Source: Patescibacteria group bacterium (GTDB lineage: Bacteria > Patescibacteriota > Minisyncoccia > Phycocordibacterales > UBA1006). From it: a stretch of DNA of 64,000 nucleotides. The notes beneath the pieces were generated by a model. The model was not told the DNA's origin. It worked only from the letters and a program-made list of their open reading frames with translations, and ran no database searches. Numbering within the stretch: position 1 is the first letter of the stretch; every line of letters starts with the position of its first letter. The DNA is taken from the NCBI GenBank assembly GCA_028286885.1, contig JAQBQS010000008.1, forward strand, positions 12,121 to 76,120, read 5' to 3'. The translations under genes were made by a program, and so were the position numbers. Below are positions 1 through 64,000 of the stretch, piece after piece.

Positions 1-687
1 ATAACCTCCTTTGCGATAATACAATGCGTATTCTTTAAGAGACAATCCTTTCCTTCCTTCTTTACTCCATCGCAGCATATAATCCTTCAGCTTTCTTGAA
101 ACAAATTCACTTTCCAGCTTTCCATTCTCGACAAGATAAAAGAATTCCGCAAAATGCCTCGCACATGACATTGTCGTGCTTGAAAACTGATAAGGCTTAT
201 CTTCCTTGATTCGGTCCAAGAATTTTCGAGTAACCTCGCTTCCCTGCCAGCCGTTTTTATAAATGATATTTTGGGTGATTGATTCCCGACCAACCAAATC
301 AATCAGACAATTCGACGCGGTATTATCAGATCGTGTCAGCATCAAGTCGAGCAAGTAATCAATCGCAACAAGATCGCCGGCATTCAAAAGTTTTCTTGTA
401 TCGCCAGGAAAAATCCTCGCATCTTTATCCACGTCATTTGGTGATTTTACAGCAATTTTCTGGTTAATATTAAAATCACCAACTTCGATTCTTCTTAAGA
501 CTTCAGCTCCAATAAATACTTTATACATGCTGGCTGGATAAATAAAATGATCCAAGTTGTAACCAAAAATTTCAGGCTTATCGGAATTTAAATCAACAAC
601 AGCAAAGCTCATCTCGTATTTGGAAATGAGATCCTTAAAAATATTCTGCAGTTCGATGCTTTTGGTTTTGTTTTCTTGAAGAATCAT
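1..687 (-). CDS. class A beta-lactamase-family serine hydrolase (partial, C-terminus beyond window edge)
   Basis: Not in the ORF track because it runs off the window edge. Hand translation from ATG at 687..685 gives MILQENK... with S-x-x-K (SMYK) and SDN (RSDNTASN) motifs. Its ATG overlaps the stop of the upstream gene in the ATGA configuration. Confidence 0.55.
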   Translation of the reverse strand, partial: MILQENKTKSIELQNIFKDLISKYEMSFAVVDLNSDKPEIFGYNLDHFIYPASMYKVFIGAEVLRRIEVGDFNINQKIAVKSPNDVDKDARIFPGDTRKLLNAGDLVAIDYLLDLMLTRSDNTASNCLIDLVGRESITQNIIYKNGWQGSEVTRKFLDRIKEDKPYQFSSTTMSCARHFAEFFYLVENGKLESEFVSRKLKDYMLRWSKEGRKGLSLKEYALYYRKGGY

Positions 688-1433
688 AGTTGTTTCCATT
701 GATCTGAAATCCCAATTGTTCGTTCGGGATCAGCTTTCATTAACGCGATTAATTGACTTGTATCAGCAATCCATTCAGATCCATCCCAATATTCGAGACC
801 AGACAGATTTGTTTTATAGCGCGATTTTTCATCATAGCCAGTTCCGATATAAAAATATTCTTTTCCTTTTTCTTTTACAGCAAGCATCCGGTCAACCAGA
901 AGCCACATTCCGAGCGATGAAAATGCAGGACCAAGATCATACCAGCTGAACCAAAAATGAACTGCGTTTTTCATCTTGATTTCCAAGACACATGCCCGCA
1001 AAACATTTCCGATATCACGGTATTCAAGAATCACGGACTCAGGAAACATGCTTGTAACGAGATCGAATCGCGCGCGTGGCATGACATGCTCGCCATGCTT
1101 GGCTTTGAAATATTCAAGAGCGAAGCGAACTTTGTCTTCATCTTGAACATATTCGCCCGTCGAGACCTCAGTAACGGAAAATGATTCTTGGAACTTTTTA
1201 TAAACCCTTCTGTTTTCACTCGAAAGGCTCATGTTCGAAATCGCAACGCGCAGGCTGCGAGCCATATAAAAGAGCCGCTTATCGTGTTTTGCAAACGGTC
1301 CTGAATACGGCAAAAAACCTTGGGAATAAATCGGATCCAAGAATTCATCCGGAAATCTTTCGGCATAAACCGCATAGCCGAACGAATAGGTTTCATAATT
1401 ATGCGCAAATTCGCTTGAAAAGATTCTTGGCAT
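684..1433 (-). CDS. leucyl/phenylalanyl-tRNA--protein transferase-like (Aat family; GNAT/FemAB-like fold)
   Basis: Internal ATG at 1433 sits 1 nt after the alr stop. The YSQGFLPYSGPF segment resembles the Aat YQRGIFPWFSP motif. The C-terminal YIGTGY..RYK..L..LEYW segment resembles the ATE_C/Aat consensus. Confidence 0.5.
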   Translation of the reverse strand: MPRIFSSEFAHNYETYSFGYAVYAERFPDEFLDPIYSQGFLPYSGPFAKHDKRLFYMARSLRVAISNMSLSSENRRVYKKFQESFSVTEVSTGEYVQDEDKVRFALEYFKAKHGEHVMPRARFDLVTSMFPESVILEYRDIGNVLRACVLEIKMKNAVHFWFSWYDLGPAFSSLGMWLLVDRMLAVKEKGKEYFYIGTGYDEKSRYKTNLSGLEYWDGSEWIADTSQLIALMKADPERTIGISDQWKQL

Positions 1434-1434
1434 A

Positions 1435-2556
1435 TTATTGGATATAAATCCTCGGCACGCGGTCCGAGATGCATGTGGTGATTTCGTGCGGAGCCGTGCC
1501 GATTTTCTCGGCAATCATTTTTGCCGTGATGGCACAGTCGCCATCCGTTCCGATAAGGATCACCTCGTCATCCAAATAGGCCGTACCTGAGTTTCCAAGC
1601 GAAACCATGACTTGATCCATGCAAACGCGGCCGGCAACGCCGTATCGTTCTCCGCGCACAATGACTTCGCCTAAATTGGAAAGCCTGCGAGGAAACCCAT
1701 CGGCGTATCCGACGGGAATCGAAATGATGCGCGCGTAATCATCCCCGGGCTTCCATGACCTGCCATAGCCGACCGGTTCGTCATTTGAAACCACCTTGAA
1801 ATAAACAACTTTTGTTTTCCACTGGAGCGACGGGCGCATACTCGCCGGCAAAATATCAAACTCGGTTTCAGGCTCGATTCCGTAGAGCGCGATTCCGGGG
1901 CGCACCATGTCCAAATGAAATTGCGGATACATGAAAATTGAACGCGAGCTGCATGTATGCCTGATTGGAATGGTTAAGCCAATAGATTTCGCGTAATCAA
2001 TAACGTTCAAAAAACGATCGAACTGAATTCTTGTATAATCAGAATCGAGCGAATCGGAGAAGTGGGTATAGATTCCTTCGCACATAATTTTGGATTCATT
2101 CACAAGCTGCTTTGCATAATCAATCAGCGCATGGAACCGCTCCCAGTGCACGCCGATGCGTCCCATGCCCGTATCGATTTTCAAATGCACTGTTGGAATT
2201 TTTTTCTGAACTTCGGCAATAGTCGCGATTCTTGTCAATTTATCAAGCGATGACGCGGTGACGGTCAAGTCATGATTAATGCATATTTCAATGTCATCAT
2301 TATCCACTCCCGCCATGACAAGAATAGGGATCGTAACCCCGGCCTCGCGCAATCTGACACCTTCGTTTGCAATGGCTACTGCCAAATAGTCCGTTCCGCA
2401 TTCTTGCAGTCGTTTGGCAACAGGAACAAGCCCGTGCCCGTAGGCATTGGCTTTGATGACTGCGCAAACTTTCGTAGCCGGATTGCATGCAGACCGAATG
2501 ACGCCCAAATTGTTTTGGATCGCGCCGAGGTCGACTGTGCAGTATGTATTTCGCAT
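1435..2556 (-). CDS. alr: alanine racemase
   Basis: AVIKANAYGHG PLP-lysine motif and full-length Alr architecture. Confidence 0.9.
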   Translation of the reverse strand: MRNTYCTVDLGAIQNNLGVIRSACNPATKVCAVIKANAYGHGLVPVAKRLQECGTDYLAVAIANEGVRLREAGVTIPILVMAGVDNDDIEICINHDLTVTASSLDKLTRIATIAEVQKKIPTVHLKIDTGMGRIGVHWERFHALIDYAKQLVNESKIMCEGIYTHFSDSLDSDYTRIQFDRFLNVIDYAKSIGLTIPIRHTCSSRSIFMYPQFHLDMVRPGIALYGIEPETEFDILPASMRPSLQWKTKVVYFKVVSNDEPVGYGRSWKPGDDYARIISIPVGYADGFPRRLSNLGEVIVRGERYGVAGRVCMDQVMVSLGNSGTAYLDDEVILIGTDGDCAITAKMIAEKIGTAPHEITTCISDRVPRIYIQ

Positions 2557-2583
2557 AGAAACGAGTATACCAAACTGACAGAA

Positions 2584-3054
2584 TTACCAAACTCTCTCAA
2601 TATCACGAGTTCCAGACTCATATTCCCTGATCCTGCGCATAGTTGCAGGGCTCGTATCGAACGGAAGCAAACCAAGATGAAACCATTTTGCATCGTCAAG
2701 TTCATATCCTCGCACGAATTGTGAGTCCGTACATATGAGAATTAAAATTTCTACTGCGTCCGTCTTGCCTTCCCGCTGATTAAAATAGACGCCAAGTTTT
2801 TCATGATGCGTAATCCATTGCGGCGGGATGCGCAATTCCTCCCACAGTTCGCGAAGAAGGCCGTCAAATGTGTTTTCAGATTTCTTAATCCCTCCGCCGG
2901 GAAGCGACCAGTAATCGCGCATCGCATGTTTGACCAAGAGTATGTGATTGTCTCGAATAAGAAGCCCTCGCGCGCCTCGCGTATGAGGGCGAAAAACTTT
3001 CCAGTAGATCCGCGCCCACGGATAAAAAATATGTTTGAAGAGAAACTTTTTCAC
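2584..3054 (-). CDS. NUDIX hydrolase
   Basis: Nudix box GGGIKKSENTFDGLLRELWEE. The first codon is GTG. Confidence 0.8.
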   Translation of the reverse strand: MKKFLFKHIFYPWARIYWKVFRPHTRGARGLLIRDNHILLVKHAMRDYWSLPGGGIKKSENTFDGLLRELWEELRIPPQWITHHEKLGVYFNQREGKTDAVEILILICTDSQFVRGYELDDAKWFHLGLLPFDTSPATMRRIREYESGTRDIERVW

Positions 3055-3101
3055 GAATGAATTTTAGCATGAAAAAAGCGACCCTGGTGGATCGCCTTGA
3101 G

Positions 3102-3812
3102 TTAGCCTCCGATGAGGCTTCCGAATGAAGTATCGGCAAGATCAGGCTGCTCGAGATCTTCGAGTTTCATGATTTTAATGGAAATAGAATTGCGTTTTGC
3201 AAACGCGAACGCTTCCAGATCCATCACCTCATATTGCTTGTCGAGAACCTCCTGGTAGCCGATGTGTGGAATGATCGTTGCCTGAGGATCTTTTTTCGGA
3301 TCTGCCGTAAACAGGCCTCCGACTTCCGTAACTTTGACGACGAATTTTACTCCAACCTCATACGCATAGCTTACGGCAGCCATATCGGTTGTGAATCCGC
3401 AACGGCCGGTACCTCCGCCAAAAATAATGATATGACCTTTACCGGTCCACCATTTTGCTTTGCCCGCTTCATAGGGATGAAGCTCAAGCGAAGGATACCC
3501 TGTCGGGGTCATGACATGAGCCTTTTGACCGATCCGACATAGCATTTTTTTCAGCATGAGGGCGTTCAGAAGCGTTGAAGCCATTCCGATGTGGTCCGCT
3601 TCACCGTCCTCGAATTTGAATTGCTCAAGTTCGCGGCCGCGTACGATATTGCCGCCACCCACGACGACATATACCTGACAGCCGAGCCTTTCTTTCAAGC
3701 CTAGGATAAGCTTGGCAATGCCGAGCACGTTATCGTAATTAAACAACTGTTGGCCGTTTTCTTGTTTCGTGCCCAAGAGTTCCCCTGAAATCTTTACTAA
3801 TATATTTTTCAT
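3102..3812 (-). CDS. pyrH: UMP kinase
   Basis: KISGE and VVGGGN motifs; 236 aa. Confidence 0.9.
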   Translation of the reverse strand: MKNILVKISGELLGTKQENGQQLFNYDNVLGIAKLILGLKERLGCQVYVVVGGGNIVRGRELEQFKFEDGEADHIGMASTLLNALMLKKMLCRIGQKAHVMTPTGYPSLELHPYEAGKAKWWTGKGHIIIFGGGTGRCGFTTDMAAVSYAYEVGVKFVVKVTEVGGLFTADPKKDPQATIIPHIGYQEVLDKQYEVMDLEAFAFAKRNSISIKIMKLEDLEQPDLADTSFGSLIGG

Positions 3813-3909
3813 TTTTAATGTTTTGTTTCGAAAGTCAAAGTATCATGAAATTTAAAAAAGATCAAGGCTGATTTCAAAATAAAAAACCGCCCTTTCCAAG
3901 CGGCTTGTT

Positions 3910-4572
3910 TTACATTTCAATCGGCCCGTAGAAGCTTTCTTTTCTCCAAGAATACACTGCCCACATCCGGTCGCCGTAGCAGTAATGCCACCATTCGCCC
4001 GGATACCAAACAAATCCGACTGATTCCATCGCTTCGCGAAGAAGTGTCCGATTTTTGATTTGAACATCCGTCAGACCTTTTGCAAACATTGGAGCCTTGG
4101 GACGCTCTGCTTCAGTGGCAGCCGCATACTGCGTTCCGAAATCCAGCAATTCTCCATTGGTTTTCGCAAGCATGACGTCAACCGCACCTCCGCAAACATG
4201 ATTCGAAATTCCGACGGGACGCGCGACAACCTGCCGAACTTCTATGTCAATCTTGTCATCATTCCAATCCGGATGTTCCGACTTTACGATATTCCATTTC
4301 CGCTCCCAGCACATTTTTTGTTTCGACATTGAACGATATCCCTCTATAACAACTAATGCTATTCCTTCGGGCAGCAACGCCGCCGCTTGATGAATCTTGC
4401 CAAAGACAGACTTTCTGACCATAAACGACGTTGTAATTCCCGGGAAGAGCTCGATCGGCATGAGGATTATTTTTTCCGTAGGAAAAATCTCTACGAGTTC
4501 TTCGTTCGTCTCATTAATGCCGACGGAATCCCAAGCGCTTTTTGGAAGTGTTTTTTGAATTTGTTTTCTCAT
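3910..4572 (-). CDS. D-alanyl-D-alanine dipeptidase (peptidase M15D, VanX/DdpX-like)
   Basis: SNHVCGGAVD and EWWH motifs. The ORF-track start is TTG at 4635; internal ATGs lie at 4608 and 4572, and the true start is uncertain. Confidence 0.7.
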   Translation of the reverse strand: MRKQIQKTLPKSAWDSVGINETNEELVEIFPTEKIILMPIELFPGITTSFMVRKSVFGKIHQAAALLPEGIALVVIEGYRSMSKQKMCWERKWNIVKSEHPDWNDDKIDIEVRQVVARPVGISNHVCGGAVDVMLAKTNGELLDFGTQYAAATEAERPKAPMFAKGLTDVQIKNRTLLREAMESVGFVWYPGEWWHYCYGDRMWAVYSWRKESFYGPIEM

Positions 4573-4631
4573 TGAATTATTTTTTCGTTTGAAGAAGTTT
4601 AAAAACATAATGAAGCAGTTTGATATTAAAA

Positions 4632-5339
4632 TCAACTTTTGAAAGCATTAACTTCTTTTTCGCTCAGCTCCCTCACGTCCCCGCTTTTCATATTTCCAAC
4701 CTTGATGCTGCCGATGCGGATGCGCTTCAACTCTTCGATCGTCAACCGACACGCGTCAGCCATTCTGCGGATCTGGTGCTTGCGCCCTTCGCGCAAGATG
4801 ATCGAGAATACCGTATCATTCAATCGTTTCGTTTTTGCGGGCAATGTCTTCTTGCCGTCAAGAACAATTCCTTTTGCCATCTTTTCAATTGCTTCATCCG
4901 TCACGGGTTCACGCGTCGTGACAATATATTCCTTTTCGACTTCGGAGTTTTCACCTGTGATCGCGCGGGTAACCAACCCGTCATTCGTAAGGAGGATCAG
5001 GCCTTCGGAATCCTTGTCGAGGCGGCCGACCGGCGAAAGCGTTGCCAGCGCCGGAAATTCGTCATGGATATCAACCGAGTCCTCGCTTGTCTTGCTTGTC
5101 TCGATTCCGCGCGGCTTGTACAAAACCACGGTCGTCTTCTTTTCAATCTTGCCAACAATGGCAACCTTGTCAGTTTTTGGATCAACACCAAAGCCAGTCT
5201 CTCTAACTATTTTTCCATTTACGGAAATCTTGCCGTCCAAAATCAGCTGCTTGCCTTCCCGGCGCGAACAAAGTCCTTCTTGAGCTATGAACTTTTCGAG
5301 GCGGATTAATCCTTTTTCAAGAGTACTCTGATCTTTCAT
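4632..5339 (-). CDS. pseudouridine synthase, RsuA/RluB family (S4 domain + catalytic domain)
   Basis: N-terminal S4-like segment, followed by the GRLDKDSEGLILLTNDG catalytic-Asp motif. Confidence 0.8.
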   Translation of the reverse strand: MKDQSTLEKGLIRLEKFIAQEGLCSRREGKQLILDGKISVNGKIVRETGFGVDPKTDKVAIVGKIEKKTTVVLYKPRGIETSKTSEDSVDIHDEFPALATLSPVGRLDKDSEGLILLTNDGLVTRAITGENSEVEKEYIVTTREPVTDEAIEKMAKGIVLDGKKTLPAKTKRLNDTVFSIILREGRKHQIRRMADACRLTIEELKRIRIGSIKVGNMKSGDVRELSEKEVNAFKS

Positions 5340-5389
5340 GGAAAAACTGTAGCATAAAAAAGCAGGAATAAATCCTGCCTTACTTTAAA

Positions 5390-5851
5390 TCACTTCTTCT
5401 TCGTATAGAGAATCGTTGTAGCCATATGGTCATAGTACCAATCGCTTTGCTGATGCTTTCCAACTTCGAATGCAATGCATCCCTTGAAATATTCTTCGGG
5501 GATTTGTTCAAGGATTTCGGCAAGGTCTGGTTTAAAATACGAAGCCTGCCCTGACTCATGATAGGTTGTTATTTTCGCCAATATCACAAGATCAGTTCTT
5601 TGTTGCCCCTTTTCAATGTCCCAAATAAATGACGCTTTTCGCGGATCTGAAAGAAGATCTTCTGGCAAGACTATTTCTTTGGTGACTTTCTTATGCGTAA
5701 CAACCGGCTTGATCCTGCCTAGAAGTTCTCTTATTTTCAAATTTGTAAGCTTCCTTTTCTCAGGAACCTCTCTTTTCTCCTTCGATTTTTTCTTGTCGAA
5801 ATCAATGCATCGTTGAGCTATGGTATCCAATAGGCTTTCTTCTTTTTTCAT
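5390..5851 (-). CDS. hypothetical protein (basic N-terminus)
   Basis: Clean 153 aa ORF with an ATG start; no motif recognised. Confidence 0.45.
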   Translation of the reverse strand: MKKEESLLDTIAQRCIDFDKKKSKEKREVPEKRKLTNLKIRELLGRIKPVVTHKKVTKEIVLPEDLLSDPRKASFIWDIEKGQQRTDLVILAKITTYHESGQASYFKPDLAEILEQIPEEYFKGCIAFEVGKHQQSDWYYDHMATTILYTKKK

Positions 5852-5956
5852 ATGTTAAGTTTTGATTTAATTAACTTAATACTAATTTTAAAAAGAAAAG
5901 TCAAGAAATTGAAAATTTCAAAGTAAAAAGCAGGGTGTTGCCCCTGCTCGCATAAT

Positions 5957-6382
5957 TCATATTCTTTCTACCAAGAAGTAGCAGCCTTCCCATTCGTCCA
6001 CTCGCTCTCTCTTGAATATTTGAGACCAATTATTATCTTTTCTTGAGGTAATAGCCACGAGAATGCGACTTCCTTGGTAAACAAGAAACGCAAGATGCGA
6101 ATAGATATCTTCTTCTATTGAGACAACGACGGTTTCTTCGCTAAATCCCTCTTCACCCAAGCACGCGACATACCGCGAATCTACTGCCCGGTATCCGTTT
6201 TTAAGTAGAACCTCGGGGATGAGTTCAGAACCTTTTTCGTCAAATACTACAACGTAAAGATTTTTTGCTTCAAGATTATCAGTACCTTTGATATAAATTT
6301 CAGCAGCGTACTGAATAAAATCAAACTTTTCAAGTTTTTCTCTTGTAAATGCAATGTTATTAATTTCTTTTATTATTTTCAC
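5957..6382 (-). CDS. hypothetical protein
   Basis: 141 aa ORF with a GTG start; no motif recognised. Confidence 0.4.
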   Translation of the reverse strand: MKIIKEINNIAFTREKLEKFDFIQYAAEIYIKGTDNLEAKNLYVVVFDEKGSELIPEVLLKNGYRAVDSRYVACLGEEGFSEETVVVSIEEDIYSHLAFLVYQGSRILVAITSRKDNNWSQIFKRERVDEWEGCYFLVERI

Positions 6383-6431
6383 GATGCTTGTTTTTAAATT
6401 TTAAACACAATAACATTGTTAATCTGTAAGG

Positions 6432-6459
6432 TCAAGTATTCTTGGCACTATGCTATACT
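6432..6459 (+). promoter_or_regulatory. sigma70-like promoter (TCAAGT-16-TATACT), -10 box 9 nt upstream of priA ATG
   Basis: Read directly from the sequence. Confidence 0.4.
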
Positions 6460-6468
6460 GCAAAAATC

Positions 6469-8376
6469 ATGAAGATCCTGACCGTCATCCCCATCGCCAA
6501 AGGCATCCCCCGCGACGAGCTGTCGTATTTTTCCGCGAAGCAGGTGGGGCTCGGTACGATGGTAACGGTTCCCTTCGGCGGAAGAAAAATCAAGGCAATC
6601 GTGATTGACGAAAACGAAGTCCGCGACTTGAAGCAGTCGATCAAGAATGAATCGTACTCCTTGAAAAATATTTTAGAGATCCACGCTGACGGATTGCCAT
6701 ACTGCATATTCGCATCGGCGCAAAAAACTGCGCGGTTTTTCGGACAGCCTGCCGGAGCCATTTTGGAGACAATGGTTCCTAAGCCGCTTTTTGAAAAGTA
6801 CTTGTCAAACCCCACCCCACCCCTCCCCGAAGCTCGAGAGGGCGCCCGCAACGCTGATATCCAATCAATTCAAGCTCCCTACCGCGAGCGCATTTCGATT
6901 TACAAGACGATGATCCGGGAAAACATGGCGCGCAACTCCTCGACCATGGTCATCGCACCGACGGTCATTCAGGCCGAGACCTTGTTCGCCGAGCTGAAAC
7001 TTGGAATTGACGACAGAATATTCGCCCTTCACGGAAAGGTTTCCAAGAAAAAATTAGAGTCGAACATCAAAAACGTTTTCGAACGCGAGACGCCGATCGT
7101 TGTCATCGCGACGCCGCCTTATTCGTCTGTCTTGCGCAACGACTGGGCGTCATTCATCGTCGAGCAGTCAAGCTCGCATAATTATCGATACGACTTCAAG
7201 CCGAATTTCGACATGCGGCTGTTCCTCGAACAGTTCGCGTTAGCATGTCGCGCACGCGTGATCTATGCCGACACGCTTTTGGATATCGGAATTCGCACCC
7301 GCATTAACAAGCGGGAAATAATAGAAAACAGAAATACCTGGCATATTGCGAAACCGGAAAATTTCCGCGTGACGGACATGAAGCCTGACGAACGGCCGGA
7401 CACCGTACGAATTTCTCCCATCAAGTCTGACATCTTGGGCATTGATGCGTGCGCCATGCTCACGGCAGGAATAAAAGACAATGCGAACATAATGCTCTTG
7501 TCGCAGCGAAAAGGCATTGCACCCATGACAACCTGCGTAGACTGCGGAACGGTGGTGTCATGCCCCGTATGCGATACGCCTCTCGTCCTGCATCGCAAGA
7601 AGCCTAACTCTGCCGAGCGAATTTATATGTGCCATCATTGCCTCACCTCTTCGATCGCGCTTGATTACTGCAAGAACTGCAACGGATCCAGGTTCAAGAT
7701 GTTCGGCATTACAACAGAAACGATTCGCGCCGAAGTCGAGAAAATCTTTCCGACCGCGCGCACCTTTTTAATCGACGGCGATAATGCAGCGACTCCGGCA
7801 GCGGTTTCAAAAACCATCTCTGCATGGCAAGAGGAATCTGGAATTCTGATTGCGACCCAAGCCATGCTGCCGTATATTCCGTCGGCTGACATGGGCTGCA
7901 TCGTTTCGATGGATTCGATGCTCTCGATGCCTTCCTACACGTCCGGCGAAAACGCCGTGTACTCGATCGTCTCGTTCCTCGAGAAAATTTCGCGCGCCGC
8001 AATCGTCCAGACGAGAATGCATTCGCACGAAGCGGTGCAGGCCATCGAGCGCGAGGACTTGCACGGATTCATGAAGTCCGAACTTGAATCGAGAATCCAG
8101 TTCGGCTATCCGCCTGAAAAAATACTTTTGAAGATTTCGCTTGATGCCAAGAAAACAGACGCCAAGGATGCCAGCGTTTACTTGGAAACGATTTTCAAGA
8201 AATACGATCCTGACATCCTGATGAAAAAATCAAGGGACATCGACAATTCGATTATTCAAGCCGTCATGAAAATCGAGCCGACACTCTGGAACGACGAGAA
8301 TTCCCGCATCCAGCAAATCGTACGCGAAATGCCTCGGGAATTCACACGCGAAGTAAATCCAGATTCGGTTATTTGA
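6469..8376 (+). CDS. priA: primosomal protein N' (PriA)-like, helicase motifs degenerate
   Basis: N-terminal 3'-DNA-binding-like segment (TMVTVPFGGRKIKAIVI). Zinc cluster CVDCGTVVSCPVCDTP...MCHHC...CKNCNG. PriA-like order of motif blocks, but no GxGKT Walker A and no DEEH motif. ATG at 6469 follows TATACT at 6454..6459. Confidence 0.7.
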   Translation: MKILTVIPIAKGIPRDELSYFSAKQVGLGTMVTVPFGGRKIKAIVIDENEVRDLKQSIKNESYSLKNILEIHADGLPYCIFASAQKTARFFGQPAGAILETMVPKPLFEKYLSNPTPPLPEAREGARNADIQSIQAPYRERISIYKTMIRENMARNSSTMVIAPTVIQAETLFAELKLGIDDRIFALHGKVSKKKLESNIKNVFERETPIVVIATPPYSSVLRNDWASFIVEQSSSHNYRYDFKPNFDMRLFLEQFALACRARVIYADTLLDIGIRTRINKREIIENRNTWHIAKPENFRVTDMKPDERPDTVRISPIKSDILGIDACAMLTAGIKDNANIMLLSQRKGIAPMTTCVDCGTVVSCPVCDTPLVLHRKKPNSAERIYMCHHCLTSSIALDYCKNCNGSRFKMFGITTETIRAEVEKIFPTARTFLIDGDNAATPAAVSKTISAWQEESGILIATQAMLPYIPSADMGCIVSMDSMLSMPSYTSGENAVYSIVSFLEKISRAAIVQTRMHSHEAVQAIEREDLHGFMKSELESRIQFGYPPEKILLKISLDAKKTDAKDASVYLETIFKKYDPDILMKKSRDIDNSIIQAVMKIEPTLWNDENSRIQQIVREMPREFTREVNPDSVI

Positions 8377-8401
8377 CAAATAAAATTTTATTGTGTATAT
8401 T
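8374..8401 (+). promoter_or_regulatory. sigma70-like promoter (TTGACA-16-TATATT) overlapping the priA stop
   Basis: Consensus -35, good -10. Drives the 8.4-8.78 kb unit that ends at the terminator. Confidence 0.45.
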
Positions 8402-8753
8402 TTTCCGAAACATCCGTACAATGACAGTATACAAAATAGGAAAAACAAGAATCTCAATCAAAACATCTTTTTACAGCAGCTTAAACAGGTTCACCAATTC
8501 AATGCTCGGACTGGAAGTTCTGAATTTAGCATTCGGCCCCGAGCATCGTTTGTCCGAGTGTACCGTGCGATCAGTAGAATCTGACCATGGATCAAAGGAA
8601 GTATTCCTGATCCAAGGCGTGGGCAAATATTGTGCAGACCCTGCGATTGAACAGATGATTCCTTGTTCATTCGAGGGAACGTTTAATCTCAATACTCACG
8701 CGCTCGAGCTTGAGGCATACCTGCCCAAGAAAAATCCCGACTATTAAATTATG

Positions 8754-8785
8754 AAGCCGGACATCGTTCCGGCTTTTTTATTTTG
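8754..8785 (+). terminator. intrinsic terminator
   Basis: aagccgga-catcgt-tccggctt followed by a T-run. Confidence 0.6.
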
Positions 8786-8790
8786 AAAAC

Positions 8791-8819
8791 TTGATAATTC
8801 TCTATTTTTGTTCTATAAT
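8791..8819 (+). promoter_or_regulatory. promoter TTGATA-17-TATAAT, 6 nt before ATG 8826
   Basis: Near-consensus boxes. Confidence 0.5.
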
Positions 8820-8825
8820 AATTTC

Positions 8826-9686
8826 ATGATGTTAAAGACTCTTCCCCAGCCTGACTACGAATTGTTGGATTCAGGCAACGGGAAAAAATTGGAACGATAC
8901 GGAAAATTCGTACTGTCGCGGCCTGATCCGCAAGCGTTGTGGTCGCACTTGTTGCCTGCGGCACAATGGTCTGATGCGGACGCTCTTTTCGTGCGCGAAG
9001 GAAAAAACGTCCAGTGGAAAAAATCAAAGGATGTTCCCGAGTCTTGGAATATCAATTTCGGCGGGCTTGTATTTGACATCCGACCAAGCTCGTTCAAACA
9101 TACGGGACTCTTCCCCGAGCACCTGATGAACTGGGAGTGGATGAAGGAGAAAATCAAGAAATCAAAACGAACACCAAACGTTTTGAATCTCTTCGGTTAC
9201 ACCGGAGGCGCGAGTTTGGCATGCGCACAATCTGGTGCCGAGGTCACGCATGTGGACGGATCCAAAATGGCGATTTCATGGGCGCGAAAAAATCAGGAGC
9301 TTTCCAATTTAAATGACAAACCGATCCGTTGGATTCTCGACGACGCGATGCTTTTCCTGAAGCGGGAAATCAAGCGCGGAAACCGCTACGACGCGATCAT
9401 CATGGATCCGCCGGCATTCGGCCATGGACCGAAAGGCGAGGTTTGGAAAATCGAGGAACAGTTCGCGGATCTGATGGATCTGTGCACGAAAGTCCTCTCC
9501 GAGAATCCATTATTTTTCGTCATCAACGGATACGCATCCGGCTATTCGGCGCTCGCCTACCAAAACAACTTGATTCCTTTGCAAGAAACATTCGGCGGAA
9601 TTATTGAAAGCGGCGAACTTGTCATTGAGGAATCAAATACGAACCGACTTCTTCCCTGTGGGATTTTTGCGCGGTGGTCGAGGTAA
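8826..9686 (+). CDS. class I SAM-dependent rRNA methyltransferase (RlmI/YccW-like)
   Basis: GYTGGASLACAQSGAEVTHVDGS SAM-binding segment and IIMDPPAFG motif. Start taken at ATG 8826 (MMLKTL), downstream of TTGATA-17-TATAAT. Confidence 0.7.
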   Translation: MMLKTLPQPDYELLDSGNGKKLERYGKFVLSRPDPQALWSHLLPAAQWSDADALFVREGKNVQWKKSKDVPESWNINFGGLVFDIRPSSFKHTGLFPEHLMNWEWMKEKIKKSKRTPNVLNLFGYTGGASLACAQSGAEVTHVDGSKMAISWARKNQELSNLNDKPIRWILDDAMLFLKREIKRGNRYDAIIMDPPAFGHGPKGEVWKIEEQFADLMDLCTKVLSENPLFFVINGYASGYSALAYQNNLIPLQETFGGIIESGELVIEESNTNRLLPCGIFARWSR

Positions 9687-9760
9687 TCTTGACAAAGTAG
9701 TATTTTCTATTATACTCAAATTCAATTTGAGAGAAAATTGTTCATATAAAACTTAACAAG

Positions 9761-10249
9761 ATGACAACGTCAAATTTTTACTATGGCGTATTTATTTACG
9801 TCATTTCAGGAATCACCTTCTTCTTTATAAGAAGTATCGCATTTCATTATTTTGTAAAACCTTTAGTGATTAAAGCAAATAATGAAAACCGTATTGCCAG
9901 CACCGAAGACATGTCTTTTGGTTCTGTAATCATTTCATTTCTCTGTTGGTCAATCGATGTAGGGGTTAGCAAGTTTCCGTTTAATCCGCTTTATGGTGGA
10001 GTATCAGGAAAATCGCCTTCTGAATTTCAAATTGAAAAAGCCCAGAAAGAATCTTTAAATTTCATTTACGATCGCAAAAACAATCGAGGAGAAGAAATTG
10101 CAATTGCATTTTTACTCTATTGCATGATGGGCGGAGGAATTTTAATGATGAGTCTTATTTGGATTTTTTCTATGGCAATCGCTGCTTGCATATTCGGCAT
10201 TGCATGCATAATATGCTCGCCATTTGTATTATTTATTGACTGGATTTAA
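9761..10249 (+). CDS. hypothetical membrane protein
   Basis: Multiple hydrophobic helices. A promoter lies upstream and an intrinsic terminator follows. Confidence 0.5.
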   Translation: MTTSNFYYGVFIYVISGITFFFIRSIAFHYFVKPLVIKANNENRIASTEDMSFGSVIISFLCWSIDVGVSKFPFNPLYGGVSGKSPSEFQIEKAQKESLNFIYDRKNNRGEEIAIAFLLYCMMGGGILMMSLIWIFSMAIAACIFGIACIICSPFVLFIDWI

Positions 10250-10260
10250 AGAAATTTTAA

Positions 10261-10285
10261 AGCGGACAAATGTCCGCTTTTTTAC
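10261..10285 (+). terminator. intrinsic terminator
   Basis: aagcggaca-aa-tgtccgctt followed by tttttt. Confidence 0.6.
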
Positions 10286-10336
10286 TTGTCAAAACAGCTT
10301 GCGCAAAAAAACGACCTGTGGTAAAGTGTCCCCACT

Positions 10337-10579
10337 ATGGCAATTAATGTAGCAGTCACAAAGACAAACAACGAAAACTCAGCGAGCGTTTTGCGACGAT
10401 TCGTCAAGAAGGTCCGCGGCGCAGGCTTCCTCCAGGAAGTTCGTGACAAGCGATACTACGCACGCGCAAGCTCGAAGCTCCGAACCAAAAATTCAAAAAT
10501 GGTTGGAATCGCCCGAAGCGCAAAACGCAAAGTCGACTTGAAACTCGGTTTGATCCAGGAAAATGCAAAGCGAAACTAA
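10337..10579 (+). CDS. rpsU: 30S ribosomal protein S21
   Basis: Size and S21-like pattern: VLRRFVKKVRGAGFLQEVRDKRYYARASSKLRTK. Confidence 0.75.
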   Translation: MAINVAVTKTNNENSASVLRRFVKKVRGAGFLQEVRDKRYYARASSKLRTKNSKMVGIARSAKRKVDLKLGLIQENAKRN

Positions 10580-10955
10580 TAATTTTTCAATTATTCGCGA
10601 AACAAAAGGCAAGCTTCCCCGCTTGCCTTTTGTCGATATTAAAAATAAAATTCTCGGATCGAACTATTCCCTTTCTCTCGCTTTTGTCGGCCGCACGCGC
10701 GCAATCGAACTTCACCAAGAATGGAAGTCGAAAGACGATCCTGTAAACATCCTGAGCTTTCCTCTTTCAAAATCAGAAGGAGAAATTATCATCTCGCTTG
10801 AGAAGGCTCGCCATGAATGCAAAAATTTCGATCGGGGTTATGAAAACTATCTTGCCTTCTTGTTCATCCACGGCTGCGTGCATCTCAAAGGTTTCGTTCA
10901 CGGCGACAAAATGGAGAAGGAAGAAGCGAAATACAGGAAGATGTTTGATATCTAA
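10563..10955 (+). CDS. ybeY: rRNA maturation endoribonuclease YbeY
   Basis: HGCVHLKGFVHGD metal-binding motif. Overlaps the rpsU stop by 17 nt. Confidence 0.8.
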   Translation: MQSETNNFSIIRETKGKLPRLPFVDIKNKILGSNYSLSLAFVGRTRAIELHQEWKSKDDPVNILSFPLSKSEGEIIISLEKARHECKNFDRGYENYLAFLFIHGCVHLKGFVHGDKMEKEEAKYRKMFDI

Positions 10956-10974
10956 GTTCCCGCCAAAAGGTGGG

Positions 10975-11006
10975 GATTTTGATAATTGCATAAAATTTTA
11001 TATACT
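10975..11006 (+). promoter_or_regulatory. promoter TTGATA-16-TATACT, 9 nt before ftsA ATG
   Basis: Near-consensus boxes. Confidence 0.45.
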
Positions 11007-11015
11007 ATCAATATC

Positions 11016-12197
11016 ATGGCATCTTCCTCGCAAAAAATAATCGTCGGAATCGATATCGGCTCCCAGATCGTGCGCGTCATCGTGGCCGAGGAAGCCGCAA
11101 AGATCGGCATGGCTCCCAAGATCGTCGCAGTCGGCTGGGCCGAGTCGCGCGGTATCCATCACGGCTACGTAATTTCTCCGCGCGATGCCACAACATCAGT
11201 CGCCGAAGCCATTGCCATGGCCGAGAAATCATCAGGCATCGAGATCAAGCGCGCATATGTCAGCTTGGGCGGGATCAGTCTGTCTTCCGAAATCGCAGGA
11301 GGGGCATCGTCGGTGGGACGCGCTGACGGTGAAGTTACCGAAGACGACATGATGTCGGTCGTATCGATTGCCCGCGAAGCGTTCGGCGCTGCCAAGAAAA
11401 ATAAAAAAATATTGCACGCCATTCCGATGAAATACCGGTTAGACGGCGCCGAAGTTATGGGCAACCCTGTTGGCATGCGTGGATCGCGTTTGGAAACACG
11501 CGTCGTATTCGTCACAGTACAAGAACATCATTTCAATGATCTCGTCTCCGTCATCACGGACGCCGGCGTCGACATTATCGAGGTGATCGCTGCGCCGATC
11601 GCCGAATCGCTCGCAACCTTATCCAAGAAGCAAAAAATGGTTGGATGCGGACTCTTGAATATCGGAGCGGACACCGTATCGCTCGCGGTATTTGATTCGG
11701 ACGTTCCCGTTTCGGTTGCAACGTTTGCAATCGGATCAAGCGACATCACCAATGACATAGCGCTGGGGCTTCGCGTTACGCTCGAAGAGGCCGAACGCGT
11801 CAAAATCGGCAAGTTCGAAGCCGGACAATATCCGAAGAAAAAAATAGAAGAAATCATCGACGCGAGGCTTTCTGATATTTTCGAACTCATTCAAAACCAT
11901 TTGAAATCAATCAAGCGCGACGGACTTCTCCCTGCAGGAATCATCATCACGGGCGGCGGCGGGATGCTCACCCATATCGACGAGTTCTCAAAATCGGCAT
12001 TGAAGCTTCCTTCCCTTGTCATGCATGTGGACCAGATCATGAACACCCGCAAAGGTCTCGATCCGTCATGGCTTGTCGCCTATGGACTTTGCTATCTTGA
12101 AGATGACGAGGAGGTCTATGGATCCAAGATCTTCAAGCAGATGTTCAAGGAATCCAAGAAAGGAATCATGAAGATTCTGCGAGAATTCTTACCATAA
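11016..12197 (+). CDS. ftsA: cell division protein FtsA
   Basis: Actin-like ATPase with IIVGIDIGSQIVRV N-terminus; 394 aa. ATG 11016 follows TTGATA-16-TATACT. Confidence 0.9.
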   Translation: MASSSQKIIVGIDIGSQIVRVIVAEEAAKIGMAPKIVAVGWAESRGIHHGYVISPRDATTSVAEAIAMAEKSSGIEIKRAYVSLGGISLSSEIAGGASSVGRADGEVTEDDMMSVVSIAREAFGAAKKNKKILHAIPMKYRLDGAEVMGNPVGMRGSRLETRVVFVTVQEHHFNDLVSVITDAGVDIIEVIAAPIAESLATLSKKQKMVGCGLLNIGADTVSLAVFDSDVPVSVATFAIGSSDITNDIALGLRVTLEEAERVKIGKFEAGQYPKKKIEEIIDARLSDIFELIQNHLKSIKRDGLLPAGIIITGGGGMLTHIDEFSKSALKLPSLVMHVDQIMNTRKGLDPSWLVAYGLCYLEDDEEVYGSKIFKQMFKESKKGIMKILREFLP

Positions 12198-12248
12198 TAT
12201 TCCAAATAAAAAATCCCAAGATGCATTCTTGGGATTTTGAATTAATTA

Positions 12249-12524
12249 TTAACCTTCCTGCAGCTCTTTCAAGGTGGCCGGCTCGGTATCAGAAACACCC
12301 TGTGCTTCTGCAGTATAGACTGCAATAGCCTTACCTATTTGTTCGTGACTGAGCTCGTATTTAAAAAGATTTTTTGCCTCGTCACATACTCTCTTTACTA
12401 TGTTTTTGTTGTTTTCAGCAAAGATGCCGAGGGTTTCGCCTTCCTTAGGAGGGATTATTTCTTTTCTGTAGAGATGAAATGTTGCAACTGCAAAATAAAT
12501 CATCAGGCGATATTGTTTGCTCAT
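12249..12524 (-). CDS. hypothetical protein
   Basis: 91 aa ORF with an ATG start, oriented opposite to the flanking ftsA and ftsZ. Confidence 0.35.
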   Translation of the reverse strand: MSKQYRLMIYFAVATFHLYRKEIIPPKEGETLGIFAENNKNIVKRVCDEAKNLFKYELSHEQIGKAIAVYTAEAQGVSDTEPATLKELQEG

Positions 12525-12680
12525 AAGTGGTTTGTTTAGTTTATTATGGAAATATTTACAGCAAAGATATCATCTATTCTTATACTTGTCAATCCCCTTA
12601 TAAATTGCCCTTTTCAGAAGGTTGTTATATGATGTGAGCATCCTTATCAGACAGGACCTCTCTTTTTTACTTGTAACACT

Positions 12681-13850
12681 ATGGCTAAAATAAACCCAGA
12701 CATCCAATCGTTCGCGCGGATCAAGGTGATCGGCGTCGGAGGATCCGGAAAAAACGCATTGAACCACATGATCGATTCAGGAGTTGAATCGGTGGAATTC
12801 ATCTGCATGAATACGGATACGCAGGACTTGCACCACTCGCAGGCAACAAAAAAAATCCATATCGGACGCAATCTGACGAAAGGCCAGGGCACCGGAATGA
12901 ATCCCGAGATCGGACGCGAAGCCGCGGAAGAAACCAAAGCCGAAATCCAGGAAGCCATCAAGGGAGCCGACATGGTCTTCATCGCATGCGGAATGGGCGG
13001 AGGAACAGGAACAGGCGCAGCGCCAGTTGTGGCGCAGACTGCGCGAGAACTCGGAGCGCTCACGATTGCAGTTGTAACCAAGCCATTTTCATTCGAAGGA
13101 CAGCAGCGCCTCCGCATCGCGGATCAAGGCATCGCTGATCTTGAAAAAGAAGTTGATGCAATCATTATCGTTCCTAACGACCGACTTCTCTCGATCACAT
13201 CGAAAGACACATCGTTCAAGGAAGCGTTCGCAATGTCTGACGAAATCTTGCGACAGGCTGTCGAAGGAATTTCTGAACTTATCACGACACAAGGAATCGT
13301 CAACATTGATTTCGCTGACATCAAGTCGGTTATGCAAGATGCAGGTTCAGCCTTCATGGGAATCGGACAGGCGACCGGCGAAAACCGAGCCGAGGAGGCC
13401 GCATACAACGCGATCAACTCGCCGCTTCTCGATGTTGCGATCTCTGGCGCCAAGGGAGTTCTCTTTGCCATCTCGGCTGGAGACGACCTGACCATGCACG
13501 AGGTTAACACGATCGCCAAGATCGTTACCGAATCAGTCGATCCGGATGCAAAAATCATTTTTGGTCCGATCCACGACGACCAGCTCAAGAAGGGCGAAGT
13601 CAAGGTTACGGTTATTGCTACCGGATTCTCAAACCCGCAGAAGAAACCTACCGGAGGCATGCAGGTTCCGATCCAGCGTTCAGCTCCCCAGCAGGTCCCG
13701 GTTGAAAAACGAGAGGTTCGAAACGAGCAGCAGGAACAAATGGTCCGCCGTGCAGCTCCCGCACCTGAGAAGGTTGTCGAGGAGATCAGCGACGATGATG
13801 ACGATTTCTCATCAGCGATCCCGGCATTCTTGCGAAGAGCTAAAAAATAG
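12681..13850 (+). CDS. ftsZ: cell division protein FtsZ
   Basis: GGGTGTGAAPVVA tubulin signature and C-terminal IPAFLRR peptide. Confidence 0.95.
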   Translation: MAKINPDIQSFARIKVIGVGGSGKNALNHMIDSGVESVEFICMNTDTQDLHHSQATKKIHIGRNLTKGQGTGMNPEIGREAAEETKAEIQEAIKGADMVFIACGMGGGTGTGAAPVVAQTARELGALTIAVVTKPFSFEGQQRLRIADQGIADLEKEVDAIIIVPNDRLLSITSKDTSFKEAFAMSDEILRQAVEGISELITTQGIVNIDFADIKSVMQDAGSAFMGIGQATGENRAEEAAYNAINSPLLDVAISGAKGVLFAISAGDDLTMHEVNTIAKIVTESVDPDAKIIFGPIHDDQLKKGEVKVTVIATGFSNPQKKPTGGMQVPIQRSAPQQVPVEKREVRNEQQEQMVRRAAPAPEKVVEEISDDDDDFSSAIPAFLRRAKK

Positions 13851-13867
13851 ATTTGGAAGAGCCAAGA

Positions 13868-13896
13868 AAAAAAGCAGACCTCAGGTCTGCTTTTTG
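13868..13896. terminator. bidirectional intrinsic terminator after ftsZ
   Basis: A-run, then gcagacc-tca-ggtctgc, then ttttt. Confidence 0.6.
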
Positions 13897-13900
13897 ATTG

Positions 13901-14068
13901 TTAGCGATGGATTACCGAAACTGATCTTGTTTCCGCATTCAGACGGTCAAGTTTGATCGGATTGATTGCGGAAGCCTCTGAGTTCTTGGTAATAATATTT
14001 GCAGACATGCACGATTGCAGGCATATGCACCCAACGACCATAACCGAAATAATAAATATTTTTTTCAT
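13901..14068 (-). CDS. small predicted lipoprotein (55 aa)
   Basis: Below the ORF-track size cut-off. MKKIFIISVMVVGCICLQSC signal peptide with a lipobox-like LQSC. Confidence 0.3.
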   Translation of the reverse strand: MKKIFIISVMVVGCICLQSCMSANIITKNSEASAINPIKLDRLNAETRSVSVIHR

Positions 14069-14127
14069 TATTTAATTTTTAATAACCTAAAAAGAACAGA
14101 CGAAGAATATATCTCTGTTGAGAAAGT

Positions 14128-14156
14128 TTGTCAAGTAATCACTTCGCTGATATAAT
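14128..14156 (+). promoter_or_regulatory. promoter TTGTCA-17-TATAAT, 8 nt before trxB ATG
   Basis: Near-consensus boxes. Confidence 0.5.
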
Positions 14157-14164
14157 TCCTCCCT

Positions 14165-15097
14165 ATGAATACTTCTACTTATGACCTTGTGATCTTGGGC
14201 GGCGGACCCGCGGGATGCGCGGCGGCCGTGTATGCGGCAAGAAAACAGCTGAAGACGGCGCTTGTTGCGGCAGAATTCGGCGGGCAGTCGACCGTGAGCG
14301 AAAAGATTTTTAACTGGATCGGAACGCCTGAAATTTCAGGGCTCGATCTCGGCAAAAATTTGAAAGCTCACGCAATGGCGTATAAAGGAGAATACTTGGA
14401 TATTTTCGAAGGCGAGATGGCGATGAATGTTGCTAAAATCGAAGGCGGCTACTCGATTAAGACGAGCAAACAAGAAGTTACAACCAAGAGCATTCTTGTA
14501 ACAACAGGATCTTCCAGGCGAAAGTTGGATATTCCAGGCGCATCGACGTACGAGAACAAAGGAGTCGTCTATTGCGCATCATGCGACGGACCACTCTTCT
14601 CGGGAATGAATGTTGTCGTGATCGGTGCCGGAAACGCGGGATTCGAATCGGCTGCCCAGCTTGCCGCCTACTGCCCTTCCGTTACCCTTCTCAACCGCAC
14701 CGACGTTTTCCGCGCGGACGAGATTACGGTCAAGGCCGTATCAGCAATGCCGAACGTACACATCAAGACATTTACGGAACCGGTTGAAGTTGTCGGCGAG
14801 AAATTCGTCAAAGGCATCAAGGTCAAGAACAACCAGACCGGAGAGGAAGAAGAGCTTCCTGTCGGCGGAATCTTCGTCGAGATCGGGCAGATTCCAAATA
14901 CCGGATACCTTGGCGACTTAGTCGAGAAAACGTCATACAATAATGTTGTAACCGATCCAACGAACCAGAAAACATCTGCCCCAGGAATTTGGGCGGCCGG
15001 CGACTGCACGGACGGACTTTATCATCAGAACAACATCGCAGCCGGTGATGCAGTAAAAGCAGTCGAGGATATTTATTTGACCCTTAAGGCGCGATAA
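14165..15097 (+). CDS. trxB: thioredoxin-disulfide reductase
   Basis: FAD site GGGPAGCAAA, redox-active CASC, NADPH site GAGNAG. Confidence 0.85.
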   Translation: MNTSTYDLVILGGGPAGCAAAVYAARKQLKTALVAAEFGGQSTVSEKIFNWIGTPEISGLDLGKNLKAHAMAYKGEYLDIFEGEMAMNVAKIEGGYSIKTSKQEVTTKSILVTTGSSRRKLDIPGASTYENKGVVYCASCDGPLFSGMNVVVIGAGNAGFESAAQLAAYCPSVTLLNRTDVFRADEITVKAVSAMPNVHIKTFTEPVEVVGEKFVKGIKVKNNQTGEEEELPVGGIFVEIGQIPNTGYLGDLVEKTSYNNVVTDPTNQKTSAPGIWAAGDCTDGLYHQNNIAAGDAVKAVEDIYLTLKAR

Positions 15098-15107
15098 TTT
15101 AAATCTT

Positions 15108-15539
15108 ATGCAATATCAAAAACAAGTTTTCATCAGCCTTCCTGTCACGGACCTTGCAGCCTCGACCGCATTTTATGAGAAGCTCGGCTTCGTCAAAAAT
15201 GAAGCATTTTCAAATCCAATGGGATCATTCCTTGTTTGGTCGGATGCGATTACGGTTACTCTTATCACGCACGACTTCTTCACGCAGATGGCGCCGGGCA
15301 AGACGTTTGCCGATCCGCATACCATGTCCCAAGTCGGACTCGGCCTCTCACTTGAATCACGCGAGGCCGTAGACGCCTTCGCGGCAACGGCGGTTGCAAA
15401 CGGCGGCAAGAGCGTCGTAGCTCCGGGCAGCGAAGAAAGCGACGGCGGCATGTACGGAATGTCCGTAGAAGACCCAGATGGACACGTTTGGGACGTGATG
15501 TGGATGGACATGACAAAAATGCCACCGACTCAGGCATAA
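15108..15539 (+). CDS. VOC (glyoxalase/bleomycin-resistance) family protein
   Basis: 143 aa; VOC-like hydrophobic/His pattern. Confidence 0.65.
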   Translation: MQYQKQVFISLPVTDLAASTAFYEKLGFVKNEAFSNPMGSFLVWSDAITVTLITHDFFTQMAPGKTFADPHTMSQVGLGLSLESREAVDAFAATAVANGGKSVVAPGSEESDGGMYGMSVEDPDGHVWDVMWMDMTKMPPTQA

Positions 15540-15540
15540 C

Positions 15541-15570
15541 AAAAAGCACCCGCGCGGGTGCTTTTTGTTA
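15541..15570. terminator. bidirectional intrinsic terminator
   Basis: aaaaa, then gcacccgcgcgggtgc, then ttttt. Confidence 0.6.
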
Positions 15571-15578
15571 AATTCAAT

Positions 15579-15653
15579 TGGTGACCCTACTGGGAGTCGC
15601 ACCCAGCTTCCAAGATTGAAAATCTTGTGTCCTAACTGATAGACGATAGGGCC
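15579..15653 (-). tRNA. tRNA-Glu (anticodon UUC), CCA encoded
   Basis: Hand-folded cloverleaf. Acceptor GGCCCTA/TAGGGTC, D-stem GTCT/GGAC, anticodon stem CAAGA/TCTTG, loop TTTTCAA, T-stem CTGGG/CCCAG. Resembles bacterial tRNA-Glu (TCGTCTA...AGGACAC). Confidence 0.8.
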
Positions 15654-15710
15654 TAAAAGCTTTTTCAAGCCGAGAAAATATAGCACATAATTTTCCAAAA
15701 GAAAAGCTCT

Positions 15711-16142
15711 CTAAACGAGAGCTTTTGAAGGCGATGCGACGGCAATACATTCAGGAAAGGATTCCTTGACGAACGTGATTTCAAATTGATTCCCGACAAA
15801 AAATACGAGTTCGTGCATTGCTCCTGCCATCTTGATCTTGGTTTGGAGATTCGTTTCTTTGTGGATTTCAATATGCGCAGGCAATCCAAGATCTGGGCGC
15901 ACATGGCCGTTGTTCTGGAGGTGATCAACGACTTTTTTATTTGCCGTGTAATCGGTAAAAAGGACAATTCCTTGCAAAAAGCTTAAACCTTTTGACTTAA
16001 AATAAGCATTCAGATCAGGAATACCTGAAACCGAGTCTGTGTCGGATATACAAATAAGGTGCATAACTAAAGATTTGGTTTGGAATGATTCTAACATACT
16101 TACTTGAAAAATGGGAGAATCTAGGCTACTATGTTCAAACAA
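15711..16142 (-). CDS. hypothetical protein
   Basis: 143 aa ORF lying between two tRNA genes. Confidence 0.4.
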   Translation of the reverse strand: MFEHSSLDSPIFQVSMLESFQTKSLVMHLICISDTDSVSGIPDLNAYFKSKGLSFLQGIVLFTDYTANKKVVDHLQNNGHVRPDLGLPAHIEIHKETNLQTKIKMAGAMHELVFFVGNQFEITFVKESFPECIAVASPSKALV

Positions 16143-16176
16143 ATGTCCGCCGTCGCATAAAGCTATGGCGGGACAC

Positions 16177-16249
16177 GCGCGGTTAGCTCAGTTGGTAGAG
16201 CATCCCCTTGACGTGGGGAGGGTCAGAGGTTCGAGCCCTCTATCGCGCA
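16177..16249 (+). tRNA. tRNA-Val (anticodon GAC), CCA not encoded
   Basis: GCGCGGT acceptor, GCTCAGTTGGTAGAGC D-arm, anticodon loop TTGACGT, T-arm AGAGGTTCGAGCCCTCT. An intrinsic terminator follows. Confidence 0.85.
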
Positions 16250-16257
16250 CAGGCACA

Positions 16258-16284
16258 GAAAGCCGCCCTTGGGCGGCTTTCTTG
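16258..16284 (+). terminator. terminator after tRNA-Val
   Basis: aagccgccc-ttg-ggcggcttt hairpin. Confidence 0.5.
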
Positions 16285-16287
16285 CAA

Positions 16288-16316
16288 TAAAAAATCCCGA
16301 CACAATAGTCGGGATC
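16288..16316 (-). terminator. terminator after gmk
   Basis: cccgac-acaata-gtcggg hairpin with a U-run on the minus strand. Confidence 0.5.
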
Positions 16317-16322
16317 CATAAA

Positions 16323-16928
16323 TTAAATCTTAACTGGAAATCCCAGTATTCGATCGATGAGAACGTCTTCGATCAATCTCACGAACCTCTCCTCGTTATA
16401 CATATTGTCGAGAATGATCTCGAACTCCATTCCGATGGGGAGCTCTTCAGGGATCCGCTTGATCCTCTTTTGAATCGAGGATTCCGTATCGGAAGTGCGT
16501 TTTCTTTCCCTGATCCTTTTCTCATAAACATCGACGTTTTTGCCGGCATTAATGAATACGACCAAGATATCGTCTCCGAAAAGTTCTTTGAGCCTTCTGC
16601 CGCCTTTGACGTCGATATCGAGAAGTAAAATCTTGCCGGTACGCTGAGCTTCTTCATACTGGCTCTTGGGCGTTCCGTAATAATTGCCGGAAACTTCCTC
16701 CCATTCGAGGAAATAGCCTTCATCAATTTTTTTCTTGAATTCCTCTTTCGATTTGAGGAAGTGGTAATCCTTGCCGTCGACTTCGCCTTCCGCCTGATCG
16801 CGCGTCGTGCATGATATCGAGAAGAGAAACTTGTCGGGGCAATTTTTCAAGAGACATTTGACGCACGTGCCTTTGCCGCCTCCGGAACATGCCGTGATTG
16901 CGAGTATTTTTATTTCCTGATTCGTCAT
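16323..16928 (-). CDS. gmk: guanylate kinase
   Basis: P-loop SGGGKGT plus a SISCTTR segment and a YHF..EEF...GYFLEWEEVSGNYYGTPK segment. Confidence 0.85.
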   Translation of the reverse strand: MTNQEIKILAITACSGGGKGTCVKCLLKNCPDKFLFSISCTTRDQAEGEVDGKDYHFLKSKEEFKKKIDEGYFLEWEEVSGNYYGTPKSQYEEAQRTGKILLLDIDVKGGRRLKELFGDDILVVFINAGKNVDVYEKRIRERKRTSDTESSIQKRIKRIPEELPIGMEFEIILDNMYNEERFVRLIEDVLIDRILGFPVKI

Positions 16929-16978
16929 AATATATGTTATTTAAAAGGGTTAAAAAATTTACCTATTTCTATCACAAA

Positions 16979-17007
16979 TTGAAAATCAAGTCAAACCATG
17001 CTACGAT
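16979..17007 (+). promoter_or_regulatory. promoter TTGAAA-17-TACGAT, 6 nt before tsaD ATG
   Basis: Spacing is canonical. Confidence 0.4.
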
Positions 17008-17013
17008 GCGTGC

Positions 17014-18102
17014 ATGAAAATCCTGTCTATCGAGACATCCTGCGACGAAACGGCGATCTCGCTCCTCTCCGTCGTCGAGACGGGCGAAAGCGTTTCATTT
17101 CAGGTCTTAGCCAATATAACGCATTCCCAAGTCGAACTCCACCAGCCCTATGGCGGCGTTTTTCCGGCCCTTGCAAAGCGCGAACATCAGAAAAATCTGC
17201 CGCTCGTCTTGGAAGAAATAATGATGGGTCAAGAAATCCCCGACTGCATCTGCGTTACATCGGGTCCCGGGCTTGAACCCGCTCTTTGGTGCGGAATTGT
17301 TTTTGCAAAAGAACTTGGCGAGAAATGGAATATCCCCGTCGTTCCTGTGAACCACATGGAGGGACATATCTTGTCAGTATTAGTTCCGCAATCAGGCGAC
17401 GCAAACTTTGAATTCAAGAATTCCGACATCGACTTCCCCGCTCTCGCACTGCTCATTTCCGGCGGACATACGGAACTTGTGTTAGTGAAAAAAATCGGCG
17501 ACTACCAGATCATCGGGAAGACGCGCGATGATGCGGTTGGCGAGGCATTCGACAAGGTAGCGCGCATCTTGGGACTGCCGTATCCGGGCGGACCGGAGAT
17601 TTCGCGGCTTGCGGCTATTGCTCGCCAAGAGCATGCCTTCAATCGCATCACATTCCCTCGTCCTATGATCCATTCCGCTGATCTTGATTTCTCATTCTCA
17701 GGGATCAAAACAGCCGTGCTTTACCATGTCCAAGGCCAGACTGAAAATAGAAATGTGACCGATACAGTTTTCAAATTATCCGACGAGGTAAAGCAGGATA
17801 TCTCGCGGGAATTTGAAAACGCCGTTTCAGACGTTTTGGTTTCTAAAACCAAGAAAGCCGTCGACGCATTCGGCGCACAGAGCTTGATCATCGGCGGCGG
17901 CGTATCAGCGAACTCGCATATAAAAAACGAGATGAAAAACATGATCGAGAATAATTTCCCCGACATGAAACTGCTTGTTCCCGAACGGGAACTCACCGGC
18001 GACAACGCACTCATGATCGGGATTGCGGGATATTTCAAGATTAAAAAAGACCCGACGAGGGTCTATAGCGATATCAAAGCTGAAGGAAACCTGGGCTTGT
18101 AA
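17014..18102 (+). CDS. tsaD: tRNA N6-adenosine threonylcarbamoyltransferase
   Basis: MKILSIETSCDETAISLL N-terminus; Kae1/TsaD family. Confidence 0.9.
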   Translation: MKILSIETSCDETAISLLSVVETGESVSFQVLANITHSQVELHQPYGGVFPALAKREHQKNLPLVLEEIMMGQEIPDCICVTSGPGLEPALWCGIVFAKELGEKWNIPVVPVNHMEGHILSVLVPQSGDANFEFKNSDIDFPALALLISGGHTELVLVKKIGDYQIIGKTRDDAVGEAFDKVARILGLPYPGGPEISRLAAIARQEHAFNRITFPRPMIHSADLDFSFSGIKTAVLYHVQGQTENRNVTDTVFKLSDEVKQDISREFENAVSDVLVSKTKKAVDAFGAQSLIIGGGVSANSHIKNEMKNMIENNFPDMKLLVPERELTGDNALMIGIAGYFKIKKDPTRVYSDIKAEGNLGL

Positions 18103-18580
18103 CAAGATTCTTGTAATACACCAAATCCGTCCCGGATTTTTTGTTATACAAGTCTTGTTCACCCAAGATCCGATACTTTTCTGAAAGCAGGAATGTGCGA
18201 ACTTCGTCATTTTGTGCCTTGGCATCACAAACAGCTTTCACGGTTTTGAAACCAGCGGCTCCGAGAATTTCGGCCTGGCGCAGGAGTACGCTTCCGAATT
18301 TACGATGACGGTACTCTTTGCCGACAGTAAGATTCTTGATCTCAAGAGCATCCTTGATCGATGCATGTTTCTGATACAGGACTGAACCGATGATCAGTCC
18401 GTTTTCGATAATGAGAATGGCGCGTTTTTCTTCAGACTTGAGCTGAACGTATACTTTTTGGAGCCAATGATCAAAATCAGGATAATCGGCATTGTTGACG
18501 AGAATTCTCGGCCTTCTCATAAAGTCCAGAAGTTGGTCAGTCGAAGCTTCCTTGAATTCGTTGGTTAATGAAATGTTCAT
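18074..18580 (-). CDS. GNAT family N-acetyltransferase (possibly RimI-like)
   Basis: Acetyl-CoA binding R-x-x-G-x-G/S pattern (YRHRKFGSVLL). Convergent with tsaD. Confidence 0.65.
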   Translation of the reverse strand: MNISLTNEFKEASTDQLLDFMRRPRILVNNADYPDFDHWLQKVYVQLKSEEKRAILIIENGLIIGSVLYQKHASIKDALEIKNLTVGKEYRHRKFGSVLLRQAEILGAAGFKTVKAVCDAKAQNDEVRTFLLSEKYRILGEQDLYNKKSGTDLVYYKNLVTSPGFLQL

Positions 18581-18631
18581 ATTTTCTTTTTAATCTAGCA
18601 AAAAAGAGATAAAAATGCTATATTTTCCAAC

Positions 18632-20812
18632 ATGAACGAGACATTCGAGAACCGGGCAAATCTGCCCGACAAGCTTTTGAAGCCCTACAACTCTCAGGAA
18701 ACCGAGGGTCCTATTTACAAGATGTGGGAAGAATCCGGTTTTTTTAATCCGGATGTTTGCATTGAAAAAGGTGTAACGAAGGCCGATGCAAAACCGTTTA
18801 CGGTTATCATGCCCCCTCCTAACGCCAACGGACGGCTCCACGTCGGCCATGCGCTGTTTGTAACGCTCGAGGACATCATGACGCGATTCAACCGTATGCA
18901 GGGCAAGCGGACTCTTTGGGTTCCCGGAGCGGATCATGCCGGATTTGAAACGCAAATCGTATACGAGCGAAAACTCGAGAAAGAGGGACGTTCGCGTTTC
19001 GAGATGACACCGGAACAGCTCTACAAGGAAATCTACGACTTTACGATTGAAAATAAAAAATACATGGAAGACGATGTCCGAAGACTCGGCGCATCGTGCG
19101 ATTGGTCGCGCGAAAAATTTACGCTTGATCCCGACATCGTAAAAAACGTCCAGCAGACATTCGACAAGATGTTCAAGGACGACCTCATCTACCGAGGCGA
19201 CCGGATCGTGAACTGGTGTTCAAAGCACCAGACTTCCCTTTCAGAAGTAGAAACTGAATACTTGGAAAAAGCAGATCCGTTTTATTATTTCCAGTACGGG
19301 CCTTTCGTCATTGGAACAGCCCGTCCCGAAACCAAATTCGGCGACAAGTATGTCGTCATGCATCCCGACGACAAGAGATATGCGGAATTTAAGCATGGAG
19401 ACAAGCTGACCGTTGAATGGATCAACGGTCCGATCGAAACAACCATCATCAAAGATACGGCGATCGATATGGAATTCGGTACCGGCGTTATGACAATTAC
19501 CCCTTGGCATTCCCAAGTGGACTTTGAAATTGCCGAACGCCATGGACTCGACAAGGAGCAGATCATCGACTGGAAAGGAAAACTCCTTCCTATCGCCGAG
19601 GAATTTGCTGGCATCCACATTTCAAAAGCACGTCCCCTGATCATTGAAAAGATGCAGTCGAAGGGGCTTGTCGTAAAAGTTGATAACGATTACAAACACA
19701 ACGTAAAAACCTGCTACAAGTGCAATACGGTCATCGAGCCGCAGATCAAAGACCAGTGGTTCGTCAAGATGCGACCTCTCGCCGACCGAGCCCTTGAAGC
19801 AGTTAATGCTGGAAAAATTAAATTCATTCCGAATAACTACGAGAAAATTTTTAAGTATTGGATGGAAAATACGATCGACTGGAACATTTCCCGCCAGATT
19901 GTTTGGGGTATCCCGATTCCCGCAAAAATCTGTTCCAAGTGTAAAAAGGGATATTCCGATCCCGATGACATCATGACAACATGCGACTGCGGCGGCGAAC
20001 TTGTCAAAGATACCGATACGTTCGATACGTGGTTTTCATCAGGACAATGGACGCTCCTTGCGCTCGGTTATCCGGACTCGAAAGACGTTGATGTTTACCA
20101 TCCCACGAGCGTCATGGAAACCGGCCACGACCTGATTTTCAAGTGGATCCCGCGCATGGTTATCTTCGCGCTCTACTTGAAAAATGAGATTGCATTTGAA
20201 ACGGTTTACTTGCACGGTCTTGTAAATGACGAGAAGGGACAGAAAATGTCCAAATCCAAAGGCAACGTATTGAGTCCAATTGACCTATCAGACCAATTCG
20301 GAACGGACGCGCTCCGCATGGCGCTTGTCGTCGGCAACACACCCGGAAACGATCTGGCATTGTCAAAAGACAAGATCAAAGCCTACTCGAAATTCGCCAA
20401 CAAGATGTGGAACGCGACGCGGTTCGTACTCGAAAATATTCATGGAATGGATCTGAGCGCGCCGATCGAATTTGACCAAGAAGACCAAATCTCTATTGAC
20501 GAACTCAAAACCTTGATCAAAGAAATCACGCAAGAGATGGAAGAGTACAAGTTCTACATCGTTTCCGAGAAGCTCTACCATGCATTCTGGGACACATTCG
20601 CAGGAACGATCCTCGAGCGATGCAAAGTCAAAATTACTGAAGATCGAAATGCAAAAAGTGCTAAATGGACGCTGTACATTTATCTCACGACTCTCGTGAA
20701 GGCGCTTCATCCGTTCATGCCGTTCATCACCGAAGAACTCTGGTCAATCATTCCGCAGATGACAGAAGATAAAAAATTGCTTATGATTGAGTCATGGCCG
20801 GAATCAGTCTAA
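18632..20812 (+). CDS. valS: valine--tRNA ligase (short form, 726 aa)
   Basis: HIGH (LHVGHA) and KMSKS motifs. The ValRS-like editing region has ADHAGFETQ and RLGASCDWSREKFTLD. Confidence 0.85.
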   Translation: MNETFENRANLPDKLLKPYNSQETEGPIYKMWEESGFFNPDVCIEKGVTKADAKPFTVIMPPPNANGRLHVGHALFVTLEDIMTRFNRMQGKRTLWVPGADHAGFETQIVYERKLEKEGRSRFEMTPEQLYKEIYDFTIENKKYMEDDVRRLGASCDWSREKFTLDPDIVKNVQQTFDKMFKDDLIYRGDRIVNWCSKHQTSLSEVETEYLEKADPFYYFQYGPFVIGTARPETKFGDKYVVMHPDDKRYAEFKHGDKLTVEWINGPIETTIIKDTAIDMEFGTGVMTITPWHSQVDFEIAERHGLDKEQIIDWKGKLLPIAEEFAGIHISKARPLIIEKMQSKGLVVKVDNDYKHNVKTCYKCNTVIEPQIKDQWFVKMRPLADRALEAVNAGKIKFIPNNYEKIFKYWMENTIDWNISRQIVWGIPIPAKICSKCKKGYSDPDDIMTTCDCGGELVKDTDTFDTWFSSGQWTLLALGYPDSKDVDVYHPTSVMETGHDLIFKWIPRMVIFALYLKNEIAFETVYLHGLVNDEKGQKMSKSKGNVLSPIDLSDQFGTDALRMALVVGNTPGNDLALSKDKIKAYSKFANKMWNATRFVLENIHGMDLSAPIEFDQEDQISIDELKTLIKEITQEMEEYKFYIVSEKLYHAFWDTFAGTILERCKVKITEDRNAKSAKWTLYIYLTTLVKALHPFMPFITEELWSIIPQMTEDKKLLMIESWPESV

Positions 20813-21519
20813 CAACATGGGCGTTCGCAATACTGGGTGGGATGGTCCCCACCTTTTTGTGGCTCTGGTTTTGGATGTCCCAATCCGACGGCGATGCGCC
20901 GCACGGGCTTCTCATACTCGGCTATATCGGCGGAATGCTCGGCGTTCTCGTTCTTCTTCCTCTCAATTCATTTGTTGCAAAAATGAATCTGCCGACACGT
21001 GAAATTACGATCGTCTACGCAATCCTCGAAGAACTTGCAAAAGTCATGATCATCGCGCTCCTCGCGTTCAATCCGCGCGCATGCAACGACGCGACTGACT
21101 ATACGATTTATCTGGTCACCGGGGCTCTTGGATTCTCGGCACTGGAAAATACGCTCTACCTGATCAATCCGATTGCCCACGCGACCGATATCGGTTCCGT
21201 CGTCATCAGCGGAAACCTGCGATTCTTCGGCGCGACGGTTTTGCATACCGTAACCGTGGCGATCGTCGGAATTGCGATCGGCATCGCTTATCCGCTCGGG
21301 AAATTCGGTAAATTCGTGGCTGGCACCTTGGGCATTGCAGGAGGCGTATTGATCCATATCATGTTCAATACCTATATCACGCAAAACACGCGACAAGGAA
21401 CGATTATCGCCATTGCCGGCATTTGGTCCATTGCGATCGTGATCATTCTGATCTTCGACCGACTCAAGGAATACCAACGGCAAGTCACCGCTGCCGCGGG
21501 GCAGGCACCAAGACACTAA
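20794..21519 (+). CDS. PrsW-family intramembrane metalloprotease
   Basis: EExxK (EELAK) and FxxxEN (FSALEN) motifs; polytopic membrane protein. Confidence 0.6.
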   Translation: MAGISLTTWAFAILGGMVPTFLWLWFWMSQSDGDAPHGLLILGYIGGMLGVLVLLPLNSFVAKMNLPTREITIVYAILEELAKVMIIALLAFNPRACNDATDYTIYLVTGALGFSALENTLYLINPIAHATDIGSVVISGNLRFFGATVLHTVTVAIVGIAIGIAYPLGKFGKFVAGTLGIAGGVLIHIMFNTYITQNTRQGTIIAIAGIWSIAIVIILIFDRLKEYQRQVTAAAGQAPRH

Positions 21520-21574
21520 AAACAAACGCGAAAACCCTTGCGTTTGTTTTTGCATATGGCGTATAATGATGCAT

Positions 21575-22096
21575 ATGGCACTACAGAAAAAACGTTCATT
21601 CTTTGAAAGGCTTACCGGCAGCATCCGCATGCAGGATGATGACGAACAGGTCGTTATCGCTCCTAAAAAGCCCGTCAGCCCTTATGCGGAATATGACGAG
21701 GAATTTGAAGATGACACAAGCACCGCTACGACGGTGAAAGTCACTGCGATGGCAACCGAAGACGAGGATGAAGAAGCACAGCTCGCCGTCGACGTTTACG
21801 AAACTCATGACGCGATTGTCATCAAGACGATGACCGCCGGCGTCAAGAAGGAAGATTTGGAAATCACCGTTTCGCGCGAGACGATTACGATCCGCGGACG
21901 GCGAGAAAACGAGGCGCGCTCGTACCAGCACGAGTACCATATTCAGGAGCTCTACTGGGGAGCGTTCTCGCGAACCATCGACCTTCCGGATGAAATCGAT
22001 ATCGAGCAGGCCTCCGCGACCGAACACCACGGATTGGTTACGATCAAGCTTCCGAAATTTGACAAGAAGCGGCACGCGACGTTGAAGGTTCAGTAA
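21575..22096 (+). CDS. Hsp20/alpha-crystallin small heat shock protein
   Basis: Alpha-crystallin domain: AVDVYETHDAIVIKTMTAGVKKEDLEITV...GLVTIKLPK. Start set to ATG 21575, 7 nt downstream of TATAAT. Confidence 0.8.
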   Translation: MALQKKRSFFERLTGSIRMQDDDEQVVIAPKKPVSPYAEYDEEFEDDTSTATTVKVTAMATEDEDEEAQLAVDVYETHDAIVIKTMTAGVKKEDLEITVSRETITIRGRRENEARSYQHEYHIQELYWGAFSRTIDLPDEIDIEQASATEHHGLVTIKLPKFDKKRHATLKVQ

Positions 22097-22130
22097 CTTT
22101 AAAAGAAAAATCCCTTGCGGGATTTTTCTT

Positions 22131-22646
22131 TTATTTATCTAAAATTTCTTCTGCTTTCTTGATAAAAATAAGGTGGGTTTTTGCATTGTACAGCCTTCCT
22201 TGATACGAATCGCTTTTTTTATCCAATTCAGCATTCGTTTCTATTTCTCTTATCATCTTTTCAAGATAGCCTATTGCATCCTTGAAGCTCTTCCAAGCAA
22301 TGTCAGTCCCGACCTCGTCTTCCTGTGTGGTCGTCGGCCTTGCTGAAATTCCAATAAATTTGGCGAGGACGCATGTTATTTCGTACCGTTGCTTCAGTGC
22401 ATCCCGATATTGAACAACTGTTCCCAAGGATCGAATAATGTCGATTATGACGCCCGCCTCTTCAAGGCATTCTCTCTTCAACGCGTCTTCGAAAGATTCG
22501 CCCTCTTCTATCCCGCCTCCGATCAGGAAATTTGGAAACAGAAGAATCTCATCTTTATCGTTCAAGATGACAGCCTTCACCGTCATGCGCGTCGGATAAT
22601 CAGTCGGCTCGAATTTGTTTGAGTTTAATGTTGCGAGTATTTCCAT
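22131..22646 (-). CDS. NUDIX hydrolase
   Basis: Nudix box GGGIEEGESFEDALKRECLEEAG. Confidence 0.8.
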   Translation of the reverse strand: MEILATLNSNKFEPTDYPTRMTVKAVILNDKDEILLFPNFLIGGGIEEGESFEDALKRECLEEAGVIIDIIRSLGTVVQYRDALKQRYEITCVLAKFIGISARPTTTQEDEVGTDIAWKSFKDAIGYLEKMIREIETNAELDKKSDSYQGRLYNAKTHLIFIKKAEEILDK

Positions 22647-22724
22647 AATTTTTATTTAACAATAATAAATTCCCACTTTGCACAATTATGCCCAAAGAGG
22701 TCTGAAAATTCATTATTTAATATG

Positions 22725-22797
22725 TGCCGAGAGCCGGATTCGAACCGGCGACCCCATCCTCTTCAGGGATATGCTCTACCAACTGAGCTATCTCGGC
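22725..22797 (-). tRNA. tRNA-Phe (anticodon GAA), CCA not encoded
   Basis: Hand fold: acceptor GCCGAGA/TCTCGGC, D-arm GCTCAGTTGGTAGAGC, anticodon loop CTGAAGA, T-arm GCCGGTTCGAATCCGGC. Confidence 0.85.
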
Positions 22798-22844
22798 ATT
22801 TGTCGCCGAACTAGTATACAGAAATCCCCCAAAATTTCAACTGG

Positions 22845-23117
22845 CTACTTGGCGAAATCCGTAAGTCCCGAAACCTGCGACGTTACGGCTGAAATCTGCG
22901 CCTGGATTTCTTTGAAGTGCGGATAGCCGAAATAAACCACGATGCCGAGAATCGCAAGTCCCACGATCCATTTTAATACCGAGAAAACGCGCGACTGCGT
23001 TTGCCTGTTTGAAATCTTTTCAAGCATGTCGCGATTCTCACGTGAGATTTTCAATGTCTCGACAAGAATCCGCTCCGTGTCGCGCTCCGTCATTTTATCT
23101 CGATCGTTCATAGCCAT
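22845..23117 (-). CDS. hypothetical small membrane protein
   Basis: 90 aa with one C-terminal TM helix. Confidence 0.45.
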   Translation of the reverse strand: MAMNDRDKMTERDTERILVETLKISRENRDMLEKISNRQTQSRVFSVLKWIVGLAILGIVVYFGYPHFKEIQAQISAVTSQVSGLTDFAK

Positions 23118-23137
23118 ATTCTATCACGCAATGATGA

Positions 23138-23821
23138 CTACTGGAAAGCAACGCATTCGGAAGTTCCGGAATACTTTTTCTGAAGAGTCGCGAAATCAAC
23201 CGTGACCATCTGGACAAAAACCGGATTTCCCGTCGTATTCATGATTGCCTCATAGACAGGACAGTTTTCGGATGTTGCGACTTGGGTCTTACGCAACCAC
23301 TCCCAATACGTCATAGAATTATCAGTAAAAGTAACTTTATGATCCGGACTGTTTCCACCGTCGTAATCAGCAACAAAAACCGTTTTCTTCTGTTCAAGGT
23401 CGACGATTGAAATCCCTCTTGGGCTCGGGGCGCTTCCCTCGTCGAGGACCAGGTACTTTCCCTTCAATGAAAGAAAGTTGTAATCGGCAAGCGTAAAATC
23501 CGCCAGGGCGAGGCTAAATGTGCAAGGAAGTACGTCTTGGTTCGAACGTAGAGACGCTATCAAGAAATCGTCGCCAAGTCCGCCGTTCCATTGGCTTATA
23601 ACAAAATATTTTTCATTTTGATAACACTTGGTCTTGCTTGTAGAAACTTCTGCCTGATGAGGTATTGCAACTTGCACGGCAAGCTTCGGGGCAACTGTCC
23701 GAATATCGACAACTTGCTGATATTGCACACCGATGCAAAAAGCCAGCAGTGGAATAACCACGATAAATAAAATAAGAGCCAATGTTTTCGAATACCATGT
23801 CACCTCGTTCCATTTGATCAT
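23138..23821 (-). CDS. hypothetical membrane-anchored protein
   Basis: N-terminal TM helix followed by a soluble domain. Confidence 0.5.
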   Translation of the reverse strand: MIKWNEVTWYSKTLALILFIVVIPLLAFCIGVQYQQVVDIRTVAPKLAVQVAIPHQAEVSTSKTKCYQNEKYFVISQWNGGLGDDFLIASLRSNQDVLPCTFSLALADFTLADYNFLSLKGKYLVLDEGSAPSPRGISIVDLEQKKTVFVADYDGGNSPDHKVTFTDNSMTYWEWLRKTQVATSENCPVYEAIMNTTGNPVFVQMVTVDFATLQKKYSGTSECVAFQ

Positions 23822-23837
23822 ATAAAAATTCTATCAT

Positions 23838-23865
23838 AAAAACCCCGCGCATGCGGGTTTTTTAT
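23838..23865. terminator. bidirectional terminator
   Basis: aaaa, then ccccgcgcatgcgggg-like stem, then tttttt. Confidence 0.55.
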
Positions 23866-23872
23866 ATGACTA

Positions 23873-24907
23873 TTAATTCGCTGGCGTACAAGCCGGAACG
23901 AAGACTTCGTTGTTATTCACGAGAGAAAATGACGCTCCGACTTGGCCTGCCTGATTTTGCGCCAAGGTATTCGTAGCCTCGCCAGATCCGGCTTCCATGC
24001 TCCGATGCGAAATGACGATCAAGTCGCTTTTAGTGAGGATTGCCGAATCGCTGTATGCCGGATCGGACATGAGACTTCCTCCGTAGTTGACCGCCGCAAT
24101 TGATCCTGCAGAGCCGAACAAGGGACTCGCAGGCAAGCATCCGTCTGCCACAAGCGACTTGCTGGCATTATCGTAGGTAATGGCTCCAACCTTTGTTACG
24201 ACAGGAGGAGTAAAGAAACTTTTGTTAGTTGCCTTGAACGTTATTTGCTCGAGAGGCACTCCCTTATACTGATCCGAAATGCTATCTGACGTAATCGTTA
24301 CTGTTTTCTTGGTAAGATCTTCAACTAATTTCCACGTGTCCGGATACTTGAAACTGAAACCGAGTTTTGTGCTTGAATATGTTTTCCAATTTGTCGTATC
24401 AATCGCAACTCCTGACGCATTTGCCGGATTCTGGTCAGCCGGTACTGATGCTTGAGTGTTCGCAGCTTGCTGTGCCTGCTGCGTTGCCTGCATTGCTGCA
24501 AGCGACTGGACTGCCGCATTTTTTTGAACATTGAGCATCCAGACCATGTAGCCCGCGACTGCTATGACGATAAGCAATAAAACAACAAGAATCCAAATCA
24601 ACATCTTTGAAGATTTCGGCGCAACAACTGCTGCCTGAGAAGCAATAACAGGAGCAGGTCGCAGAGACTCAACTGGCTGCGCTTGCGAAATGGTAGGCTC
24701 TACTCGCTGAAACGTCTTTACCGATTCGACGGGCTGTATGGGCGCGGATGTCTGATAAGAAACAACTGGAGGCACGGCTTGCGCAAAAGCTTCTGCAATA
24801 TCTGCAGGCATCCAGCCGTTATCTTGGAGCATTTTTGAAATAGACTCCTTGCTCGCTCCTGTCGCAAGTTGGCCTTTAATGAACGCGATGACTTCTTGAG
24901 TGATCAT
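23873..24907 (-). CDS. hypothetical single-pass membrane protein with Gln/Ala-rich linker
   Basis: Cytoplasmic N-domain, low-complexity linker, TM helix, then an extracellular domain. Confidence 0.5.
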   Translation of the reverse strand: MITQEVIAFIKGQLATGASKESISKMLQDNGWMPADIAEAFAQAVPPVVSYQTSAPIQPVESVKTFQRVEPTISQAQPVESLRPAPVIASQAAVVAPKSSKMLIWILVVLLLIVIAVAGYMVWMLNVQKNAAVQSLAAMQATQQAQQAANTQASVPADQNPANASGVAIDTTNWKTYSSTKLGFSFKYPDTWKLVEDLTKKTVTITSDSISDQYKGVPLEQITFKATNKSFFTPPVVTKVGAITYDNASKSLVADGCLPASPLFGSAGSIAAVNYGGSLMSDPAYSDSAILTKSDLIVISHRSMEAGSGEATNTLAQNQAGQVGASFSLVNNNEVFVPACTPAN

Positions 24908-24952
24908 ATGAAAATATCATACCACTTTTTATTTTTGTATACTATTGAGTTG

Positions 24953-25024
24953 TGCCCAAACCAGGAATCGAACCTGGATCTACTCGTTAGGAGTGAGTTG
25001 TTCTATCCATTGAACTACAAGGGC
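24953..25024 (-). tRNA. tRNA-Arg (anticodon CCU), atypical acceptor stem
   Basis: 5' half GCCCTTGTAGTTCAATGGATAGAAC, anticodon loop CTCCTAA and T-arm CCAGGTTCGATTCCTGG are canonical. The acceptor 3' strand is TTTGGGC, which leaves U5-U67 and U6-U66 mismatches. A31-C39 is also a mismatch. Confidence 0.6.
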
Positions 25025-25113
25025 AAGACGTTTTTTACCTTAACATAATTAATACCTAATTAAAAGTTGCAATAAAAAAGCGGCTCGTTTCCGAGCCGCT
25101 TGAAGAAATAGAT

Positions 25114-26991
25114 TTAAGTCTTTTTCTTGTTGCGTTTGGCTATTTGCACAGCTATCGAATCCAAATCCTGGTCAGTTACCTCGCCGTTCCTCATCGTATT
25201 CTTTGCGGAAGTACGCAGGGCGTCTTTGGACTGGTCGATTTTCTGACGTTCGATTTTCGACTGCACTGCCTGCTCATTTGCAGAACGTGTCAGCTTTACG
25301 CTCGAGTTTTTGAAATCGTTTACTGCAATAATTTCCGAAGCCATGTCCAAAAATTGGATCGTGACATTGTCTCCCGGCTGCGTTATGACGATTCCGGGGA
25401 ATGTCTGGCTCACGCTGTAGAGGTGCGGATTATTATCAAAATAGAGATAATAGATCGAACCCGAACTGGTAGGAGTGCTGCTGATGCGAGTCACTTTTCC
25501 CGAAAACGTCTCGACGAGGGATGCCTGGTCGGTTCCGATCGCGGATGAAATGGACGAAAGCGAACTTTGGTATTTCATCAGCGCTTGCTGCGGATCAGGA
25601 TCCCATGCCATCGTCTTGCTTACCACGTCGATGAGAGCCAAGCCTTTTATGGAATGGTCCTCGGCGAGGATAGGCATGACGGCCGTCATCTTGTCACCGA
25701 CGTTTTCAAAGATGATCGCGGCGGGATGAAGATGCTGAAACTTAACCGTGGAGTTTACTGAATTAGTGAGAGCTTCCTCGGTCGAACCTGAAACAGAATA
25801 GCGTTTTGATTCGCCTGTTCTGCTGTTGGTATAGATCAAGTCTGTCATCGTTTGCGAGGCGTTTTTTCCGCTGCCTACGCTTGCTTTGACAGGAGTCACA
25901 TACCAACAGGTACCGTCTTCTCCGTAATTAAGCAGCGACGTCTCGGGCGTTCTGAGGTTTGCTTGAGCGCCGACAGCTGTCCTGTTCATAAAGCCCAAAG
26001 AATACCTCCCCCAATAAGAAATGTTGTCCTGCACGATCTCTTCCGGAATAACGCGGTCAATCCACAAAGGAGCTTTGGACTTGTCGTAGTAGGTAATCAA
26101 TCCATTTTCAGGATTTACAACAGCTACGCCGTCGACTACGATTCCGTCGCCTCCGATCGTCGAATGGCAAACGCTGACAACCCAAAAAGGGTTCAGGCTG
26201 TCGTCTACTTCAAACGAATAGTCTTTCAGGATTTTCCCTGAATATCCGTTTGTGTACAGATGCCTTTCGAGATTATGATCCCAGAAAGCTTCAGGCGTGT
26301 ACAGCATTTTGTACCCCCTGATATAGCGGGGCACGACATGCTGATTTTCGGCATTTACGAGCACGTATCCCGGAACGCCTGTGGTTCCATTGTAAGATCC
26401 CCAGCTTCTGTAATCGAGAGGAATGACCCACACCAGTTCGTCTTTTACCTTCTGCAAGGTAGCATTGTCGTCAAGCAGCGTAAACTGGCTTCCGACAATG
26501 TCTCCCTGATCATCAGGATTCTGATTAAGCGACGTCTTGGCAATCGATATGGCATGCTCGACCGGAACAACGCGCAAATGCGTCGGCGAGACCTCTTCGG
26601 TCTGCTGGGTCCAATGCTTCAATGAGTGGCCTTCTTTGTCGAGAGGCCCGATCAGAGCGGCATATCTCGTTGAGTTTCCGGCAGTACAGCTTGACATACC
26701 GCATACCGCGATCGCAAAAAAATAAACGAGCGTTACGATTACAGCCCCGGATGAGGCCTTTTCATTAGCAACGCTTGCCAGCACGCAGCTGACGATCATC
26801 AGAACGAGTGTCCAAAGAGATGGACCGCTTGTCATAATGAAGTTAAGCGAAGGACAGGTCGTGTAATAAATTACCCCGCTTAGGAGAAAATAGATTACGA
26901 ATAAAACTCCAGAGAGCACGGGTTTTCTGCCGATCAAGGCAGGGACGGCGCCTAAAAACGCCGAGATAAGGGCTAACAGTAAAAATGTCAT
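25114..26991 (-). CDS. hypothetical polytopic membrane protein with large extracytoplasmic domain
   Basis: About five N-terminal TM helices followed by roughly 450 aa of soluble domain. Start set at ATG 26991, since the ORF-track start is TTG. TTGCAA-16-TAAATT lies 8 nt upstream. Confidence 0.55.
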   Translation of the reverse strand: MTFLLLALISAFLGAVPALIGRKPVLSGVLFVIYFLLSGVIYYTTCPSLNFIMTSGPSLWTLVLMIVSCVLASVANEKASSGAVIVTLVYFFAIAVCGMSSCTAGNSTRYAALIGPLDKEGHSLKHWTQQTEEVSPTHLRVVPVEHAISIAKTSLNQNPDDQGDIVGSQFTLLDDNATLQKVKDELVWVIPLDYRSWGSYNGTTGVPGYVLVNAENQHVVPRYIRGYKMLYTPEAFWDHNLERHLYTNGYSGKILKDYSFEVDDSLNPFWVVSVCHSTIGGDGIVVDGVAVVNPENGLITYYDKSKAPLWIDRVIPEEIVQDNISYWGRYSLGFMNRTAVGAQANLRTPETSLLNYGEDGTCWYVTPVKASVGSGKNASQTMTDLIYTNSRTGESKRYSVSGSTEEALTNSVNSTVKFQHLHPAAIIFENVGDKMTAVMPILAEDHSIKGLALIDVVSKTMAWDPDPQQALMKYQSSLSSISSAIGTDQASLVETFSGKVTRISSTPTSSGSIYYLYFDNNPHLYSVSQTFPGIVITQPGDNVTIQFLDMASEIIAVNDFKNSSVKLTRSANEQAVQSKIERQKIDQSKDALRTSAKNTMRNGEVTDQDLDSIAVQIAKRNKKKT

Positions 26992-27099
26992 GGTTTTAAA
27001 ATTTAAATGAACAATATCCTTTTGCAAGGGTGAGAATTCCCATTCGGGCAATCCTCAATATCGATTAAAAGATAACATTTTTAAAGTAAAAAGTCAAGT

Positions 27100-27134
27100 T
27101 AAAACGCCCCTGTTTATAAACAGGGGCGTTTTAA
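27100..27134. terminator. bidirectional terminator
   Basis: aaaacgcccctg-tttataaa-caggggcgtttt hairpin. Confidence 0.6.
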
Positions 27135-27151
27135 CTTTCAACATGAGACTT

Positions 27152-27418
27152 TTATACGGTTAAGCCAAGCTTCTCGACAAACAGCGGTTCAGAAAATCCT
27201 ACGATGACTTGCGGATCTGCATCAGGATGATCTGTATCGACAATGACAGTCACAGGAACGCCCATCTGGCCTGTCAGGTCCGCGAGGTATTCTTTCGTTT
27301 TCATATCATCAGGCGCAATGACATGATCCTCAAATGCAACGCTGTGCGCATTCAAAAAATCCTTTTCCATGTGGCAAAAGTGGCACGTTGCGGTCGAATA
27401 AACAGTAATTTTTTTCAT
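27152..27418 (-). CDS. glutaredoxin-like protein (NrdH/Grx fold)
   Basis: MKKITVYSTATCHFCHMEKDFL with a CxxC motif; later GVPVTVI segment and a VIVGF segment (separated by ~12 residues). Start at internal ATG 27418. Confidence 0.7.
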   Translation of the reverse strand: MKKITVYSTATCHFCHMEKDFLNAHSVAFEDHVIAPDDMKTKEYLADLTGQMGVPVTVIVDTDHPDADPQVIVGFSEPLFVEKLGLTV

Positions 27419-27458
27419 AGGTTTGAGAAATTTAGAGACTAACGAACAAAGTATATCA

Positions 27459-27830
27459 TCACCAGCCCAAGTATGCACGCAGCCGTGCAAACCAGCCAAG
27501 TTTCGGCTCTTCGGCAGGTTTTCCGTCAGAATTATCTACAACAATTACCAGATGTTCACCCGGACGTTCCACTCGATACCTATTTCTAATTTCAGCCTCG
27601 ATGCCGCGATCAGTCGAAAGGTTGGTAATTTCAGTATTAAGCTCGCTCTGCTTTGCCTGAAGATCGTTTAATTCCTTTTTCTCTTGATTGCGCAAATTCA
27701 CGGCCTCGCGATCCTTTCCGTAGGCGCGAATGACCGAAAAAATGCCCCATGCAATGCAAGCAACGAGGATAATCGAAACGATCGGCGAGCGAAACCATGA
27801 TTTTTTCTTGGAAATAAGGACATGTTTCAT
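27459..27830 (-). CDS. septum formation initiator family protein (FtsB/DivIC-like)
   Basis: N-terminal TM helix, coiled-coil, then a conserved RYRVERPGEHLVIV-like C-terminus. Confidence 0.6.
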   Translation of the reverse strand: MKHVLISKKKSWFRSPIVSIILVACIAWGIFSVIRAYGKDREAVNLRNQEKKELNDLQAKQSELNTEITNLSTDRGIEAEIRNRYRVERPGEHLVIVVDNSDGKPAEEPKLGWFARLRAYLGW

Positions 27831-27867
27831 ATCTTGATTTCGGATGCGATTTCAGTATACTACAGAC

Positions 27868-27981
27868 ATGAACATTTTTACGAGCAAGCACCAGAAAAAA
27901 ATTAAATGGATTTGGGGAGCCTTGTCTGTCCTCGTGATCATCTCGATGATCATCCTGTACGCAGGCGTTACGCATTTCTAA
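27868..27981 (+). CDS. small hydrophobic ORF (37 aa)
   Basis: MNIFTSKHQKKIKWIWGALSVLVIISMIILYAGVTHF; below the ORF-track cut-off. A hairpin terminator follows. Confidence 0.25.
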   Translation: MNIFTSKHQKKIKWIWGALSVLVIISMIILYAGVTHF

Positions 27982-28086
27982 GATTTTGCCTCGCTATCTG
28001 CGGCAAAAAACTTCCCCAAGGGAAGGTTTTTTGTTTTGACAAAACTCCATGTTCCTGATATGGTTTAGAAAATAAAACAACAAACC

Positions 28087-28404
28087 ATGAACCCTTCTAT
28101 GTTATTTGAAAGAATACGGGCAATTAGGGAAACTAAAAAAATAAAGCAGTGCAAGGTCGCCCTGAAAGCCAAGATGACTCAACAAGCTTACAGTTTCTTT
28201 GAGCTGGGGAATTCTAAAAGCCAGAATAGCAAAACCCTCTTCAATATTTGCGAAGCTTTGGAAATTAATATTTCATTTCTCATGTCCGAAATTCCCATAA
28301 CAGGAGAAAGTGTCGAAAAGTACGGAAATATGAGCTTTGAAAAACTTGTAGAAGAAAACCTCCGTCTCTTAGCACTGGTTTCCAATCCCTGCCCAGTAAA
28401 TTAA
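28087..28404 (+). CDS. XRE-family helix-turn-helix transcriptional regulator
   Basis: HTH_3-like segment KALKAKMTQQAYSFFELGNSKSQNSKTLFNICEALEINISFL. Confidence 0.7.
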   Translation: MNPSMLFERIRAIRETKKIKQCKVALKAKMTQQAYSFFELGNSKSQNSKTLFNICEALEINISFLMSEIPITGESVEKYGNMSFEKLVEENLRLLALVSNPCPVN

Positions 28405-28406
28405 AC

Positions 28407-28440
28407 TAAAATCCCGACCATACGGCCGGGATTTTTATTT
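28407..28440. terminator. bidirectional terminator between the HTH gene and lepA
   Basis: aaaatcccgacc-atac-ggccgggattttt hairpin. Confidence 0.55.
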
Positions 28441-30228
28441 CTTCATCATTTTCAAGAATACCTCGTGCGGAATATTCACCTTTCCTTTTCCTCGAGAAGC
28501 CATTTTCTTCTTCCCTTCTTTCTGCTTATCGCGGAGCTTCATCTTTCGCGTAATGTCCCCTCCGTACATATGCTGCGTCACGTCCTTCATGAACGCCTTG
28601 ATCGTCTTTGACGACAAGATGCGGCCGAGCGCATACCCTTGGATCTTCATTTCGAACATCTGGCGAGGCATGATCTCGTGCAATTTTTCAACGGCCGTTT
28701 CTGCTTCTTCAACCGCTCGACGGCGAGCGATCACGCGCGTGAACGCGGGAACGGCCTCGTCTGCAAGAAGGATATCGAGACGCGTCACATCAGCTTGCCG
28801 CATCTCGGCAAAGTCATAGGCAATGGACGCATAGCCTGAAGTCACTGATTTCAAATCATCGAAAAAGTTTCTCATGAGTTCTCGCAAAGGCATTAAGACA
28901 TCAAGCTTTGTTCGATCGTCACCGAAATTCAACATATCGACAACCTCACCTTCATGCTCGTGACAGAGCATCGAAAGTCCCCCGAGATATTTGTTCGGCG
29001 TCATGATATGCAGCGTCACCCACGGCTCCTGCACGCTCTGGATTTCGCCGTCATTTGGAAACATATGCGGCGAGTAGACCGTTTCTTCTTTTCCATTTTT
29101 CATCAAGACTTGGTACGTGATCGACGGAGACGTAACCACCAAATCCAAGTTGAATTCTCGGCGCAATCGTTCCGTAATAATTTCAAGATGAAGCATTCCC
29201 AAAAATCCGCAGCGGAATCCCCGGCCCAAGGCGCCTGACGTTTCCTCTTCGTATGAAAATGCGGAATCAGAAAGCCGCAACCGCGCGAGCGCGTATTTCA
29301 AATCCGAAAACGCATCAGCCTGTTCGGGATACACCGATGCCCATACAACAGGATGAGGTTTCTGGTAACCTTCCATGGATTTCACAGGATTCTTGGCAAG
29401 GGTGATGGTATCTCCCACTGATGCGATTCCCGGCTGCTTGATTCCGGTCACAATGTAGCCGATCTCGCCGGCATTGATCGAATCTTTTTCCATTTTGGTC
29501 GGAGAAAATGTTCCTACCGACAAAGCATAAAATTTTTCATTCGCAACCGAGAAAACCATTTGGTCTCCTTTCTTGATCGCGCCGTCAAATACGCGCACAT
29601 AAACAATGACGCCTTGATGGTTTGAATATTCAAAATCGAACACGAGTGCCGAGACATCATTTGCTCCCGTATTATGAACGGTCGGCGCGGGAACGCGCTC
29701 AATCACAGCTTTCAAAATCTCATCGACCCCCTGCCCTGTCCGTCCGGAAACTTCCAAAACAGTATCAGGATCGCAATCGAGCACCTTTGCAATTTCAAGC
29801 TTCACTTCTTCTACACGCGCAAGAGGCGAATCCACCTTCGATACTGCAGGAATGATCACGAGCCCCTGGGCACGCGCCATTTCAAGCGTGGTCAATGTCT
29901 GCGCCTGTACGCCCTGAGTCGCATCCACGAGGAGAATTGAGCCTTCTACGGCCTTCAGTGCGCGCGATACCTCGTATGAGAAATCGATATGCCCCGGCGT
30001 GTCGATCAGGTTCAGCACATATTCCCCGAACTGCATTCGGACCGGCTGCATCTTAATTGTGATTCCGCGCTCGCGCTCGAGCTCCATGGAATCCAATACC
30101 TGATCCTGCATTTTTCGTTTTTCAATCGTATGCGTGATCTCGAGCATGCGATCTGCCAAGGTGGATTTTCCGTGGTCAATATGGGCGATGATCGAGAAAT
30201 TTCTGATTTTTGAGAGGTCCGTTGCCAT
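28435..30228 (-). CDS. lepA: elongation factor 4 (LepA)
   Basis: IIAHIDHGKSTLADR GTPase N-terminus and LepA-specific C-terminal domain. Start at ATG 30228. Confidence 0.95.
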   Translation of the reverse strand: MATDLSKIRNFSIIAHIDHGKSTLADRMLEITHTIEKRKMQDQVLDSMELERERGITIKMQPVRMQFGEYVLNLIDTPGHIDFSYEVSRALKAVEGSILLVDATQGVQAQTLTTLEMARAQGLVIIPAVSKVDSPLARVEEVKLEIAKVLDCDPDTVLEVSGRTGQGVDEILKAVIERVPAPTVHNTGANDVSALVFDFEYSNHQGVIVYVRVFDGAIKKGDQMVFSVANEKFYALSVGTFSPTKMEKDSINAGEIGYIVTGIKQPGIASVGDTITLAKNPVKSMEGYQKPHPVVWASVYPEQADAFSDLKYALARLRLSDSAFSYEEETSGALGRGFRCGFLGMLHLEIITERLRREFNLDLVVTSPSITYQVLMKNGKEETVYSPHMFPNDGEIQSVQEPWVTLHIMTPNKYLGGLSMLCHEHEGEVVDMLNFGDDRTKLDVLMPLRELMRNFFDDLKSVTSGYASIAYDFAEMRQADVTRLDILLADEAVPAFTRVIARRRAVEEAETAVEKLHEIMPRQMFEMKIQGYALGRILSSKTIKAFMKDVTQHMYGGDITRKMKLRDKQKEGKKKMASRGKGKVNIPHEVFLKMMKK

Positions 30229-30300
30229 ATAAAGTAAGCGCATACTACCATATTTTTCAAAATAAAAAAGCCTCTCCAAATTTGAAAAGGCTTTTGAAAG

Positions 30301-30777
30301 TTACACAGGAAAGAAATCTTCGATGATCTTCTTGGATTGAACACTGAGGAAAACAACGGGAGGACATCCATCAGGCGAACGAAATCCATGAATAACCCTG
30401 GGTAAGATTTGAAGTGTTATTCCAGAAAGGACCTTGTTTGGGTCCTCTTTAGAATAGAAATAATATACACATCCTTTAGGTTCTTCGAAATGCTCTCTTG
30501 GTCCGAGAAAGGTTACAACAGCGTATGAATCATCATGGTAATGAATTTCACCTTTATCTCCCGAATTAGTAATTACTTCCACTGACAACTTATCAATGTC
30601 GATTTTATCACGCCAAGGTTCAAGCAAAGCTTGTTTTATAGAAGTGCGTTCCCACGTGTCGCGATAAACATGATGAGTTGAGTGGTCTAACACTCCATCA
30701 ATACCTTCGCTGCGAAGTTTGAAAAGTATTTCATTAGAAATATCGTTAAGGGCTAACCCCACTGAATTTATATCCAT
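30301..30777 (-). CDS. cupin-fold protein (WxcM/FdtA-like?)
   Basis: GEIHYHDDS...ILPRVIHGF pattern suggests a cupin; the assignment is tentative. Confidence 0.35.
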   Translation of the reverse strand: MDINSVGLALNDISNEILFKLRSEGIDGVLDHSTHHVYRDTWERTSIKQALLEPWRDKIDIDKLSVEVITNSGDKGEIHYHDDSYAVVTFLGPREHFEEPKGCVYYFYSKEDPNKVLSGITLQILPRVIHGFRSPDGCPPVVFLSVQSKKIIEDFFPV

Positions 30778-30824
30778 ATATTTATTGAGTTTTAAAATTT
30801 AATTCTTTTATATCAAGTAAAATT

Positions 30825-32522
30825 CTAGCTGTCAACAGCCTCCCCTACCTCTTGGACCACGCTCGCCTTCCAGAACTTGCGGCGCATTGCGCGGCTGATG
30901 TCGACGATGTCTCGATTGCCCATCGCGCGCAGTACGACAATGGCTGCGATCACGCCGACGGCTCCTGATGCGATTCCCTGCCCGAAGATTCCCCAGAATG
31001 TCGCCTGGTTAAATACATGAGCCGTCAGCTGAAGCGTTGCATATGACGCGATGCCGAGCCCGACCGATGCGGCCGTAGCTTCGAACGCCGTTTTCCATAC
31101 AGGCGCAATTTTGGCATCAGGAAAATCGCGGACGAATACGTACCAGAGCGTGAAGAAATTGAGAATGTTTCCGATCGAGAACGCGAATGGCAGAGCCAAA
31201 ATTTCCAGATTCGGAACGCCGTCGAGACGAAGCACTGTTGAAAAGGCGTGGCCGAACGACGGAATGTGGCGGAACATCCAAACGAAGATTACGGCAAGAA
31301 TGACCGTGATGATCTCGCCGATGAAATTCCAAATCAGAGGCGTCTTGGTATTGCCGATTGCGTAGTACCCGCGGACCAAGAGATACACCAGCGCCTCGCA
31401 TACCATTCCAAGGACGAAGAGCGCAAGGCATGCCGCGGCGATCCTCGTGTCGTTCCAGCTGAACGAATGCGCGCCTAAAATGACGCGGATAATCTGCGCG
31501 CGAAGCACGATGAACAAGACTGTGATCGGCGCGGCAAGCAGGATAATCTTGCGCGTAGCCTCGACAATATGATCAGCAAACTTGGAACGCTCGTTTGATT
31601 GGAATAATTTTACGAGAACCGGAAACGAGGCTACCGAATATGAAATTCCGATGATGCCGATCGGAACGTTCAGCATGTTATTCGTCAAATTGAAAATCGC
31701 AATCGATCCCGTCGCCAAGTTAGACGCGAGCGATGTCAGAATCACAGCCGTAAAACTCGATATCGAAAGCCCGATTGTTCGAGGAACGGAAACGAGAATG
31801 ATTGACTTGATGTCTTTCCAGGAAATCCTGCGGACGAATTTTGGAATGAATCCGTGAAATCCGAGAACCGGCAATTGGATGACCAAGTGGAGTACTGCGC
31901 CAAGGACAACACCATAAGCAAGTCCCATCACTCCGAAGATCGGAAGGAAGATGAGTACGCCCAAAATAATCCCGAGGTTGTACATGACCGGCGAAAGCGC
32001 CGCGACGAAAAACTTGCGGAACATCTGCGTAACGGATGAAAACAGGTTCGACACGCCGACGATGATCGGCTGGAGCAGCATGATGCGGCTCATCATGACG
32101 AGCTTGGCATGTTCAGCAACACTAAATCCCGGTGCAATGAGGTGCACCAAAAGCGGCATCAGGATAAATAAAATAACTGACAGAACTGCAAGAAAGCCAA
32201 AGAGAGCCGTGAAAACTTGGTTGAAGAAAGCCTTCGTGCGCTGTGCGGATTCGCTGTCGCCTGAACCGAACCGTTCTGACAAGTACGGCAGCATGACCGT
32301 GATCGCAGCCAGCGTTGCAACCGATACGTAGAGAAAATCCGGAATCTTGAATGCTGCGTAGTAGAGATCAAGTGAAGATCCTGCTCCAAGATAGGTTGCA
32401 AGAAGGCGGTCGCGAACAAGCCCGAGAATTTGAGACAGAAACGTAAACAGCCCCAATAAAAGGGCTGCTTCGTTTACGCCGGAGGATTCCCGATTCAGAA
32501 ATTTCAGGATTTTGGAAACCAT
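30825..32522 (-). CDS. murJ: lipid II flippase MurJ
   Basis: LSQILGLVRDRLLATYLGAGSSLDLYYAAFKIPDFL N-terminus; 565 aa polytopic protein. Confidence 0.85.
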   Translation of the reverse strand: MVSKILKFLNRESSGVNEAALLLGLFTFLSQILGLVRDRLLATYLGAGSSLDLYYAAFKIPDFLYVSVATLAAITVMLPYLSERFGSGDSESAQRTKAFFNQVFTALFGFLAVLSVILFILMPLLVHLIAPGFSVAEHAKLVMMSRIMLLQPIIVGVSNLFSSVTQMFRKFFVAALSPVMYNLGIILGVLIFLPIFGVMGLAYGVVLGAVLHLVIQLPVLGFHGFIPKFVRRISWKDIKSIILVSVPRTIGLSISSFTAVILTSLASNLATGSIAIFNLTNNMLNVPIGIIGISYSVASFPVLVKLFQSNERSKFADHIVEATRKIILLAAPITVLFIVLRAQIIRVILGAHSFSWNDTRIAAACLALFVLGMVCEALVYLLVRGYYAIGNTKTPLIWNFIGEIITVILAVIFVWMFRHIPSFGHAFSTVLRLDGVPNLEILALPFAFSIGNILNFFTLWYVFVRDFPDAKIAPVWKTAFEATAASVGLGIASYATLQLTAHVFNQATFWGIFGQGIASGAVGVIAAIVVLRAMGNRDIVDISRAMRRKFWKASVVQEVGEAVDS

Positions 32523-32534
32523 AGTCCGCCTATT

Positions 32535-34925
32535 TTATTTCTTTTTTGCCGCGGGCGCAACTGTCTTGGCAGGAGCCTTCGTTCCAGTCGGCGTAAGATT
32601 TGCCGGCTCCTGAACTGTCGGCGCAGGCGTCGCGTCTGTTCCCTTGATCTGGCTGATCAATGCATCAGACTGATCGCTCTGTTTTCGCATGTAAGCGTAG
32701 ACCGCATCAGCATCAGTTTGGTCGCCTGATTTCTCGTATGAGACGCCGAGGTATCCGTACGCGAGACCGAATGATCGGTTCGAAAGGATCGCCTGCTTGA
32801 AGGCTGCAATCGCATGCGCGTAATCTGCCTGGTGATAGAACAAGAGTCCGAGCTGATACGCCGTTGTCGCGTTATACGGATCAAGCGTCAGAGCCGCCGT
32901 CATCGACGTAATCGCGCCTGCGTAATCCTGCTTGGATACTTGAATTTGCGCGCGAAGGATGTAGGCCCCTGTTGTCGGATAGTAATCGATCGACTGGGCA
33001 ATTAATGCGTTGGCACCGTCCGTGTCATTTTGCGCGAGTGCGAGCTGGGCGAGAGCAAGATAGATTGCAGGATCATGCGGATCGCGCTTCTGAGCCTCGC
33101 CGTAGGCGGTCTTGGCTTGGGCTGCAGCGTCAGTAATGCCAAGCGACACGAGTGTTCGATAGACATTTCCGACGGCAATCCAGTTCTGGTAATCGGCCGG
33201 ATTAACTCTGGTTGCGGCCTGTGCCTGCGCGAGAGCCGTACCGAGAACCGATTGAGCCTGCTTGGTCACTTGTTCCTTGTTAGCCTGAGTAACGCTTGAG
33301 GAAAGCTGGTTCACGCGCGCAATCGTGAGCGCTGAAAGTTCGCGGTAGTAAACGTCATGGGGCGCATACGCCGCAGCCAGGCTGAACTGCGTAATTGACA
33401 TATCCAAGTTCCCTGCTGCCTCGTAGTTTGATCCGCGAACCGCGTGAACGGCTCCGATGACTTTTCGGAGTTCCAAATATCCTGCAAAAATAATGGCTAT
33501 GATCAAAATCGTCACGCCGAGAATTCCGAAGAAGCTTGCGCGAGGATCCGACATGAACGATCGGACCGTCTCGGCCTTCGGATCATTGTCTGAACGGATT
33601 CCAATCAATGCGCCAACCAGGACTGCAAGGAGAATCAATATGTAGCTACCTGTTATGAGGAAGAAACCTGCAACGAGAAGGAAAATGATGCTCGCTGAAA
33701 GAAGGGTGACAATGTACCGTTCAAGCGATGATTCGAATCCCTTGGCGAGGCTTTTAACGATCAAGAAAAGAATGGCAACAAGAAGCGCAATCCATCCGAT
33801 GATTCCCAATACTCCGTTTGTTGCAAGCTGTGTCGTGATGAATCCGGAACCGTAGCTGAATGTAGATCCCGCGAAGGCCGTTCCTGAAACAGCGGGCGGC
33901 TTGGCAAGATTCCAAACGTTTCCGAACGTGTTCGGACCGTACCCGGTAATAGGATTGTGCGCGATAGCCTGGACGCCCGCGCGCGCCGTTGCCGACTGCG
34001 AAAGGCGGATATCGTTTGAAACGATCGATTGGTGGCGTCCCGCAAGAGTGTTAAGCGCCGATCCGAAGAAAAGGCACACGATCGAAACAATGACGACAGC
34101 AAGCGCATACCAAGGAACCGAACGATGCTTGCGATAAGCCTTGGCTTCGGAATCCCAGAATGCGAGGGTGAATATATAAAGTGCGGTCGCAAGGCTCATG
34201 AATCCGATAATGATCCACACCACCTGCAAATTCATAAATGCCAAACATGCGCATGCCAAAACAAGAATCGCAATAAGAAAGGCTTTGATTCCCTTTCGAA
34301 GTCCGCCAAGCTCGAGAGTAATGACTGAAAACAATACGAGAAAACCAAGAACGATTCCAAAATCGCTCCAAGATCCTACAAGGCTCGACGTCGACGTTCC
34401 AAGGACGCCGAATGTCAAATGTGTTGCGCCAACGAAGAACCTTGCAATATGAACAAGTGCAAGCACAATGGTGCCAAGAGCGATTCCCCCGTAAACGATG
34501 CCGATGCGTTCATACGACCTGATCGTTCGATAAGCCGCCAAGCAGGTTACTGAAAAGATCAAAAGGAACATCCATGAGTTCGTTTCGAAACCGTAACCGA
34601 GGAAGGACATTCCGAACGCGGGCGACAAGATCGCCCCCAAAAGTTCAATGGCAAGAAGAATGCCGAGGATTCGGAAAATCCAATTCTTGGTAATCCTGAT
34701 TTCGCCGCGGCGCAAAATCGAAACGCCGATGCCAAGCAAGAGCACGAGCCCGAGAATCGCGAAGAAATATCCCTTACTTGCGATAGCTGACATTCCGAGA
34801 ACGGGAATGAAAAAAACCGGTCCGAGCGTAACCATAATCATCAGTACCGTCATCATAAACGAATCGCTCGTAACGCCAGTTGCGCCACGCCACTCTTGGA
34901 ACTTCTTGGTAATTGTTTTGAACAT
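32535..34925 (-). CDS. O-antigen ligase (Wzy_C)-like membrane protein with C-terminal TPR repeats
   Basis: Polytopic N-terminal half with NPITGYGPNTF loop motif; the C-terminal 230 aa or so are TPR-like repeats. Confidence 0.65.
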   Translation of the reverse strand: MFKTITKKFQEWRGATGVTSDSFMMTVLMIMVTLGPVFFIPVLGMSAIASKGYFFAILGLVLLLGIGVSILRRGEIRITKNWIFRILGILLAIELLGAILSPAFGMSFLGYGFETNSWMFLLIFSVTCLAAYRTIRSYERIGIVYGGIALGTIVLALVHIARFFVGATHLTFGVLGTSTSSLVGSWSDFGIVLGFLVLFSVITLELGGLRKGIKAFLIAILVLACACLAFMNLQVVWIIIGFMSLATALYIFTLAFWDSEAKAYRKHRSVPWYALAVVIVSIVCLFFGSALNTLAGRHQSIVSNDIRLSQSATARAGVQAIAHNPITGYGPNTFGNVWNLAKPPAVSGTAFAGSTFSYGSGFITTQLATNGVLGIIGWIALLVAILFLIVKSLAKGFESSLERYIVTLLSASIIFLLVAGFFLITGSYILILLAVLVGALIGIRSDNDPKAETVRSFMSDPRASFFGILGVTILIIAIIFAGYLELRKVIGAVHAVRGSNYEAAGNLDMSITQFSLAAAYAPHDVYYRELSALTIARVNQLSSSVTQANKEQVTKQAQSVLGTALAQAQAATRVNPADYQNWIAVGNVYRTLVSLGITDAAAQAKTAYGEAQKRDPHDPAIYLALAQLALAQNDTDGANALIAQSIDYYPTTGAYILRAQIQVSKQDYAGAITSMTAALTLDPYNATTAYQLGLLFYHQADYAHAIAAFKQAILSNRSFGLAYGYLGVSYEKSGDQTDADAVYAYMRKQSDQSDALISQIKGTDATPAPTVQEPANLTPTGTKAPAKTVAPAAKKK

Positions 34926-35107
34926 ATCCGACAGTATAGCGCGACTTTTAAAAAACAGAAAAGTCCTTCCCTGGAATATGTGGATAGATGCTGATTCTTG
35001 ATAAAATTTTAAAAGAATTATTCAATCTGTCTCCTTGTCGAAAATCCGTTTTTATGGTTAGATCAATCCGAATATCTTCATTTTTAAACTTTATAAAATA
35101 ACCAACT

Positions 35108-36958
35108 ATGTGCGGAATTATCGCCTATATCGGAAAAGAGGACGAGACGGACAACTGCCTCGCGATCCTTGAAGACTTGTCATACAGGGGTTACGACGGC
35201 GCTGGCGTAAGGGCCTATGGCCGCATAACCAAAGTCGTCGGACATCCCTCCAAACTGAAAGTCCTTATCGAAAAGGACCCGACTGTTCGAAATCTTCATC
35301 TCGTCATAGCGCACACGCGCTGGGCGACTCACGGAAGAAAGGATAATGAATTAAATGTCCATCCTCATCAAGATGGCATGAAGCGCTTTACGGTCGTTCA
35401 AAACGGGATGATCAGCAATTCAGAGGAATTGAAAAAAGAATACCTGGCCGATTACGTATTTCTGTCGGAAACGGATACGGAAGTTGTTCCGGCGCTCCTC
35501 GCTCATTTCTCAAGCCAATTTGAAACCACCGAGGAGCTCATCAAGCATGTTCTCGGGCTTCTGGAAGCGACCTACGGCTTTGTTATCCATGATGCCATGC
35601 ATCCGGATGTTCTGTTTGCCATCCGCTCAGGATCGACGCTTTCCATCGGACGCGCTGATCACGGCATCTATGTATGTTCGGATGAGTCATTCCTGCACAA
35701 GTATGCAAAAACGATCGCGACGCTTGGCGTAAACGAACTGTGCACCATCTCTGCGAAAGATTTCCAGATCAAGCATTTGGAAACGGGAGCAGCGGTAACG
35801 CTGGACGAACGCACGTCGAGCAACGATCAGGAAATCGTAAACAAGGGGTCCTACGACCACTGGATGCAGAAAGAGCTTAACGAAACTCCTGAAAGGATGC
35901 TCGACACATTGCGCGGCAGATACGATTGGAAGCACGGAAACGTGACTCTGAACGGCTTGCGCGAAATTGAAGAAGAGCTGCTCGGCATTGCGAAGATCAT
36001 TCTGATCGGCTGCGGCACGTCGCGCAACGCCGGACTCTATGGCAAGATGATACTCGAAAAGTATGCGCGCATCCCGACGGAAGTCATCGATGCGTCCGTA
36101 TTCATTGAGCGCAATCCGATCATTACCGAACAAACGCTCGTCATCGCGCTTTCCCAATCGGGAGAAACGGCCGATGTCATCGGCGCCCTGCAAGAGGCGA
36201 AAATCCACCGTCCTATTTTGTTCGGAATCGTAAATGCCGTTGATTCGTCAATTGCCCGCATCTGCGGAGCCGGCGTTTATCTGCAGGTGGGCCGCGAGAT
36301 CGGCGTCGCATCGACCAAGGCATTCTTCGGCCAATGCGCCGTCCTTGCTCTCGTTGCCATTCATTTCGGCAGAAAGCGCGGCACGTTATCGCAGGAAGAA
36401 AGCATCCGCGTGATCAAGGAGCTGCAAAAGATTCCAAGGGCTCTCGGAGGGATGAATTCCGAACATGTCTCCTTGATCAAAAATCTGGTCAAAAGCCACG
36501 ACAATCGGATAGCATCCATGCTCATCGGATCGGACACCATGTATGCGGGAATTCTCGAGATGAAACTGAAGCTCGAAGAAATTTGCTACGAGCCGGTCTG
36601 TGCCGAAGTCGGAGCGTCGCTCAAGCACGGACCTCTTGCCATCATTTCGTCGGAAAGGAACAATCTCGTATTTGCATTCTTGTCAGGAAACGAAACGGGC
36701 GACAAGCAGATACGCGACACGGTTGCGATTGCCATTTCAAACGGAGCGCATATTTTGCTGTTTTATCCGCACGGCACCAAGTCCGGCAGCTATGCGAAAT
36801 CAGAATCGGTGACGCACATTCAGATTCCGGCTATCCATCAGGACTTTGCGGTATTCGTGCATGTCTATCTGATGCAATGGTTCGCCTATTATGCGGCCGT
36901 CGAACTCGGACATGATCCCGACCATCCCCGCAATCTGGCAAAATCAGTCACGGTTTAA
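35108..36958 (+). CDS. glmS: glutamine--fructose-6-phosphate aminotransferase
   Basis: MCGIIAYIG N-terminal nucleophile Cys and two SIS domains; 616 aa. Confidence 0.95.
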   Translation: MCGIIAYIGKEDETDNCLAILEDLSYRGYDGAGVRAYGRITKVVGHPSKLKVLIEKDPTVRNLHLVIAHTRWATHGRKDNELNVHPHQDGMKRFTVVQNGMISNSEELKKEYLADYVFLSETDTEVVPALLAHFSSQFETTEELIKHVLGLLEATYGFVIHDAMHPDVLFAIRSGSTLSIGRADHGIYVCSDESFLHKYAKTIATLGVNELCTISAKDFQIKHLETGAAVTLDERTSSNDQEIVNKGSYDHWMQKELNETPERMLDTLRGRYDWKHGNVTLNGLREIEEELLGIAKIILIGCGTSRNAGLYGKMILEKYARIPTEVIDASVFIERNPIITEQTLVIALSQSGETADVIGALQEAKIHRPILFGIVNAVDSSIARICGAGVYLQVGREIGVASTKAFFGQCAVLALVAIHFGRKRGTLSQEESIRVIKELQKIPRALGGMNSEHVSLIKNLVKSHDNRIASMLIGSDTMYAGILEMKLKLEEICYEPVCAEVGASLKHGPLAIISSERNNLVFAFLSGNETGDKQIRDTVAIAISNGAHILLFYPHGTKSGSYAKSESVTHIQIPAIHQDFAVFVHVYLMQWFAYYAAVELGHDPDHPRNLAKSVTV

Positions 36959-36966
36959 AACACAAA

Positions 36967-36997
36967 CGCAAATCCCGAACTCACGTTCGGGATTTTT
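36967..36997. terminator. bidirectional terminator between glmS and leuS
   Basis: aaatcccgaac-tcac-gttcgggatttttt hairpin. Confidence 0.6.
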
Positions 36998-37014
36998 TCA
37001 TGCGTTCTATTTAT

Positions 37015-39924
37015 TTAGATGACGATCGAAATAATTTTGCCGGCAACATAGATAAATTTCTTTACGTCTTTTCCGTCAGTCCATTTCTTGATCTCGTCCA
37101 TCGCGAAGACTTTTTCGCGAACTGATTCCTCGCTTTCATCCTTGGCAAGTTCGATTTCGGCACGGACTTTTCCGTTGACTTGGATGCCGAGCTTCACCGT
37201 GTCATCAATGACAAGATTCGAATCATACTTTGGCCAATCTGACAGATGAATTGAATCAGTTTCGCCAAGCTCGTGCCAGATTTCTTCGGCGACATGCGGC
37301 GCAAATGGGGCAAGAATTTTCAAGAATGCCTTAAGATCCAAAACGGAAATCTGATAATCAGAATCAATTTCATTGGCAAGAATCATCAGCGATGAAACGG
37401 CCGTATTGAACTTGAATCCTTCGATATCATCACTCACCTTTTTAATCGTCTTGTGAAGCAATTTTTGTATGCCTTCACGAGTAGCGCCATTTGCATTCTT
37501 GGCCTTCTCGGAAATTTTCCAGACTTTTTCAACAAAGCGGAGCGTTCCAACCATCCCGTTCATGTCCCAACGCGCGGTCTGTTCAAACGGCCCGATGAAC
37601 ATTTCGTACAAACGGAAAGCATCGGCGCCGAATTGGTTCACGACATCGGTCGGATCAATTCCGTTCCCGTCGCGCTTCGAAAATTTCTTGCCATTCTTGT
37701 CCAAAATATATCCCAAGAATTCAAGGCGAGGAAACGGCTCTTCAGTCGAAACGGCGCCGATATCGAAGAGGAACTTGTGCCAGAACCTTGCATAGATCAG
37801 ATGCCGTGTCGCATGATCTGCTCCTGAATAAATATCGACGGGCATCCAGTGTTTTTCCTTGTCTTTGTCTACGAATGCATCTTGATTATGCGGATCAATG
37901 TAACGCAAGTAGTACCAAGACGATCCGGCCCACTGTGGCATTGTGTTGGTTTCGCGTTTTGCTGCGCCTCCGCATTTAGGACATGGAATGTTAACCCATG
38001 ATTCGATCGCGGCGAGCGGACTCTCCCCTGTTCCTGTCGGTTCGTAATGGGACACCTCAGGCAACATGACCGGAAGTTCCGATTCCGGAACGGGTACAAC
38101 GCCGCATTTCTCGCAGTGGATCATGGGAATCGGTTCGCCCCAGTAGCGCTGACGCGAGAAGACCCAATCCTTCAGACGATACGTAGCCATCAGTTTCCCG
38201 CCGACGAACTCGGTAATTTTTTTGCGAGCTTCACTTGAATCCATTCCATCAAACTCTCCTGAATTTACAAGAATGCCGGATTCGACATATGCTTCGTCAT
38301 TATTTTTTGCGAGACGCGCGAGCCAGTACGGAAGTTCCGAATTGACCATTTTGCCCGGAACAAATTCTGATTTTGAAACCCATACATTTTCGTTGCCTTC
38401 GTTTTCACCATCTGTTGGAATTTTAATTTTTGCATCACTTCGAAGTTCGAAATACAGGGCCGACGCAATCGCGTTGCGATTCTCGTCTTTATGCTTCGCA
38501 AAATACGATGCCTGAACTGGATTGCCGAGGAATCGCTTGAATTCCAAATCGGCATAACCCGTTTCCTCTTGCAATTCGCGCGTTGCCGCCTCGATCAGAT
38601 CCTCACCTTCCTCAACACCGCCAATTACAACTGTATCCCATCCGAATTTTGAATTCCTGATGATGAGGTATTTTTCAGTTTTCGGATCATAGACGATGGC
38701 ATGCACGTTCCGTCTTACTTTTGTCGCCTTATCTGTTCGAGGAGGATTTACATGATCAACAACCGAAGGCCGAACAACTTCGTGAATCGGCAAATCATAT
38801 TTTTTTGCAAATTCGAAATCGCGCTCATCGTGCGCCGGAACCGCCATCACCGCACCTGTTCCATAATTCGCCAAGACGTAGTCGGCAACGTAGACAGGAA
38901 TCTCTTGTGCGTTTGCAGGATTGATCGCAACAACGCCTTCGATTCGCACGCCCGTCTTTTCCTTCTTGGCATTTGTTCGATCAATGTCCGATTTCTCGGA
39001 AGACTGTTTTACGTAAGCTCGCACCTCATCCTCATTATCGATAACATCTTTATGATTTTCATCCAACGCCAATGTTACCCAAGGATGCTCGGGAGCAAGC
39101 ACGATGTATGTCACCCCAAAGAGCGTATCCGCGCGCGTCGTGAAAACAGGAAGACGCGCAGGATTTCCATCCGCATCGCGTCGTTCGTTCCAATCTGGAT
39201 GCGTCGTGAATTTCAAGTTGAAATAAATTTCCGAACCTTCTGAACGTCCGATCCAGTTTCGCTGGGCTTCTTTCACGCCTTCCGGCCACTTCGAGAGCTT
39301 GTCCAAGTCCGCAAGCATTCGGTCTGCATAATCGGTAATCTTCAGAACCCACTGGCGCATCGGACGCTTCTCGACTTTCGCTCCGCATCGTTCGCATGTT
39401 CCGTCAGCTTCGACGTCCTCGTTGGCAAGAACCGTCTTATCGACAGGACACCAATTGACCGGTTCATTTGATTCGTATGCCAATCCCTTGTTGAACATCT
39501 GGATGAACATCCACTGCGTCCACTTGTAAAATCCGGGATCGGTCGTGTTGATTTCTCGCGACCAGTCGTAATCGAATCCGATGACAGACAACTGATCTTT
39601 AAAAGCTTGAATATTTTTTTCAACAGCAACACGCGGATGGACTTTATTCTTGATAGCAAAATTTTCTGCAGGCAGACCAAAAGCATCCCATCCCATCGGA
39701 TGCAGTACATTGAATCCCATCATGCGCTTCATGCGACTGTACACGTCGGTCGCAATAAATCCCCGCGGATGTCCGACGTGGAGTCCGATGCCTGACGGAT
39801 ACGGGAACATGTCCAAAATCAGCTGCTTGGGCTTGTCAGAATTCTCAGCCGTCTTGTACGTCTGATTCTTGTTCCAAGTTTCCTGCCATTTCGATTCGAT
39901 TTTCTTGTGATCGTAATTGTTCAT
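37015..39924 (-). CDS. leuS: leucine--tRNA ligase carrying an inserted NUDIX domain
   Basis: HVGH and KMSKS (KFSKR) motifs. CP1 editing motifs TTRADTLFGVTYIVLAPEH and GTGAVMAVPAHD. The YRLKDWVFSRQRYWGEPIP segment. About 165 extra residues lie between KYDLPIHEV and LVNSGEFDG. Confidence 0.9.
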   Translation of the reverse strand: MNNYDHKKIESKWQETWNKNQTYKTAENSDKPKQLILDMFPYPSGIGLHVGHPRGFIATDVYSRMKRMMGFNVLHPMGWDAFGLPAENFAIKNKVHPRVAVEKNIQAFKDQLSVIGFDYDWSREINTTDPGFYKWTQWMFIQMFNKGLAYESNEPVNWCPVDKTVLANEDVEADGTCERCGAKVEKRPMRQWVLKITDYADRMLADLDKLSKWPEGVKEAQRNWIGRSEGSEIYFNLKFTTHPDWNERRDADGNPARLPVFTTRADTLFGVTYIVLAPEHPWVTLALDENHKDVIDNEDEVRAYVKQSSEKSDIDRTNAKKEKTGVRIEGVVAINPANAQEIPVYVADYVLANYGTGAVMAVPAHDERDFEFAKKYDLPIHEVVRPSVVDHVNPPRTDKATKVRRNVHAIVYDPKTEKYLIIRNSKFGWDTVVIGGVEEGEDLIEAATRELQEETGYADLEFKRFLGNPVQASYFAKHKDENRNAIASALYFELRSDAKIKIPTDGENEGNENVWVSKSEFVPGKMVNSELPYWLARLAKNNDEAYVESGILVNSGEFDGMDSSEARKKITEFVGGKLMATYRLKDWVFSRQRYWGEPIPMIHCEKCGVVPVPESELPVMLPEVSHYEPTGTGESPLAAIESWVNIPCPKCGGAAKRETNTMPQWAGSSWYYLRYIDPHNQDAFVDKDKEKHWMPVDIYSGADHATRHLIYARFWHKFLFDIGAVSTEEPFPRLEFLGYILDKNGKKFSKRDGNGIDPTDVVNQFGADAFRLYEMFIGPFEQTARWDMNGMVGTLRFVEKVWKISEKAKNANGATREGIQKLLHKTIKKVSDDIEGFKFNTAVSSLMILANEIDSDYQISVLDLKAFLKILAPFAPHVAEEIWHELGETDSIHLSDWPKYDSNLVIDDTVKLGIQVNGKVRAEIELAKDESEESVREKVFAMDEIKKWTDGKDVKKFIYVAGKIISIVI
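38275..38772 (-). other. NUDIX hydrolase domain inserted within LeuRS (residues ~385-550)
   Basis: Nudix box GGVEEGEDLIEAATRELQEETG lies in frame inside leuS (DNA 38554..38622), flanked by a complete Nudix-fold-sized segment. Confidence 0.6.
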
Positions 39925-39925
39925 A

Positions 39926-40543
39926 TTATATTTCTCCCGATTCTATCGACTCTCTCCTGTCTGCCAAGGTCTTGCCTTCGTATTTCCAATAAATAGTTCC
40001 TTGCGGTTTGTATTTATAACCAAGAAGTTTCCACGCTGCGTCTGAAAGACTTGTTACTTCGCCGTTTAATTCAATAGTCTTTTTTCCCGAAGATGCAACC
40101 ACTTTCGCCTTGATGCTTTCATTTTTTACGAAAAAGATTTCTGCTCCAAGAGGTATTTTTGCGGCTTCGAAATTAAACGATGATTTTCTTTCGCGCGCAT
40201 CTTGCAACGCCTTTTTATCTTCTTCTGATTCAAAGAAATCTTCTTTTGGTGTGATCTCTTCCAGTTCTGCGATCTTTAAGGCTGCGACAATCCTGTCAGG
40301 GGAAATTTGAAAGAACTCCCTATTACTCCTTACTCTGTTATTAAGAAATGCATCATGGAGAAGTTTTTCTATTTCCCTTGCGTTCCTCAGTTTTAACTTT
40401 GCAGCATAATAACATTCAAAAGGAAGCGGCGCTGAAGTAGTATCGAGCTCTTTAAGCCGTTGCTGAATGCTGGTAGTTGTAAAACCTACTTTAACATATC
40501 CCGGCATTGCCTCGTTTATTAAGACGTATACGATCTCGTTCAT
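39926..40543 (-). CDS. T5orf172 (GIY-YIG-like) domain protein with DUF4357-like C-terminus
   Basis: IVYVLINEAMPGYVKVGFTTTSIQQRLKEL...PFEC...EFF matches the T5orf172/MUG113 pattern. The stop lies 1 nt before the leuS ATG. Confidence 0.55.
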   Translation of the reverse strand: MNEIVYVLINEAMPGYVKVGFTTTSIQQRLKELDTTSAPLPFECYYAAKLKLRNAREIEKLLHDAFLNNRVRSNREFFQISPDRIVAALKIAELEEITPKEDFFESEEDKKALQDARERKSSFNFEAAKIPLGAEIFFVKNESIKAKVVASSGKKTIELNGEVTSLSDAAWKLLGYKYKPQGTIYWKYEGKTLADRRESIESGEI

Positions 40544-40595
40544 AAAAGCACTCTATCAAAAAACCCTCGAAAAATCGAGGGTTTGTAAGTTTCAA

Positions 40596-41531
40596 TTATG
40601 ACTCTGCAAATTCTCCAACGAACCTAATTTCCGGCTCGAGCATGACGCCGAATTTTTCATGCACAACCTTCTGGACATGCCTGATGATATACAAGATATC
40701 ACGCGACATCGCACCGCCTTGGTTTACGATAAAATTAGGATGTATTGTCGAAATTTGTGCTTGGCGATAGCAATAACCTTTGAGTCCGGCTTGGTCAATC
40801 AATTTTGCAGCCGCAATTGTCTCGCCTTGGTACATCGTTTTCTTGAAAACAGAACCGCACGATGGGAGAAGTTCTATGGAAGGATGCCTTTCTTGCCTCC
40901 ACGCCAGGTTCGACTTGATTTGCGAATAGATTTTCAATCTGCTTAATTTCTGCAGCGAGAATACTGCTTCGAGGACTACGTGATTCCCTGCATGCAAGAT
41001 CGAAGTATCATAACCAAACCTAAAATCATTATTATAAAGAATAGTTTCACTTCCCGTCTTTATATTAAAAACGTAAGCGTGGTGAAACACATCCGATATA
41101 TATGAGGTTCCATCGCGAGAAGCATTCATGAAGTGTAGATTCTGCCAAAGCGCCCCGCCGACCGTACTCGGAATTCCAGCGAAGTGCTCGAATCCGGAAA
41201 GGCCGTGATTGCGTGTCAGCAAAATAGCATCTTGCATCAATGTTCCAGATCCTGCGCGAAGCCATTTGAGCTTTTTGGTTTCAGTTGCTGACCATTCTTC
41301 AAGAGCAAGGTAATCATATTTGTTTCTAATCACGAGACCGCGAAAGCCTTGATCTGAAACTAAAATATTTGCACCTGCTCCGAGAATGAAGTATGGAATT
41401 CCTCGATCGAGTGCGTACAAGATGGCATCTTTCAATTCCTGACGCGTTCGCGCAATGACGAATTCGTCCGCCGGCCCTCCAATTTTGTAGGTAGTAAAGT
41501 GTTTGAGATGAATATTTTTTTCTATGTGCAT
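40596..41531 (-). CDS. murB: UDP-N-acetylenolpyruvoylglucosamine reductase
   Basis: TYKIGGPADEF and ILGAGANIL FAD-binding motifs; 311 aa. Confidence 0.85.
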   Translation of the reverse strand: MHIEKNIHLKHFTTYKIGGPADEFVIARTRQELKDAILYALDRGIPYFILGAGANILVSDQGFRGLVIRNKYDYLALEEWSATETKKLKWLRAGSGTLMQDAILLTRNHGLSGFEHFAGIPSTVGGALWQNLHFMNASRDGTSYISDVFHHAYVFNIKTGSETILYNNDFRFGYDTSILHAGNHVVLEAVFSLQKLSRLKIYSQIKSNLAWRQERHPSIELLPSCGSVFKKTMYQGETIAAAKLIDQAGLKGYCYRQAQISTIHPNFIVNQGGAMSRDILYIIRHVQKVVHEKFGVMLEPEIRFVGEFAES

Positions 41532-41591
41532 TTGGTATATTTTTCTTTTACCTTAGCAAAAAACCCCTCGAAAATCGAGGGGTTTAAAATA

Positions 41592-41891
41592 TTAGGCTGC
41601 TTGCTTCTGTGAAAAAGCTGATGCATAGCTTTGGACGCCTGACATGCGCGACCAAGGAAAACAATGACTTGGATCAATCACTTTCGGATCTTCATCGCTC
41701 TCTGTCATGACCGTCCTAAATTCAATACCTGCATTCTGTAAGATCGCTTTGGCAAGATTTCCTGCCCTGCCTCTTGGCTGATATAGTGTTATCATATAGT
41801 TTATATTTTTTGATTTACCCAAGATTAGCATGAATTTCCTTTTCAGGGAATTCAGGGCGACTACTGTATTACCGAGATTCCCGTCGTGCAC
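41592..41891 (-). CDS. hypothetical protein, weak ArsC/Spx/YffB-like N-terminus without a catalytic Cys
   Basis: MITLYQPRGRAGNLAKAILQNAGIEF resembles the YffB/ArsC start. The ORF-track start is GTG and overlaps the upstream gene; the real start may be ATG at 41795. Confidence 0.3.
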   Translation of the reverse strand: MHDGNLGNTVVALNSLKRKFMLILGKSKNINYMITLYQPRGRAGNLAKAILQNAGIEFRTVMTESDEDPKVIDPSHCFPWSRMSGVQSYASAFSQKQAA

Positions 41892-42505
41892 ATTATTGAA
41901 CGAGTCCTCGGTCCGAAGACGCCGTCAGCCGTCAGATTCTGACTTGCCTGGTAGGCAGCAAGTGCTGCGAGCGTTTTGCGTCCGAATACTCCGTCGATCG
42001 TTCCGATGATTCCCGTGAATTTCGCATCAAGGAACTCCTGCAAATAGGTTACAGCCGTTCCGCTAACGCCGCGATAAAGTTTCTGATACGGAATCGTGCA
42101 GATCGTTGCGGGCGTTGGAACTGGATCTGCCCTGCATTCGCCGCTGTAGAGGAATGTCGCATTGTCCGCGCCGAGCATGCAATTGTTAGCGTACGTTCTC
42201 TGGATCGGATCGCATGGAGCCTTGATACAATAAATCGTTTTTTGTCCGCAGACAGGCTGATAAATCGCAGTACAAATGATCGGATTAATCGGTGCATTTG
42301 GATTGCATTCGCCGCGGAAATAAGCCCACTCTTCGCATGTTACGCCGCTTGAAAATGTGCACGTGCCGACATTATTATTCAATGAATAAGAAGCACCATC
42401 GGCTATACATTTCGTCGCGGCTGGATTCGCCATAGCCGATGCCGAATGCCCTATGAATAAAGCTCCCAAAGCAAGAATTCCCGTCAAAAGTGTTTTCTTG
42501 ATCAT
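41861..42505 (-). CDS. secreted DUF333 + Kazal-like + peptidoglycan-binding (PG_binding_1) protein
   Basis: Signal peptide. MANPA...CEEWAYFRGEC (DUF333 signature). CTAIYQPVCG...TYANNC...GEC (Kazal-like). C-terminal YLQEFL...DGVFGRKTLAALAAYQ...DGVFGPRT (PG-binding repeat). Confidence 0.6.
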   Translation of the reverse strand: MIKKTLLTGILALGALFIGHSASAMANPAATKCIADGASYSLNNNVGTCTFSSGVTCEEWAYFRGECNPNAPINPIICTAIYQPVCGQKTIYCIKAPCDPIQRTYANNCMLGADNATFLYSGECRADPVPTPATICTIPYQKLYRGVSGTAVTYLQEFLDAKFTGIIGTIDGVFGRKTLAALAAYQASQNLTADGVFGPRTRSIMCTTGISVIQ

Positions 42506-42550
42506 ATATATGAGTATACAAAAATCCCCCGATAATATCGAGGGATTAAA

Positions 42551-43405
42551 TTATAAGATTGAAAAATCAAGATACAGCGGCGCATGGTCTGAAACGACAT
42601 TCCGCAGAACCTTGAACTGATTTACGGTAATACCAGAACTCACGAACATATAGTCGGCATATTTGCATTCCTTTTTATAGTGCCGCGTTCGTGTACTGGA
42701 GATGCCGTTTTCCGTGATGAGATTACGCAGGCCGAATTTCTCGATGATCGAAACGCTTTTCGTATCTGGCGCAAGATTGAAATCCCCCGCCAGAATGAAT
42801 TCGCAATTGAACCGTTCGTTCAAGTATCTCAATGCGGCGACAATTCGATTGCTTTGGTGCATGCGCATATCCGAGTCACCCTTTCCTTGGCCGTTCCACA
42901 ATCCGTGAACGTTCAAAATGCATACGCTGCGCTCCTTCGGAAGATATATTGAGTCCGAATCGAATCCGACAAACATCCATTGCAAAGTAACATTGGTGTC
43001 GCGGTCATAGCCGGAGAAAATTTCAAACGATCCGTAATCGAACCGATGCGGCTTTCCTTCTGCGTCTGACAGATACTTCATCGCCATCATGTTCCCTTCC
43101 GGTGCGAATGTTCCAAGAAAATCAATATGCGGCGAAAAATACGTCATGTATTTTTCAAAGATGTCATTCTTGTTTTCCTTGCCAAGAATCTCCGTGATAA
43201 TCGGCAGGTTGATCTGCAAATTCTGATTCCTGTAGAAAGGTTCCGTGCGATGGAGGGTTTTAGGATAATTCGGATTCTGAAACGTAGAAAGGACTTCCTG
43301 GAGGCAAAAAATATCCACCTTTCCCTTCATCTTTTCAAAAAACGAATCAATGCCGGCGAACCGATTGGCTGCCGTATTGAGCGAAACAAGCTTTATATTT
43401 TGCAT
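42551..43405 (-). CDS. endonuclease/exonuclease/phosphatase (EEP) family protein
   Basis: CLQEV, GDFN and SDHAPL motifs. Confidence 0.7.
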   Translation of the reverse strand: MQNIKLVSLNTAANRFAGIDSFFEKMKGKVDIFCLQEVLSTFQNPNYPKTLHRTEPFYRNQNLQINLPIITEILGKENKNDIFEKYMTYFSPHIDFLGTFAPEGNMMAMKYLSDAEGKPHRFDYGSFEIFSGYDRDTNVTLQWMFVGFDSDSIYLPKERSVCILNVHGLWNGQGKGDSDMRMHQSNRIVAALRYLNERFNCEFILAGDFNLAPDTKSVSIIEKFGLRNLITENGISSTRTRHYKKECKYADYMFVSSGITVNQFKVLRNVVSDHAPLYLDFSIL

Positions 43406-43473
43406 CTTTTTTATTTTTTTATTTTAAAATTTGAATACAAAATACAATATAAAAACGCTTTTTGCAAGCGTTT

Positions 43474-44385
43474 TTATCGTTTCCAGTTATCCAAGATGAC
43501 AGCTCCTGCAATCGCTACGTTGAGCGATTCGGCTCCGCCAAATCTCGGAATAGTGACAGTATCAGTTGCGAGCTTTGCAAGCTCGTCAGGAATTCCATGC
43601 GCCTCGTTTCCAAGGAGCAGAATGCCGCGCTCTGGAAATGGAAACTTGTGGGCGTCGCGTCCGCGCATGTCCGCCGCGATGACGGGAATGTTGTTGCTCG
43701 CCAAGAGAAAATCTTCCAGGTCGCAATAATAGACATCGACACGAGTAAACGATCCTTTTGTCGCTGAAATCGTTTTTGGATTATAAACATCAACCGTGTC
43801 GTTAGATGCAATAATTTTGCGAATTCCGTACCAGTCCGCAATGCGCATGATCGTTCCCAAGTTACCCGGATCGTTCACGCCCGAGAGCGCGATTACGATT
43901 TCGTTTCCAATCGTCACGTCGCCGAGCTCCTTCTGATGAAAGATGCCGATGGCAGCCGTGTTTCGCGCGAGCGTTCCGAGAGTGGTGAGCTCCTGCGCGT
44001 CCACAATCTCGACTTTCGGTCCTAGCTGTTTCGAGATTTCAGGATAGTTTTCCAAGAATTCATGTGTGGCAAAAATCGTATTGACTTCGTAGTTGGAATC
44101 CAATGCTTCGAGAATGCTCGTCTCGCCTTCTACCAAGAAAAGCTTGCGGGCTTCCCGGTCTTTCTTGTCATGGAGCGCTGCGACAAGTTTCGCTGCGCGC
44201 GTTTTCTTGACGAATGCGGCAGAAACGGGAATGCGCGAACGCGGCTCGCTTTTGGCAAGCTTCCATTTAGCGCCGGGCGTCGCTTTCTCAAAGCGCGCTT
44301 TCGGCTTCCTTGACGCAAATGATGCCGGTTTTCCGCCTCGCGGAGATGATCCTCGTTTGGAGAATGATGAGGTTCGTTTTTTCAT
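43474..44385 (-). CDS. TrmH/SpoU family RNA 2'-O-methyltransferase (RlmB-like) with an Arg/Lys-rich N-terminal extension
   Basis: GVNDPGNLGTIMRIADWYG SpoU motif. About 60 aa of basic low-complexity N-terminus. Confidence 0.8.
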   Translation of the reverse strand: MKKRTSSFSKRGSSPRGGKPASFASRKPKARFEKATPGAKWKLAKSEPRSRIPVSAAFVKKTRAAKLVAALHDKKDREARKLFLVEGETSILEALDSNYEVNTIFATHEFLENYPEISKQLGPKVEIVDAQELTTLGTLARNTAAIGIFHQKELGDVTIGNEIVIALSGVNDPGNLGTIMRIADWYGIRKIIASNDTVDVYNPKTISATKGSFTRVDVYYCDLEDFLLASNNIPVIAADMRGRDAHKFPFPERGILLLGNEAHGIPDELAKLATDTVTIPRFGGAESLNVAIAGAVILDNWKR

Positions 44386-44453
44386 GCTGATATTTTTACA
44401 CTATTTTTAGAAAAAAGTCAAATAAAAAGCTCCCTTTGCAGAGAGCTTGTATT

Positions 44454-45029
44454 TTAGACGCGTTCTTTCCGTTCTATCAAATTTATAATTGCATCCACTT
44501 TGGCATACAATTCTTCTTTGGTGCCATCATTGCATATCTTCATTCCGTCGGGAACTCTGCCGATGCAATACGAGAGGCATTGCTTGGTTGGGTCGTCGTT
44601 GTACATTTCGAGCTCTTCGTCAGCTTGGAATTTTTCAAAACTGACATTGTCCTTGGCCGACTTGCGTTCTTGGATGCGTTCGTAACGGAGTTTGATCGGA
44701 GCATTTACCGCGATCATGTACATGTCTTCTTGGCTGAGAATGTAATCGATTTCTTTCTTGGTTCTGATGGATTCCACGATAGTATCGATTCCGCTTGCCT
44801 GGATTTCCCGCATCTTTACGACTATGAAATCTTCGGTTCCTTCTGAGCGGAGATCGTTAGCAATCTTGACCATGTTATCGCGGTTAACTGCAATACCTCT
44901 TTCAATGAGTACCTCTGTGAGATAGCCGCTTACGCTGAAATATCCGTAACCTTTTTTCTTGGTCAGATACTCGACAACTTCGCCTTTCCCGGCACCGAGC
45001 GTTCCTGTAATTCCTATAATTTTTGCCAT
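44454..45029 (-). CDS. P-loop nucleotide/nucleoside kinase family protein
   Basis: IIGITGTLGAGKG Walker A; kinase-like size. Confidence 0.5.
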   Translation of the reverse strand: MAKIIGITGTLGAGKGEVVEYLTKKKGYGYFSVSGYLTEVLIERGIAVNRDNMVKIANDLRSEGTEDFIVVKMREIQASGIDTIVESIRTKKEIDYILSQEDMYMIAVNAPIKLRYERIQERKSAKDNVSFEKFQADEELEMYNDDPTKQCLSYCIGRVPDGMKICNDGTKEELYAKVDAIINLIERKERV

Positions 45030-45077
45030 GTTTTTTATTTGGTTTTGTGAATTAATTCACGACAAAATCTATATCAT

Positions 45078-45599
45078 TTATGCCTTCTTGTCAATACTGA
45101 ATTTTTTGACTGCAATCCAAACAAGCAGACCAAGCGCGAGTGCGAGAATGATCACTTTAAATACATTATTCGCATTGGACCAGTAGCGCACTGCCGCAAT
45201 GACGAGAGCAAGAACTCCCGCCCATGAAAACCCGGCGGAGAGAATCTCGTTTTTTATGAATGCAGCAACGGCAACCGTCGCGATTCCTAAGATTACAAGA
45301 ATGACGAACACATTTCTATTGTAAATACTTTGCGCAGTGTTGAAATCTTTCTGACATGCCGCGTAGTAATCGGTTACCTTCTGGTCAGGATAGGCTGCTG
45401 CTTGTACCTGTTGTACGGGACAATACGTCTCATACATCGGCTCCGAGTAGACGAGTGCGATCGCATAATTGAAGAAAAGATTCGCGACAATGACGATGGC
45501 AATGCCAAGCGCCCAGGCAAAGAGTTTCGACATGGGGCGATGCGTGTGATGTGTTTCCATATACAACAAGAATACCATGGCTGCGAAAAATAGTTCCAA
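45078..45599 (-). CDS. hypothetical membrane protein
   Basis: Four predicted TM helices. The ORF-track start is TTG, so the real start is uncertain. Confidence 0.4.
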   Translation of the reverse strand: MELFFAAMVFLLYMETHHTHRPMSKLFAWALGIAIVIVANLFFNYAIALVYSEPMYETYCPVQQVQAAAYPDQKVTDYYAACQKDFNTAQSIYNRNVFVILVILGIATVAVAAFIKNEILSAGFSWAGVLALVIAAVRYWSNANNVFKVIILALALGLLVWIAVKKFSIDKKA

Positions 45600-45634
45600 A
45601 GAAAAATCCTCGTTGTGACGAGGACTTGAAAAAA

Positions 45635-45865
45635 CTAAGCTGCAATAGGAAAGTGTTCCTTTTCATAATTCAGAACCCATGCATTAATCTCATCGAATCC
45701 CATAAGAGAAACATCCTTTCCTTCTATCGTTCCTCTGAACTCCGGTTCTTCATATCGACTGAGACTGAAAAGTGCATGAATTGGAATATTGAACAGTTGT
45801 AGCCAGTTAACGAACGCACTGCCGCTTTCCGAACACGGCAAAGCTAAAATATTATTGTTATTCAT
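45635..45865 (-). CDS. hypothetical protein
   Basis: 76 aa ORF with an ATG start. Confidence 0.3.
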   Translation of the reverse strand: MNNNNILALPCSESGSAFVNWLQLFNIPIHALFSLSRYEEPEFRGTIEGKDVSLMGFDEINAWVLNYEKEHFPIAA

Positions 45866-45923
45866 AATCTAAAGATTTTTTCCATCATATCACACAACAA
45901 CGTTTCGTGTATAATGGTTCCAT

Positions 45924-46403
45924 ATGCCCGAGAAAACTTCTTTCATCGAAAATATTTCACTCCGCGCGACCAAGTGGATCGGCTCGACTGCATCGCTTGT
46001 CACGCACACGGTCATTTTCGTGATATGCGGAATCGTCATTCTGGCGGGCGTTCCCGTAGACCGCGTTCTCTTGGTTCTAACGACGATCGTTTCACTCGAG
46101 GCAATTTACTTGTCGATTTTCATCCAGATGTCCGTCAATAGAAACGAGTCGAAACTCGAGGAAGTATCCGACGACATCGAAGAAATCCAAGAGGACGTCG
46201 AGGGAATCGAACAGGACGTCGACGAAATTCAAAAAGACATTGATGAAATTCAAGAAGACGTCGACGAAATCCACGACGAGATCGAAGACGATCCAGACAC
46301 GAAGCATTTGGAGCATATCAAGAAGACATTAGGAGCATTGATCAAGGAAATGGAAATGCTCCACTCGCATACGCAAACGCCTTCAAAGAAAAAGAAAGAA
46401 TAG
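45924..46403 (+). CDS. DUF1003-like membrane protein with acidic heptad tandem repeat
   Basis: Two TM helices, then five to six copies of D[IV][DE]EIQ[EK] as a 21-nt tandem repeat. TATAAT lies 8 nt upstream of the ATG. Confidence 0.5.
   Translation: MPEKTSFIENISLRATKWIGSTASLVTHTVIFVICGIVILAGVPVDRVLLVLTTIVSLEAIYLSIFIQMSVNRNESKLEEVSDDIEEIQEDVEGIEQDVDEIQKDIDEIQEDVDEIHDEIEDDPDTKHLEHIKKTLGALIKEMEMLHSHTQTPSKKKKE
46167..46293 (+). repeat. 21-nt tandem coding repeat (about 6 copies)
   Basis: gacatcgaagaaatccaagag / gacgtcgagggaatcgaacag / gacgtcgacgaaattcaaaaa ... inside CDS 45924..46403. Confidence 0.6.
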
Positions 46404-46411
46404 CGCAAAAA

Positions 46412-46443
46412 AAATCACCCTTCATTACGAAGGGTGATTTTTG
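46412..46443. terminator. bidirectional terminator overlapping the stop of 46425..46958
   Basis: aaaaaaaa, then tcaccctt-cattacg-aagggtga, then ttttt. Confidence 0.6.
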
Positions 46444-46958
46444 AGCCACATAATCATCATCTGAAGCGTCGAAGGTCCGACTGTCCCCGTCTGCGTGATC
46501 TTGTTCTGTTTTTGGAAGGTTGTTACGTTTGTCTTGAGCGTTGCGCCATACGTATTATCAATGGCACCTGTCTTCTTGAAATAAAGATTCATGAACTGCT
46601 GCACGTATCCGACATTTTCATTCTTGTTGCCGGACTTGAGCGTGACTTTGTTCGTTGCCATAGCGGTCAGGTTTGTGGAGAGCGTGGCTGAGACTGACGA
46701 AGTGGTGGGTGTAGGTGTTGCGGCGGCGGCCGATGCACCAGAGGTCGAAGCAGTGGAGGTTGATCCGGCCGCCGCCTGCGAAGTCCCTTTCGTTCCCGTA
46801 TCAGGATTCGTTACGACCGAATGCAAGTCCCCGATCTTTTCGGGCTTCGCGGGCATATAGGAAGCAGGTTCGGTCATAGACATGTAGGCGAAATATCCGC
46901 CTGCGCCGAGCGCTGCAATGACAACCAACGTCAGAAGTGTAAAGAAGAAGCCTTTCAT
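46425..46958 (-). CDS. membrane-anchored protein with C-terminal peptidoglycan-binding-like domain
   Basis: TM anchor, Ser/Thr/Ala-rich linker, then GYVQQFMNLYFKKTGAIDNTYGATLKTNVTTFQ (PG_binding_1-like). Confidence 0.5.
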   Translation of the reverse strand: MKGFFFTLLTLVVIAALGAGGYFAYMSMTEPASYMPAKPEKIGDLHSVVTNPDTGTKGTSQAAAGSTSTASTSGASAAAATPTPTTSSVSATLSTNLTAMATNKVTLKSGNKNENVGYVQQFMNLYFKKTGAIDNTYGATLKTNVTTFQKQNKITQTGTVGPSTLQMMIMWLKNHPS

Positions 46959-47013
46959 ATTGATTAGTATAGCAACACTTTTCTTTTTTCCGCAATTATG
47001 CTAACATGGCCCC

Positions 47014-47247
47014 ATGAATACGATTACTCACATCCTGCCTTGGATACAGCTCGTTCTCTCGGTTCTCATGGTAGTTCTGGTGCTCTTGCAGCGTTCGGCC
47101 GATGGAATCGACGGAAGCGCATTTGGCGGCTCAGGAGGAAACATGACTTATTTTGCACGCCGCGGAGCGGAGCGGTTTCTGTTCGTAGCAACCATTGTTG
47201 TTGCCGTCCTTTTGACTGCGTCGACCCTTGTTGCGCTCGCATTCTAA
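47014..47247 (+). CDS. secG: preprotein translocase subunit SecG
   Basis: VLVLLQRSADGIDGSAFGGSGG...FARRG pattern; 77 aa. Confidence 0.8.
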   Translation: MNTITHILPWIQLVLSVLMVVLVLLQRSADGIDGSAFGGSGGNMTYFARRGAERFLFVATIVVAVLLTASTLVALAF

Positions 47248-47335
47248 GCACTCAGGTTGTCCGTATTCTTTTACACGCTAATCGTATGTTTCTTCGGGGA
47301 TATTCCTGAACGAAATATTGTTTTCGCGAATACTC

Positions 47336-49030
47336 ATGGCTTCTTTTAAAATGAAATCCATCATCGCAAATTTGACGATGCGCCAGCGCGCACTCTTCGT
47401 CGTCTCAATCATTATCCTAGTCATAGGTGTTTTTGGAGGCATCGTTGCTCTTTCAAACCGATTCTCATCACTTGTTCCGATCCGCGGAGGAAGCTACAAG
47501 GAAGGCATCGTAGGTTCTCCTCGGTTCATCAATCCGGTTCTTGCGACATCGGACGCGGATCATGACTTGACCAAGCTCGTTTACAGCGGACTGGTGCGCA
47601 TGTCGCAAGACGGACTCATCGAGCCCGACCTTGCTTCAAGCTGGGATGTTTCAACTGACGGCAAAACGTATACGATCACGATGAAACCGAAACTGGCTTT
47701 CCATGACGGCAAACCTCTCACATCGGCCGATGTTGTGTTCACTGTATCCAAAATCCAGGATTCGACATTGAAGAGCCCTCTTCGCGTCGCATGGGACGGA
47801 GTCACTGTCGCAGCTCCTGACGCGCAAACCGTCGTGTTTACCCTGTCAAAGCCGTATGCCGGCTTCTTGAACCAACTGACCGTCGGGATTATGCCGGAAC
47901 ATCTATGGGGCAAGATTGCCGATGACCAATGGTCAACAAGCCAGTACAACAGCGAACCCGTCGGATCAGGACCTTACAAGATTTCAAGCGTCACGCGTTC
48001 GCGCGTCGGCGTTGCGGAGTCAGTAAACATGACAGCGTTTCGCAAGTTCGCGCTTGGCGCGCCTTATATCGAGAATGTTTCAATCGAAAGCTTTGCAAAC
48101 GCAAGCGATGCCGAATCAGCTTTCAAAGCAGGAAGCATCGCAGGGCTTGCAGCGATTGATTCAGGAGACATTGCAACAACAAAGACGTCTACGACGGAGG
48201 TCCTGACCTCCCCCACTCCCCGTGTATTTGGAATTTTCTTCAATCCTTCCAAGAACAAGATTTTTGCGGACCAAACGGTCGTGAAGGCCTTGAACCTCGC
48301 CGTCGACAAGAATGCAATTATTGAAAGCGTCTTCGGAGGTTACGCCCATGCGCTCTCCGGACCGCTTCCAACACTTGTCGATACATCAGCAAATGATGCG
48401 GACACGAAACTCGCACTCGCCGCAAAAATGCTCGACACGGCAGGATGGAAAATCAATCCCAAATCTGGGCTTCGCGAAAAGACAGCGAACAAGGCAACCC
48501 AGGTTCTTTCATTTTCAATTTCAACAGCCAATACGCCGGAACTCGAGGAAAGCGCAAATCTGATCAGCGAACAGTTCCAGAAAATCGGCGTGAAGGCGTC
48601 CGTCAAAGTATTCGAGATCGGAACGCTCAACCAAGGCGTCATCCGAGGACGAGACTTCGACGCCCTCCTCTTCGGCGAGATTGTCCATCACGATACGGAC
48701 ATCTATGCATTCTGGCATTCGTCGCAGCGCGCGGATCCGGGACTCAACATTACGGGCTACACGAACAAGCATGTCGACAGCCTTCTTGAGTCCGCGATCA
48801 AGGAAACGGATCCGGCGAAGCGCATGGCGACTTACCAGTCGATTTCATCGCAGCTTGCAGTTGATGCGCCTGTCATCTTCCTTTATACGCCCGACTTCAT
48901 CTACCTTGTAGACAAGTCAATCCGCAACGTTTCGATCGGCGCAGTAACCGATCCGAGCGATCGATTCTCGAATGTTAGCCGGTGGTACGCATTTACGGAT
49001 CACGTGTGGAATGCATTCTTGAAACAATAA
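47336..49030 (+). CDS. ABC transporter substrate-binding protein, family 5 (peptide/nickel type)
   Basis: SBP_bac_5-like architecture with an N-terminal TM anchor. Start taken at ATG 47336, since the ORF-track start is TTG. Confidence 0.7.
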   Translation: MASFKMKSIIANLTMRQRALFVVSIIILVIGVFGGIVALSNRFSSLVPIRGGSYKEGIVGSPRFINPVLATSDADHDLTKLVYSGLVRMSQDGLIEPDLASSWDVSTDGKTYTITMKPKLAFHDGKPLTSADVVFTVSKIQDSTLKSPLRVAWDGVTVAAPDAQTVVFTLSKPYAGFLNQLTVGIMPEHLWGKIADDQWSTSQYNSEPVGSGPYKISSVTRSRVGVAESVNMTAFRKFALGAPYIENVSIESFANASDAESAFKAGSIAGLAAIDSGDIATTKTSTTEVLTSPTPRVFGIFFNPSKNKIFADQTVVKALNLAVDKNAIIESVFGGYAHALSGPLPTLVDTSANDADTKLALAAKMLDTAGWKINPKSGLREKTANKATQVLSFSISTANTPELEESANLISEQFQKIGVKASVKVFEIGTLNQGVIRGRDFDALLFGEIVHHDTDIYAFWHSSQRADPGLNITGYTNKHVDSLLESAIKETDPAKRMATYQSISSQLAVDAPVIFLYTPDFIYLVDKSIRNVSIGAVTDPSDRFSNVSRWYAFTDHVWNAFLKQ

Positions 49031-49045
49031 TTTCTCTCTAGATCA

Positions 49046-49087
49046 GAATTTCTTACAAGAATCCATTTGGATTCTTGTAAGAAATTC
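49046..49087. repeat. perfect 20-bp-arm inverted repeat (gaatttcttacaagaatcca tt tggattcttgtaagaaattc)
   Basis: Lies between the stop of the substrate-binding-protein gene and rnj. No U-tract follows on either strand. Confidence 0.7.
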
Positions 49088-49169
49088 AAATCCGAAGAGA
49101 AACGGAACCTTTCATCATTTCAACTTACGAAATGCGGAAGATTTATTACTTACAAAATTATTATTATTT

Positions 49170-51203
49170 ATGAACACTCATAAAGACCAATCAGAAAACT
49201 CCGGACACCACGGAGAATTCCAAAAGAGTCAGAGCCAGCCGCACCCAAGTGCCGGATCGTTCCGGCCGGGCGACCGCGGACAAAGCAGCCACAAAACGGC
49301 TGTTTACCGCAAAGACAACTCATTATCAACGATTGAGGCGGCCCTCAACCGAATTATTCCAGCCGAACACGCGGGCGAATTTCATGCGAAGAAAATGAAT
49401 TCATCTCGCCCTCCTAACAAGCGATTCACAAACGATCGCCGTGGCGGAGGCGGACGCAACTTCCGCGATCGCGGAACGGACATGGAGCGATCGCCAAGGA
49501 GGCACAACGACATCATCCCGCCACTTGCGCCCGGCGATTTGCGCGTCATTGCGATCGGAGGAGTCGAAGGAATCGGAAACGTCAACATGACGGCCGTCGA
49601 ATACAAGGATCAGATCGTCGTCATCGACGCCGGACTCGGATTCTCAAACGACGACACGCCGGGAGTCGACATGACCATTCCCAACACGAAATACCTCGAA
49701 GAGCGCAAGCACATGGTGAAAGCTTTGGTCATTACGCACGGACACTTCGACCACATCGGAGCCGTTTCGCAGATCATGGAATCGATCGGAAACCCTCCTA
49801 TCTACACCCGCGAATTCGGTGCAATGGTCATCCAGAAGCGCCACGAGGAACATCCTCATCTCCCGAACCTCGACATCAAGATTGTTGAGAAGGACGACGG
49901 AGCGCTTCCCCTCTCTGATGATTTGAAAGTCCGATTCTTCGGGCTGACCCACTCGATTCCGGACTCGACAGGAGTCATTATCGAAACGCCTTACGGCGAT
50001 GTCATCTCGACAGGCGACGTCCGCGTTGAAAACAACGACGGCATTCCGACTGACGAGGAATACGCGCAGTACGCGATGTTCAAGGAGCGCAACGTCCTCC
50101 TCATGACACTCGACTCGACAGGAATCGACAAACCGGGATGGACCATCTCGGAGAAAGTCGTCGTCGAAAACATCGATAGAATTGTCCGCGAAACCAAAGG
50201 CCGCATTCTGATCACCGCATTCGCATCCCAGGTGGAGCGCATGCTGAAATTCATCGAGATCGCAAAGCGCCACGGTCGCATCGTCGTCATCGACGGACGA
50301 TCAATGAAGAGCAACCTGGCGATTGCAAAGCACTTGAAACTTGCAACGCTCGACAACGTCGTCACGATCGAGGACATGCACAAGTATCCGAGCAACAAGA
50401 TCATGATGCTCGCGACCGGCGGACAGGCGGAACCGTATTCAGTACTGGATCGCGCGTCCAAAGGAACGCACAAGCTCGTAAAAATCGAGAAGAGCGACAC
50501 GATCATCTTCTCGTCATCCGTAATCCCCGGAAACGAGCGTATCGTGGACATCTTGAAAGATGCCCTGTACCGAAAGGATCCCAAGATCATCACGTATCAG
50601 GATTCCGAGGTTCACGCCTCAGGCCATGGAAAGCGAAACGAGCTCGAATGGGTTCACAAGCAGATCAACTACAAGTATTTCATGCCGGTGCACGGAAACT
50701 ACGCGCGCCTCATGATGCACCGCGACATGGTGGAAGGCCTCGGCTTCCCACGCGAGAAAATCATCATTCCCGAAGGAAACGGAACGATCATCGAATTCCG
50801 CAAGAATGCGGCTGAAATGGTCATCCTCCGAGAGCGCGCTCCGCACCAGGTCATCGCGGTCGAGGGACTCCAGATCGGAGAGCTCCAAGAGGTCGTCATG
50901 CGAGACCGAAAGCTGCTTCTTGAATCCGGAGTGTTCAACGTCTTCGCCGTCATTGACGAGAAAACAGGAAAACTGAAAAAATCGCCTGACATCTTCTCGC
51001 GAGGATTCGTCTACATCCGCGAGAACCAGGAATTGTTCCACAAGGTCCGCGGGCTCGTGAAGAAAGTCATCGAAGACCGAACGGTTGACCCGAACTACTC
51101 GATCGACGAACTCAAGGAAGAACTCGTCGAGAAAATCGAGCGGTTCCTCCTCCAGAAGACCGGCAAAAAGCCGATCGTGATGGCGGCGATTGTATCGTTC
51201 TAA
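49170..51203 (+). CDS. rnj: ribonuclease J (metallo-beta-lactamase/beta-CASP) with Gly/Arg-rich N-terminal extension
   Basis: HGHFDHIGA motif and beta-CASP region. About 115 aa of disordered N-terminus containing RRGGGGRNFRDRG. Confidence 0.9.
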   Translation: MNTHKDQSENSGHHGEFQKSQSQPHPSAGSFRPGDRGQSSHKTAVYRKDNSLSTIEAALNRIIPAEHAGEFHAKKMNSSRPPNKRFTNDRRGGGGRNFRDRGTDMERSPRRHNDIIPPLAPGDLRVIAIGGVEGIGNVNMTAVEYKDQIVVIDAGLGFSNDDTPGVDMTIPNTKYLEERKHMVKALVITHGHFDHIGAVSQIMESIGNPPIYTREFGAMVIQKRHEEHPHLPNLDIKIVEKDDGALPLSDDLKVRFFGLTHSIPDSTGVIIETPYGDVISTGDVRVENNDGIPTDEEYAQYAMFKERNVLLMTLDSTGIDKPGWTISEKVVVENIDRIVRETKGRILITAFASQVERMLKFIEIAKRHGRIVVIDGRSMKSNLAIAKHLKLATLDNVVTIEDMHKYPSNKIMMLATGGQAEPYSVLDRASKGTHKLVKIEKSDTIIFSSSVIPGNERIVDILKDALYRKDPKIITYQDSEVHASGHGKRNELEWVHKQINYKYFMPVHGNYARLMMHRDMVEGLGFPREKIIIPEGNGTIIEFRKNAAEMVILRERAPHQVIAVEGLQIGELQEVVMRDRKLLLESGVFNVFAVIDEKTGKLKKSPDIFSRGFVYIRENQELFHKVRGLVKKVIEDRTVDPNYSIDELKEELVEKIERFLLQKTGKKPIVMAAIVSF

Positions 51204-51246
51204 CACCTCTCCCCAACCCTCTCCTGCAAGGAGAGGGAGCCGGACA

Positions 51247-51279
51247 TTAAAAAATCCCAACATCTGTTGGGATTTTTGG
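51247..51279. terminator. bidirectional terminator after rnj
   Basis: aaaaaatcccaaca-tctg-ttgggattttt hairpin. A GC-rich hairpin without a U-run precedes it at 51218..51238. Confidence 0.55.
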
Positions 51280-51280
51280 T

Positions 51281-51808
51281 TTACTGTACCAACGCCATGA
51301 TTTCGGAAGCAGCTTCCTCTGCAGAATAGATACTTGAATCTATAATCGGAGCATTTCCTTTCAGGGCAAGGTACGCATCATAGCGTTCCATGTATCCTTT
51401 GTCGTCGGTAAATGAAAGTTTCTTGTTTGTTTCGGCAGCATTCTTAACGCGCAGTGCGAACCGCTCCTTCAGAACGTCCAATGGCGCTTCGATGTTCACA
51501 TACGTTACTTCGATGCCATGATTCCTTCCAATTTCCTCAAGTCGTTTGTTCATTGCTGCCTGGGTAACCGATCCGCCTTCGAGAATCAAAGACATACCGC
51601 TTTCAAGCATTTTTTCTGCTACCAAGAGCAGCGATTCTTGGACAGCCTCCCTGTCTCGGTCAGGCGTATAATCGGAGATAAGCCACTTGATGGCATTCTG
51701 CGAAAGCTCAAAAACTCTTTCGTACTTTGGCATGATTGCTTTTACTGCGGACGTCTTCCCTCCGCATACGGGACCATTAAGGATGAGGATGAATTGTTTC
51801 TTGGACAT
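51281..51808 (-). CDS. P-loop kinase-like protein (AAA_33/zeta-toxin-like fold)
   Basis: ILNGPVCGGKTS Walker A; 175 aa. Confidence 0.5.
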   Translation of the reverse strand: MSKKQFILILNGPVCGGKTSAVKAIMPKYERVFELSQNAIKWLISDYTPDRDREAVQESLLLVAEKMLESGMSLILEGGSVTQAAMNKRLEEIGRNHGIEVTYVNIEAPLDVLKERFALRVKNAAETNKKLSFTDDKGYMERYDAYLALKGNAPIIDSSIYSAEEAASEIMALVQ

Positions 51809-51941
51809 AGAAATTTTTTAAGGTAATTTGAATTAAATAACAATATTATGTCACTAGGATAATACAATATTATTTACAATTTCGCAATCTTTCACAAATT
51901 TATCTCGATTTTATGTCCAAGACGCGCTATAATAGTGCACA

Positions 51942-53096
51942 ATGAAACACCGCCAACTTCTGCGCACCACATACTGGGCAGGCTTTCTTTTCTCGCTGCA
52001 CGTCGCCCTGACTGTCTTCGTAAACTCTTCATTCCTCTCGACGCGGATCTCGGACTCGCTCGTAGGGCTCTTTTATGCTGCATCAGCGATCGTCGGCATT
52101 GCCGGGCTGTATCTCGTTCCAAAGCTCATCAACTGGTTCGGAACGAGTCGCGTCTTGGGCTTTCTCATGCTTGCCAACATCGTGAATCTCTTTGTGTTCG
52201 GCGCAGTATCAAACCCATATATTATCGGCGCAAGCTTCATTCTCTTCTTCGCGTTCAATACACTTCTGTATCTCGGCATCGATATCATCGTCGAACGATT
52301 CTCCGAGAATTCCGCCCAAGGCGATGTACGCGGTTCGTATTTAACAATGATGAACCTGGGATATGTACTCGCGCCGCTTCTCGGCGGATTCATTCTCGAC
52401 CGGCTTGGATTCTCGGCGCTGTACGGATTTGCGGTTGTCATCCTCGTTCCTGTCATCATTGTCATATCATTTCAGCTGCCAACCATCCGGACAACGCATC
52501 CTTCCAAGGAAAACATCCTCGAACTTGCCAAGAAGTTCATGCAGCACAAGAGGTTCCGGCTCGCATTTTTCGTAAACTTTATCCTGCAATTCTTCTATGC
52601 GTGGATGGTCATCTATACACCGATCTATTTGCACGAAATCGCGCACATCGCGTGGGACACCATCGGAATCATTTTCGCGATCATGCTGACCGCGTTCGTC
52701 ATTCTTGAATATCCTCTTGGAAAAATTGCCGACAAGATTCACATCGAAAAACACTTGATGATTATTGGATTGTTTATCATGGGATTTGCAACACTGTTTG
52801 TCGCGCGCGCTCCATCGATAAGTATTTTGTCGCTGACGTTGATTCTTCTTGTCACGCGCGTAGGTGCGAGCATGGTGGAAGTCGCCACCGAATCATACTT
52901 TTTCAAGTCGGTGCATCATGACGACACGGGCTCGATCGGATTCTTCCGAAACACGTATCCGTTCGCCTATATCCTCGCACCCCTCATCGCCTCGCTCGTC
53001 CTCAAGTTCGCACCGCTGAAGGCCTTGTTTCCAATTCTTGGCGTAATCTGTTTTCTTGGAATTTTGATTGCGGGCAGAATTAGGAAGGTAAAATAA
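51942..53096 (+). CDS. MFS transporter
   Basis: About 12 TM helices. TATAAT lies 8 nt upstream of the ATG. Confidence 0.8.
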   Translation: MKHRQLLRTTYWAGFLFSLHVALTVFVNSSFLSTRISDSLVGLFYAASAIVGIAGLYLVPKLINWFGTSRVLGFLMLANIVNLFVFGAVSNPYIIGASFILFFAFNTLLYLGIDIIVERFSENSAQGDVRGSYLTMMNLGYVLAPLLGGFILDRLGFSALYGFAVVILVPVIIVISFQLPTIRTTHPSKENILELAKKFMQHKRFRLAFFVNFILQFFYAWMVIYTPIYLHEIAHIAWDTIGIIFAIMLTAFVILEYPLGKIADKIHIEKHLMIIGLFIMGFATLFVARAPSISILSLTLILLVTRVGASMVEVATESYFFKSVHHDDTGSIGFFRNTYPFAYILAPLIASLVLKFAPLKALFPILGVICFLGILIAGRIRKVK

Positions 53097-53147
53097 TTGT
53101 GCAAAAAAAGAAAGCGCTCGTGGATATAAATCCGCGAACGCTTTTTG

Positions 53148-53558
53148 TTAGTTCCATTGCCAGACTTCCATGAAAGGCTTACCGATAGCTGCATCAGTTC
53201 CTTCCTTAAAGATAAATATTCCATCAGGAGCTATCGTTACTGTATCAGTAACGTAGATTATATGTCCCATTGGATTATCACCTCTTACAGCGATAAACTT
53301 TTTATCCTTCAGGAAGGTTTCCTCTACCGCATAACTATCAGGGTTGAGGCCGAGCTCGTATTTAGTGCTAAGCAGAGTGACTCCCTCTTTTTTCACATAA
53401 TTGTAAGTTGTGTTTTCTGAGAGAAGTTCGCGAACTGTATCCATATCCGAGGCATAAACATACCTCCATTTTATGGAGTTTTTTCCTTTCAGTGCCTGTT
53501 TAATCTCTTCCAGCACCTCCGGCATGTTTTCTTCCGTTACTATGATTCCTTTTTTCAT
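53148..53558 (-). CDS. hypothetical protein, paralog A of a tandem pair (GIIVTEEN ... DGIFIF ... WxWN)
   Basis: Shares conserved blocks with the 53722..54141 product. Has its own TTGACA-17-TAATAT promoter. Confidence 0.55.
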   Translation of the reverse strand: MKKGIIVTEENMPEVLEEIKQALKGKNSIKWRYVYASDMDTVRELLSENTTYNYVKKEGVTLLSTKYELGLNPDSYAVEETFLKDKKFIAVRGDNPMGHIIYVTDTVTIAPDGIFIFKEGTDAAIGKPFMEVWQWN

Positions 53559-53608
53559 TTACTTGTTGGGTTTTTTATATTAAAAAAATAAAGATCATTT
53601 ATACTGAT

Positions 53609-53637
53609 ATATTAGCATATTTGCAATATATTGTCAA
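53609..53637 (-). promoter_or_regulatory. promoter TTGACA-17-TAATAT for paralog A, 50-nt leader
   Basis: Consensus -35. Duplicated at 54186..54214. Confidence 0.5.
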
Positions 53638-53721
53638 GTATAACAACCCTTACAATATAATGGTTAAAAAATAAAAAACGCTCCTTACGGGGAGCGTTTG
53701 TGATGCTTGGGCATCGATTTC

Positions 53722-54141
53722 TTAATTCCACTTCCATACCTTGATATGCGACATGTCACTAGATGCAAAGTTCGGATCCTGACCTTTCGTAAGGAAGATA
53801 AAGATTCCATCCTCTTCGATAGCGACCCGGGTTCCGAGCATGATGTAATCGTCCTGAACAGAATCGTTCAGCCTGATACACTTCCTCTCCTCGACAGTCT
53901 CGATCTTGATATAGCTGTGTCCTAGTCTGTACTCGTTCCTGAAGCTCATAACCGGTATGTGGTCTATTGACATCGAGTCGTGACCCTTATGAGCTGCCAA
54001 ATATTCACGAGCCGTTTCTATGTCCGGAGTGTAAATTCTCCTCCATAAGATGCTTTCTTTTCTGACGAACTTCGCATGAATGAGGGTTAGAACTTCTTCT
54101 ATGTTTTCTTCTGTTACGATGATTCCTTGAATTTGATTCAT
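53722..54141 (-). CDS. hypothetical protein, paralog B of a tandem pair
   Basis: GIIVTEENIEEVL ... EDGIFIF ... VWKWN. A near-identical promoter and leader lie upstream. Confidence 0.55.
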   Translation of the reverse strand: MNQIQGIIVTEENIEEVLTLIHAKFVRKESILWRRIYTPDIETAREYLAAHKGHDSMSIDHIPVMSFRNEYRLGHSYIKIETVEERKCIRLNDSVQDDYIMLGTRVAIEEDGIFIFLTKGQDPNFASSDMSHIKVWKWN

Positions 54142-54185
54142 TTGGTTGGTTTTTATATTAAAAAATAAAGATCATTTATATAATT

Positions 54186-54214
54186 ATATTAGCATAATTA
54201 ACATTATTTGTCAA
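54186..54214 (-). promoter_or_regulatory. promoter TTGACA-17-TAATAT for paralog B, 44-nt leader
   Basis: A near-identical copy of 53609..53637 including the leader. Confidence 0.5.
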
Positions 54215-54258
54215 GTATAAAAACCCTTATAAAATAAGGGTTTTTATTGATATCTTAG

Positions 54259-54846
54259 CTATTTATCGCTCGTAAACGTCGTTTCGTTCGTAGCTGCGAT
54301 TTTAAACGTTTTGCTGAACTTCCCCGCTTTTACCGTATAGGTTCCGGCTGCAAGTCCTGCTGTTGGAATATTCACCGTTTGCTGGCTTGGTACGATCGCC
54401 TGCGCACAGACTGCGCCCGTCGGACGGGATCCTGTTACGACAATCGTGAACACGTTGGCTGATTTTGAAATAGATGAGTCGGCTGTCGTACAGGAATCAG
54501 GCAAGTCGAATGATACGCGCGCCTGATACTGAACCGGAAATGTTTCGAGATTTACCAAGGTCAGGGCAGAAATAGTCGGCGTGCTGGTCGTGTAGTTAGT
54601 TGCCGTTGCCGAAGCCGGAGTTCCCGCCGTCTGCGAAGGCACGTCGTTGAGTTGAAGCGACGTGTCGGAATTCGTCGCAGGAACAGCAGAATTTCTGGTG
54701 AGCGCATAAGCAACTGCAACCAAAATTACAAGAATAATTCCTATTACGATAACAATCGTTCCTACTTTGCTTTTCTTGGGCTGCATTGGAGTCGGCGTAG
54801 GATTAGGATTTGAGCTCGGCATTGAATACATTTGATTTACTTCCAT
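54259..54846 (-). CDS. hypothetical membrane-anchored extracytoplasmic protein
   Basis: Pro-rich N-terminus, a TM helix, then a Thr/Ser-rich domain with two Cys. Confidence 0.5.
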   Translation of the reverse strand: MEVNQMYSMPSSNPNPTPTPMQPKKSKVGTIVIVIGIILVILVAVAYALTRNSAVPATNSDTSLQLNDVPSQTAGTPASATATNYTTSTPTISALTLVNLETFPVQYQARVSFDLPDSCTTADSSISKSANVFTIVVTGSRPTGAVCAQAIVPSQQTVNIPTAGLAAGTYTVKAGKFSKTFKIAATNETTFTSDK

Positions 54847-54898
54847 AAAAGTTGAATGCGAACGTTAACTGGTAACACTTTCATTATACCATGCAAAG

Positions 54899-55564
54899 CT
54901 ATTCGGTTACCACCTGCCCGTCGGAAATCCTGATGATGCGGTCGCAGTGGATCGTATATTCCTTCTCGTGCGTAACCATCACAATCGTCTGTCCCTGCGC
55001 GTGCAGGCTGCGGAAAATATCGATGACGGCCTGGCTCGACACATTGTCAAGGTTGGCCGTCGGCTCGTCCGCAAACAGAATCTTCGGATTGTGCGCAACG
55101 GCGCGCGCGATCGATACGCGCTGCTGTTCCCCTCCCGACATCTGGCTCGGCAAGTTATCAGCACGATGAAGCAAATCGATTTTTTTCAAGGAATCGGTAG
55201 CGATCCGCTTGGCTTCATCGTCTGTTTTTCCCTGCATCAAAAGCGGCACCATGACGTTTTCGATTGCGGTAAGCTCAGGGAGCAGCGCGTAATCTTGGAA
55301 AATATATCCGAGCTGGTTCAGGCGAAATTCCGTTCGCGCGTTGGTATCGAGATCGGTCGCGTTTATGCCGTCAATTTCAATCGAACCTGTAGTCGGATGA
55401 TCAAGGAGGCTGATCTGGTACATCAGGGTGGATTTTCCCGCACCCGACTTTCCCATGATCGCGACAAATTCGCCCGACTTGATGCGGAGCGAAATTCCCT
55501 TCAAGACATGCGTCTCAACGGATCCGTTTTTGAACGTTTTGGTGATGTTGGTTACGTTGATCAT
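54899..55564 (-). CDS. ABC transporter ATP-binding protein (MacB/LolD/FtsE-like)
   Basis: Walker A GKSGAGKST, signature LSGGEQQR, Walker B ILFADE. Confidence 0.9.
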   Translation of the reverse strand: MINVTNITKTFKNGSVETHVLKGISLRIKSGEFVAIMGKSGAGKSTLMYQISLLDHPTTGSIEIDGINATDLDTNARTEFRLNQLGYIFQDYALLPELTAIENVMVPLLMQGKTDDEAKRIATDSLKKIDLLHRADNLPSQMSGGEQQRVSIARAVAHNPKILFADEPTANLDNVSSQAVIDIFRSLHAQGQTIVMVTHEKEYTIHCDRIIRISDGQVVTE

Positions 55565-56133
55565 ACAAATGATATTGAAGCTGTTTCAGATGCTTTATCG
55601 GGCTTGGGATCATTTTCCATGGAGAAATAAAGAGCGACGGATGTAACAGTGATTTCCAAATTCGGATCAAGATGAATGATTTCCTCGACATTCACGTTTT
55701 CCAAACCTTCCAATTCGTAACGGCCGAGGCCGATATGAAAATGATTCTCCGAGAACACATCGAATGGCACTTCATATTTCTTGGCAATGCTGACAACTTT
55801 TTCCGACAGCGCGTCAAGGTCGGCATTTGGCGAGAGCTTGAGGCGCAACGCTCCGACTTTCCGTCCGTCTACCATTCGTTCGCGCATATGAACCGCGGCA
55901 ATGCGAATCTTGAAAGACTTCTGGTCTTTGAAAACATCTGCAAGTTCGATTCCGACTTGTTCAACTTCTTCTTGAGAAAGACTATTGCCGAATGAAACGG
56001 TCGTATGAGGCACCCATTGATCGGTGTATGCGGAATGGCCCAAAACTTTTCTTATTTCATCTTGAAAGCCGAGCACGGCATCGGTGCTCGCTTGGTCGAA
56101 AAGTGCAATGTATGTGTAATCGTGTTTGTTCAT
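55561..56133 (-). CDS. 2H phosphoesterase-like protein (LigT/YjcG-like; second H-x-T/S motif degenerate)
   Basis: HTTVSF first motif and HIGLGR at the second position. ATGA overlap with the downstream ATPase gene. Confidence 0.4.
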   Translation of the reverse strand: MNKHDYTYIALFDQASTDAVLGFQDEIRKVLGHSAYTDQWVPHTTVSFGNSLSQEEVEQVGIELADVFKDQKSFKIRIAAVHMRERMVDGRKVGALRLKLSPNADLDALSEKVVSIAKKYEVPFDVFSENHFHIGLGRYELEGLENVNVEEIIHLDPNLEITVTSVALYFSMENDPKPDKASETASISFV

Positions 56134-56142
56134 ATAAATAAA

Positions 56143-57399
56143 TTAGCGGCCAAGGATGCTGTCAAGCGTATTCTTGCGAACGATCATGCGCGCGGGAATG
56201 AATCCGGCGATAAGCGTTACGATCAGGAGAATGACGATTCGAACGGCAGTTCCCGCAGGCTCTGCGACCAAAATTCCATCGGAGAACGGGAAATTGATCG
56301 GGTGCGCGTTGAATGCCGGGACAAGAAGACCGTAGAGAATGAGCGTTCCGAGAATCGAACCTGATACCGCGTAGAACATCGACTGCAGCAGATATGAAAT
56401 CTGAATCGCCATCGGCGAGACTCCGATTCCCTTCAAGATTCCAATGTATTTCCGGCGCGTCACGGCGTTGATGAAGATGACGATGAAAATCGTAATCGAT
56501 GCAACGACGATGCCAATGGCGCCGATCATATTGCCGAGAACGCCGAAGGCTGTCTTGATCTGGTTCAAGAAATCAGGGATGGCTTCCGTTGCCGTCTGAA
56601 TCTTGGCATAGTCTGAAAATCCACTCCTAACGAAAGTGTCTTTCGAAGCCTCGTCGGTAATGGTCGGAACATGGCGAAGCGCGATCTCGTTGACATCAAG
56701 ACTTGGACGTCCTGCCAGCCGCAAGAAGTCTCCTTGCGTTACGAATGCACGGATCGACACGTCGCCGACTTTTGATTTCAAAATTCCTTTTACGATGAAT
56801 TCCTGCGTCTTGCCGTCGACGGTAATCTTGACCCTGTCGCCCGGATACGTGCCACCGAGGGAATCAAATCCGTCGCCGAACGACGACGAGTAGCGCTGGA
56901 GCAGGTTCGCACCGAGCACAACGTAGCCGCTCTCTGACGGATCAAGATACGCACCTTCCACAACCTGTTTGGACAGGTGCGAGAAATCATTTTCACGGTT
57001 CGCGTCGATTCCCGTCAGCTGTGTTCCGGCCGTGTCCGCCTTGGCATTGAAATCGGTGCGCGTCTGATAGTTCGCCTCGACCGTTCCGCCCGAAAGAAAC
57101 CGGTACGTGTATTGCGTAACATTTTTGTCTGCGCGAACAGTAGCCAAGATGTCCTGGCTTTTTTGAATATCAGCCTTGCCCGCGCGCGTCGTCATAATGA
57201 CATCGCCCGTGTATTGGTCACGGTTCGCATTGTTTCCTCCCACGATGAGCCCCACCAAAATTCCCGACACGACGACGAGGTTCAAGAAGGTCAGCGTCAT
57301 GATGAAAATGATCAAACCTGTCGTCGACCGGTTTGCGCGTTTGAGCTGCTTTGTTCCGAGGAAAATCCCGAGTTTAAATGATGTTCGGAAATTGCTCAT
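56143..57399 (-). CDS. ABC transporter permease, FtsX-like (MacB-type)
   Basis: N-terminal TM helix, large periplasmic domain, C-terminal four-helix FtsX bundle. Confidence 0.8.
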   Translation of the reverse strand: MSNFRTSFKLGIFLGTKQLKRANRSTTGLIIFIMTLTFLNLVVVSGILVGLIVGGNNANRDQYTGDVIMTTRAGKADIQKSQDILATVRADKNVTQYTYRFLSGGTVEANYQTRTDFNAKADTAGTQLTGIDANRENDFSHLSKQVVEGAYLDPSESGYVVLGANLLQRYSSSFGDGFDSLGGTYPGDRVKITVDGKTQEFIVKGILKSKVGDVSIRAFVTQGDFLRLAGRPSLDVNEIALRHVPTITDEASKDTFVRSGFSDYAKIQTATEAIPDFLNQIKTAFGVLGNMIGAIGIVVASITIFIVIFINAVTRRKYIGILKGIGVSPMAIQISYLLQSMFYAVSGSILGTLILYGLLVPAFNAHPINFPFSDGILVAEPAGTAVRIVILLIVTLIAGFIPARMIVRKNTLDSILGR

Positions 57400-57400
57400 A

Positions 57401-58912
57401 TTATTTTAAGGCGTCCGTGCTGACGCGGTCGCCTTCCGAAAGTCCTGAAAGAATTTCGGTCGAACTGTCGCTTCCGCGAATTCCGGTCGTAATCGTTCGC
57501 TTTTCAGTCTTATCATCCTTGTTAATCACATAGACATATGACGAACGATCCGTATCGCTGTGAATAAAACTTGCCGGAATCGAAAGAACGTTTTCTTTCG
57601 AGGAAATAACAATCGTCGCTGTTGCCGTCATTCCTGATCGAATTCGCTCATCAGGGGTCGTAAACGCAACTTTCGTTTCATAGACGGGAACGCCGCTTAC
57701 TATTGTCTCTGCAGGATCAATCGTCGTGATCTTTCCTGGGAAGACGACTCCTGCTCCATAGGCATCAAGCGCAATATCAACTGATTGTCCAACTGACAAT
57801 TTGGCAACGCTGATTTCAGGAACATCAAGAACAACCTCGTAATCGCTTTGCGAGATGAGCGTGATTGTCGAACCGCTTGTTCCAGTTGTCGATGAATCTG
57901 ATGATCCAATCGATGTTGTGGTTTGTCCCGGTTTCAAGTTTACGTTTGCAACTGTTCCATCAAACGATGCAACAATACGGCGGCGTCCGATCTGCGACAA
58001 GATGCTGTCTACTTGGGACTGCGCCTGCTCTACGCGAGCCTGTGCGATCGAATTGTCGGTTCCGTTTTGCGAGAGGTCAGCTTTCGCATTTGAGATAGCA
58101 AGATCGCGCGCCGAAAGCGCCGCCGAATAAGCATTGTAGTTCGCCGTATAATTCGGCGAGCGTTTGTTAGGAATATTCACCACCCATTTTGTTCCCGCGT
58201 AAAGATAACCTGTTCCGGGAAATGAAATGAAAAGACCCTTCGTGCCGAGCGGTACGGGAGTATTTGAGCTTACTTGTCCTACATTTGATTCAAGTCCTGA
58301 TGTTGACCATGAAGCGCCCGAGTTAGAATTCGATGAATACACCGTAATGTCATACTCGCCTTCTGATCCGGAATAGGTTCCTGAAATTACCGGAGCCTGG
58401 ATGCTCGGGTTGATGTTCACATCATTTGATGCGGCAGCAAGGCCATTCGATAAAAGGTTGCTGTAGGCATTGGCAACCAATGTGTTCTGCTGCGCCGTTA
58501 CGTTGTCCAAACTTGTCGTGTTCGTTGCAACTCCTGCCCGCGCAATGGTGAGAGCCGCCTGTGCGTTTTTGAGATTTGCATACAAGTCAGACGTATCGAG
58601 AGACGCGAGGATTTGCCCCTGCTGAACTTTCTGCCCTTCGGAAACGGAAACGCTTGCAACCCTGCCCTGGTCGGCAAAGCCGAGTTCCACCGCGCTCGCG
58701 GATTTCGTGCGCCCTGAAAGGACGACTGAATCGACAACATTCGCCCGCGTTGCGGTTGCAACCGTCGCGTCGGCGGTTTTCGTTCCTTTGTGGAAGATCG
58801 CAAAAAGGATAATGATGACTACGACGACAATGAACCAGAATAATTTGCTTTTCTTGTTATTGTTCCAGAAGGTTTTAGCGCGTTCGATAAATGATTTCAT
58901 GGGGTGCATCAT
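57401..58912 (-). CDS. HlyD-family periplasmic adaptor (MacA-like membrane fusion protein)
   Basis: N-terminal TM helix and coiled-coil/lipoyl-like segments. Lies 1 nt upstream of the permease gene. Confidence 0.75.
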   Translation of the reverse strand: MMHPMKSFIERAKTFWNNNKKSKLFWFIVVVVIIILFAIFHKGTKTADATVATATRANVVDSVVLSGRTKSASAVELGFADQGRVASVSVSEGQKVQQGQILASLDTSDLYANLKNAQAALTIARAGVATNTTSLDNVTAQQNTLVANAYSNLLSNGLAAASNDVNINPSIQAPVISGTYSGSEGEYDITVYSSNSNSGASWSTSGLESNVGQVSSNTPVPLGTKGLFISFPGTGYLYAGTKWVVNIPNKRSPNYTANYNAYSAALSARDLAISNAKADLSQNGTDNSIAQARVEQAQSQVDSILSQIGRRRIVASFDGTVANVNLKPGQTTTSIGSSDSSTTGTSGSTITLISQSDYEVVLDVPEISVAKLSVGQSVDIALDAYGAGVVFPGKITTIDPAETIVSGVPVYETKVAFTTPDERIRSGMTATATIVISSKENVLSIPASFIHSDTDRSSYVYVINKDDKTEKRTITTGIRGSDSSTEILSGLSEGDRVSTDALK

Positions 58913-58953
58913 AGCATTTTTGGCTTAAATGTTCCATAAGCAAAAAGGACTTG

Positions 58954-60756
58954 TTAGTCCTTTTTCTGCTTCTTCGCCCGTCCTGATTCCTGCAAGACCT
59001 GCTTGCGGATTCGCGTAGACTTCGGCGTGATTTCGAGATATTCGTCTTCGGTCATGATCTCCAGTCCTCGCTCGATCGTAACTGCGATCGGCGGGATGAG
59101 GAGAATCGTCTCGTCCGTACCGGACGCTCGCATGTTGGTGAGCTGCTTGCCTTTCGTCGGGTTGACCACCATCTCATCGCCCTTCGCGGTGTTTCCGATA
59201 ACCATTCCCTCGTAGACCTCGGTCTGCGGACCAATGTAGAGCTGTCCTCGATCCTGGAGGTTTCCAAGAGCGAATCCGAGCGCCTTGCCCGACTCCATCG
59301 ATGTCATCGATCCGACGGATCGTTTCTCGATAAATCCTGCATACGCGCGGAACTCGAGGAATCGCGATGCCATGATTCCCTCTCCCTTCGTGTCGATCAT
59401 GAACTGCCCGCGATATCCGAAAAGTCCACGTGTCGGTCCTTCAAACAGCATTCGCACGCTGTTCTGATGGATTTTCATGTCCTTCATGATGAACGCGCGC
59501 TTGCCGAGTTTCTCAATGACTGAACCCTGGAATTCCGACGGAACGTCGATGGTGACTTCCTCAAACGGCTCGCTTTTGACGCCGTCGATGTCTTTTACGA
59601 TCGCCTGCGGCTGCGATACCTGGATCTCGAATCCTTCGCGTCGCATGTTTTCAAGAAGCACGGCGATGTGCATCTCGCCTCGTCCGTACACCTTGAATCC
59701 TTCGAGCGCTCGGTCAGGATCCGGTTCGAAATCGACTCGCAAACCTACGTTGATCTCGAGTTCTTTTTCAAGTCGCTCGCGAATCTGTCGCGTCGTTACG
59801 AATTTTCCTTCGCGTCCTGCGAACGGTGAATTGTTGACCAAGAAGTCCAATTTGATTGTCGGCTCGTCAACTGTAATGGCTGGAAGTGCTTCAACGTTTG
59901 GATCGGTTGCAACAGTCTCTCCGATGAAGATATCCGCAATTCCGGCGATCATCGCGATGTCTCCGGCAACTACCTCGTCAACTTCCTTTCGATTCGTTCC
60001 TTCAAATGAGAACAGTTTTGTAATCTTGCCTGGTCGTCGTGTTCCTGTGATCGGGTTTACGATCGTAACGGTCTGACCATTCTTAGCAATTCCCTCGTAA
60101 ACGCGTCCAACTCCCAATCGTCCGAGGAAGTTGTCATATGCCAAGTTAAACGGCTGCATTCGAAACGGCTTTGTCGTATCGTTCGCAGCTGGCGGAACTT
60201 TTTCAAGGACCGTATCAAAGAGAGGTTTCAAGTCAACCAGAGGGTCGTCCATCTTTCGCTTTGCGGTTCCGTCTCGTCCGATCGCATAGACTGTCGTAAA
60301 GTCGAGCTGCTCGTCGGTCGCGCCGAGTTCCATGAAGAGCTCGAAAACTTCGTCGTGAGCCTTCTCGACGTTCGCACCCGGCTTGTCGATCTTGTTCAAA
60401 ACCAAAATTGGCTTGAGGCCGAGCTCGAGTGATTTCTTGAGCACGAATCGTGTTTGCGGCATCGGGCCTTCCTGCGCGTCCACGATGAGTAGTACCGAGT
60501 CAATTGATCGCAATACTCGCTCTACTTCGGAACCGAAGTCGGCATGTCCCGGAGTGTCCACAATGTTGATTTTTGTTCCATTGTAAAATACCGATGTATT
60601 CTTGGCGTAAATTGTAATTCCTCGCTCCTGCTCCAGAGCGTTTGAGTCCATTGAAACTCCAGCTTCGCGCATTCCGCACTGCTCGAGCATGTTGTCCGTA
60701 AGCGTCGTCTTGCCGTGGTCCACGTGTGCAATAATTGCAATATTTCGAATTTCCAT
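58954..60756 (-). CDS. typA: translational GTPase TypA/BipA
   Basis: [17 protein letters not shown] and BipA-like C-terminus. Start at ATG 60756. Confidence 0.9.
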
Positions 60757-60846
60757 AAGGTTCCAATCGTAACAAAAATTTGACATTTTGGCAAGGGTTT
60801 TCTATAGTTCCCAAGAAAACACATTCATCCACCTTAAAAATAAAAT

Positions 60847-61923
60847 ATGACCGAACACAAGACACTCATGATCGAAGGATATCTCCACATGTTCGGAGGC
60901 GAAAACCAGAACATTTCTGCATTGATCGCTTCCGGTGCAATTCCTGAACTGAAAGACTTTACTGTTCAGCCAGGCAAAGTGAGCGACTCGATCTACGGCG
61001 GCAAAGGAAGCTATGAAACCAAAGACGGAATCGTGGAGTTCGAAAATCCTCCGTTCAACGACAAAAATGGAAACCCGATCAGGATCCTCACGCGCACCGG
61101 AACCATCTCAACGCACGATGTCGTGCGCGGAAACGTTCCCTTCAAAGATCAGGTGCTTGCGCTCAATCATAACTTTATGAGGAAGCTCGTAGAGCCGTGG
61201 ATGCCGCATGCGCAGATCGATGTCGGACTTCTCGATACGTCTGTTGTGATTTTTGCACCGAATGCTACACGCTTTCCGGTTGAAAACGTCATCAGAGACT
61301 ATGCAGCCAAGAGCTCGACGGAAACTTCTCTCTATTACAATTATTTCAAACTGGGTAAGAGAGAATTTTGCGGGATTGACTTGACTCCTTATGAAGGAAA
61401 AATCATTCCCAACGGCAAACTGCCCTATCCGATGATGACTCCTTCCACAAAAGGAGTAAAAGACGCATCGGTAGCGCCCGAAGAGCTCTTCGTCCAAGGT
61501 TTTGGAAAAGCAGAATGGGATCACATCAGAAACGAATCTCTTTGTGCGTTTGCTGTTGTTGCGTATTATCTGCGTCAACGCGGAATTATTCTTGTCGATA
61601 CCAAGACCGAACATGGCAGGCTCATAAACGGACTCATCCGGGCAATCGACGAGCTCTATACACTCGACAGCTCCAGATTTTGGAAACTCAAACCCGATGG
61701 AACCATCCTTTGCGAAAATGATGAGCCTGTTTCATTCTCCAAGGAATTTGCACGAGGCCTCGCAAACGGATCAAATCCGTTCACCGAAGAAGAGCTCATC
61801 ATGATCGCCGAGAAATATATGGAGAGCATCGAGCTGATCACAGGACAGCCGTTTCAACCGATCAACCAATCATGGGAATCCCGGGTCGTAGCCGACATCA
61901 AGAAAGGATTTCACAATGTATAA
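60847..61923 (+). CDS. SAICAR synthetase (PurC) family protein, long form
   Basis: YGGKGSYETKDGIV, HDVVRGNVPF and GIILVDTKTEHG parallel the PurC motifs GKAK.VY, VVRN.AAGS and LILVDFKLEFG. Confidence 0.5.
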   Translation: MTEHKTLMIEGYLHMFGGENQNISALIASGAIPELKDFTVQPGKVSDSIYGGKGSYETKDGIVEFENPPFNDKNGNPIRILTRTGTISTHDVVRGNVPFKDQVLALNHNFMRKLVEPWMPHAQIDVGLLDTSVVIFAPNATRFPVENVIRDYAAKSSTETSLYYNYFKLGKREFCGIDLTPYEGKIIPNGKLPYPMMTPSTKGVKDASVAPEELFVQGFGKAEWDHIRNESLCAFAVVAYYLRQRGIILVDTKTEHGRLINGLIRAIDELYTLDSSRFWKLKPDGTILCENDEPVSFSKEFARGLANGSNPFTEEELIMIAEKYMESIELITGQPFQPINQSWESRVVADIKKGFHNV

Positions 61924-62007
61924 CACCACTCCCTGCGCTATGCAGGAAGTTTTTTATTGACAACATCTTTCCATTCATCTACTATCAAGCATGAAAAAAT
62001 AAAATAC

Positions 62008-62193
62008 ATGCCAAGACAACAAAAAATAATCAAGGAACAAGAAAATCCAAAACCTCCAATAGCCCCAAATCACAAAACGAAACCGGGCGATCCCGCATTC
62101 GCCGGCGCGCCGTTCAATACGAGATATGGAATTCCCGGATTCGTTAAATATCCCGGCGCACATAAATCGTACCAGAAAAAACCCTACGTCTAG
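62008..62193 (+). CDS. small Pro/Lys-rich hypothetical protein
   Basis: ATG at 62008 lies downstream of TTGACA-17-TACTAT. The longer ORF-track version would start inside the -35 box. Confidence 0.2.
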   Translation: MPRQQKIIKEQENPKPPIAPNHKTKPGDPAFAGAPFNTRYGIPGFVKYPGAHKSYQKKPYV

Positions 62194-62257
62194 CGAACTT
62201 CACCAAAAGATACAGATCGTGTCTTTTTTATTTACTTAAATTTGATATACTCGAACC

Positions 62258-62497
62258 ATGAATACATTACTTGCAACGAATATTCTCTTGGCCGCGATCG
62301 TGCTCGTATTTCTGGTCGTCGGAATCATGGTCGCCGTTCTCTTGGCAAACCTGATCGGAACGACGCGGCGAATCAAGCATATCGTGACCGTCTTTGACGA
62401 CGACGTCATCCGCGCGCGGTCGGTCGTTTCCGCGATCAAGGATTTGGTCGTCGATAAGCTTTTTGGAAAGCACAAAGAGCATAAGGAAAAGAAATAA
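62258..62497 (+). CDS. small membrane protein
   Basis: One TM helix. An extended -10 (TGaTATACT) lies 6 nt upstream, and a strong terminator follows. Confidence 0.45.
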   Translation: MNTLLATNILLAAIVLVFLVVGIMVAVLLANLIGTTRRIKHIVTVFDDDVIRARSVVSAIKDLVVDKLFGKHKEHKEKK

Positions 62498-62505
62498 ATA
62501 AAATA

Positions 62506-62545
62506 TCGCCAAGAATACATCTGTATTCTTGGCGATATTTTATTT
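62506..62545. terminator. bidirectional terminator
   Basis: aaatatcgccaagaataca-tc-tgtattcttggcgatatttt, a 19-bp stem. Confidence 0.6.
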
Positions 62546-62613
62546 GCATCAACCTTGCGACAAGAATATAATGAAAGAGGTCACTCAATTAATTTTTTAA
62601 CTTACAGAAATCT

Positions 62614-62994
62614 ATGGCACAGAAAAACACGAACACTGCAAATCTGATCAAAGGTCTCGGCATCGCGGGAGCAGCCGCTGCCGCGATCGCAGGAGGATAT
62701 TTCTTCTACGGAAAAGACGGCGCCAAGCACCGCAAGAATTTGAAATCATGGGCTGTCAAAGCCAAAGCGGAGGTCCTCGAGAAGCTCGAGAAAGCAAAAG
62801 ACATGTCCGAGGAAAACTACAACATGGCGATTGATTCCATTGCCGACAAGTATTCCAAGGTAAAGAGCATGGACCAGGCTGACGTCGCGGCATTCGCGAA
62901 AGACTTGAAAAAGCATTGGAAAGACATCAAGCGCGAAATTTCTCCAGCTCCTGCAAAGAAGGCTGCCAAGAAATCAGCAAAGAAGTCCAAATAA
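62614..62994 (+). CDS. hypothetical Lys/Ala-rich protein with N-terminal hydrophobic segment
   Basis: 126 aa; flanked by terminators. Confidence 0.5.
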   Translation: MAQKNTNTANLIKGLGIAGAAAAAIAGGYFFYGKDGAKHRKNLKSWAVKAKAEVLEKLEKAKDMSEENYNMAIDSIADKYSKVKSMDQADVAAFAKDLKKHWKDIKREISPAPAKKAAKKSAKKSK

Positions 62995-63060
62995 TTTGGA
63001 ACAGGAAAGCCATGCTGACGAGTATGGCTTTTTTCGCGCCTCTGCTATAATTGCCCCCAT

Positions 63061-63795
63061 ATGGAAGATACCCCAAAACCAATCTTGACCGACAACAGGC
63101 CATTTCGCCCGAAGCATCTGACGATCGACGATATCCGCGCCGGCTGCGTAAAATTGCACGGTGAAAACGGAGTTGAAACGGAAATCTGCGTATCCGACGA
63201 GGAACTGCGGCAAGGACTCGACTTTGTGGAGCATTTGGAAAAATCAATCACGATCTTCGGTTCCGCTCGAACACTGCAAGGCGACAAGTACTATGAAAAA
63301 GCCGTCCGCGTCGCCCACCGAGCCGTAAAGGAATGCGGATGCGCGGTGATCACCGGCGGCGGTCCCGGCATCATGCAGGCCGGCAACCAAGGAGCATACG
63401 AGGCAAATGGAAAATCAATCGGCATGCAGATCATTTTACCGCATGAACAAGTCACGAATCCGTATCTGACCGACGTGATCCCCTTCTATTTCTTCTATAA
63501 TCGCAAGACCGTCATGCGCTATGCATCCGAAGTCTACCTTTTCTTCCCAGGCGGATTCGGAACGCTCGACGAGCTGTCGGAGTCGCTGACGTTGGTACAG
63601 ACCGGCAAGATCGCAAACGTAAAGCTCATTCTCGTCGGCGTCGAGTTTTGGAAGCCGTTCCAAACATTCGTCGAGGAAAGGCTCGTTCCGCAAGCTCTCG
63701 TTTCCCCGACCGACGTCAACTTGTATACGATTACGGACGACGAAGACGAGATTGCGGAGATCATCAGGAACGCCCCGAAGCGAGAAAAGAATTAA
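63061..63795 (+). CDS. LOG family protein (cytokinin riboside 5'-monophosphate phosphoribohydrolase-like)
   Basis: ITGGGPGIMQAGNQGA and PGGFGTLDEL motifs. Confidence 0.8.
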   Translation: MEDTPKPILTDNRPFRPKHLTIDDIRAGCVKLHGENGVETEICVSDEELRQGLDFVEHLEKSITIFGSARTLQGDKYYEKAVRVAHRAVKECGCAVITGGGPGIMQAGNQGAYEANGKSIGMQIILPHEQVTNPYLTDVIPFYFFYNRKTVMRYASEVYLFFPGGFGTLDELSESLTLVQTGKIANVKLILVGVEFWKPFQTFVEERLVPQALVSPTDVNLYTITDDEDEIAEIIRNAPKREKN

Positions 63796-63850
63796 AGATG
63801 AAAAAACTGTAAGCTTGTTTGCTTACAGTTTTAAATTTAACAAATTTTTC

Positions 63851-64000
63851 TCATCCATATCTATTGCCAAACGAATTTCCCAATTCACCGAAAAGAAACA
63901 TTATAATGAGGAGAACTAATGCGAGAGAACCCATAGCCAAAAAGAAATCTCTAGCGAAGTAAATAATTTCATAAAAAAATTTTGGGTCTTTTATATGAAT
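63851..64000 (-). CDS. partial CDS (C-terminus of a hydrophobic protein; start beyond window)
   Basis: An open frame from the window edge to a TGA at 63851 encodes ...FFLAMGSLALVLLIIMFLFGELGNSFGNRYG. Confidence 0.25.
   Translation of the reverse strand: MHIKDPKFFYEIIYFARDFFLAMGSLALVLLIIMFLFGELGNSFGNRYG

What the first reader, a model, noticed from the sequence alone, without database searches (positions are those of the whole stretch)
2554..63063. Recurrent promoter geometry with the -10 box 6-9 nt upstream of ATG, implying widespread leaderless mRNAs
At least a dozen genes have a clear TATAAT-like hexamer 6-9 nt before the start codon, usually with a -35 box at 16-17 nt spacing. No Shine-Dalgarno sequence is present in any of them.
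- alr: TATACT-8-ATG, start 2556, minus strand.
- priA: TATACT-9-ATG, start 6469.
- Methyltransferase: TTGATA-17-TATAAT-6-ATG, start 8826.
- ftsA: TTGATA-16-TATACT-9-ATG, start 11016.
- trxB: TTGTCA-17-TATAAT-8-ATG, start 14165.
- tsaD: TTGAAA-17-TACGAT-6-ATG, start 17014.
- valS: TATATT-7-ATG, start 18632.
- Hsp20: TATAAT-7-ATG, start 21575.
- Large membrane protein: TTGCAA-16-TAAATT-8-ATG, start 26991, minus strand.
- DUF1003: TATAAT-8-ATG, start 45924.
- secG: TAACAT-6-ATG, start 47014.
- MFS: TATAAT-8-ATG, start 51942.
- Small membrane protein: TGaTATACT-6-ATG, start 62258.
- LOG: TATAAT-9-ATG, start 63061.
Transcription would begin at or 1-3 nt before the ATG. This also helps choose the true starts where the ORF track begins at an upstream TTG or GTG.
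Basis: partly seen in the sequence, partly recalled or inferred. Interest (0 to 1): 0.55.

Follow-up and report, generated by a model that had tools for sequence, protein, structure and literature searches.

The report
Leaderless-gene promoters in a CPR bacterium
In this candidate-phyla-radiation (Parcubacteria-type) genome about four genes in ten have a promoter -10 box only 6-9 bases before the ATG and no gene has a Shine-Dalgarno site, so many mRNAs probably start at the start codon; this architecture is well known in other bacteria but I found no report of it in this lineage.

Summary
All 14 listed sites exist as described; the only error is the alr spacer, which is 7 nt, not 8. At least 14 further genes show the same geometry, giving 28 of about 68 genes.

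It is far above chance. Taking the first ATG of each gene, 20 of 68 genes have a -10 box 5-9 nt upstream, against 5.1±2.1 in shuffles. The sites look like DNA promoters:
- TG at -15/-14 in 18 of 28 sites, where 5.6% is expected.
- A -35 element at more sites than in shuffles.
- In 12 of 28 sites a terminator hairpin sits directly upstream.

The geometry holds across 80 related Patescibacteria/Paceibacterota genomes, where the spacer peaks at 6 nt. It is conserved at orthologous priA, rpsU and trxB but not at ybeY or ftsZ. Shine-Dalgarno motifs are essentially absent: 2% of genes here and 5% in relatives, against 42% in an E. coli control. Leadered genes have A-rich, G-poor upstream regions.

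The best reading is extended -10 sigma-70 promoters producing leaderless or 1-3 nt-leader mRNAs in a lineage that does not use Shine-Dalgarno pairing. This is a known kind (Actinobacteria, Deinococcus) in a new lineage. No transcription-start data and no 16S sequence could be obtained.

The parts
2554..2569 (-). alr: TGgTATACT, 7-nt spacer, ATG at 2556
   Evidence: Ala_racemase_N matches from residue 8.
3052..3066 (-). NUDIX gene: TGcTAAAAT, 6-nt spacer, GTG at 3054. The terminator T-run starts 21 nt before the start codon.
5337..5351 (-). S4/pseudouridine synthase gene: TGcTACAGT, 6-nt spacer, ATG at 5339. Terminator 5381-5359 lies directly upstream.
6454..6471 (+). priA: TGcTATACT, 9-nt spacer, ATG at 6469
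   Evidence: An extended -10 box sits before the orthologous ATG in 35 of 48 relatives, mostly with a 6-nt spacer.
8791..8828 (+). SAM methyltransferase gene: TTGATA-17-TATAAT, 6-nt spacer, ATG at 8826. Terminator 8753-8776 lies upstream.
   Evidence: The Logan gene call uses the same start.
10322..10339 (+). rpsU (bS21): TGgTAAAGT, 9-nt spacer, ATG at 10337.
   Evidence: Conserved TTGC -35 and TGnTAnnnT in 39 of 43 relatives, with a 9-11 nt spacer.
10979..11018 (+). ftsA: TTGATA-16-TATACT, 9-nt spacer, ATG at 11016
   Evidence: The Logan gene call uses the same start.
14128..14167 (+). trxB: TTGTCA-17-TGaTATAAT, 8-nt spacer, ATG at 14165
   Evidence: A -10 box sits 4-11 nt before the orthologous ATG in 59 of 77 relatives.
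16979..17016 (+). tsaD: TTGAAA-17-TGcTACGAT, 6-nt spacer, ATG at 17014
18619..18634 (+). valS: TGcTATATT, 7-nt spacer, ATG at 18632, in a 51-nt divergent intergenic region
20759..20796 (+). PrsW protease gene: ATGACA-17-TATGAT, 6-nt spacer, ATG at 20794. This promoter lies inside the 3' end of valS.
21562..21577 (+). hsp20: TATAAT, 7-nt spacer, ATG at 21575 (the third ATG of the ORF). The terminator T-run starts 27 nt before the ATG.
23109..23123 (-). 88-aa gene: TGaTAGAAT, 6-nt spacer, ATG at 23111.
23819..23833 (-). 227-aa gene: terminator 23857-23844, then TGaTAGAAT, 6-nt spacer, ATG at 23821.
24905..24921 (-). 344-aa gene: TGgTATGAT, 8-nt spacer, ATG at 24907.
26989..27027 (-). Large membrane protein gene: TTGCAA-16-TAAATT, 8-nt spacer, ATG at 26991.
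34923..34938 (-). TPR protein gene: cGcTATACT, 7-nt spacer, ATG at 34925.
35094..35110 (+). GlmS-like gene: TAAAAT, 8-nt spacer, ATG at 35108. Weaker site without TG.
40541..40555 (-). T5orf172-domain gene: hairpin and T-run, then TGaTAGAGT, 6-nt spacer, ATG at 40543.
42503..42518 (-). Peptidoglycan-binding protein gene: terminator 42547-42523, then TATACT, 7-nt spacer, ATG at 42505.
45910..45926 (+). DUF1003-like gene: TATAAT, 8-nt spacer, ATG at 45924
46956..46971 (-). Peptidoglycan-binding protein gene: TGcTATACT, 7-nt spacer, ATG at 46958. It lies back-to-back with the secG promoter in a 55-nt intergenic region.
47002..47016 (+). secG: TGcTAACAT, 6-nt spacer, ATG at 47014
51928..51944 (+). 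MFS transporter gene: cGcTATAAT, 8-nt spacer, ATG at 51942
58898..58913 (-). HlyD-family gene: TGcTATGAT, 7-nt spacer, ATG at 58900 (the third ATG of the ORF).
60754..60794 (-). typA/bipA: TTGCCA-17-TGtTACGAT, 9-nt spacer, ATG at 60756 (the second ATG of the ORF).
   Evidence: GTP_EFTU matches residues 2-188 to profile positions 2-187.
62246..62260 (+). Small membrane protein gene: TGaTATACT, 6-nt spacer, ATG at 62258
   Evidence: The Logan gene call uses the same start.
63046..63063 (+). LOG gene: hairpin and T-run, then TGcTATAAT, 9-nt spacer, ATG at 63061
   Evidence: The Logan gene call uses the same start.

Best explanation
The window comes from a Patescibacteria (CPR) bacterium of the Parcubacteria/Paceibacterota type. 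About 28 of its roughly 68 genes, close to half of those not tightly coupled to an upstream gene, carry a housekeeping sigma-70-type promoter. Most of these are of the extended -10 class (T-R-TG-n-TAnnnT, with a weak or absent -35). The -10 hexamer ends 6-9 nt before the start codon.

RNA polymerase normally initiates about 7 nt (range 6-10) downstream of the last base of the -10 box. The transcript would therefore begin at the A of the ATG for a 6-nt spacer, and at the A or 1-3 nt before it for 7-9 nt spacers. Such an mRNA has no room for a ribosome-binding site. It would be translated by direct recognition of the 5'-terminal AUG by ribosome and initiator tRNA.

This fits an organism that does not use Shine-Dalgarno pairing at all. 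The remaining genes have A-rich, G-poor leaders, or overlap or abut the preceding gene, which suggests translational coupling.

Shown here: the sequence geometry, its statistical excess, its promoter-specific features, its conservation across the clade, and the absence of SD motifs. Inferred: the transcription start positions, the mode of ribosome recruitment, and loss of the 16S anti-SD.
For: Excess and position:
- 20 of 68 first-ATG starts have a -10 box at 5-9 nt, against 5.07 +/- 2.06 in shuffles, and against 28 of 2331 for other ATGs.
- In the window, gene-start ATGs downstream of -10 hits cluster at spacers 6-9.

Promoter-specific features:
- TG at -15/-14 in 18 of 28 sites (p = 2e-16). 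In the subset chosen on the hexamer alone it is 12 of 21 (p = 1.7e-10).
- A -35 match of at least 4/6 in 9 of 28 sites, against 3.9 +/- 1.8 in shuffles (P = 0.0095).
- The logo from relatives shows TT at -35/-34, T at -17, and T-15 G-14.

No room for a leader or a second promoter:
- 12 of 28 sites have a hairpin with a T-run whose T-run starts 18-57 nt before the start codon. In six sites that distance is 27 nt or less.
- A 55-nt divergent intergenic region holds two back-to-back -10 boxes.

Clade-wide pattern, from 80 related loci totalling 1.19 Mb:
- Extended -10 hits followed by a gene-start ATG number 86, 33, 27 and 25 at spacers 6, 7, 8 and 9, over a baseline of about 4-5.
- Orthologous starts keep the geometry although the proteins are only 26-80% identical: priA 35/48, rpsU 39/43, trxB 59/77. 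Controls are low: operon-internal ybeY 15/63 and ftsZ 7/77.
- The extended -10 is half as frequent before operon-internal genes, 11% against 20% (p = 6e-4).

Start codons: Pfam domains begin at residues 2-8 of TypA, TrxB, Alr and SecG. Independent gene calls agree for six starts.

SD absence: GGAG/GAGG/AGGA occurs at -17..-5 in 2% of window genes and 5% in relatives, against 42% in an E. coli control run through the same pipeline. Leadered genes have 45-50% A and 7-9% G upstream.

Literature: a Pribnow box 6-8 nt from the start is the accepted signature of bacterial leaderless genes (PMC6028130). The anti-SD motif is missing from the 16S of about half of Parcubacteria (PMC9297842).
Against: - There are no transcription-start data for this organism or any close relative, so leaderlessness is inferred from geometry alone.
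- Upstream regions are AT-rich. About 5 of the 20 hexamer-only hits are expected by chance, so individual weak sites (26991, 35108 and others without TG or -35) may be false.
- The -35 element is poor at two thirds of the sites.
- 11% of crudely called operon-internal genes in relatives also carry an extended -10 at 5-9 nt. The first-gene versus internal-gene contrast is therefore only two-fold. Within the window alone it is 0/10 against 14/55 (p = 0.10).
- Spacers of 8-9 nt, and 9-11 nt at rpsU in relatives, may give 1-4 nt leaders rather than strictly leaderless mRNAs.
- A pyrimidine at -1 occurs at 27 of 28 sites but is also common at other genes (32 of 40), so it does not discriminate.
- The 16S 3' end could not be examined.
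Confidence: 0.8

Rival explanations
1. The TAnnnT hexamers are chance products of AT-rich intergenic DNA lying next to start codons, with no function.
For: Upstream regions are AT-rich. Shuffles still give about 5 hits in 68 genes, and the 0-4 nt spacer bin holds 10 hits that come from A/T-rich leaders. The generic promoter scan of the whole window is only mildly above its shuffles: 36 against 28 +/- 5.5, 26 against 23.9, and 30 against 24.1.
Against: The observed count is about 7 standard deviations above the shuffles and confined to spacers 5-9. TG at -15/-14 is enriched more than ten-fold. The same position is kept at orthologous genes across 40-77 genomes whose flanking sequence has diverged. 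In 1.19 Mb of relatives there is a sharp peak at a 6-nt spacer.
Confidence: 0.03
2. The motif is an mRNA-level translation signal, a non-SD A/U-rich ribosome-binding or enhancer element. It would lie inside a leader transcribed from a promoter further upstream, as in Bacteroidota-type genomes.
For: The organism lacks SD sites and its leadered genes do have an A-rich context close to the ATG. 11% of apparent operon-internal genes in relatives carry the motif. There are no transcription-start data.
Against: The motif has features that RNA polymerase reads in DNA and a ribosome would not: invariant T-12, A-11 and T-7; TG two bases upstream; and a TTG-type -35 at 16-18 bp. In 12 of 28 sites a terminator hairpin with a T-run ends just upstream, six of them within 27 nt of the start codon, which leaves no upstream promoter. 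The motif is largely absent at operon-internal ybeY and at leadered ftsZ. Non-leaderless genes show a different, diffuse A-rich profile.
Confidence: 0.07
3. The promoters are real but the start codons are mis-assigned. Translation would begin at a downstream codon, so the mRNAs have ordinary leaders.
For: Starts were not verified experimentally. Several ORFs have more than one candidate ATG, for example hsp20, the HlyD-family gene and the 88-aa gene at 23111. The Hsp20 product starting at 21575 is not on record among public gene calls.
Against: Pfam domains align from residues 2-8 for TypA, TrxB, Alr and SecG. Orthologue alignments project onto the same ATG (offset 0) in nearly all priA and rpsU loci listed. 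tsaD, the MFS gene and other genes have no alternative start within the first 50 codons. Independent gene calls agree for six starts. No SD or other signal marks any downstream codon.
Confidence: 0.05

Closest known systems
Leaderless genes of Actinobacteria and Deinococcus-Thermus (Mycobacterium tuberculosis and M. smegmatis, Streptomyces, Corynebacterium, Deinococcus deserti); the 'group C' genomes of GeneMarkS-2 (PMC6028130)
   Same: A Pribnow box lies 6-8 nt from the start codon of first genes in operons. The share of transcription units involved is similar (25-50% in group C; about 40-47% here). The start codon is ATG, rarely GTG. The genome holds a mix of leaderless and leadered genes.
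   Different: In those phyla the leadered and operon-internal genes use Shine-Dalgarno sites, and the genomes are GC-rich. Here no gene class shows SD motifs. The genome is small and 47% GC, and the promoters are mostly of the extended -10 (TGn) class. In those phyla leaderless starts were mapped experimentally; here they were not.
SD-poor genomes with A-rich 'Kozak-like' start contexts (Bacteroidota; GeneMarkS-2 group B)
   Same: There is a genome-wide lack of SD motifs. The context just upstream of the start codon of leadered and internal genes is A-rich and G-poor.
   Different: As I recall, Bacteroidota keep the anti-SD but sequester it, and they are not reported as rich in leaderless genes. 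Here an additional large class of genes has a promoter abutting the ATG.
Parcubacteria subgroup whose 16S rRNA lacks the anti-SD motif (Tsurumaki et al. 2022, PMC9297842)
   Same: The taxonomic neighbourhood is the same: the closest FtsZ relatives are Nomurabacteria/Paceibacterota MAGs. The predicted consequence, no SD helices, matches the absence of SD motifs here.
   Different: That paper describes the rRNA and ribosomal proteins, not how mRNAs are then recognised. Whether this organism's 16S lacks the motif could not be checked.
Archaeal (Haloferax, Sulfolobus) and mitochondrial leaderless mRNAs
   Same: A large share of mRNAs begins at or next to the AUG, and SD is not used for first cistrons.
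   Different: The promoter type differs: a TATA/BRE element at about -26 in archaea, against a bacterial -10 box at -12..-7 here.

Membership tests
Bacterial leaderless-gene architecture (GeneMarkS-2 group C type) | A -10 (TAnnnT) box sits at a fixed short distance (about 6-9 nt) upstream of start codons, as a positional peak above background | tested here: met
   Window: 20 of 68 genes against 5.07 +/- 2.06 in shuffles, with other spacer bins at 1-10. Relatives: the peak at spacers 6-9 is 86/33/27/25 over a baseline of about 4-5.
Bacterial leaderless-gene architecture (GeneMarkS-2 group C type) | The motif marks first genes of transcription units and not operon-internal genes | tested here: met
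   Orthologue test: priA 35/48, rpsU 39/43 and trxB 59/77, against internal ybeY 15/63 and leadered ftsZ 7/77. Pooled relatives: 11% internal against 20% for the rest, p = 6e-4. Window alone: 0/10 against 14/55, p = 0.10. The contrast is only two-fold with crude gene calls.
Bacterial leaderless-gene architecture (GeneMarkS-2 group C type) | The transcription start coincides with, or lies within 5 nt of, the first base of the start codon | not testable with these tools
   No transcriptome or 5'-end data were available. Look-ups by exact protein returned only Logan assembly contigs.
Bacterial leaderless-gene architecture (GeneMarkS-2 group C type) | AUG (or GUG) start codon and no SD ahead of it | tested here: met
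   27 ATG and 1 GTG among the 28 sites. No SD-like 4-mer or longer occurs in -20..-3 of any of them.
Sigma-70 extended -10 promoters | TG at -15/-14, one base upstream of the -10 hexamer | tested here: met
   18 of 28 sites. In the subset chosen on the hexamer alone it is 12 of 21, against 5.6% expected (p = 1.7e-10). In 403 sites from relatives G at -14 is 54% and T at -15 is 64%.
Sigma-70 extended -10 promoters | A -35 element (TTGACA-like) 16-18 bp upstream, dispensable when TG is present | tested here: met
   9 of 28 sites match at least 4/6, against 3.9 +/- 1.8 in shuffles (P = 0.0095). 5 of the 10 sites without TG have a good -35, against 4 of the 18 with TG; this is a trend only. Relatives show T at 59% and 54% at -35 and -34.
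Non-SD ribosome-binding motif (group B, Bacteroidota-like), considered as the identity of the TAnnnT motif | The same motif sits at a short distance before all genes, first and internal alike, inside transcribed leaders | tested here: not met
   The motif is depleted at internal genes. Terminators lie immediately upstream in 12 of 28 sites. The motif carries TG and -35 features. A separate diffuse A-rich context does exist at the other genes.
Parcubacteria lacking the 16S anti-SD (PMC9297842) | The 16S rRNA 3' end lacks CCUCC(U) | not testable with these tools
   There is no rRNA in the window and no 16S 3' motif in the window or the 80 related loci.
Parcubacteria lacking the 16S anti-SD (PMC9297842) | No SD motifs upstream of genes | tested here: met
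   2% of window genes and 5% in relatives, against 42% in E. coli with the same pipeline.

The most novel reading that the evidence does not exclude
This Parcubacteria lineage may have abandoned Shine-Dalgarno/anti-SD pairing altogether, with the anti-SD lost from its 16S rRNA. Start sites would then be found in only three ways: a 5'-terminal AUG created by promoters that abut the start codon, for roughly half of transcription units; A-rich unstructured leaders; and re-initiation at overlapping or abutting cistrons. That would be a bacterial lineage with reduced ribosomes whose initiation logic resembles that of archaea and mitochondria. It would also answer a question left open by the report that these 16S rRNAs lack the anti-SD, namely how their mRNAs are recognised.
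Probability: 0.45. Interest if true: 0.6.

Novelty: new member of a known kind. Interest (0 to 1): 0.45.

Why it matters
**Gene calling.** SD-trained gene finders will misplace starts in CPR genomes. The -10-to-ATG rule corrects them: here priA, MTase, ftsA, typA, the HlyD-family gene, hsp20 and the large membrane protein all start 6-60 nt downstream of the longest ORF.

**Biology.** The finding offers a concrete, testable answer to how Parcubacteria reported to lack the 16S anti-SD start translation. It adds a deep-branching lineage with reduced ribosomes to the bacteria that rely heavily on leaderless mRNAs. That bears on ideas that leaderless initiation is ancestral or is favoured by genome streamlining.

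**Engineering.** For the few cultivable Patescibacteria, it indicates what a compact expression cassette should look like: terminator, TGnTATAAT, 6 nt, ATG.

Tried and rejected
**16S anti-SD check.** Rfam found only 4 tRNAs in the window. A search for the conserved 16S 3' motifs in the window and all 80 related loci found nothing. Walking along the source contig through exact-protein look-ups failed, because the edge proteins were not on record or mapped only to short Logan contigs.

**Transcript-level evidence.** Exact-protein look-ups returned only Logan assembly contigs, which say nothing about transcript 5' ends.

**Pyrimidine at -1.** I tested this as a transcription-start signature. It holds at 27 of 28 leaderless candidates, but also at 32 of 40 other genes (p = 0.07), and T at -1 is general in the clade. 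I dropped it as evidence.

**Loose automatic classification.** A score threshold of 5 produced false positives, for example an internal ATG in the Walker A region of an ABC ATPase at 55423 and a site at 4572. The list was therefore curated to require TAnnnT with at least 5/6 matches, or 4/6 plus G at -14 or a -35.

**The generic promoter scan.** It is barely above its shuffles for the window as a whole, so it is not used as evidence of enrichment. It is used only to confirm individual -35/-10 pairs.

**Literature.** Eight searches found no paper linking leaderless mRNAs with CPR, Patescibacteria, Parcubacteria or Saccharibacteria. The supplementary genome tables of GeneMarkS-2 are not held, so I cannot exclude that some CPR genomes were already classed as group C there.

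Full report
**What the window is.** The window is 64 kb at about 47% GC. It carries 4 tRNA genes and no rRNA. Its FtsZ (12681-13850) is closest to MAGs labelled Nomurabacteria, Paceibacterota, Parcubacteria or Patescibacteria. The 80 loci returned have 60-95% identity, and most come with 10-kb flanks. The organism is therefore a candidate-phyla-radiation bacterium of the Parcubacteria type. Fragments of the same genome occur in the Logan assembly of SRR13312974.

**Checking the observation.** All 14 listed sites are present. The hexamers, spacers and the five -35 boxes are as stated. The single error is alr, which is TATACT-7-ATG. Pfam confirms Alr, FtsA, TrxB, TsaD, ValRS, Hsp20, SecG, MFS and LOG. 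PriA and DUF1003 are marginal, and the two membrane proteins have no match.

The list is incomplete. Reading the upstream region of every gene gives at least 14 more sites of the same kind:
- the NUDIX gene at 3054 (GTG start), the S4/pseudouridine synthase gene at 5339, and rpsU at 10337;
- the PrsW gene at 20794, and the genes at 23111, 23821 and 24907;
- the TPR protein gene at 34925 and the glmS-like gene at 35108;
- the T5orf172 gene at 40543, and the peptidoglycan-binding genes at 42505 and 46958;
- the HlyD-family gene at 58900 and typA at 60756.

My curated list has 28 of about 68 genes. Spacers are 6 nt at ten sites, 7 nt at seven, 8 nt at six and 9 nt at five.

**Is it more than chance?** I used a start rule that ignores promoters: the first ATG of each of 68 genes.
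- 20 genes have a -10 box (at least 5/6, A2 and T6) 5-9 nt upstream.
- Shuffling the same 50-nt upstream segments gives 5.07 ± 2.06, with a maximum of 14 in 2000.
- Other 5-nt spacer bins hold 1-10 genes.
- Only 28 of 2331 other ATGs in the window have the motif (odds ratio 34, p = 5e-20).
- Scanning from the motif side, ATGs that open a gene cluster at spacers 6-9.

About a quarter of the hits that rest on the hexamer alone could still be chance. Weak individual sites, such as 26991 and 35108, should be treated with caution.

**Promoter or something else?** Three lines of evidence say DNA promoter.

First, the sites carry the extended -10 dinucleotide. TG is at -15/-14 in 18 of 28 sites. In the 21 sites chosen on the hexamer alone it is 12 of 21, against 5.6% expected (p = 1.7e-10). 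A -35 match of at least 4/6 at 16-18 bp occurs in 9 of 28 sites, against 3.9 ± 1.8 in shuffles. It tends to occur where TG is missing, but the numbers are too small for significance.

Second, 12 of 28 sites have a stable hairpin followed by a T-run that starts 18-57 nt before the start codon. In six sites that distance is 27 nt or less: 3054, 5339, 21575, 23821, 40543 and 42505 (several of the hairpins are also). The layout there is terminator, T-run, (TGn)TAnnnT, 6-7 nt, start codon. This leaves no room for another promoter or a leader.

Third, the 55-nt divergent region between 46958 and 47014 holds two back-to-back -10 boxes.

**Start codons.** Pfam domains align from residue 2 of TypA, which fixes the second ATG at 60756. 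They align from residue 6 of TrxB, and from residue 8 of Alr and of SecG. Gene calls made independently on the Logan contigs use the same starts for MTase, S21, ftsA, trxB, the small membrane protein and LOG. Several genes, including tsaD and the MFS gene, have no other start candidate in their first 50 codons.

**Relatives.** In 1.19 Mb from the 80 related loci, extended -10 hits followed by a gene-start ATG number 86, 33, 27 and 25 at spacers 6, 7, 8 and 9. The baseline is about 4-5. A 6-nt spacer puts position +7 after the hexamer, the canonical start site, on the A of the ATG. Aligning 403 such sites on the hexamer shows TT at -35/-34, T at -17, T-15 G-14 and TAtAAT.

At orthologous genes the geometry is kept although the proteins are only 26-80% identical:
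- priA: 35 of 48 loci, typically aTGcTAnnAT-6-ATG;
- rpsU: 39 of 43 loci, with a conserved TTGC -35 and a 9-11 nt spacer;
- trxB: 59 of 77 loci.

The controls are low: operon-internal ybeY 15 of 63 and leadered ftsZ 7 of 77. With crude gene calls, the extended -10 is half as frequent before genes that abut an upstream gene, 11% against 20% (p = 6e-4). This contrast is smaller than I expected. The likely reasons are promoters inside upstream genes (as at PrsW, 20759-20796, inside valS) and over-long ORF calls.

**No Shine-Dalgarno anywhere.** GGAG, GAGG or AGGA occurs at -17..-5 in 2% of window genes and 5% of genes in relatives. In a 50-kb E. coli control run through the same pipeline the figure is 42%. 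Conversely, the -10-at-5-9 class is 32%, 25% and 2% respectively. GGA is rarer upstream of starts (6 of 68) than in random windows (24%). Genes without the promoter geometry have A-rich, G-poor upstream regions. In the window, A is 45-50% and G is 7-9%. In the window plus relatives, A is 44-51% at -7..-2 and T is 57% at -1. About ten genes overlap or abut the preceding gene, with gaps of -19 to +12 nt. That suggests translational coupling, which is an inference.

**Mechanism proposed.** The housekeeping RNA polymerase holoenzyme binds extended -10 promoters and starts at the A of the ATG, or 1-3 nt before it with longer spacers. The 5'-AUG mRNA is then decoded without any ribosome-binding site. 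Other genes would use A-rich unstructured leaders or coupling. The sequence architecture, its statistics and its conservation are shown here. The start sites and the ribosome pathway are inferred.

**Comparison with what is known.** A Pribnow box 6-8 nt from the start is the accepted mark of bacterial leaderless genes. It defines the 'group C' genomes of GeneMarkS-2, which are dominated by Actinobacteria and Deinococcus-Thermus, with 25-50% of transcripts leaderless (PMC6028130). This window fits that kind. It differs in lacking SD sites at the remaining genes, where it resembles SD-poor Bacteroidota.

Tsurumaki et al. reported that the anti-SD motif is undetectable in the 16S of about half of Parcubacteria. 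They remarked that SD helices probably do not form there (PMC9297842). They did not address how mRNAs are then recognised. Eight full-text searches found no paper connecting leaderless mRNAs with CPR, Patescibacteria, Parcubacteria or Saccharibacteria. The library is partial, and the GeneMarkS-2 genome tables are not held, so prior classification of some CPR genomes cannot be excluded.

**Verdict.** It is a new lineage for a known architecture. Its added interest is that the lineage appears to be entirely free of Shine-Dalgarno sites. Interest is moderate.

Noticed in passing
window 37015-39924 (-): The leucyl-tRNA synthetase (969 aa) carries a NUDIX hydrolase domain at residues 404-528 (Pfam E = 7.6e-15), inserted after the editing domain. 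This is an unusual domain combination.
   Followed up: no
window 39926-40543 (-): A T5orf172/MUG113-domain (GIY-YIG-like) protein gene sits 1 nt upstream of leuS. It has its own terminator plus TGaTAGAGT-6-ATG promoter.
   Followed up: partly
window 53148-53558 (-) and 53722-54141 (-): These are tandem paralogues with no Pfam match. They share an 84%-identical 146-nt upstream block. Each has a strong TTGACA-17-TAATAT promoter with TG and a leader of about 40 nt that is A-rich and lacks SD.
   Followed up: partly
window 18632-21519 (+): ValRS is short (726 aa). Its last 19 nt overlap a PrsW-family protease gene, whose ATGACA-17-TATGAT promoter lies inside the valS coding sequence.
   Followed up: partly
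window, all genes without the -10 geometry; relatives L002-L081: There is a Kozak-like start context instead of SD: A at 44-51% at -7..-2, G at 7-10%, and T at 57% at -1.
   Followed up: partly
rpsU upstream: window 10290-10339 and 43 related loci: The bS21 gene keeps a conserved TTGC -35 and a TGnTAnnnT box, but with a 9-11 nt spacer. That implies a 2-4 nt leader rather than a strictly leaderless mRNA.
   Followed up: partly
window 684-1433 (-): The gene 1 nt downstream of alr has a weak match to the C-terminal domain of arginyl-tRNA-protein transferase (ATE_C, E = 5e-5, just below the Pfam cut-off). It may be a Fem-type or aminoacyl-transferase enzyme coupled to alanine racemase.
   Followed up: no
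window 27845-27861: The palindromic AGTATACT could serve as a -10 box on both strands. It lies 6 nt before an ATG of a doubtful 45-aa ORF on the + strand, and 22 nt before the DivIC-like gene start at 27830 on the - strand.
   Followed up: no

What the first reader, a model, noticed from the sequence alone, without database searches (positions are those of the whole stretch)
6469..8376. PriA homolog with lost Walker A and DEEH helicase motifs
The protein keeps the PriA N-terminal DNA-binding-like region and the Cys4-Cys4 zinc cluster (CVDCGTVVSCPVCDTP...YMCHHC...CKNCNG). It also keeps the order of helicase-core blocks: MVIAPTVIQAETL, LHGKVSKKKLE and IVVIATPPYSSV. Where GVTGSGKT should be there is IYKTMIRENMARNSS. 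Where DEEH should be there is VEQSSS. This predicts an ATPase-dead PriA. It may be retained as a structural or fork-recognition factor.
Basis: partly seen in the sequence, partly recalled or inferred. Interest (0 to 1): 0.55.

Follow-up and report, generated by a model that had tools for sequence, protein, structure and literature searches.

The report
ATPase-dead PriA in ultrasmall (CPR) bacteria
This gene encodes a well-conserved version of the replication-restart protein PriA that keeps the PriA shape, DNA-end-binding domain and zinc cluster but has lost every residue needed to burn ATP, and the same loss is shared by a very large group of Patescibacteria (CPR) bacteria, so these organisms apparently restart replication with a PriA that cannot act as a helicase.

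Summary
Window 6469-8376 (+) is an intact 635-aa ORF that is a PriA homologue. Pfam finds the 3' DNA-binding domain. The AlphaFold2 model (pLDDT 88.8) matches E. coli and Klebsiella PriA (TM 0.72). All eight zinc-cluster cysteines are present. Two independent alignments (MAFFT, hhalign E 1.8e-70) give the same register. Walker A GVTGSGKT corresponds to QAPYRERI (aa 135-142), with the catalytic Lys replaced by Arg141. DEEH corresponds to EQSS (aa 232-235). Motifs III and VI are also gone.

The loss is not private to this genome. More than 220 representative homologues from Patescibacteria share it. The former ATP site is rebuilt and strongly conserved (Arg141 100%, Arg150 99%). Relatives sit in the ancestral priA-def-fmt locus, which argues for orthology. 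Other CPR lineages show less eroded forms or intact short PriAs.

The best reading is a PriA pseudohelicase acting as an ATP-independent fork-recognition and helicase-loading scaffold. The only described precedent I found is Deinococcus-Thermus PriA (Lopper 2015). No paper I could search reports this for CPR.

The parts
6469..8376 (+). Complete CDS of the PriA-family pseudohelicase (635 aa plus stop)
   Evidence: ORF. The start is fixed by N-terminal conservation in homologues. The product is identical to P0001, 'MAG: helicase PriA [Patescibacteria group bacterium]'.
6451..6459 (+). Extended -10-like element TGcTATACT, 9 nt upstream of the ATG, with no Shine-Dalgarno (possible near-leaderless start)
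   Evidence: Read directly from the sequence. This is a consensus resemblance only and was not tested.
6469..6783 (+). 3' DNA-binding domain (3'BD), aa 1-105
   Evidence: Pfam PF17764 26.1 bits, above the 22.7 cut-off. Canonical-invariant Y18, G29, V32, V34, K61 are kept as Y20, G29, V32, V34, K66. pN against a 73%-identical relative is only 0.089.
6853..7383 (+). Degenerate RecA-like lobe 1, aa 129-305. The winged-helix domain that precedes it in E. coli PriA is absent.
   Evidence: Alignments. Model secondary structure and pLDDT of 90 or more over most of the lobe. Foldseek match to PriA.
6871..6894 (+). Former motif I (Walker A) position: QAPYRERI, aa 135-142. R141 occupies the column of catalytic K230.
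   Evidence: MAFFT and hhalign agree. In 224 family sequences R141 is 100% conserved and Q135 96%.
6901..6921 (+). Conserved helix after the former P-loop: Y145-[KR]-x2-[IV]-R150-E151
   Evidence: Y145 96%, R150 99%, E151 92% in 224 sequences. The 131-170 block has pN 0.087, as low as the 3'BD.
7162..7173 (+). Former motif II (DEEH) position: E232 Q233 S234 S235
   Evidence: In the family, position 232 is always acidic (E 75%, D 25%), 233 is mostly basic, and 234 is E 75% / S 17%.
7270..7278 (+). Former motif III (SAT) position: D268 T269 L270
7435..8103 (+). Degenerate RecA-like lobe 2, aa 323-545. Motif IV R-x-G (R347, G349) and the motif V Thr (T463) are retained.
   Evidence: phmmer to PriA structures 4nl4 and 6dgd over aa 337-551, E 4e-16.
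7525..7689 (+). Cys-rich zinc-binding region (CRR), aa 353-407, four CxxC pairs, with a family-specific basic insertion (HRKKPNSAERIY) between pairs 2 and 3
   Evidence: All eight Cys align with the E. coli CRR cysteines. They are 96-100% conserved in 224 sequences.
7972..7995 (+). Former motif VI (QVAGRAGR) position: SFLEKISR, aa 502-509. The arginine-finger motif is lost and the following loop is 5 aa shorter.
8104..8373 (+). PriA C-terminal domain, aa 546-635
   Evidence: hhalign runs to about E. coli residue 695. The Foldseek alignment covers 681 columns of 8fak_H. Canonical R625, P631, P632 are kept as R542, P548, P549, each 100% conserved.

Best explanation
The gene is the orthologue of priA in a Patescibacteria (CPR; Paceibacteria/Parcubacteria-type) genome. 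It encodes a pseudohelicase.

The protein keeps the PriA architecture: a 3' DNA-end-binding domain, two RecA-like lobes, a Cys8 two-zinc region and a C-terminal domain. It has no winged helix. The nucleotide-binding site has been erased and rebuilt into a different, conserved Arg/Glu-rich surface.

It most likely still recognises abandoned replication forks or D-loops. Recognition would use the 3'BD and the DNA-contacting parts of the lobes (motifs Ia, Ib, IV and V are partly kept). It would then act as an ATP-independent platform that brings the replicative helicase DnaB back onto the lagging-strand template, directly or through an unknown adaptor. Any duplex clearing would be left to other helicases or would not be needed.

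Shown here by computation: homology, fold, motif loss, family-wide conservation, purifying selection and the orthologous locus. Inferred: lack of ATPase and helicase activity, fork binding, and the DnaB-loading role.
For: Homology and fold:
- Pfam finds the 3'BD.
- hhalign against canonical PriA gives prob 100%, E 1.8e-70 over 575 columns.
- The AF2 model has pLDDT 88.8 and pTM 0.87.
- The best PDB matches are all PriA (8fak_H E 3.9e-37, TM 0.72; also 6dcr, 4nl4, 6dgd, 4nl8). The next best fold is Mfd at E 4e-10.

Motif loss:
- Every canonical-invariant residue of motifs I, III and VI is replaced, and DEEH becomes EQSS.
- 35 of 71 canonical-invariant positions survive. These include all eight Cys, the 3'BD residues, the motif Ia Pro, motif IV Gly, motif V Thr, Q-T and R...PP.

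Not decay:
- 81 full-length homologues from the first search and the 146 newly returned 50%-identity cluster representatives among the best 150 of the profile search all lack the motifs. The exceptions are one off-register P-loop-like string and one DEEH string. 137 of the 146 keep four or more CxxC.
- R141 is 100%, R150 99%, Q135 96% and Y145 96% conserved.
- Against a 73%-identical relative, pS is 0.83 (saturated) and pN 0.17. The former motif I/Ia block has pN 0.087.

Orthology:
- Family members in Lloydbacteria (L034) and the less eroded type in Yanofskybacteria and Paceibacterota (L033, L010) lie directly upstream of def and fmt.
- Canonical priA lies in the same position in the Bacillota, Clostridia, Lachnospiraceae and Spirochaetales loci examined.
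- No second PriA-like sequence is found in the window or in 12 related loci.

Functional precedent:
- E. coli priA300 (K230R) has no ATPase or helicase activity, yet supports restart in vivo and in vitro through the PriA-PriB pathway (PMC5778457).
- D. radiodurans PriA, with the same K-to-R substitution, lacks ATPase and helicase activity but binds fork DNA and DnaB (PMC4504706).
Against: - No biochemical or genetic data exist for this protein or any family member.
- The rest of the genome could not be examined. A second, intact priA, the presence of dnaB, a loader (dciA, dnaC or dnaI) and ssb are all unverified.
- In the window's own subclade the gene is no longer next to def-fmt. It sits upstream of a SAM methyltransferase, rpsU, ybeY and ftsA, so local context gives no functional link to replication.
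- The strongly conserved rebuilt pocket could mean a new activity rather than a mere scaffold.
- The score is below the NCBIfam priA equivalog cut-off (130 vs 230 bits).
Confidence: 0.7

Rival explanations
1. Neofunctionalised PriA-derived protein. The rebuilt, conserved Arg/Glu pocket binds a new ligand or partner, and the protein does something other than replication restart. It may coexist with a canonical priA elsewhere in the genome.
For: The former ATP site is among the best conserved parts of the protein (R141 100%, R150 99%, E151 92%, acidic 232 100%), which a pure loss of function does not require. The window gene has left the def-fmt neighbourhood. The whole genome could not be checked.
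Against: The 3'BD, CRR and CTD are the PriA-specific fork-recognition and partner-binding modules, and all are retained and conserved. Relatives occupy the ancestral priA-def-fmt slot. No second PriA was found in the window or in 12 loci. CPR genomes are small and paralogue-poor (general knowledge).
Confidence: 0.17
2. The protein is still an active NTPase or helicase that uses a non-canonical site, for example R141 as a lysine surrogate and E/D232 as the metal ligand.
For: A basic residue (R141) and an acidic residue (E/D232) persist in the Walker A Lys and Walker B Asp columns.
Against: The glycine-rich P-loop is gone (QAPYRERI), and in the model the helix starts right after the strand (E131-135, H138-154). 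The Thr/Ser Mg ligand is replaced by Ile/Leu/Phe. The second and third acidic residues and the His of DEEH are gone in this subclade. Motif III and both motif VI arginines are gone. K230R alone abolishes E. coli PriA ATPase (PMC5778457), and the D. radiodurans K-to-R PriA is inactive (PMC4504706).
Confidence: 0.05
3. Artefact or decaying pseudogene. The motifs would be hidden by a frameshift, an assembly error or a by-eye misalignment, or the gene would be in the process of being lost.
For: The score is below the curated priA cut-off.
Against: The ORF is uninterrupted at 635 aa and colinear with more than 220 homologues from independent assemblies. No P-loop or DExH occurs in any frame. Two alignment methods agree. 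The fold is predicted with high confidence. Non-synonymous divergence is low against saturated synonymous divergence.
Confidence: 0.02

Closest known systems
Deinococcus-Thermus PriA pseudohelicase (D. radiodurans PriA; Lopper, Boone & Morrow 2015, PMC4504706)
   Same: Both are natural PriA orthologues with poor matches to helicase motifs I and II. Both have Arg in the column of the Walker A catalytic Lys (here R141, aligned to K230). The protein is retained and conserved across a whole lineage. The experimentally shown behaviour of DrPriA (no ATPase or helicase activity, but fork/ssDNA binding and DnaB interaction) is the model for the mechanism proposed here.
   Different: The phylum is different (Patescibacteria/CPR). 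The erosion goes much further: the whole glycine-rich loop, motif III and motif VI are gone, and a new conserved signature has replaced them (Q-x4-[ED]-R-x3-Y-[KR]-x2-[IV]-R-E). There is no winged-helix domain. I could not obtain a Deinococcus PriA sequence, so a direct alignment or phylogeny with it was not done. Independence of the two losses is inferred from phylogenetic distance only.
E. coli PriA K230R (priA300) and K230A/D engineered ATPase-dead variants (reviewed in PMC5778457; K230A control in PMC5175346)
   Same: The residue column is the same and the predicted consequence is the same, namely no ATPase, helicase or translocase activity. These variants show that PriA can still assemble a primosome and support restart without ATP hydrolysis.
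   Different: They are single engineered substitutions in an otherwise intact helicase that works with PriB, DnaT and DnaC. In E. coli the PriA-PriC route still needs the helicase. The partners of the CPR protein are unknown.
Canonical PriA (E. coli and K. pneumoniae; PDB 8FAK, 6DCR, 4NL4, 6DGD, 4NL8; TIGR00595)
   Same: The domain order and fold are the same apart from the missing winged helix (TM 0.72). The CRR cysteines are the same. The 3'BD signature, motif IV/V backbone-contact residues, and the Q-T and R...YPP elements are shared. Relatives share the priA-def-fmt locus.
   Different: Identity is only 15-16%. There is no WH domain, which makes it comparable to the engineered WH-deletion protein 6DCR. 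Motifs I, II, III and VI are absent. W333 of the aromatic-rich loop is replaced by Pro (97% in the family). The score is below the TIGR00595 cut-off.
Short-form canonical PriA of other CPR lineages (e.g. P0330 'Candidatus Peregrinibacteria', P0344 'Patescibacteria group bacterium') and the less eroded CPR pseudo-PriA type (L010, P0260-P0322; Taylorbacteria, Yanofskybacteria)
   Same: All are about 630-670 aa with no WH domain and come from the same super-phylum. The less eroded type also lacks motifs I, III and VI. It groups with the window family in a rough NJ tree (76/100 bootstraps).
   Different: The short canonical forms keep GxTGSGKT, DEEH, SATP and QVxGRxGR. The less eroded type keeps motif Ia VPEIS, a [IV]EDPxNEAYK motif II remnant and a Pfam-detectable PriA_C domain. 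The window family is the most derived tip.

Membership tests
PriA / primosomal protein N' (TIGR00595, PRK05580) | N-terminal 3' DNA-binding domain | tested here: met
   Pfam PF17764 26.1 bits, above the 22.7 cut-off. Conserved Y20, G29, V32, V34, K66.
PriA / primosomal protein N' (TIGR00595, PRK05580) | SF2 two-lobe RecA-like core with PriA-specific topology and C-terminal domain | tested here: met
   AF2 model pLDDT 88.8. Foldseek top nine hits are all PriA, TM 0.65-0.72, E down to 3.9e-37. hhalign prob 100%.
PriA / primosomal protein N' (TIGR00595, PRK05580) | Cys-rich region CxxC-Xn-CxxC-Xn-CxxC-Xn-CxxC inserted in lobe 2 | tested here: met
   Eight Cys align to E. coli C436-C479. They are 96-100% conserved in the family.
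PriA / primosomal protein N' (TIGR00595, PRK05580) | Walker A GxTGSGKT (motif I) | tested here: not met
   QAPYRERI at aa 135-142 by MAFFT and hhalign. No P-loop in any frame.
PriA / primosomal protein N' (TIGR00595, PRK05580) | Walker B DEEH (motif II), motif III SAT, motif VI QxxGRxGR | tested here: not met
   EQSS, DTL and SFLEKISR in the corresponding columns.
PriA / primosomal protein N' (TIGR00595, PRK05580) | Score above the curated equivalog cut-off | tested here: not met
   TIGR00595 130.4 bits vs 230.35. NF004066 144.7 vs 813.
PriA / primosomal protein N' (TIGR00595, PRK05580) | Winged-helix domain between 3'BD and helicase core (present in E. coli-type PriA but not universal) | tested here: not met
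   About 100 residues are missing in the alignment. Intact short CPR PriAs also lack it, so it is not a strict membership criterion.
PriA / primosomal protein N' (TIGR00595, PRK05580) | Orthologous genomic position (priA-def-fmt) | tested here: inconclusive
   Met for family members L034 and the related type in L010 and L033, and for canonical priA loci L011-L026. Not met in the window itself, where the order is priA-like, methyltransferase, rpsU, ybeY, ftsA, the same as in L001.
PriA / primosomal protein N' (TIGR00595, PRK05580) | DNA-dependent ATPase, 3'-5' helicase, primosome assembly | not testable with these tools
   Requires purified protein or genetics.
PriA pseudohelicase (Deinococcus-Thermus type, Lopper 2015) | PriA orthologue with non-consensus motifs I and II, and Arg in place of the Walker A Lys | tested here: met
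   R141 aligns to K230 and is 100% conserved. DEEH is lost. Criterion taken from PMC4504706.
PriA pseudohelicase (Deinococcus-Thermus type, Lopper 2015) | No ATPase or helicase activity, but fork/ssDNA binding and DnaB interaction | not testable with these tools
   These are biochemical properties.
PriA pseudohelicase (Deinococcus-Thermus type, Lopper 2015) | Common descent with the Deinococcus-Thermus PriA clade | not tested
The organism here is Patescibacteria, so an independent loss is presumed.

The most novel reading that the evidence does not exclude
A major part of the Candidate Phyla Radiation (Paceibacteria/Parcubacteria-type Patescibacteria) has converted PriA into an obligate non-enzymatic restart factor. 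There are hundreds to thousands of lineages, judging from at least 220 representative sequences.

The erosion appears stepwise and is still visible in living lineages: intact short PriA, then partly degenerate forms, then the 'EDPxNE' type, then the [DE]xES type, then the window's ExSSS type.

The former ATP pocket was not simply lost. It was rebuilt into a new invariant Arg/Glu network (Q135, E140-R141, Y145, R150-E151, E/D232). This network either latches the two lobes in one conformation or binds a new partner or ligand.

If so, nature has run the priA300 experiment on a grand scale, and CPR bacteria reveal the minimal, ATP-independent core of PriA function.
Probability: 0.35. Interest if true: 0.65.

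Novelty: new variant of a known kind. Interest (0 to 1): 0.5.

Why it matters
[quoted passage not shown] This finding adds a second, much larger and far more radical natural case.

It strengthens the view that PriA's essential job is structure-specific recognition and helicase loading rather than unwinding. It also provides a graded natural series of ATP-site erosion for dissecting which PriA surfaces are indispensable.

There is a practical consequence for annotation. Public records call these proteins 'helicase PriA', 'primosomal protein N'' or 'hypothetical protein', and none flags the loss of catalytic motifs. Models such as TIGR00595 miss them, which can make CPR genomes look priA-less or helicase-proficient when they are neither.

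For CPR biology, it is one more example of a core informational protein being remodelled in these reduced, host-dependent bacteria.

Tried and rejected
- Context of the window's own contig: the look-up of encoding contigs on P0001 returned nothing on record.
It was repeated with a 23-sequence alignment.
A genome-wide search for a second priA, or for dnaB, dciA or ssb in the same MAGs, was therefore impossible.
- Foldseek against afdb50 was unavailable.
- The first bootstrap NJ run timed out. It was redone with a fast distance routine. The tree is rough (NJ, Kimura distance, long-branch attraction possible) and is used only as an indication.
- I tried to map the SSB-tail-binding residue recalled from memory as 'R697'. 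E. coli position 697 is Ser, so my recollection was wrong and the point was dropped. Conservation of the SSB pocket is untested.
- Literature searches for PriA with Patescibacteria, candidate phyla radiation or Parcubacteria found only unrelated co-mentions. One Nature 2023 paper mentions priA next to novel families in phylum UBP6, not CPR.
- Frameshift and hidden-motif hypothesis: rejected.
- Pseudogene hypothesis: rejected.
- Pfam scan of 30 other window ORFs found no replication genes near the locus.
- Rfam and tRNA scans found only four tRNAs.
Full report
**1. What is at the coordinates**

The window carries one long ORF at 6442..8376 on the + strand. Its ATG at 6469 is the true start, because every homologue begins with the same MKILTVIPIAKGIPR N-terminus. 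This gives a 635-aa product, exactly the interval of the finding. The protein is identical to a public entry named 'MAG: helicase PriA [Patescibacteria group bacterium]' from an 86-kb contig.

The surrounding genes are ordinary housekeeping genes of a small bacterial genome. They include alanine racemase, a NUDIX protein, an amino-acid kinase, a D-Ala-D-Ala dipeptidase and a pseudouridine synthase. Downstream lie a SAM methyltransferase, S21, YbeY, FtsA and FtsZ, followed further on by tRNA synthetases, LepA, MurJ, MurB and RNase J. There is no second PriA-like sequence in the 64 kb. No replication gene was found among the 30 ORFs scanned.

**2. Is it PriA?**

Library searches give partial support.
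- Pfam detects only the PriA 3' DNA-binding domain above threshold (26.1 vs 22.7 bits). DEAD and Helicase_C are not detected.
- NCBIfam's priA equivalog TIGR00595 scores 130 bits, well below its 230-bit cut-off.
- phmmer against PDB finds PriA structures only over aa 337-551, the zinc region and lobe 2.

More sensitive methods are unambiguous.
- A profile of 77 family members aligns to a profile of canonical PriAs over 575 columns (hhalign probability 100%, E 1.8e-70). The canonical profile included E. coli PriA read from NC_000913.3.
- An AlphaFold2 model built on the family alignment is confident (mean pLDDT 88.8, pTM 0.87).
- Its nine best matches among solved structures are all PriA: 8fak_H at E 3.9e-37 and TM 0.72, then 6dcr, 4nl4, 6dgd and 4nl8. 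Mfd follows at E 4e-10.

The winged-helix domain of E. coli PriA is absent. The best-matching structures include the engineered WH-deletion PriA (6dcr).

**3. The motifs**

MAFFT L-INS-i with E. coli PriA and eight other canonical PriAs and hhalign give the same register.

| Motif | E. coli PriA | Window protein |
|---|---|---|
| I | G224-VTGSGK230-T231 | Q135-APYRER141-I142 |
| II | D320 E321 E322 H323 | E232 Q233 S234 S235 |
| III | S-A-T | D-T-L |
| VI | QVAGRAGR | SFLEKISR, with a 5-residue shorter loop after it |

The catalytic Lys column holds Arg141. The conserved Tyr after the P-loop (Y234) is kept as Y145, which anchors the register.

The DEEH assignment (VEQSSS) was right. No P-loop or DExH string exists in any of the six frames of 6300-8500, so no frameshift hides the motifs.

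Of 71 positions invariant in my canonical PriA set, 35 are retained by the family majority. The retained positions are:
- all eight CRR cysteines;
- the 3'BD residues (Y, G, V, V, K);
- the motif Ia Pro, the motif IV Gly (with R/K), and the motif V Gly-Thr;
- Q-T and R...P-P near the lobe 2/CTD junction.

These are structural or DNA-backbone-contact positions by analogy with other SF2 helicases (established knowledge). In contrast, every ATP-contacting position is replaced. In the aromatic-rich loop that couples DNA binding to ATPase in E. coli PriA (K328-Y335; PMC5175346), W333 is replaced by Pro (97% in the family). A basic residue at the K328 column and Y239 are kept.

**4. The loss is a lineage trait, not an accident**

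The word-indexed search returned 81 full-length relatives at 27-73% identity. None has GxxGxGK[ST] or DEEH, while the canonical PriAs found in the same search do.

A profile search of 1.84 billion 50%-identity cluster representatives returned 18,830 hits at E of 1e-3 or better. This total includes canonical PriAs. The best 150 all scored at least 659 bits, nearly all over the full length. Of the 146 new representatives, one has an off-register P-loop-like string and one has a DEEH string. 137 keep four or more CxxC.

Names attached to members and to GTDB loci place the family in Patescibacteria. Examples are Candidatus Nomurabacteria, Candidatus Lloydbacteria, Candidatus Paceibacterota, and MAGs labelled Saccharibacteria or 'Patescibacteria group'.

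In a 224-sequence alignment the former ATP site is one of the better conserved regions:
- Q135 96%
- acidic residue at position 140, 95%
- R141 100%
- Y145 96%
- K/R146 98%
- R150 99%
- E151 92%
- acidic residue at position 232, 100%

Against a 73%-identical relative (L003), synonymous differences are saturated (pS 0.83) while pN is 0.17. The former motif I/Ia block has pN 0.087, as low as the 3'BD. The gene is therefore under purifying selection, and the pocket has been rebuilt rather than abandoned.

A plausible explanation is that R141 and E/D232 preserve the Lys-Asp contact that Walker A and B residues make in nucleotide-free P-loop proteins, now as a permanent structural salt bridge. This is inference from general knowledge. 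I could not inspect model coordinates.

**5. Orthologue or extra paralogue?**

- A Lloydbacteria family member (L034) lies immediately upstream of def and fmt. So do two members of a related, less eroded type (L010, L033).
- tblastn shows the same priA-def-fmt order, or priA-fmt in Listeria, next to canonical priA in the Bacillota, Clostridia, Lachnospiraceae and Spirochaetales loci fetched by the same scan.
- The pseudo-PriA therefore occupies the ancestral priA slot.
- In the window's own subclade the neighbourhood has changed to priA-like, methyltransferase, rpsU, ybeY, ftsA ... ftsZ. This order is conserved in a 746-kb JGI contig at 52% protein identity.
- No second PriA-like hit exists in the window or in 12 related loci.

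A whole-genome census was not possible with the tools and caps available.

**6. A wider pattern in CPR**

Searching with the protein of locus L010 (24% identical to the window protein) uncovered three groups.
- A second pseudo-PriA type in Taylorbacteria and Yanofskybacteria. Motifs I, III and VI are lost, but VPEIS (Ia) and [IV]EDPxNEAYK (a motif II remnant) are kept.
- Single partly degenerate proteins: P0090 with GPAAIGKT / DEQD and motif VI lost; P0345 with DEAH and SATP kept but the P-loop lost; and P0335.
- Fully canonical short PriAs without a WH domain in other CPR lineages (P0330 Candidatus Peregrinibacteria; P0344 Patescibacteria, on a 516-kb contig).

A rough NJ tree was built from 597 columns with 100 bootstraps.
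- The window family is monophyletic (100/100) and nested among the less eroded type.
- All fully eroded types group together in 76/100 replicates.
- Within the family, the window's subclade (ExSSS) is the most derived tip.

Long-branch attraction could inflate this grouping. Whether there was one loss or several is left open.

**7. Mechanism**

Established knowledge comes from two sources.
- E. coli PriA K230R (priA300), K230A and K230D lack ATPase, helicase and translocase activity. Yet priA300 cells are nearly wild type, and the protein assembles primosomes in vitro. Helicase activity is needed only for some routes, such as PriA-PriC and Mu (PMC5778457; PMC5175346).
- D. radiodurans PriA carries the same Lys-to-Arg change and poor motif II. 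It was shown to have no ATPase or helicase activity but to bind ssDNA, fork DNA and DnaB, and was named a pseudohelicase. The trait is shared by 17 Deinococcus-Thermus PriAs (PMC4504706).

By analogy, I propose that the CPR protein binds abandoned forks or D-loops through its 3'BD and the remaining DNA-contact elements of the lobes. It would then serve as an ATP-independent landing pad, probably through the CRR and CTD surfaces, for reloading DnaB. Lagging-strand clearing would be either unnecessary or delegated to other helicases.

Only the sequence and structure statements are shown. The activity statements are inferences.

**8. Comparison with the known, and novelty**

The protein works like, and can be filed as, a PriA-family pseudohelicase. 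It fails the catalytic-motif and curated-score criteria of canonical PriA, so it should not be annotated as 'helicase PriA'.

Compared with the Deinococcus-Thermus precedent:
- it is in a different phylum;
- the erosion is far more complete;
- the pocket carries a new conserved signature;
- it is embedded in a graded series of erosion states within CPR.

I found no paper in the searchable library that reports this. The 2018 review names Deinococcus as the only exception. I rate it a new variant of a known kind, with moderate interest (0.5). It is real and large in scale, and it is a useful natural experiment. It is conceptually anticipated by priA300 and DrPriA, and is so far supported only by computation.

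Noticed in passing
window 37015-39924 (-): A 969-aa leucyl-tRNA synthetase carries a NUDIX hydrolase domain (Pfam PF00293, E 7.6e-15, aa 404-528). The domain is inserted directly after the editing domain (aa 222-390) and before the rest of the catalytic and anticodon-binding parts. This is an unusual domain insertion in an aaRS.
   Followed up: no
window 8377-8807 (+): A 430-nt spacer lies between the priA-like gene and the SAM methyltransferase gene. It is absent in the 52%-identical relative L001, where the two genes abut. It holds an ORF (8373 or 8421..8747; 124 or 108 aa) with no Pfam hit. The ORF is followed by a GC-rich hairpin plus T-run at 8753-8778 (aagccggacatcgttccggctttttt). No Rfam family matches.
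   Followed up: partly
window 25114-27051 (-) and 23873-24907 (-): Two sizeable ORFs (645 aa and 344 aa) have no Pfam match at E of 1e-5 or better. They flank a tRNA-Arg(CCT) gene at 24952-25024.
   Followed up: no
window 6451-6468 (+): An extended -10-like TGcTATACT lies only 9 nt before the priA-like ATG, with no Shine-Dalgarno sequence. This suggests a leaderless or near-leaderless transcript.
   Followed up: no
L010 1377-3260; L033 6001-7914; proteins P0260-P0322: A second, less eroded PriA pseudohelicase type occurs in Candidatus Taylorbacteria, Yanofskybacteria and Paceibacterota. Motifs I, III and VI are lost, motif Ia VPEIS is kept, motif II is [IV]EDPxNEAYK, and PriA_C is still detectable by Pfam. 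It lies in a priA-def-fmt arrangement.
   Followed up: partly
proteins P0090, P0335, P0345: These are isolated partly degenerate PriAs. P0090 has GPAAIGKT / LDEQD / SATP with motif VI lost. P0345 has lost the P-loop but keeps DEAH and SATP. They are possible intermediates or independent erosions. In the rough tree, P0090 falls outside the CPR pseudo-PriA group.
   Followed up: partly
L032 2521-6533 (GCA_041660565.1, next to a canonical short CPR priA): The intact CPR priA P0344 is followed by an RNase_H_2 / DNA_pol_B_exo-like gene and a 1056-aa RHS/YD-repeat protein. A similar DNA_pol_B_exo-like gene also lies at the edge of the Yanofskybacteria pseudo-priA locus L033.
   Followed up: no
window 49170-51203 (+): RNase J (beta-CASP, RNase_J_C) with its metallo-beta-lactamase domain starting only at about aa 136. 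This implies an N-terminal extension of roughly 130 residues without a Pfam match.
   Followed up: no

What the first reader, a model, noticed from the sequence alone, without database searches (positions are those of the whole stretch)
38275..38772. Complete NUDIX hydrolase domain inserted inside leucyl-tRNA synthetase
The 969-aa LeuRS (37015..39924, minus strand) has all the canonical parts. It has HVGH, the CP1 editing motifs (TTRADTLFGV..., GTGAVMAVPAHD), the YRLKDWVFSRQRYWGEPIP segment and KFSKR. Between KYDLPIHEV and ILVNSGEFDG, E. coli LeuRS has only about 25 residues. Here there are about 165 residues that form a complete Nudix fold. Its Nudix box is intact (GGVEEGEDLIEAATRELQEETG, DNA 38554..38622) and lies in frame with no stop codon. 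The window also carries two standalone NUDIX genes, at 2584..3054 and 22131..22646. A Nudix (NDP-X or NpnN pyrophosphatase) module embedded in an aminoacyl-tRNA synthetase could couple clearance of aminoacyl-adenylate or Ap4A-type by-products to the synthetase. I do not recognise this fusion as a described LeuRS architecture.
Basis: partly seen in the sequence, partly recalled or inferred. Interest (0 to 1): 0.85.

Follow-up and report, generated by a model that had tools for sequence, protein, structure and literature searches.

The report
Nudix hydrolase domain inside leucyl-tRNA synthetase
A complete, apparently active Nudix pyrophosphatase domain is built into the proofreading domain of this bacterium's leucyl-tRNA synthetase, and the same Nudix family sits inside or next to synthetase genes in many Patescibacteria, pointing to an undescribed accessory activity of these enzymes.

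Summary
The ORF at 37015..39924 (-) encodes a full bacterial LeuRS of 969 aa. Residues 386-542 are a Nudix domain with a perfect Nudix box. It replaces a 10-residue loop of Thermus LeuRS, the variable I4b loop of the CP1 editing domain beside the editing pocket. AlphaFold2 models it confidently, linkers included.

It is not an artefact or a one-off. About 110 of the 120 closest LeuRS carry it, and 584 matches were found in species-representative genomes (Paceibacteria). All 80 best matches lie inside leuS. The metal-binding glutamates are invariant.

Relatives carry one to three copies at two different insertion sites. The query's copy has a different history from its host gene. The same Nudix clade is inserted in two ProRS genes. 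As a separate gene it lies directly upstream of leuS (4 of 4 in one subclade) or thrS (2 of 2 in another).

The clade is therefore functionally tied to aminoacyl-tRNA synthetases. The most likely activity is hydrolysis of adenylate-derived dinucleoside polyphosphates such as Ap4A, but the substrate is only inferred. I found no paper describing this architecture. I class it as a new variant of a known kind, of high interest.

The parts
37015..39924 (-). leuS: complete bacterial-type leucyl-tRNA synthetase, 969 aa, carrying the insert
   Evidence: ORF. TIGR00396 scores 1005 bits against a cut-off of 548. Pfam finds tRNA-synt_1, tRNA-synt_1_2 and Anticodon_1. The AF2 model has pLDDT 90.9 and pTM 0.81. 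The best solved match is the E. coli LeuRS-tRNA complex 5omw (TMt 0.86).
38299..38769 (-). Inserted Nudix domain with its linkers, residues 386-542. It replaces the I4b loop of CP1 (T. thermophilus residues 364-373).
   Evidence: HMMER alignment to 1h3n. The I4b loop is defined in PMC3747510.
38341..38715 (-). Pfam NUDIX (PF00293) match, residues 404-528
38554..38622 (-). Nudix box GGVEEGEDLIEAATRELQEETGY, residues 435-457 (GX5EX7REUXEEXGU)
   Evidence: In 80 aligned LeuRS, G435, E450 and E454 are invariant. E453 is kept in 79, E441 in 76, R449 in 75 and G456 in 78.
38476..38505 (-). Clade-specific segment downstream of the box (X-loop region): Y474 at position +17, then the HKDENR motif (residues 478-483)
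   Evidence: Position 474 is aromatic in 74 of 80 sequences. H478 is kept in 65, K479 in 79, N482 in 74 and R483 in 74. The motif [YF][FY][AT]xHK[DG][EVQ]NR recovered 584 confirmed matches in species-representative genomes. The X-loop and the tyrosine signature are described in PMC5389931.
38770..39249 (-). CP1 editing domain, N-terminal part (residues 226-385). It contains the T-rich motif TTRADT (39124..39141) and GTG...AHD with the catalytic Asp366 (38827..38862).
   Evidence: PF13603 matches residues 222-390. T262, T263, R264, T267 and D366 are invariant in 80 homologues.
38170..38298 (-). CP1 editing domain, C-terminal part after the insert (residues 543-585, including ILVNSGEFDG)
   Evidence: Alignment resumes at T. 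thermophilus residue 374.
39769..39780 (-). HIGH signature (HVGH, residues 49-52)
37672..37686 (-). KMSKS signature (KFSKR, residues 747-751). It is preceded by a minimal linker in place of the leucine-specific domain.
   Evidence: A precedent for a LeuRS without the leucine-specific domain is Mycoplasma mobile (PMC3643597, abstract).

Best explanation
The gene encodes a working LeuRS whose CP1 editing domain carries, in its variable I4b loop next to the editing pocket, a rigidly docked Nudix pyrophosphohydrolase domain that appears catalytically competent.

Shown:
- The domain is complete, its metal-binding residues are conserved across a large Paceibacteria clade, and it belongs to a Nudix clade repeatedly tied to aminoacyl-tRNA synthetase genes.
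- That clade is fused into LeuRS at two sites and into ProRS, and occurs as a free gene directly upstream of leuS or thrS.

Inferred:
- The domain hydrolyses a nucleotide by-product common to synthetases. The most likely substrates are the dinucleoside polyphosphates (Ap4A and relatives) that synthetases make when the aminoacyl-adenylate reacts with ATP. Hydrolysis would return ATP and AMP.
- The fusion would keep synthetase and hydrolase in fixed 1:1 supply in organisms with tiny genomes that depend on scavenged nucleotides.
- The cassette can be swapped, duplicated, moved or lost, so it is an accessory to leucylation and not a requirement for it.
For: Domain integrity:
- Pfam NUDIX E 7.6e-15 and an exact Nudix box.
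- AF2 gives pLDDT 90.9 and pTM 0.81 for the whole enzyme, with 10-residue block means of 83-97 across the Nudix domain and its linkers.

Purifying selection:
- Across 80 LeuRS the Nudix region averages only 41% pairwise identity, yet G435, E450 and E454 are invariant. E453, E441, R449, K479, N482, R483 and W515 are kept in 74-79 of 80.

Spread:
- About 110 of the top 120 LeuRS homologues carry PF00293.
- 584 matches were confirmed in GTDB species genomes, and all 80 best lie inside leuS (57 at the query's site, 23 at a second site).

Link to synthetases:
- The same subtype (58-66% identical) is inserted before CP1 in other LeuRS.
- Two independent ProRS-Nudix fusions exist.
- Standalone relatives lie immediately upstream of leuS in 4 of 4 members sampled from one subclade. 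In three of these the LeuRS has no embedded copy.
- Standalone relatives lie upstream of thrS in 2 of 2 members of another subclade.

Substrate lead:
- The best sequence match in the PDB is lupin Ap4A hydrolase (E 1.9e-6).
- An aromatic residue (Tyr474) sits 17 residues after the box in 74 of 80 sequences. That is the position of the tyrosine signature of ApnA hydrolases (PMC5389931).
- Synthetases are a main source of Ap4A, and Nudix enzymes degrade it (PMC10148737).
Against: - There are no biochemical data.
- Similarity to characterised Ap4A hydrolases is weak and confined to the box region.
- NCBIfam equivalogs for RppH, NudB and NudE score far below their cut-offs (25-28 bits against 103-169).
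- A diffusible substrate does not require physical insertion next to the editing pocket.
- The closest LeuRS relatives (P0003, P0051, P0075) lack the domain, so it is dispensable for LeuRS.
- Other hydrolase domains (serine hydrolase, HAD, DUF559 endonuclease) are inserted in the same gene in relatives. This hints that leuS may simply tolerate insertions.
- Six of twelve standalone homologues sampled are not next to a synthetase gene.
Confidence: 0.42

Rival explanations
1. The Nudix module is a proofreading device. It hydrolyses non-cognate aminoacyl-adenylates (for example norvalyl- or methionyl-AMP) released from the synthetic site. This would be a Nudix-based pre-transfer editing activity working beside, or instead of, CP1 post-transfer editing.
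For: - The insertion lies in the I4b loop that borders the editing pocket and is rigidly docked.
- The three synthetases tied to the clade (LeuRS, ProRS, ThrRS) are all error-prone enzymes that edit (established knowledge).
- In eight species-representative LeuRS with the Nudix at the second site, the T-rich editing motif is lost while the Nudix box stays intact.
Against: - Aminoacyl-AMP is an acyl-phosphate, not a nucleoside diphosphate-X. To my knowledge no Nudix enzyme hydrolyses it; HIT-family enzymes do.
- The query keeps an intact CP1 editing site, so nothing needs replacing.
- The ProRS copies have an altered box, with R changed to K or N.
Confidence: 0.14
2. The domain is an RppH-like RNA 5'-end pyrophosphohydrolase or decapping enzyme. 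It acts on tRNALeu or other RNAs, removing 5' triphosphate, Np4N caps or NAD caps, and LeuRS brings it to its RNA substrate.
For: - The decapping effectors AvrM14 and the oomycete WY-Nudix proteins also rank high.
- Weak NCBIfam hits to RppH models.
- Conserved basic and aromatic residues (R404, W429, H478, K479, R483, W515) could bind phosphates and bases.
Against: - RppH models score 16-26 bits against cut-offs of 116-259.
- Mature tRNA 5' ends are normally made by RNase P and are monophosphates.
- The insertion site is near the pocket for the tRNA 3' end, not the 5' end.
- No RNA-binding extension is evident.
Confidence: 0.12
3. The domain is a general house-cleaning Nudix enzyme (MutT-like or ADP-sugar-like) with no task specific to synthetases. 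In streamlined genomes it was fused into a permissive surface loop of an essential, steadily expressed gene.
For: - Relatives host unrelated domains in the same gene: serine hydrolase, HAD_2, a DUF559 endonuclease and unknown folds.
- The insert is present or absent among close relatives.
- Half of the sampled standalone homologues are not near synthetase genes.
- Annotation pipelines call them MutT.
Against: - A permissive loop alone does not explain at least five separate associations with synthetase genes: two LeuRS sites, ProRS, and adjacency to leuS and to thrS.
- The other class I synthetase in the window has no insert.
- The ADP-ribose proline and the NADH SQPWPFPxS signatures are absent from the sequence.
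Confidence: 0.17
4. The domain is non-catalytic. It would be a structural, tRNA-binding or nucleotide-sensing module that regulates LeuRS, as Nudix folds do in the NrtR/NadQ regulators or in mitoribosomal L46.
For: - Nudix folds with non-enzymatic roles appear among the structural matches (AraR, NrtR, NadQ, L46).
- The second copy of the tandem pair at the other LeuRS site, the ProRS copies and the largest standalone subclade have degenerate boxes.
Against: - The query's subtype has a perfect box. All 53 members of its cluster keep the strict motif, and the metal-binding glutamates are invariant.
Confidence: 0.08
5. The insert is an artefact: an assembly chimera, a frameshifted gene pair or an intein-like selfish element.
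For: The source is a metagenome-assembled genome. The history of the Nudix cassette differs from that of the host gene.
Against: - A single ORF with both flanks in frame.
- The identical protein occurs in two independent assemblies.
- Hundreds of genomes show the same architecture.
- GC content is even across the junctions, and there are no terminal repeats.
- No intein or endonuclease domain is found.
Confidence: 0.01

Closest known systems
Bacterial LeuRS CP1 editing domain with its idiosyncratic I4b insertion (S. pneumoniae, E. coli, T. thermophilus); I4ae in archaeal and eukaryal LeuRS
   Same: The insertion point is the same: between helices alpha2 and alpha3 of the CP1 core, just after the catalytic Asp, beside the opening of the editing pocket. 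The CP1 catalytic motifs are intact.
   Different: Known I4b and I4ae insertions are loops or single helices of about 10-30 residues. Here the site holds a 157-residue autonomous enzyme domain.
Mycoplasma mobile LeuRS (minimal LeuRS; tetrapeptide GKDG instead of the leucine-specific domain)
   Same: The query also lacks the leucine-specific domain. A short linker precedes KFSKR (PMC3643597 abstract).
   Different: M. mobile LeuRS also lacks CP1. The query keeps CP1 and adds a Nudix domain to it.
E. coli RppH/NudH and other Nudix (di)nucleoside polyphosphate hydrolases (Ndx1, Rv2985, plant and animal Ap4A hydrolases)
   Same: Nudix fold, canonical box, and an aromatic residue 17 positions after the box. 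These are the best characterised structural and sequence neighbours.
   Different: Identity is only 17-24%. NCBIfam equivalog scores are far below their cut-offs. The clade has its own HK[DG]ENR motif and an N-terminal extension. It is embedded in a synthetase instead of standing free.
LysRS-Ap4A-NUDT2 axis in animals; aaRS with ApaH or RppH in bacteria
   Same: The pairing is the same: a synthetase that makes Ap4A and a Nudix enzyme that degrades it (PMC10148737).
   Different: In the known systems the two proteins are separate and unlinked. Here they form one polypeptide or are adjacent, translationally coupled genes.
Free-standing versus fused editing modules of synthetases (ProRS INS/YbaK/ProX, AlaX, ThrRS-ed)
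   Same: The evolutionary pattern is the same. One accessory hydrolase family occurs both fused into synthetases and as separate genes.
   Different: Those modules hydrolyse aminoacyl-tRNA esters and have unrelated folds. No Nudix-fold member is known.
IleRS with an appended GNAT domain (NCBIfam NF040702 ileS_w_GNAT)
   Same: This is another class I synthetase carrying an extra catalytic domain, and NCBI recognises it as an exception model (listed).
   Different: The domain, the synthetase and the position all differ. No equivalent curated model exists for LeuRS-Nudix.

Membership tests
Bacterial leucyl-tRNA synthetase (TIGR00396 leuS_bact) | Whole-protein score above the curated cut-off | tested here: met
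   1005.2 bits against a cut-off of 548.4.
Bacterial leucyl-tRNA synthetase (TIGR00396 leuS_bact) | Class I signatures HIGH and KMSKS | tested here: met
   HVGH at residues 49-52 and KFSKR at 747-751. The family consensus is KMSKR.
Bacterial leucyl-tRNA synthetase (TIGR00396 leuS_bact) | CP1 editing domain with the T-rich motif, the GTG loop and the catalytic Asp | tested here: met
   TTRADT at 262-267 and GTGAVMAVPAHD at 355-366. T262, T263, R264, T267 and D366 are invariant in 80 homologues.
Bacterial leucyl-tRNA synthetase (TIGR00396 leuS_bact) | Overall fold, including the anticodon-binding and C-terminal domains | tested here: met
   AF2 pLDDT 90.9. Foldseek TMt 0.86 to the E. coli LeuRS-tRNA complex 5omw. 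HMMER alignment to T. thermophilus LeuRS runs through residue 876.
Bacterial leucyl-tRNA synthetase (TIGR00396 leuS_bact) | Leucine-specific domain before KMSKS (present in most LeuRS but not in all) | tested here: not met
   T. thermophilus residues 578-638 have no counterpart. M. mobile LeuRS is a functional precedent (PMC3643597), so the absence does not exclude membership.
Bacterial leucyl-tRNA synthetase (TIGR00396 leuS_bact) | Leucylation of tRNALeu | not testable with these tools
   This needs an enzyme assay.
Nudix hydrolase superfamily (PF00293) | Pfam score above the gathering threshold | tested here: met
   55.5 bits in the full protein and 59.6 for the insert, against 21.1.
Nudix hydrolase superfamily (PF00293) | Nudix box GX5EX7REUXEEXGU with the metal-binding glutamates | tested here: met
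   GGVEEGEDLIEAATRELQEETGY fits exactly. E450 and E454 are invariant, and E453 is kept in 79 of 80.
Nudix hydrolase superfamily (PF00293) | Alpha/beta/alpha Nudix fold | tested here: met
Nudix hydrolase superfamily (PF00293) | Divalent-cation-dependent pyrophosphohydrolase activity | not testable with these tools
   This needs an enzyme assay.
ApnA-hydrolase type Nudix enzymes | Tyrosine in the X-loop about 17 residues after the Nudix box (Dunn 1999, as summarised in PMC5389931) | tested here: inconclusive
   Y474 lies at +17. The position holds Y in 52 and F in 22 of 80 sequences. The signature correlates with the activity but does not prove it.
RppH / NudH (NCBIfam PRK00714 equivalogs) | Score above the equivalog cut-off | tested here: not met
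   16-26 bits against cut-offs of 116-259. The domain resembles RppH in fold but is not a member of that family.
ADP-ribose and NADH pyrophosphatase types of Nudix enzymes | Proline about 15-16 residues after the box (ADPRase); SQPWPFPxS (NADH) | tested here: not met
   Positions +15 and +16 are A472 and S473, P469 is at +12, and there is no SQPWPFPxS (sequence). The motifs are defined in PMC5389931.
Intein or homing element | Splicing motifs or an endonuclease domain at the insert | tested here: not met
   Pfam finds only NUDIX in the insert, and there are no terminal repeats.

The most novel reading that the evidence does not exclude
This Paceibacteria Nudix clade is a dedicated accessory factor of aminoacyl-tRNA synthetases, acting in cis when embedded and in trans when encoded next door. 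It would provide a previously unknown, Nudix-based quality-control step. The step could be hydrolysis of misactivated aminoacyl-adenylates (a new route of pre-transfer editing) or obligatory removal of synthetase-made Ap4A-type nucleotides at the enzyme surface. The cassette is exchanged between leuS genes by recombination.
Probability: 0.15. Interest if true: 0.9.

Novelty: new variant of a known kind. Interest (0 to 1): 0.76.

Why it matters
Aminoacyl-tRNA synthetases are among the most studied enzymes, and their idiosyncratic insertions usually turn out to carry function, such as editing, tRNA binding or signalling. A whole second enzyme placed beside the editing pocket of LeuRS would therefore be significant. 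It is conserved in hundreds of uncultured species. It also recurs in ProRS and next to leuS and thrS. Together these would add a new kind of synthetase accessory activity.

It also gives a direct experimental handle on two long-standing questions: what cells do with the Ap4A that synthetases make, and how released aminoacyl-adenylates are policed. Finally, it shows a protein domain behaving as an exchangeable cassette inside an essential gene, and it is a lineage marker for Paceibacteria. The proteins are soluble single chains, so the hypothesis can be tested immediately by expression and nucleotide-hydrolysis assays.

Tried and rejected
- Searching the 5.8-billion-protein index with the insert alone found only one fragment (P0121, a truncated LeuRS labelled MutT) because of the word-index limit. 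Profile searches were needed instead.
- A fold search with the full-length model returned only LeuRS structures and said nothing about the insert.
- The afdb50 library was unavailable.
- Model coordinates are not exposed. I could not measure distances from the Nudix active site to the editing pocket, the synthetic site or the tRNA. I also could not test whether the two insertion sites place the domain in the same position.
- The two standalone Nudix genes in the window were considered as donors or paralogues of the insert and rejected. They share only box-level similarity and score 10-28 bits against the clade profile, compared with 239 for the insert.
- Mobile-element signatures around the insert were sought. 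Only short chance repeats appeared, and there is no compositional break.
- dN/dS was not attempted because the available homologues are too divergent (58-70% protein identity). Residue-level conservation was used instead.
- An intein, a frameshift and an assembly chimera were considered and rejected.
- Literature searches for a described Nudix-LeuRS or Nudix-aaRS fusion found nothing relevant. The library lacks most subscription-journal papers, so this is absence of evidence only.


Full report
1. OBSERVATION

The minus-strand ORF 37015..39924 is uninterrupted and encodes 969 aa. The flagged stretch 38275..38772 translates to residues 385-550 without a stop codon.

Pfam finds the LeuRS parts tRNA-synt_1, Anticodon_1 and the editing domain PF13603. 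The editing-domain match is split: residues 222-390 cover profile positions 1-146 of 185. Pfam also finds a NUDIX domain at residues 404-528 (E 7.6e-15 in the full protein, 4.3e-16 for the insert alone). NCBIfam's bacterial LeuRS equivalog scores 1005 bits against a cut-off of 548.

The sequence GGVEEGEDLIEAATRELQEETGY at 38554..38622 fits the Nudix box GX5EX7REUXEEXGU exactly. The two standalone Nudix genes at 2584..3054 and 22131..22646 are also real.

2. ANATOMY

Aligned to Thermus thermophilus LeuRS, query residues 386-542 replace residues 364-373 of the editing domain. This point lies about 20 residues after the catalytic Asp (D366 here), between helices alpha2 and alpha3 of the CP1 core.

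The literature calls this the I4b insertion. It is a loop that differs between bacteria and lines the side of the editing pocket. The archaeal and eukaryal equivalent, I4ae, covers the pocket opening (PMC3747510).

An AlphaFold2 model built on 80 homologues is confident (pLDDT 90.9, pTM 0.81). Across the Nudix domain and both linkers the 10-residue block means are 83-97, which suggests a fixed, docked domain and not a floppy tether. The rest of the model superposes on E. coli LeuRS-tRNA complexes (TM 0.86).

The editing site itself is intact. T262, T263, R264, T267 and D366 are invariant in the family. The enzyme lacks the leucine-specific domain, as does Mycoplasma mobile LeuRS (PMC3643597).

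3. NOT AN ARTEFACT, NOT A ONE-OFF

The identical protein is present in NCBI (labelled 'MAG: leucine--tRNA ligase [Patescibacteria group bacterium]') and in an independent Logan assembly. About 110 of the 120 best LeuRS homologues also carry PF00293.

The 80 best all lie inside leuS ORFs. The organisms are Giovannoni-, Nomura-, Taylor-, Vogel-, Yonath- and Uhrbacteria and other Paceibacterota.

Across 80 aligned LeuRS the Nudix region is the fastest-evolving part, at 41% mean pairwise identity against 55-74% for the rest. Even so, G435, E450 and E454 are invariant. E453, E441, R449, G456, K479, N482, R483 and W515 are kept in 74-79 of 80 sequences. That pattern is what selection for catalysis looks like.

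GC content is even across the junctions, and no terminal repeats flank the insert.

4. EVOLUTION

Three findings go beyond the original one.

(a) Copy number and position vary.
- A profile built from the inserts finds one, two or three homologous Nudix domains per LeuRS.
- Besides the query's site there is a second site just before CP1, between 'ITDYADRLL.DLD' and 'WPE.IKEAQRNWIG'. It holds a single copy or a tandem pair whose second member has lost the R and an E of the box.
- The query's subtype is 58-66% identical to copies at that other site. In clustering, its group has 33 members at the query's site and 20 at the other site, and all 53 have a strict box.

(b) The cassette has its own history.
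- Query residues about 381-530 are 73-89% identical to LeuRS whose cores are only 58-62% identical.
- The flanks are closest (up to 84-95% per window) to relatives that have no Nudix or a different insert: P0003, P0051, P0075, P0002 and P0030.
- Over 79 homologues, Nudix identity and core identity correlate at r = -0.78.
- The domain has therefore been replaced, transferred or lost repeatedly, and it is not needed for leucylation as such.

(c) The clade is tied to synthetases in general.
- Profile searches found genuine standalone proteins of 155-185 aa on contigs of up to 668 kb.
- Four of four sampled members of the standalone subclade with an intact box (P0148, P0295, P0363, P0292) lie just upstream of leuS on the same strand. 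Two of them have a 2-nt gap or an overlap. In three cases the LeuRS (806-828 aa) has no embedded copy.
- Two of two members of another subclade lie just upstream of thrS.
- Two independent archaeal-type ProRS genes carry a domain of this clade between the anticodon-binding and C-terminal domains.
- The other six standalone contexts show no synthetase gene.
- The window's own standalone Nudix genes do not belong to the clade. The other class I synthetase in the window (18632..20812) has no insert.

5. FUNCTION

Shown:
- The domain is a complete and conserved Nudix module that appears catalytically competent.
- It is docked beside the editing pocket.
- It belongs to a clade with at least five separate genomic associations with synthetase genes.

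Inferred:
- The domain acts on something synthetases have in common. The best candidate is the family of dinucleoside polyphosphates.
- Synthetases are a main cellular source of Ap4A, and Nudix hydrolases, RppH included, degrade it (PMC10148737).
- The best characterised structural neighbours are ApnA- and RppH-type enzymes.
- The best PDB sequence match is a plant Ap4A hydrolase, although the match is weak.
- An aromatic residue, usually Tyr, sits 17 residues after the box in 74 of 80 sequences. This is the position of the tyrosine signature linked to ApnA hydrolases, in the substrate-contacting X-loop (PMC5389931). The ADP-ribose and NADH signatures are absent.

I put this explanation at about 0.4. 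The rivals are:
- An aminoacyl-adenylate hydrolase, that is, a new kind of pre-transfer editing. LeuRS, ProRS and ThrRS all edit. In eight species-representative LeuRS the T-rich editing motif is lost while the Nudix box persists. However, no Nudix enzyme is known to cleave an acyl-phosphate.
- An RppH-like enzyme acting on RNA ends.
- A generic house-cleaning enzyme lodged in a permissive loop. Relatives also host serine-hydrolase, HAD and DUF559 domains in leuS.
- A non-catalytic role, which is plausible for the degenerate copies but not for this one.

6. COMPARISON WITH WHAT IS KNOWN

The protein passes every sequence and structure test applied here for bacterial LeuRS and for the Nudix superfamily. 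It does not qualify as RppH, NudB or NudE.

The nearest known items are:
- the short I4b and I4ae insertions of LeuRS;
- the minimal M. mobile LeuRS;
- the trans pairing of synthetases with Ap4A hydrolases;
- the fused or free pattern of editing modules such as YbaK and AlaX;
- the curated IleRS-with-GNAT exception model.

None of these combines a Nudix fold with a synthetase. Four literature searches and a 2017 survey of the Nudix clan gave no description of such a fusion. Databases label these proteins simply 'leucine--tRNA ligase', and label the free homologues 'MutT' or even 'leuS'.

7. VERDICT

The feature is real, lineage-wide and undescribed. It is a new variant of a known kind: LeuRS plus an embedded second enzyme. 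Comparative evidence for a functional link to synthetases is unusually rich, and the biochemical hypothesis can be tested immediately.

Limits:
- There are no coordinates for measuring geometry.
- No experimental data exist.
- The context sample is small and partly non-independent.
- The literature search is incomplete.

Noticed in passing
window 39926..40543 (-): A 205-aa gene with T5orf172/MUG113 domains (GIY-YIG-like nuclease superfamily; E 7.5e-17) ends 1 nt before the leuS start codon on the same strand. In some relatives this upstream position is held by the standalone Nudix gene.
   Followed up: partly
window 2584..3054 (-) and 22131..22646 (-): Two standalone Nudix genes (PF00293 E 2e-13 and 8e-12). 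They are not members of the LeuRS-associated clade: 10 and 28 bits against its profile, compared with 239 for the insert.
   Followed up: yes
window 37672..37710 (-), LeuRS residues about 741-751: The leucine-specific domain is absent, and a short linker precedes KFSKR, as in Mycoplasma mobile LeuRS. Some relatives instead carry about 200 extra residues at this site, for example L051, L057, L063 and L067.
   Followed up: partly
P0006, P0010, P0022, P0032, P0038, P0021, P0066, P0083 (LeuRS relatives of 1100-1560 aa); L013 (1735-aa ORF): Relatives carry up to three Nudix copies plus other domains inside leuS. These are a serine hydrolase/alpha-beta hydrolase or a HAD_2 phosphatase between the first CP1 strand and the T-rich motif, a DUF559 (Vsr-like endonuclease) domain, and inserts with no Pfam match.
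   Followed up: partly
P0241 (643 aa); L085 1171..3096 (+): Two independent archaeal-type prolyl-tRNA synthetases carry a Nudix domain of the same clade between the anticodon-binding and C-terminal domains. Their Nudix box is altered: R is changed to K or N, and the loop is one residue shorter.
   Followed up: partly
L088 1078..3453, L089 63..2438, L091 4001..6367: A standalone Nudix gene of the clade lies directly upstream of thrS, with a YgjV-family gene before it and miaA a little downstream. The arrangement is conserved in separate assemblies.
   Followed up: partly
L086 5001..8494; JGI contigs of P0148, P0363 and P0292: A standalone Nudix gene with an intact box lies directly upstream of leuS, with a 2-nt gap or an overlap in two cases. 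The LeuRS there is 806-828 aa without an embedded Nudix in three cases and 951 aa with one in the fourth.
   Followed up: yes
L081 6001..6846 (P0398, 281 aa; listed in 62 blocks of the collection): A free-standing protein consists of the C-terminal half of a CP1 editing domain (the catalytic AHD has degenerated to AHI) plus a Nudix domain. It is not near leuS and looks like a detached, diverged piece of a LeuRS-Nudix gene.
   Followed up: partly
L025, L027, L029, L033, L036, L040, L054, L056: These LeuRS (Vogelbacteria and relatives) have the Nudix at the pre-CP1 site. The T-rich editing motif TTRxDT is replaced (for example 'EAFYADT'), while GTG...HD and the Nudix box are kept. These enzymes may be deficient in editing.
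   Followed up: partly
window 18632..20812 (+): A second class I synthetase (726 aa; tRNA-synt_1 and Anticodon_1; short for a ValRS or IleRS) has no Nudix insertion.
   Followed up: no
window 25114..27051 (-): A 645-aa ORF has no Pfam match at E of 1e-5 or better. It lies next to tRNA-Arg(CCT) at 24952..25024.
   Followed up: no
P0175 (467 aa, contig of 393 kb), P0145 (379 aa), P0405 (1430 aa): These proteins consist of two or more tandem Nudix domains of this clade and contain no synthetase part.
   Followed up: no
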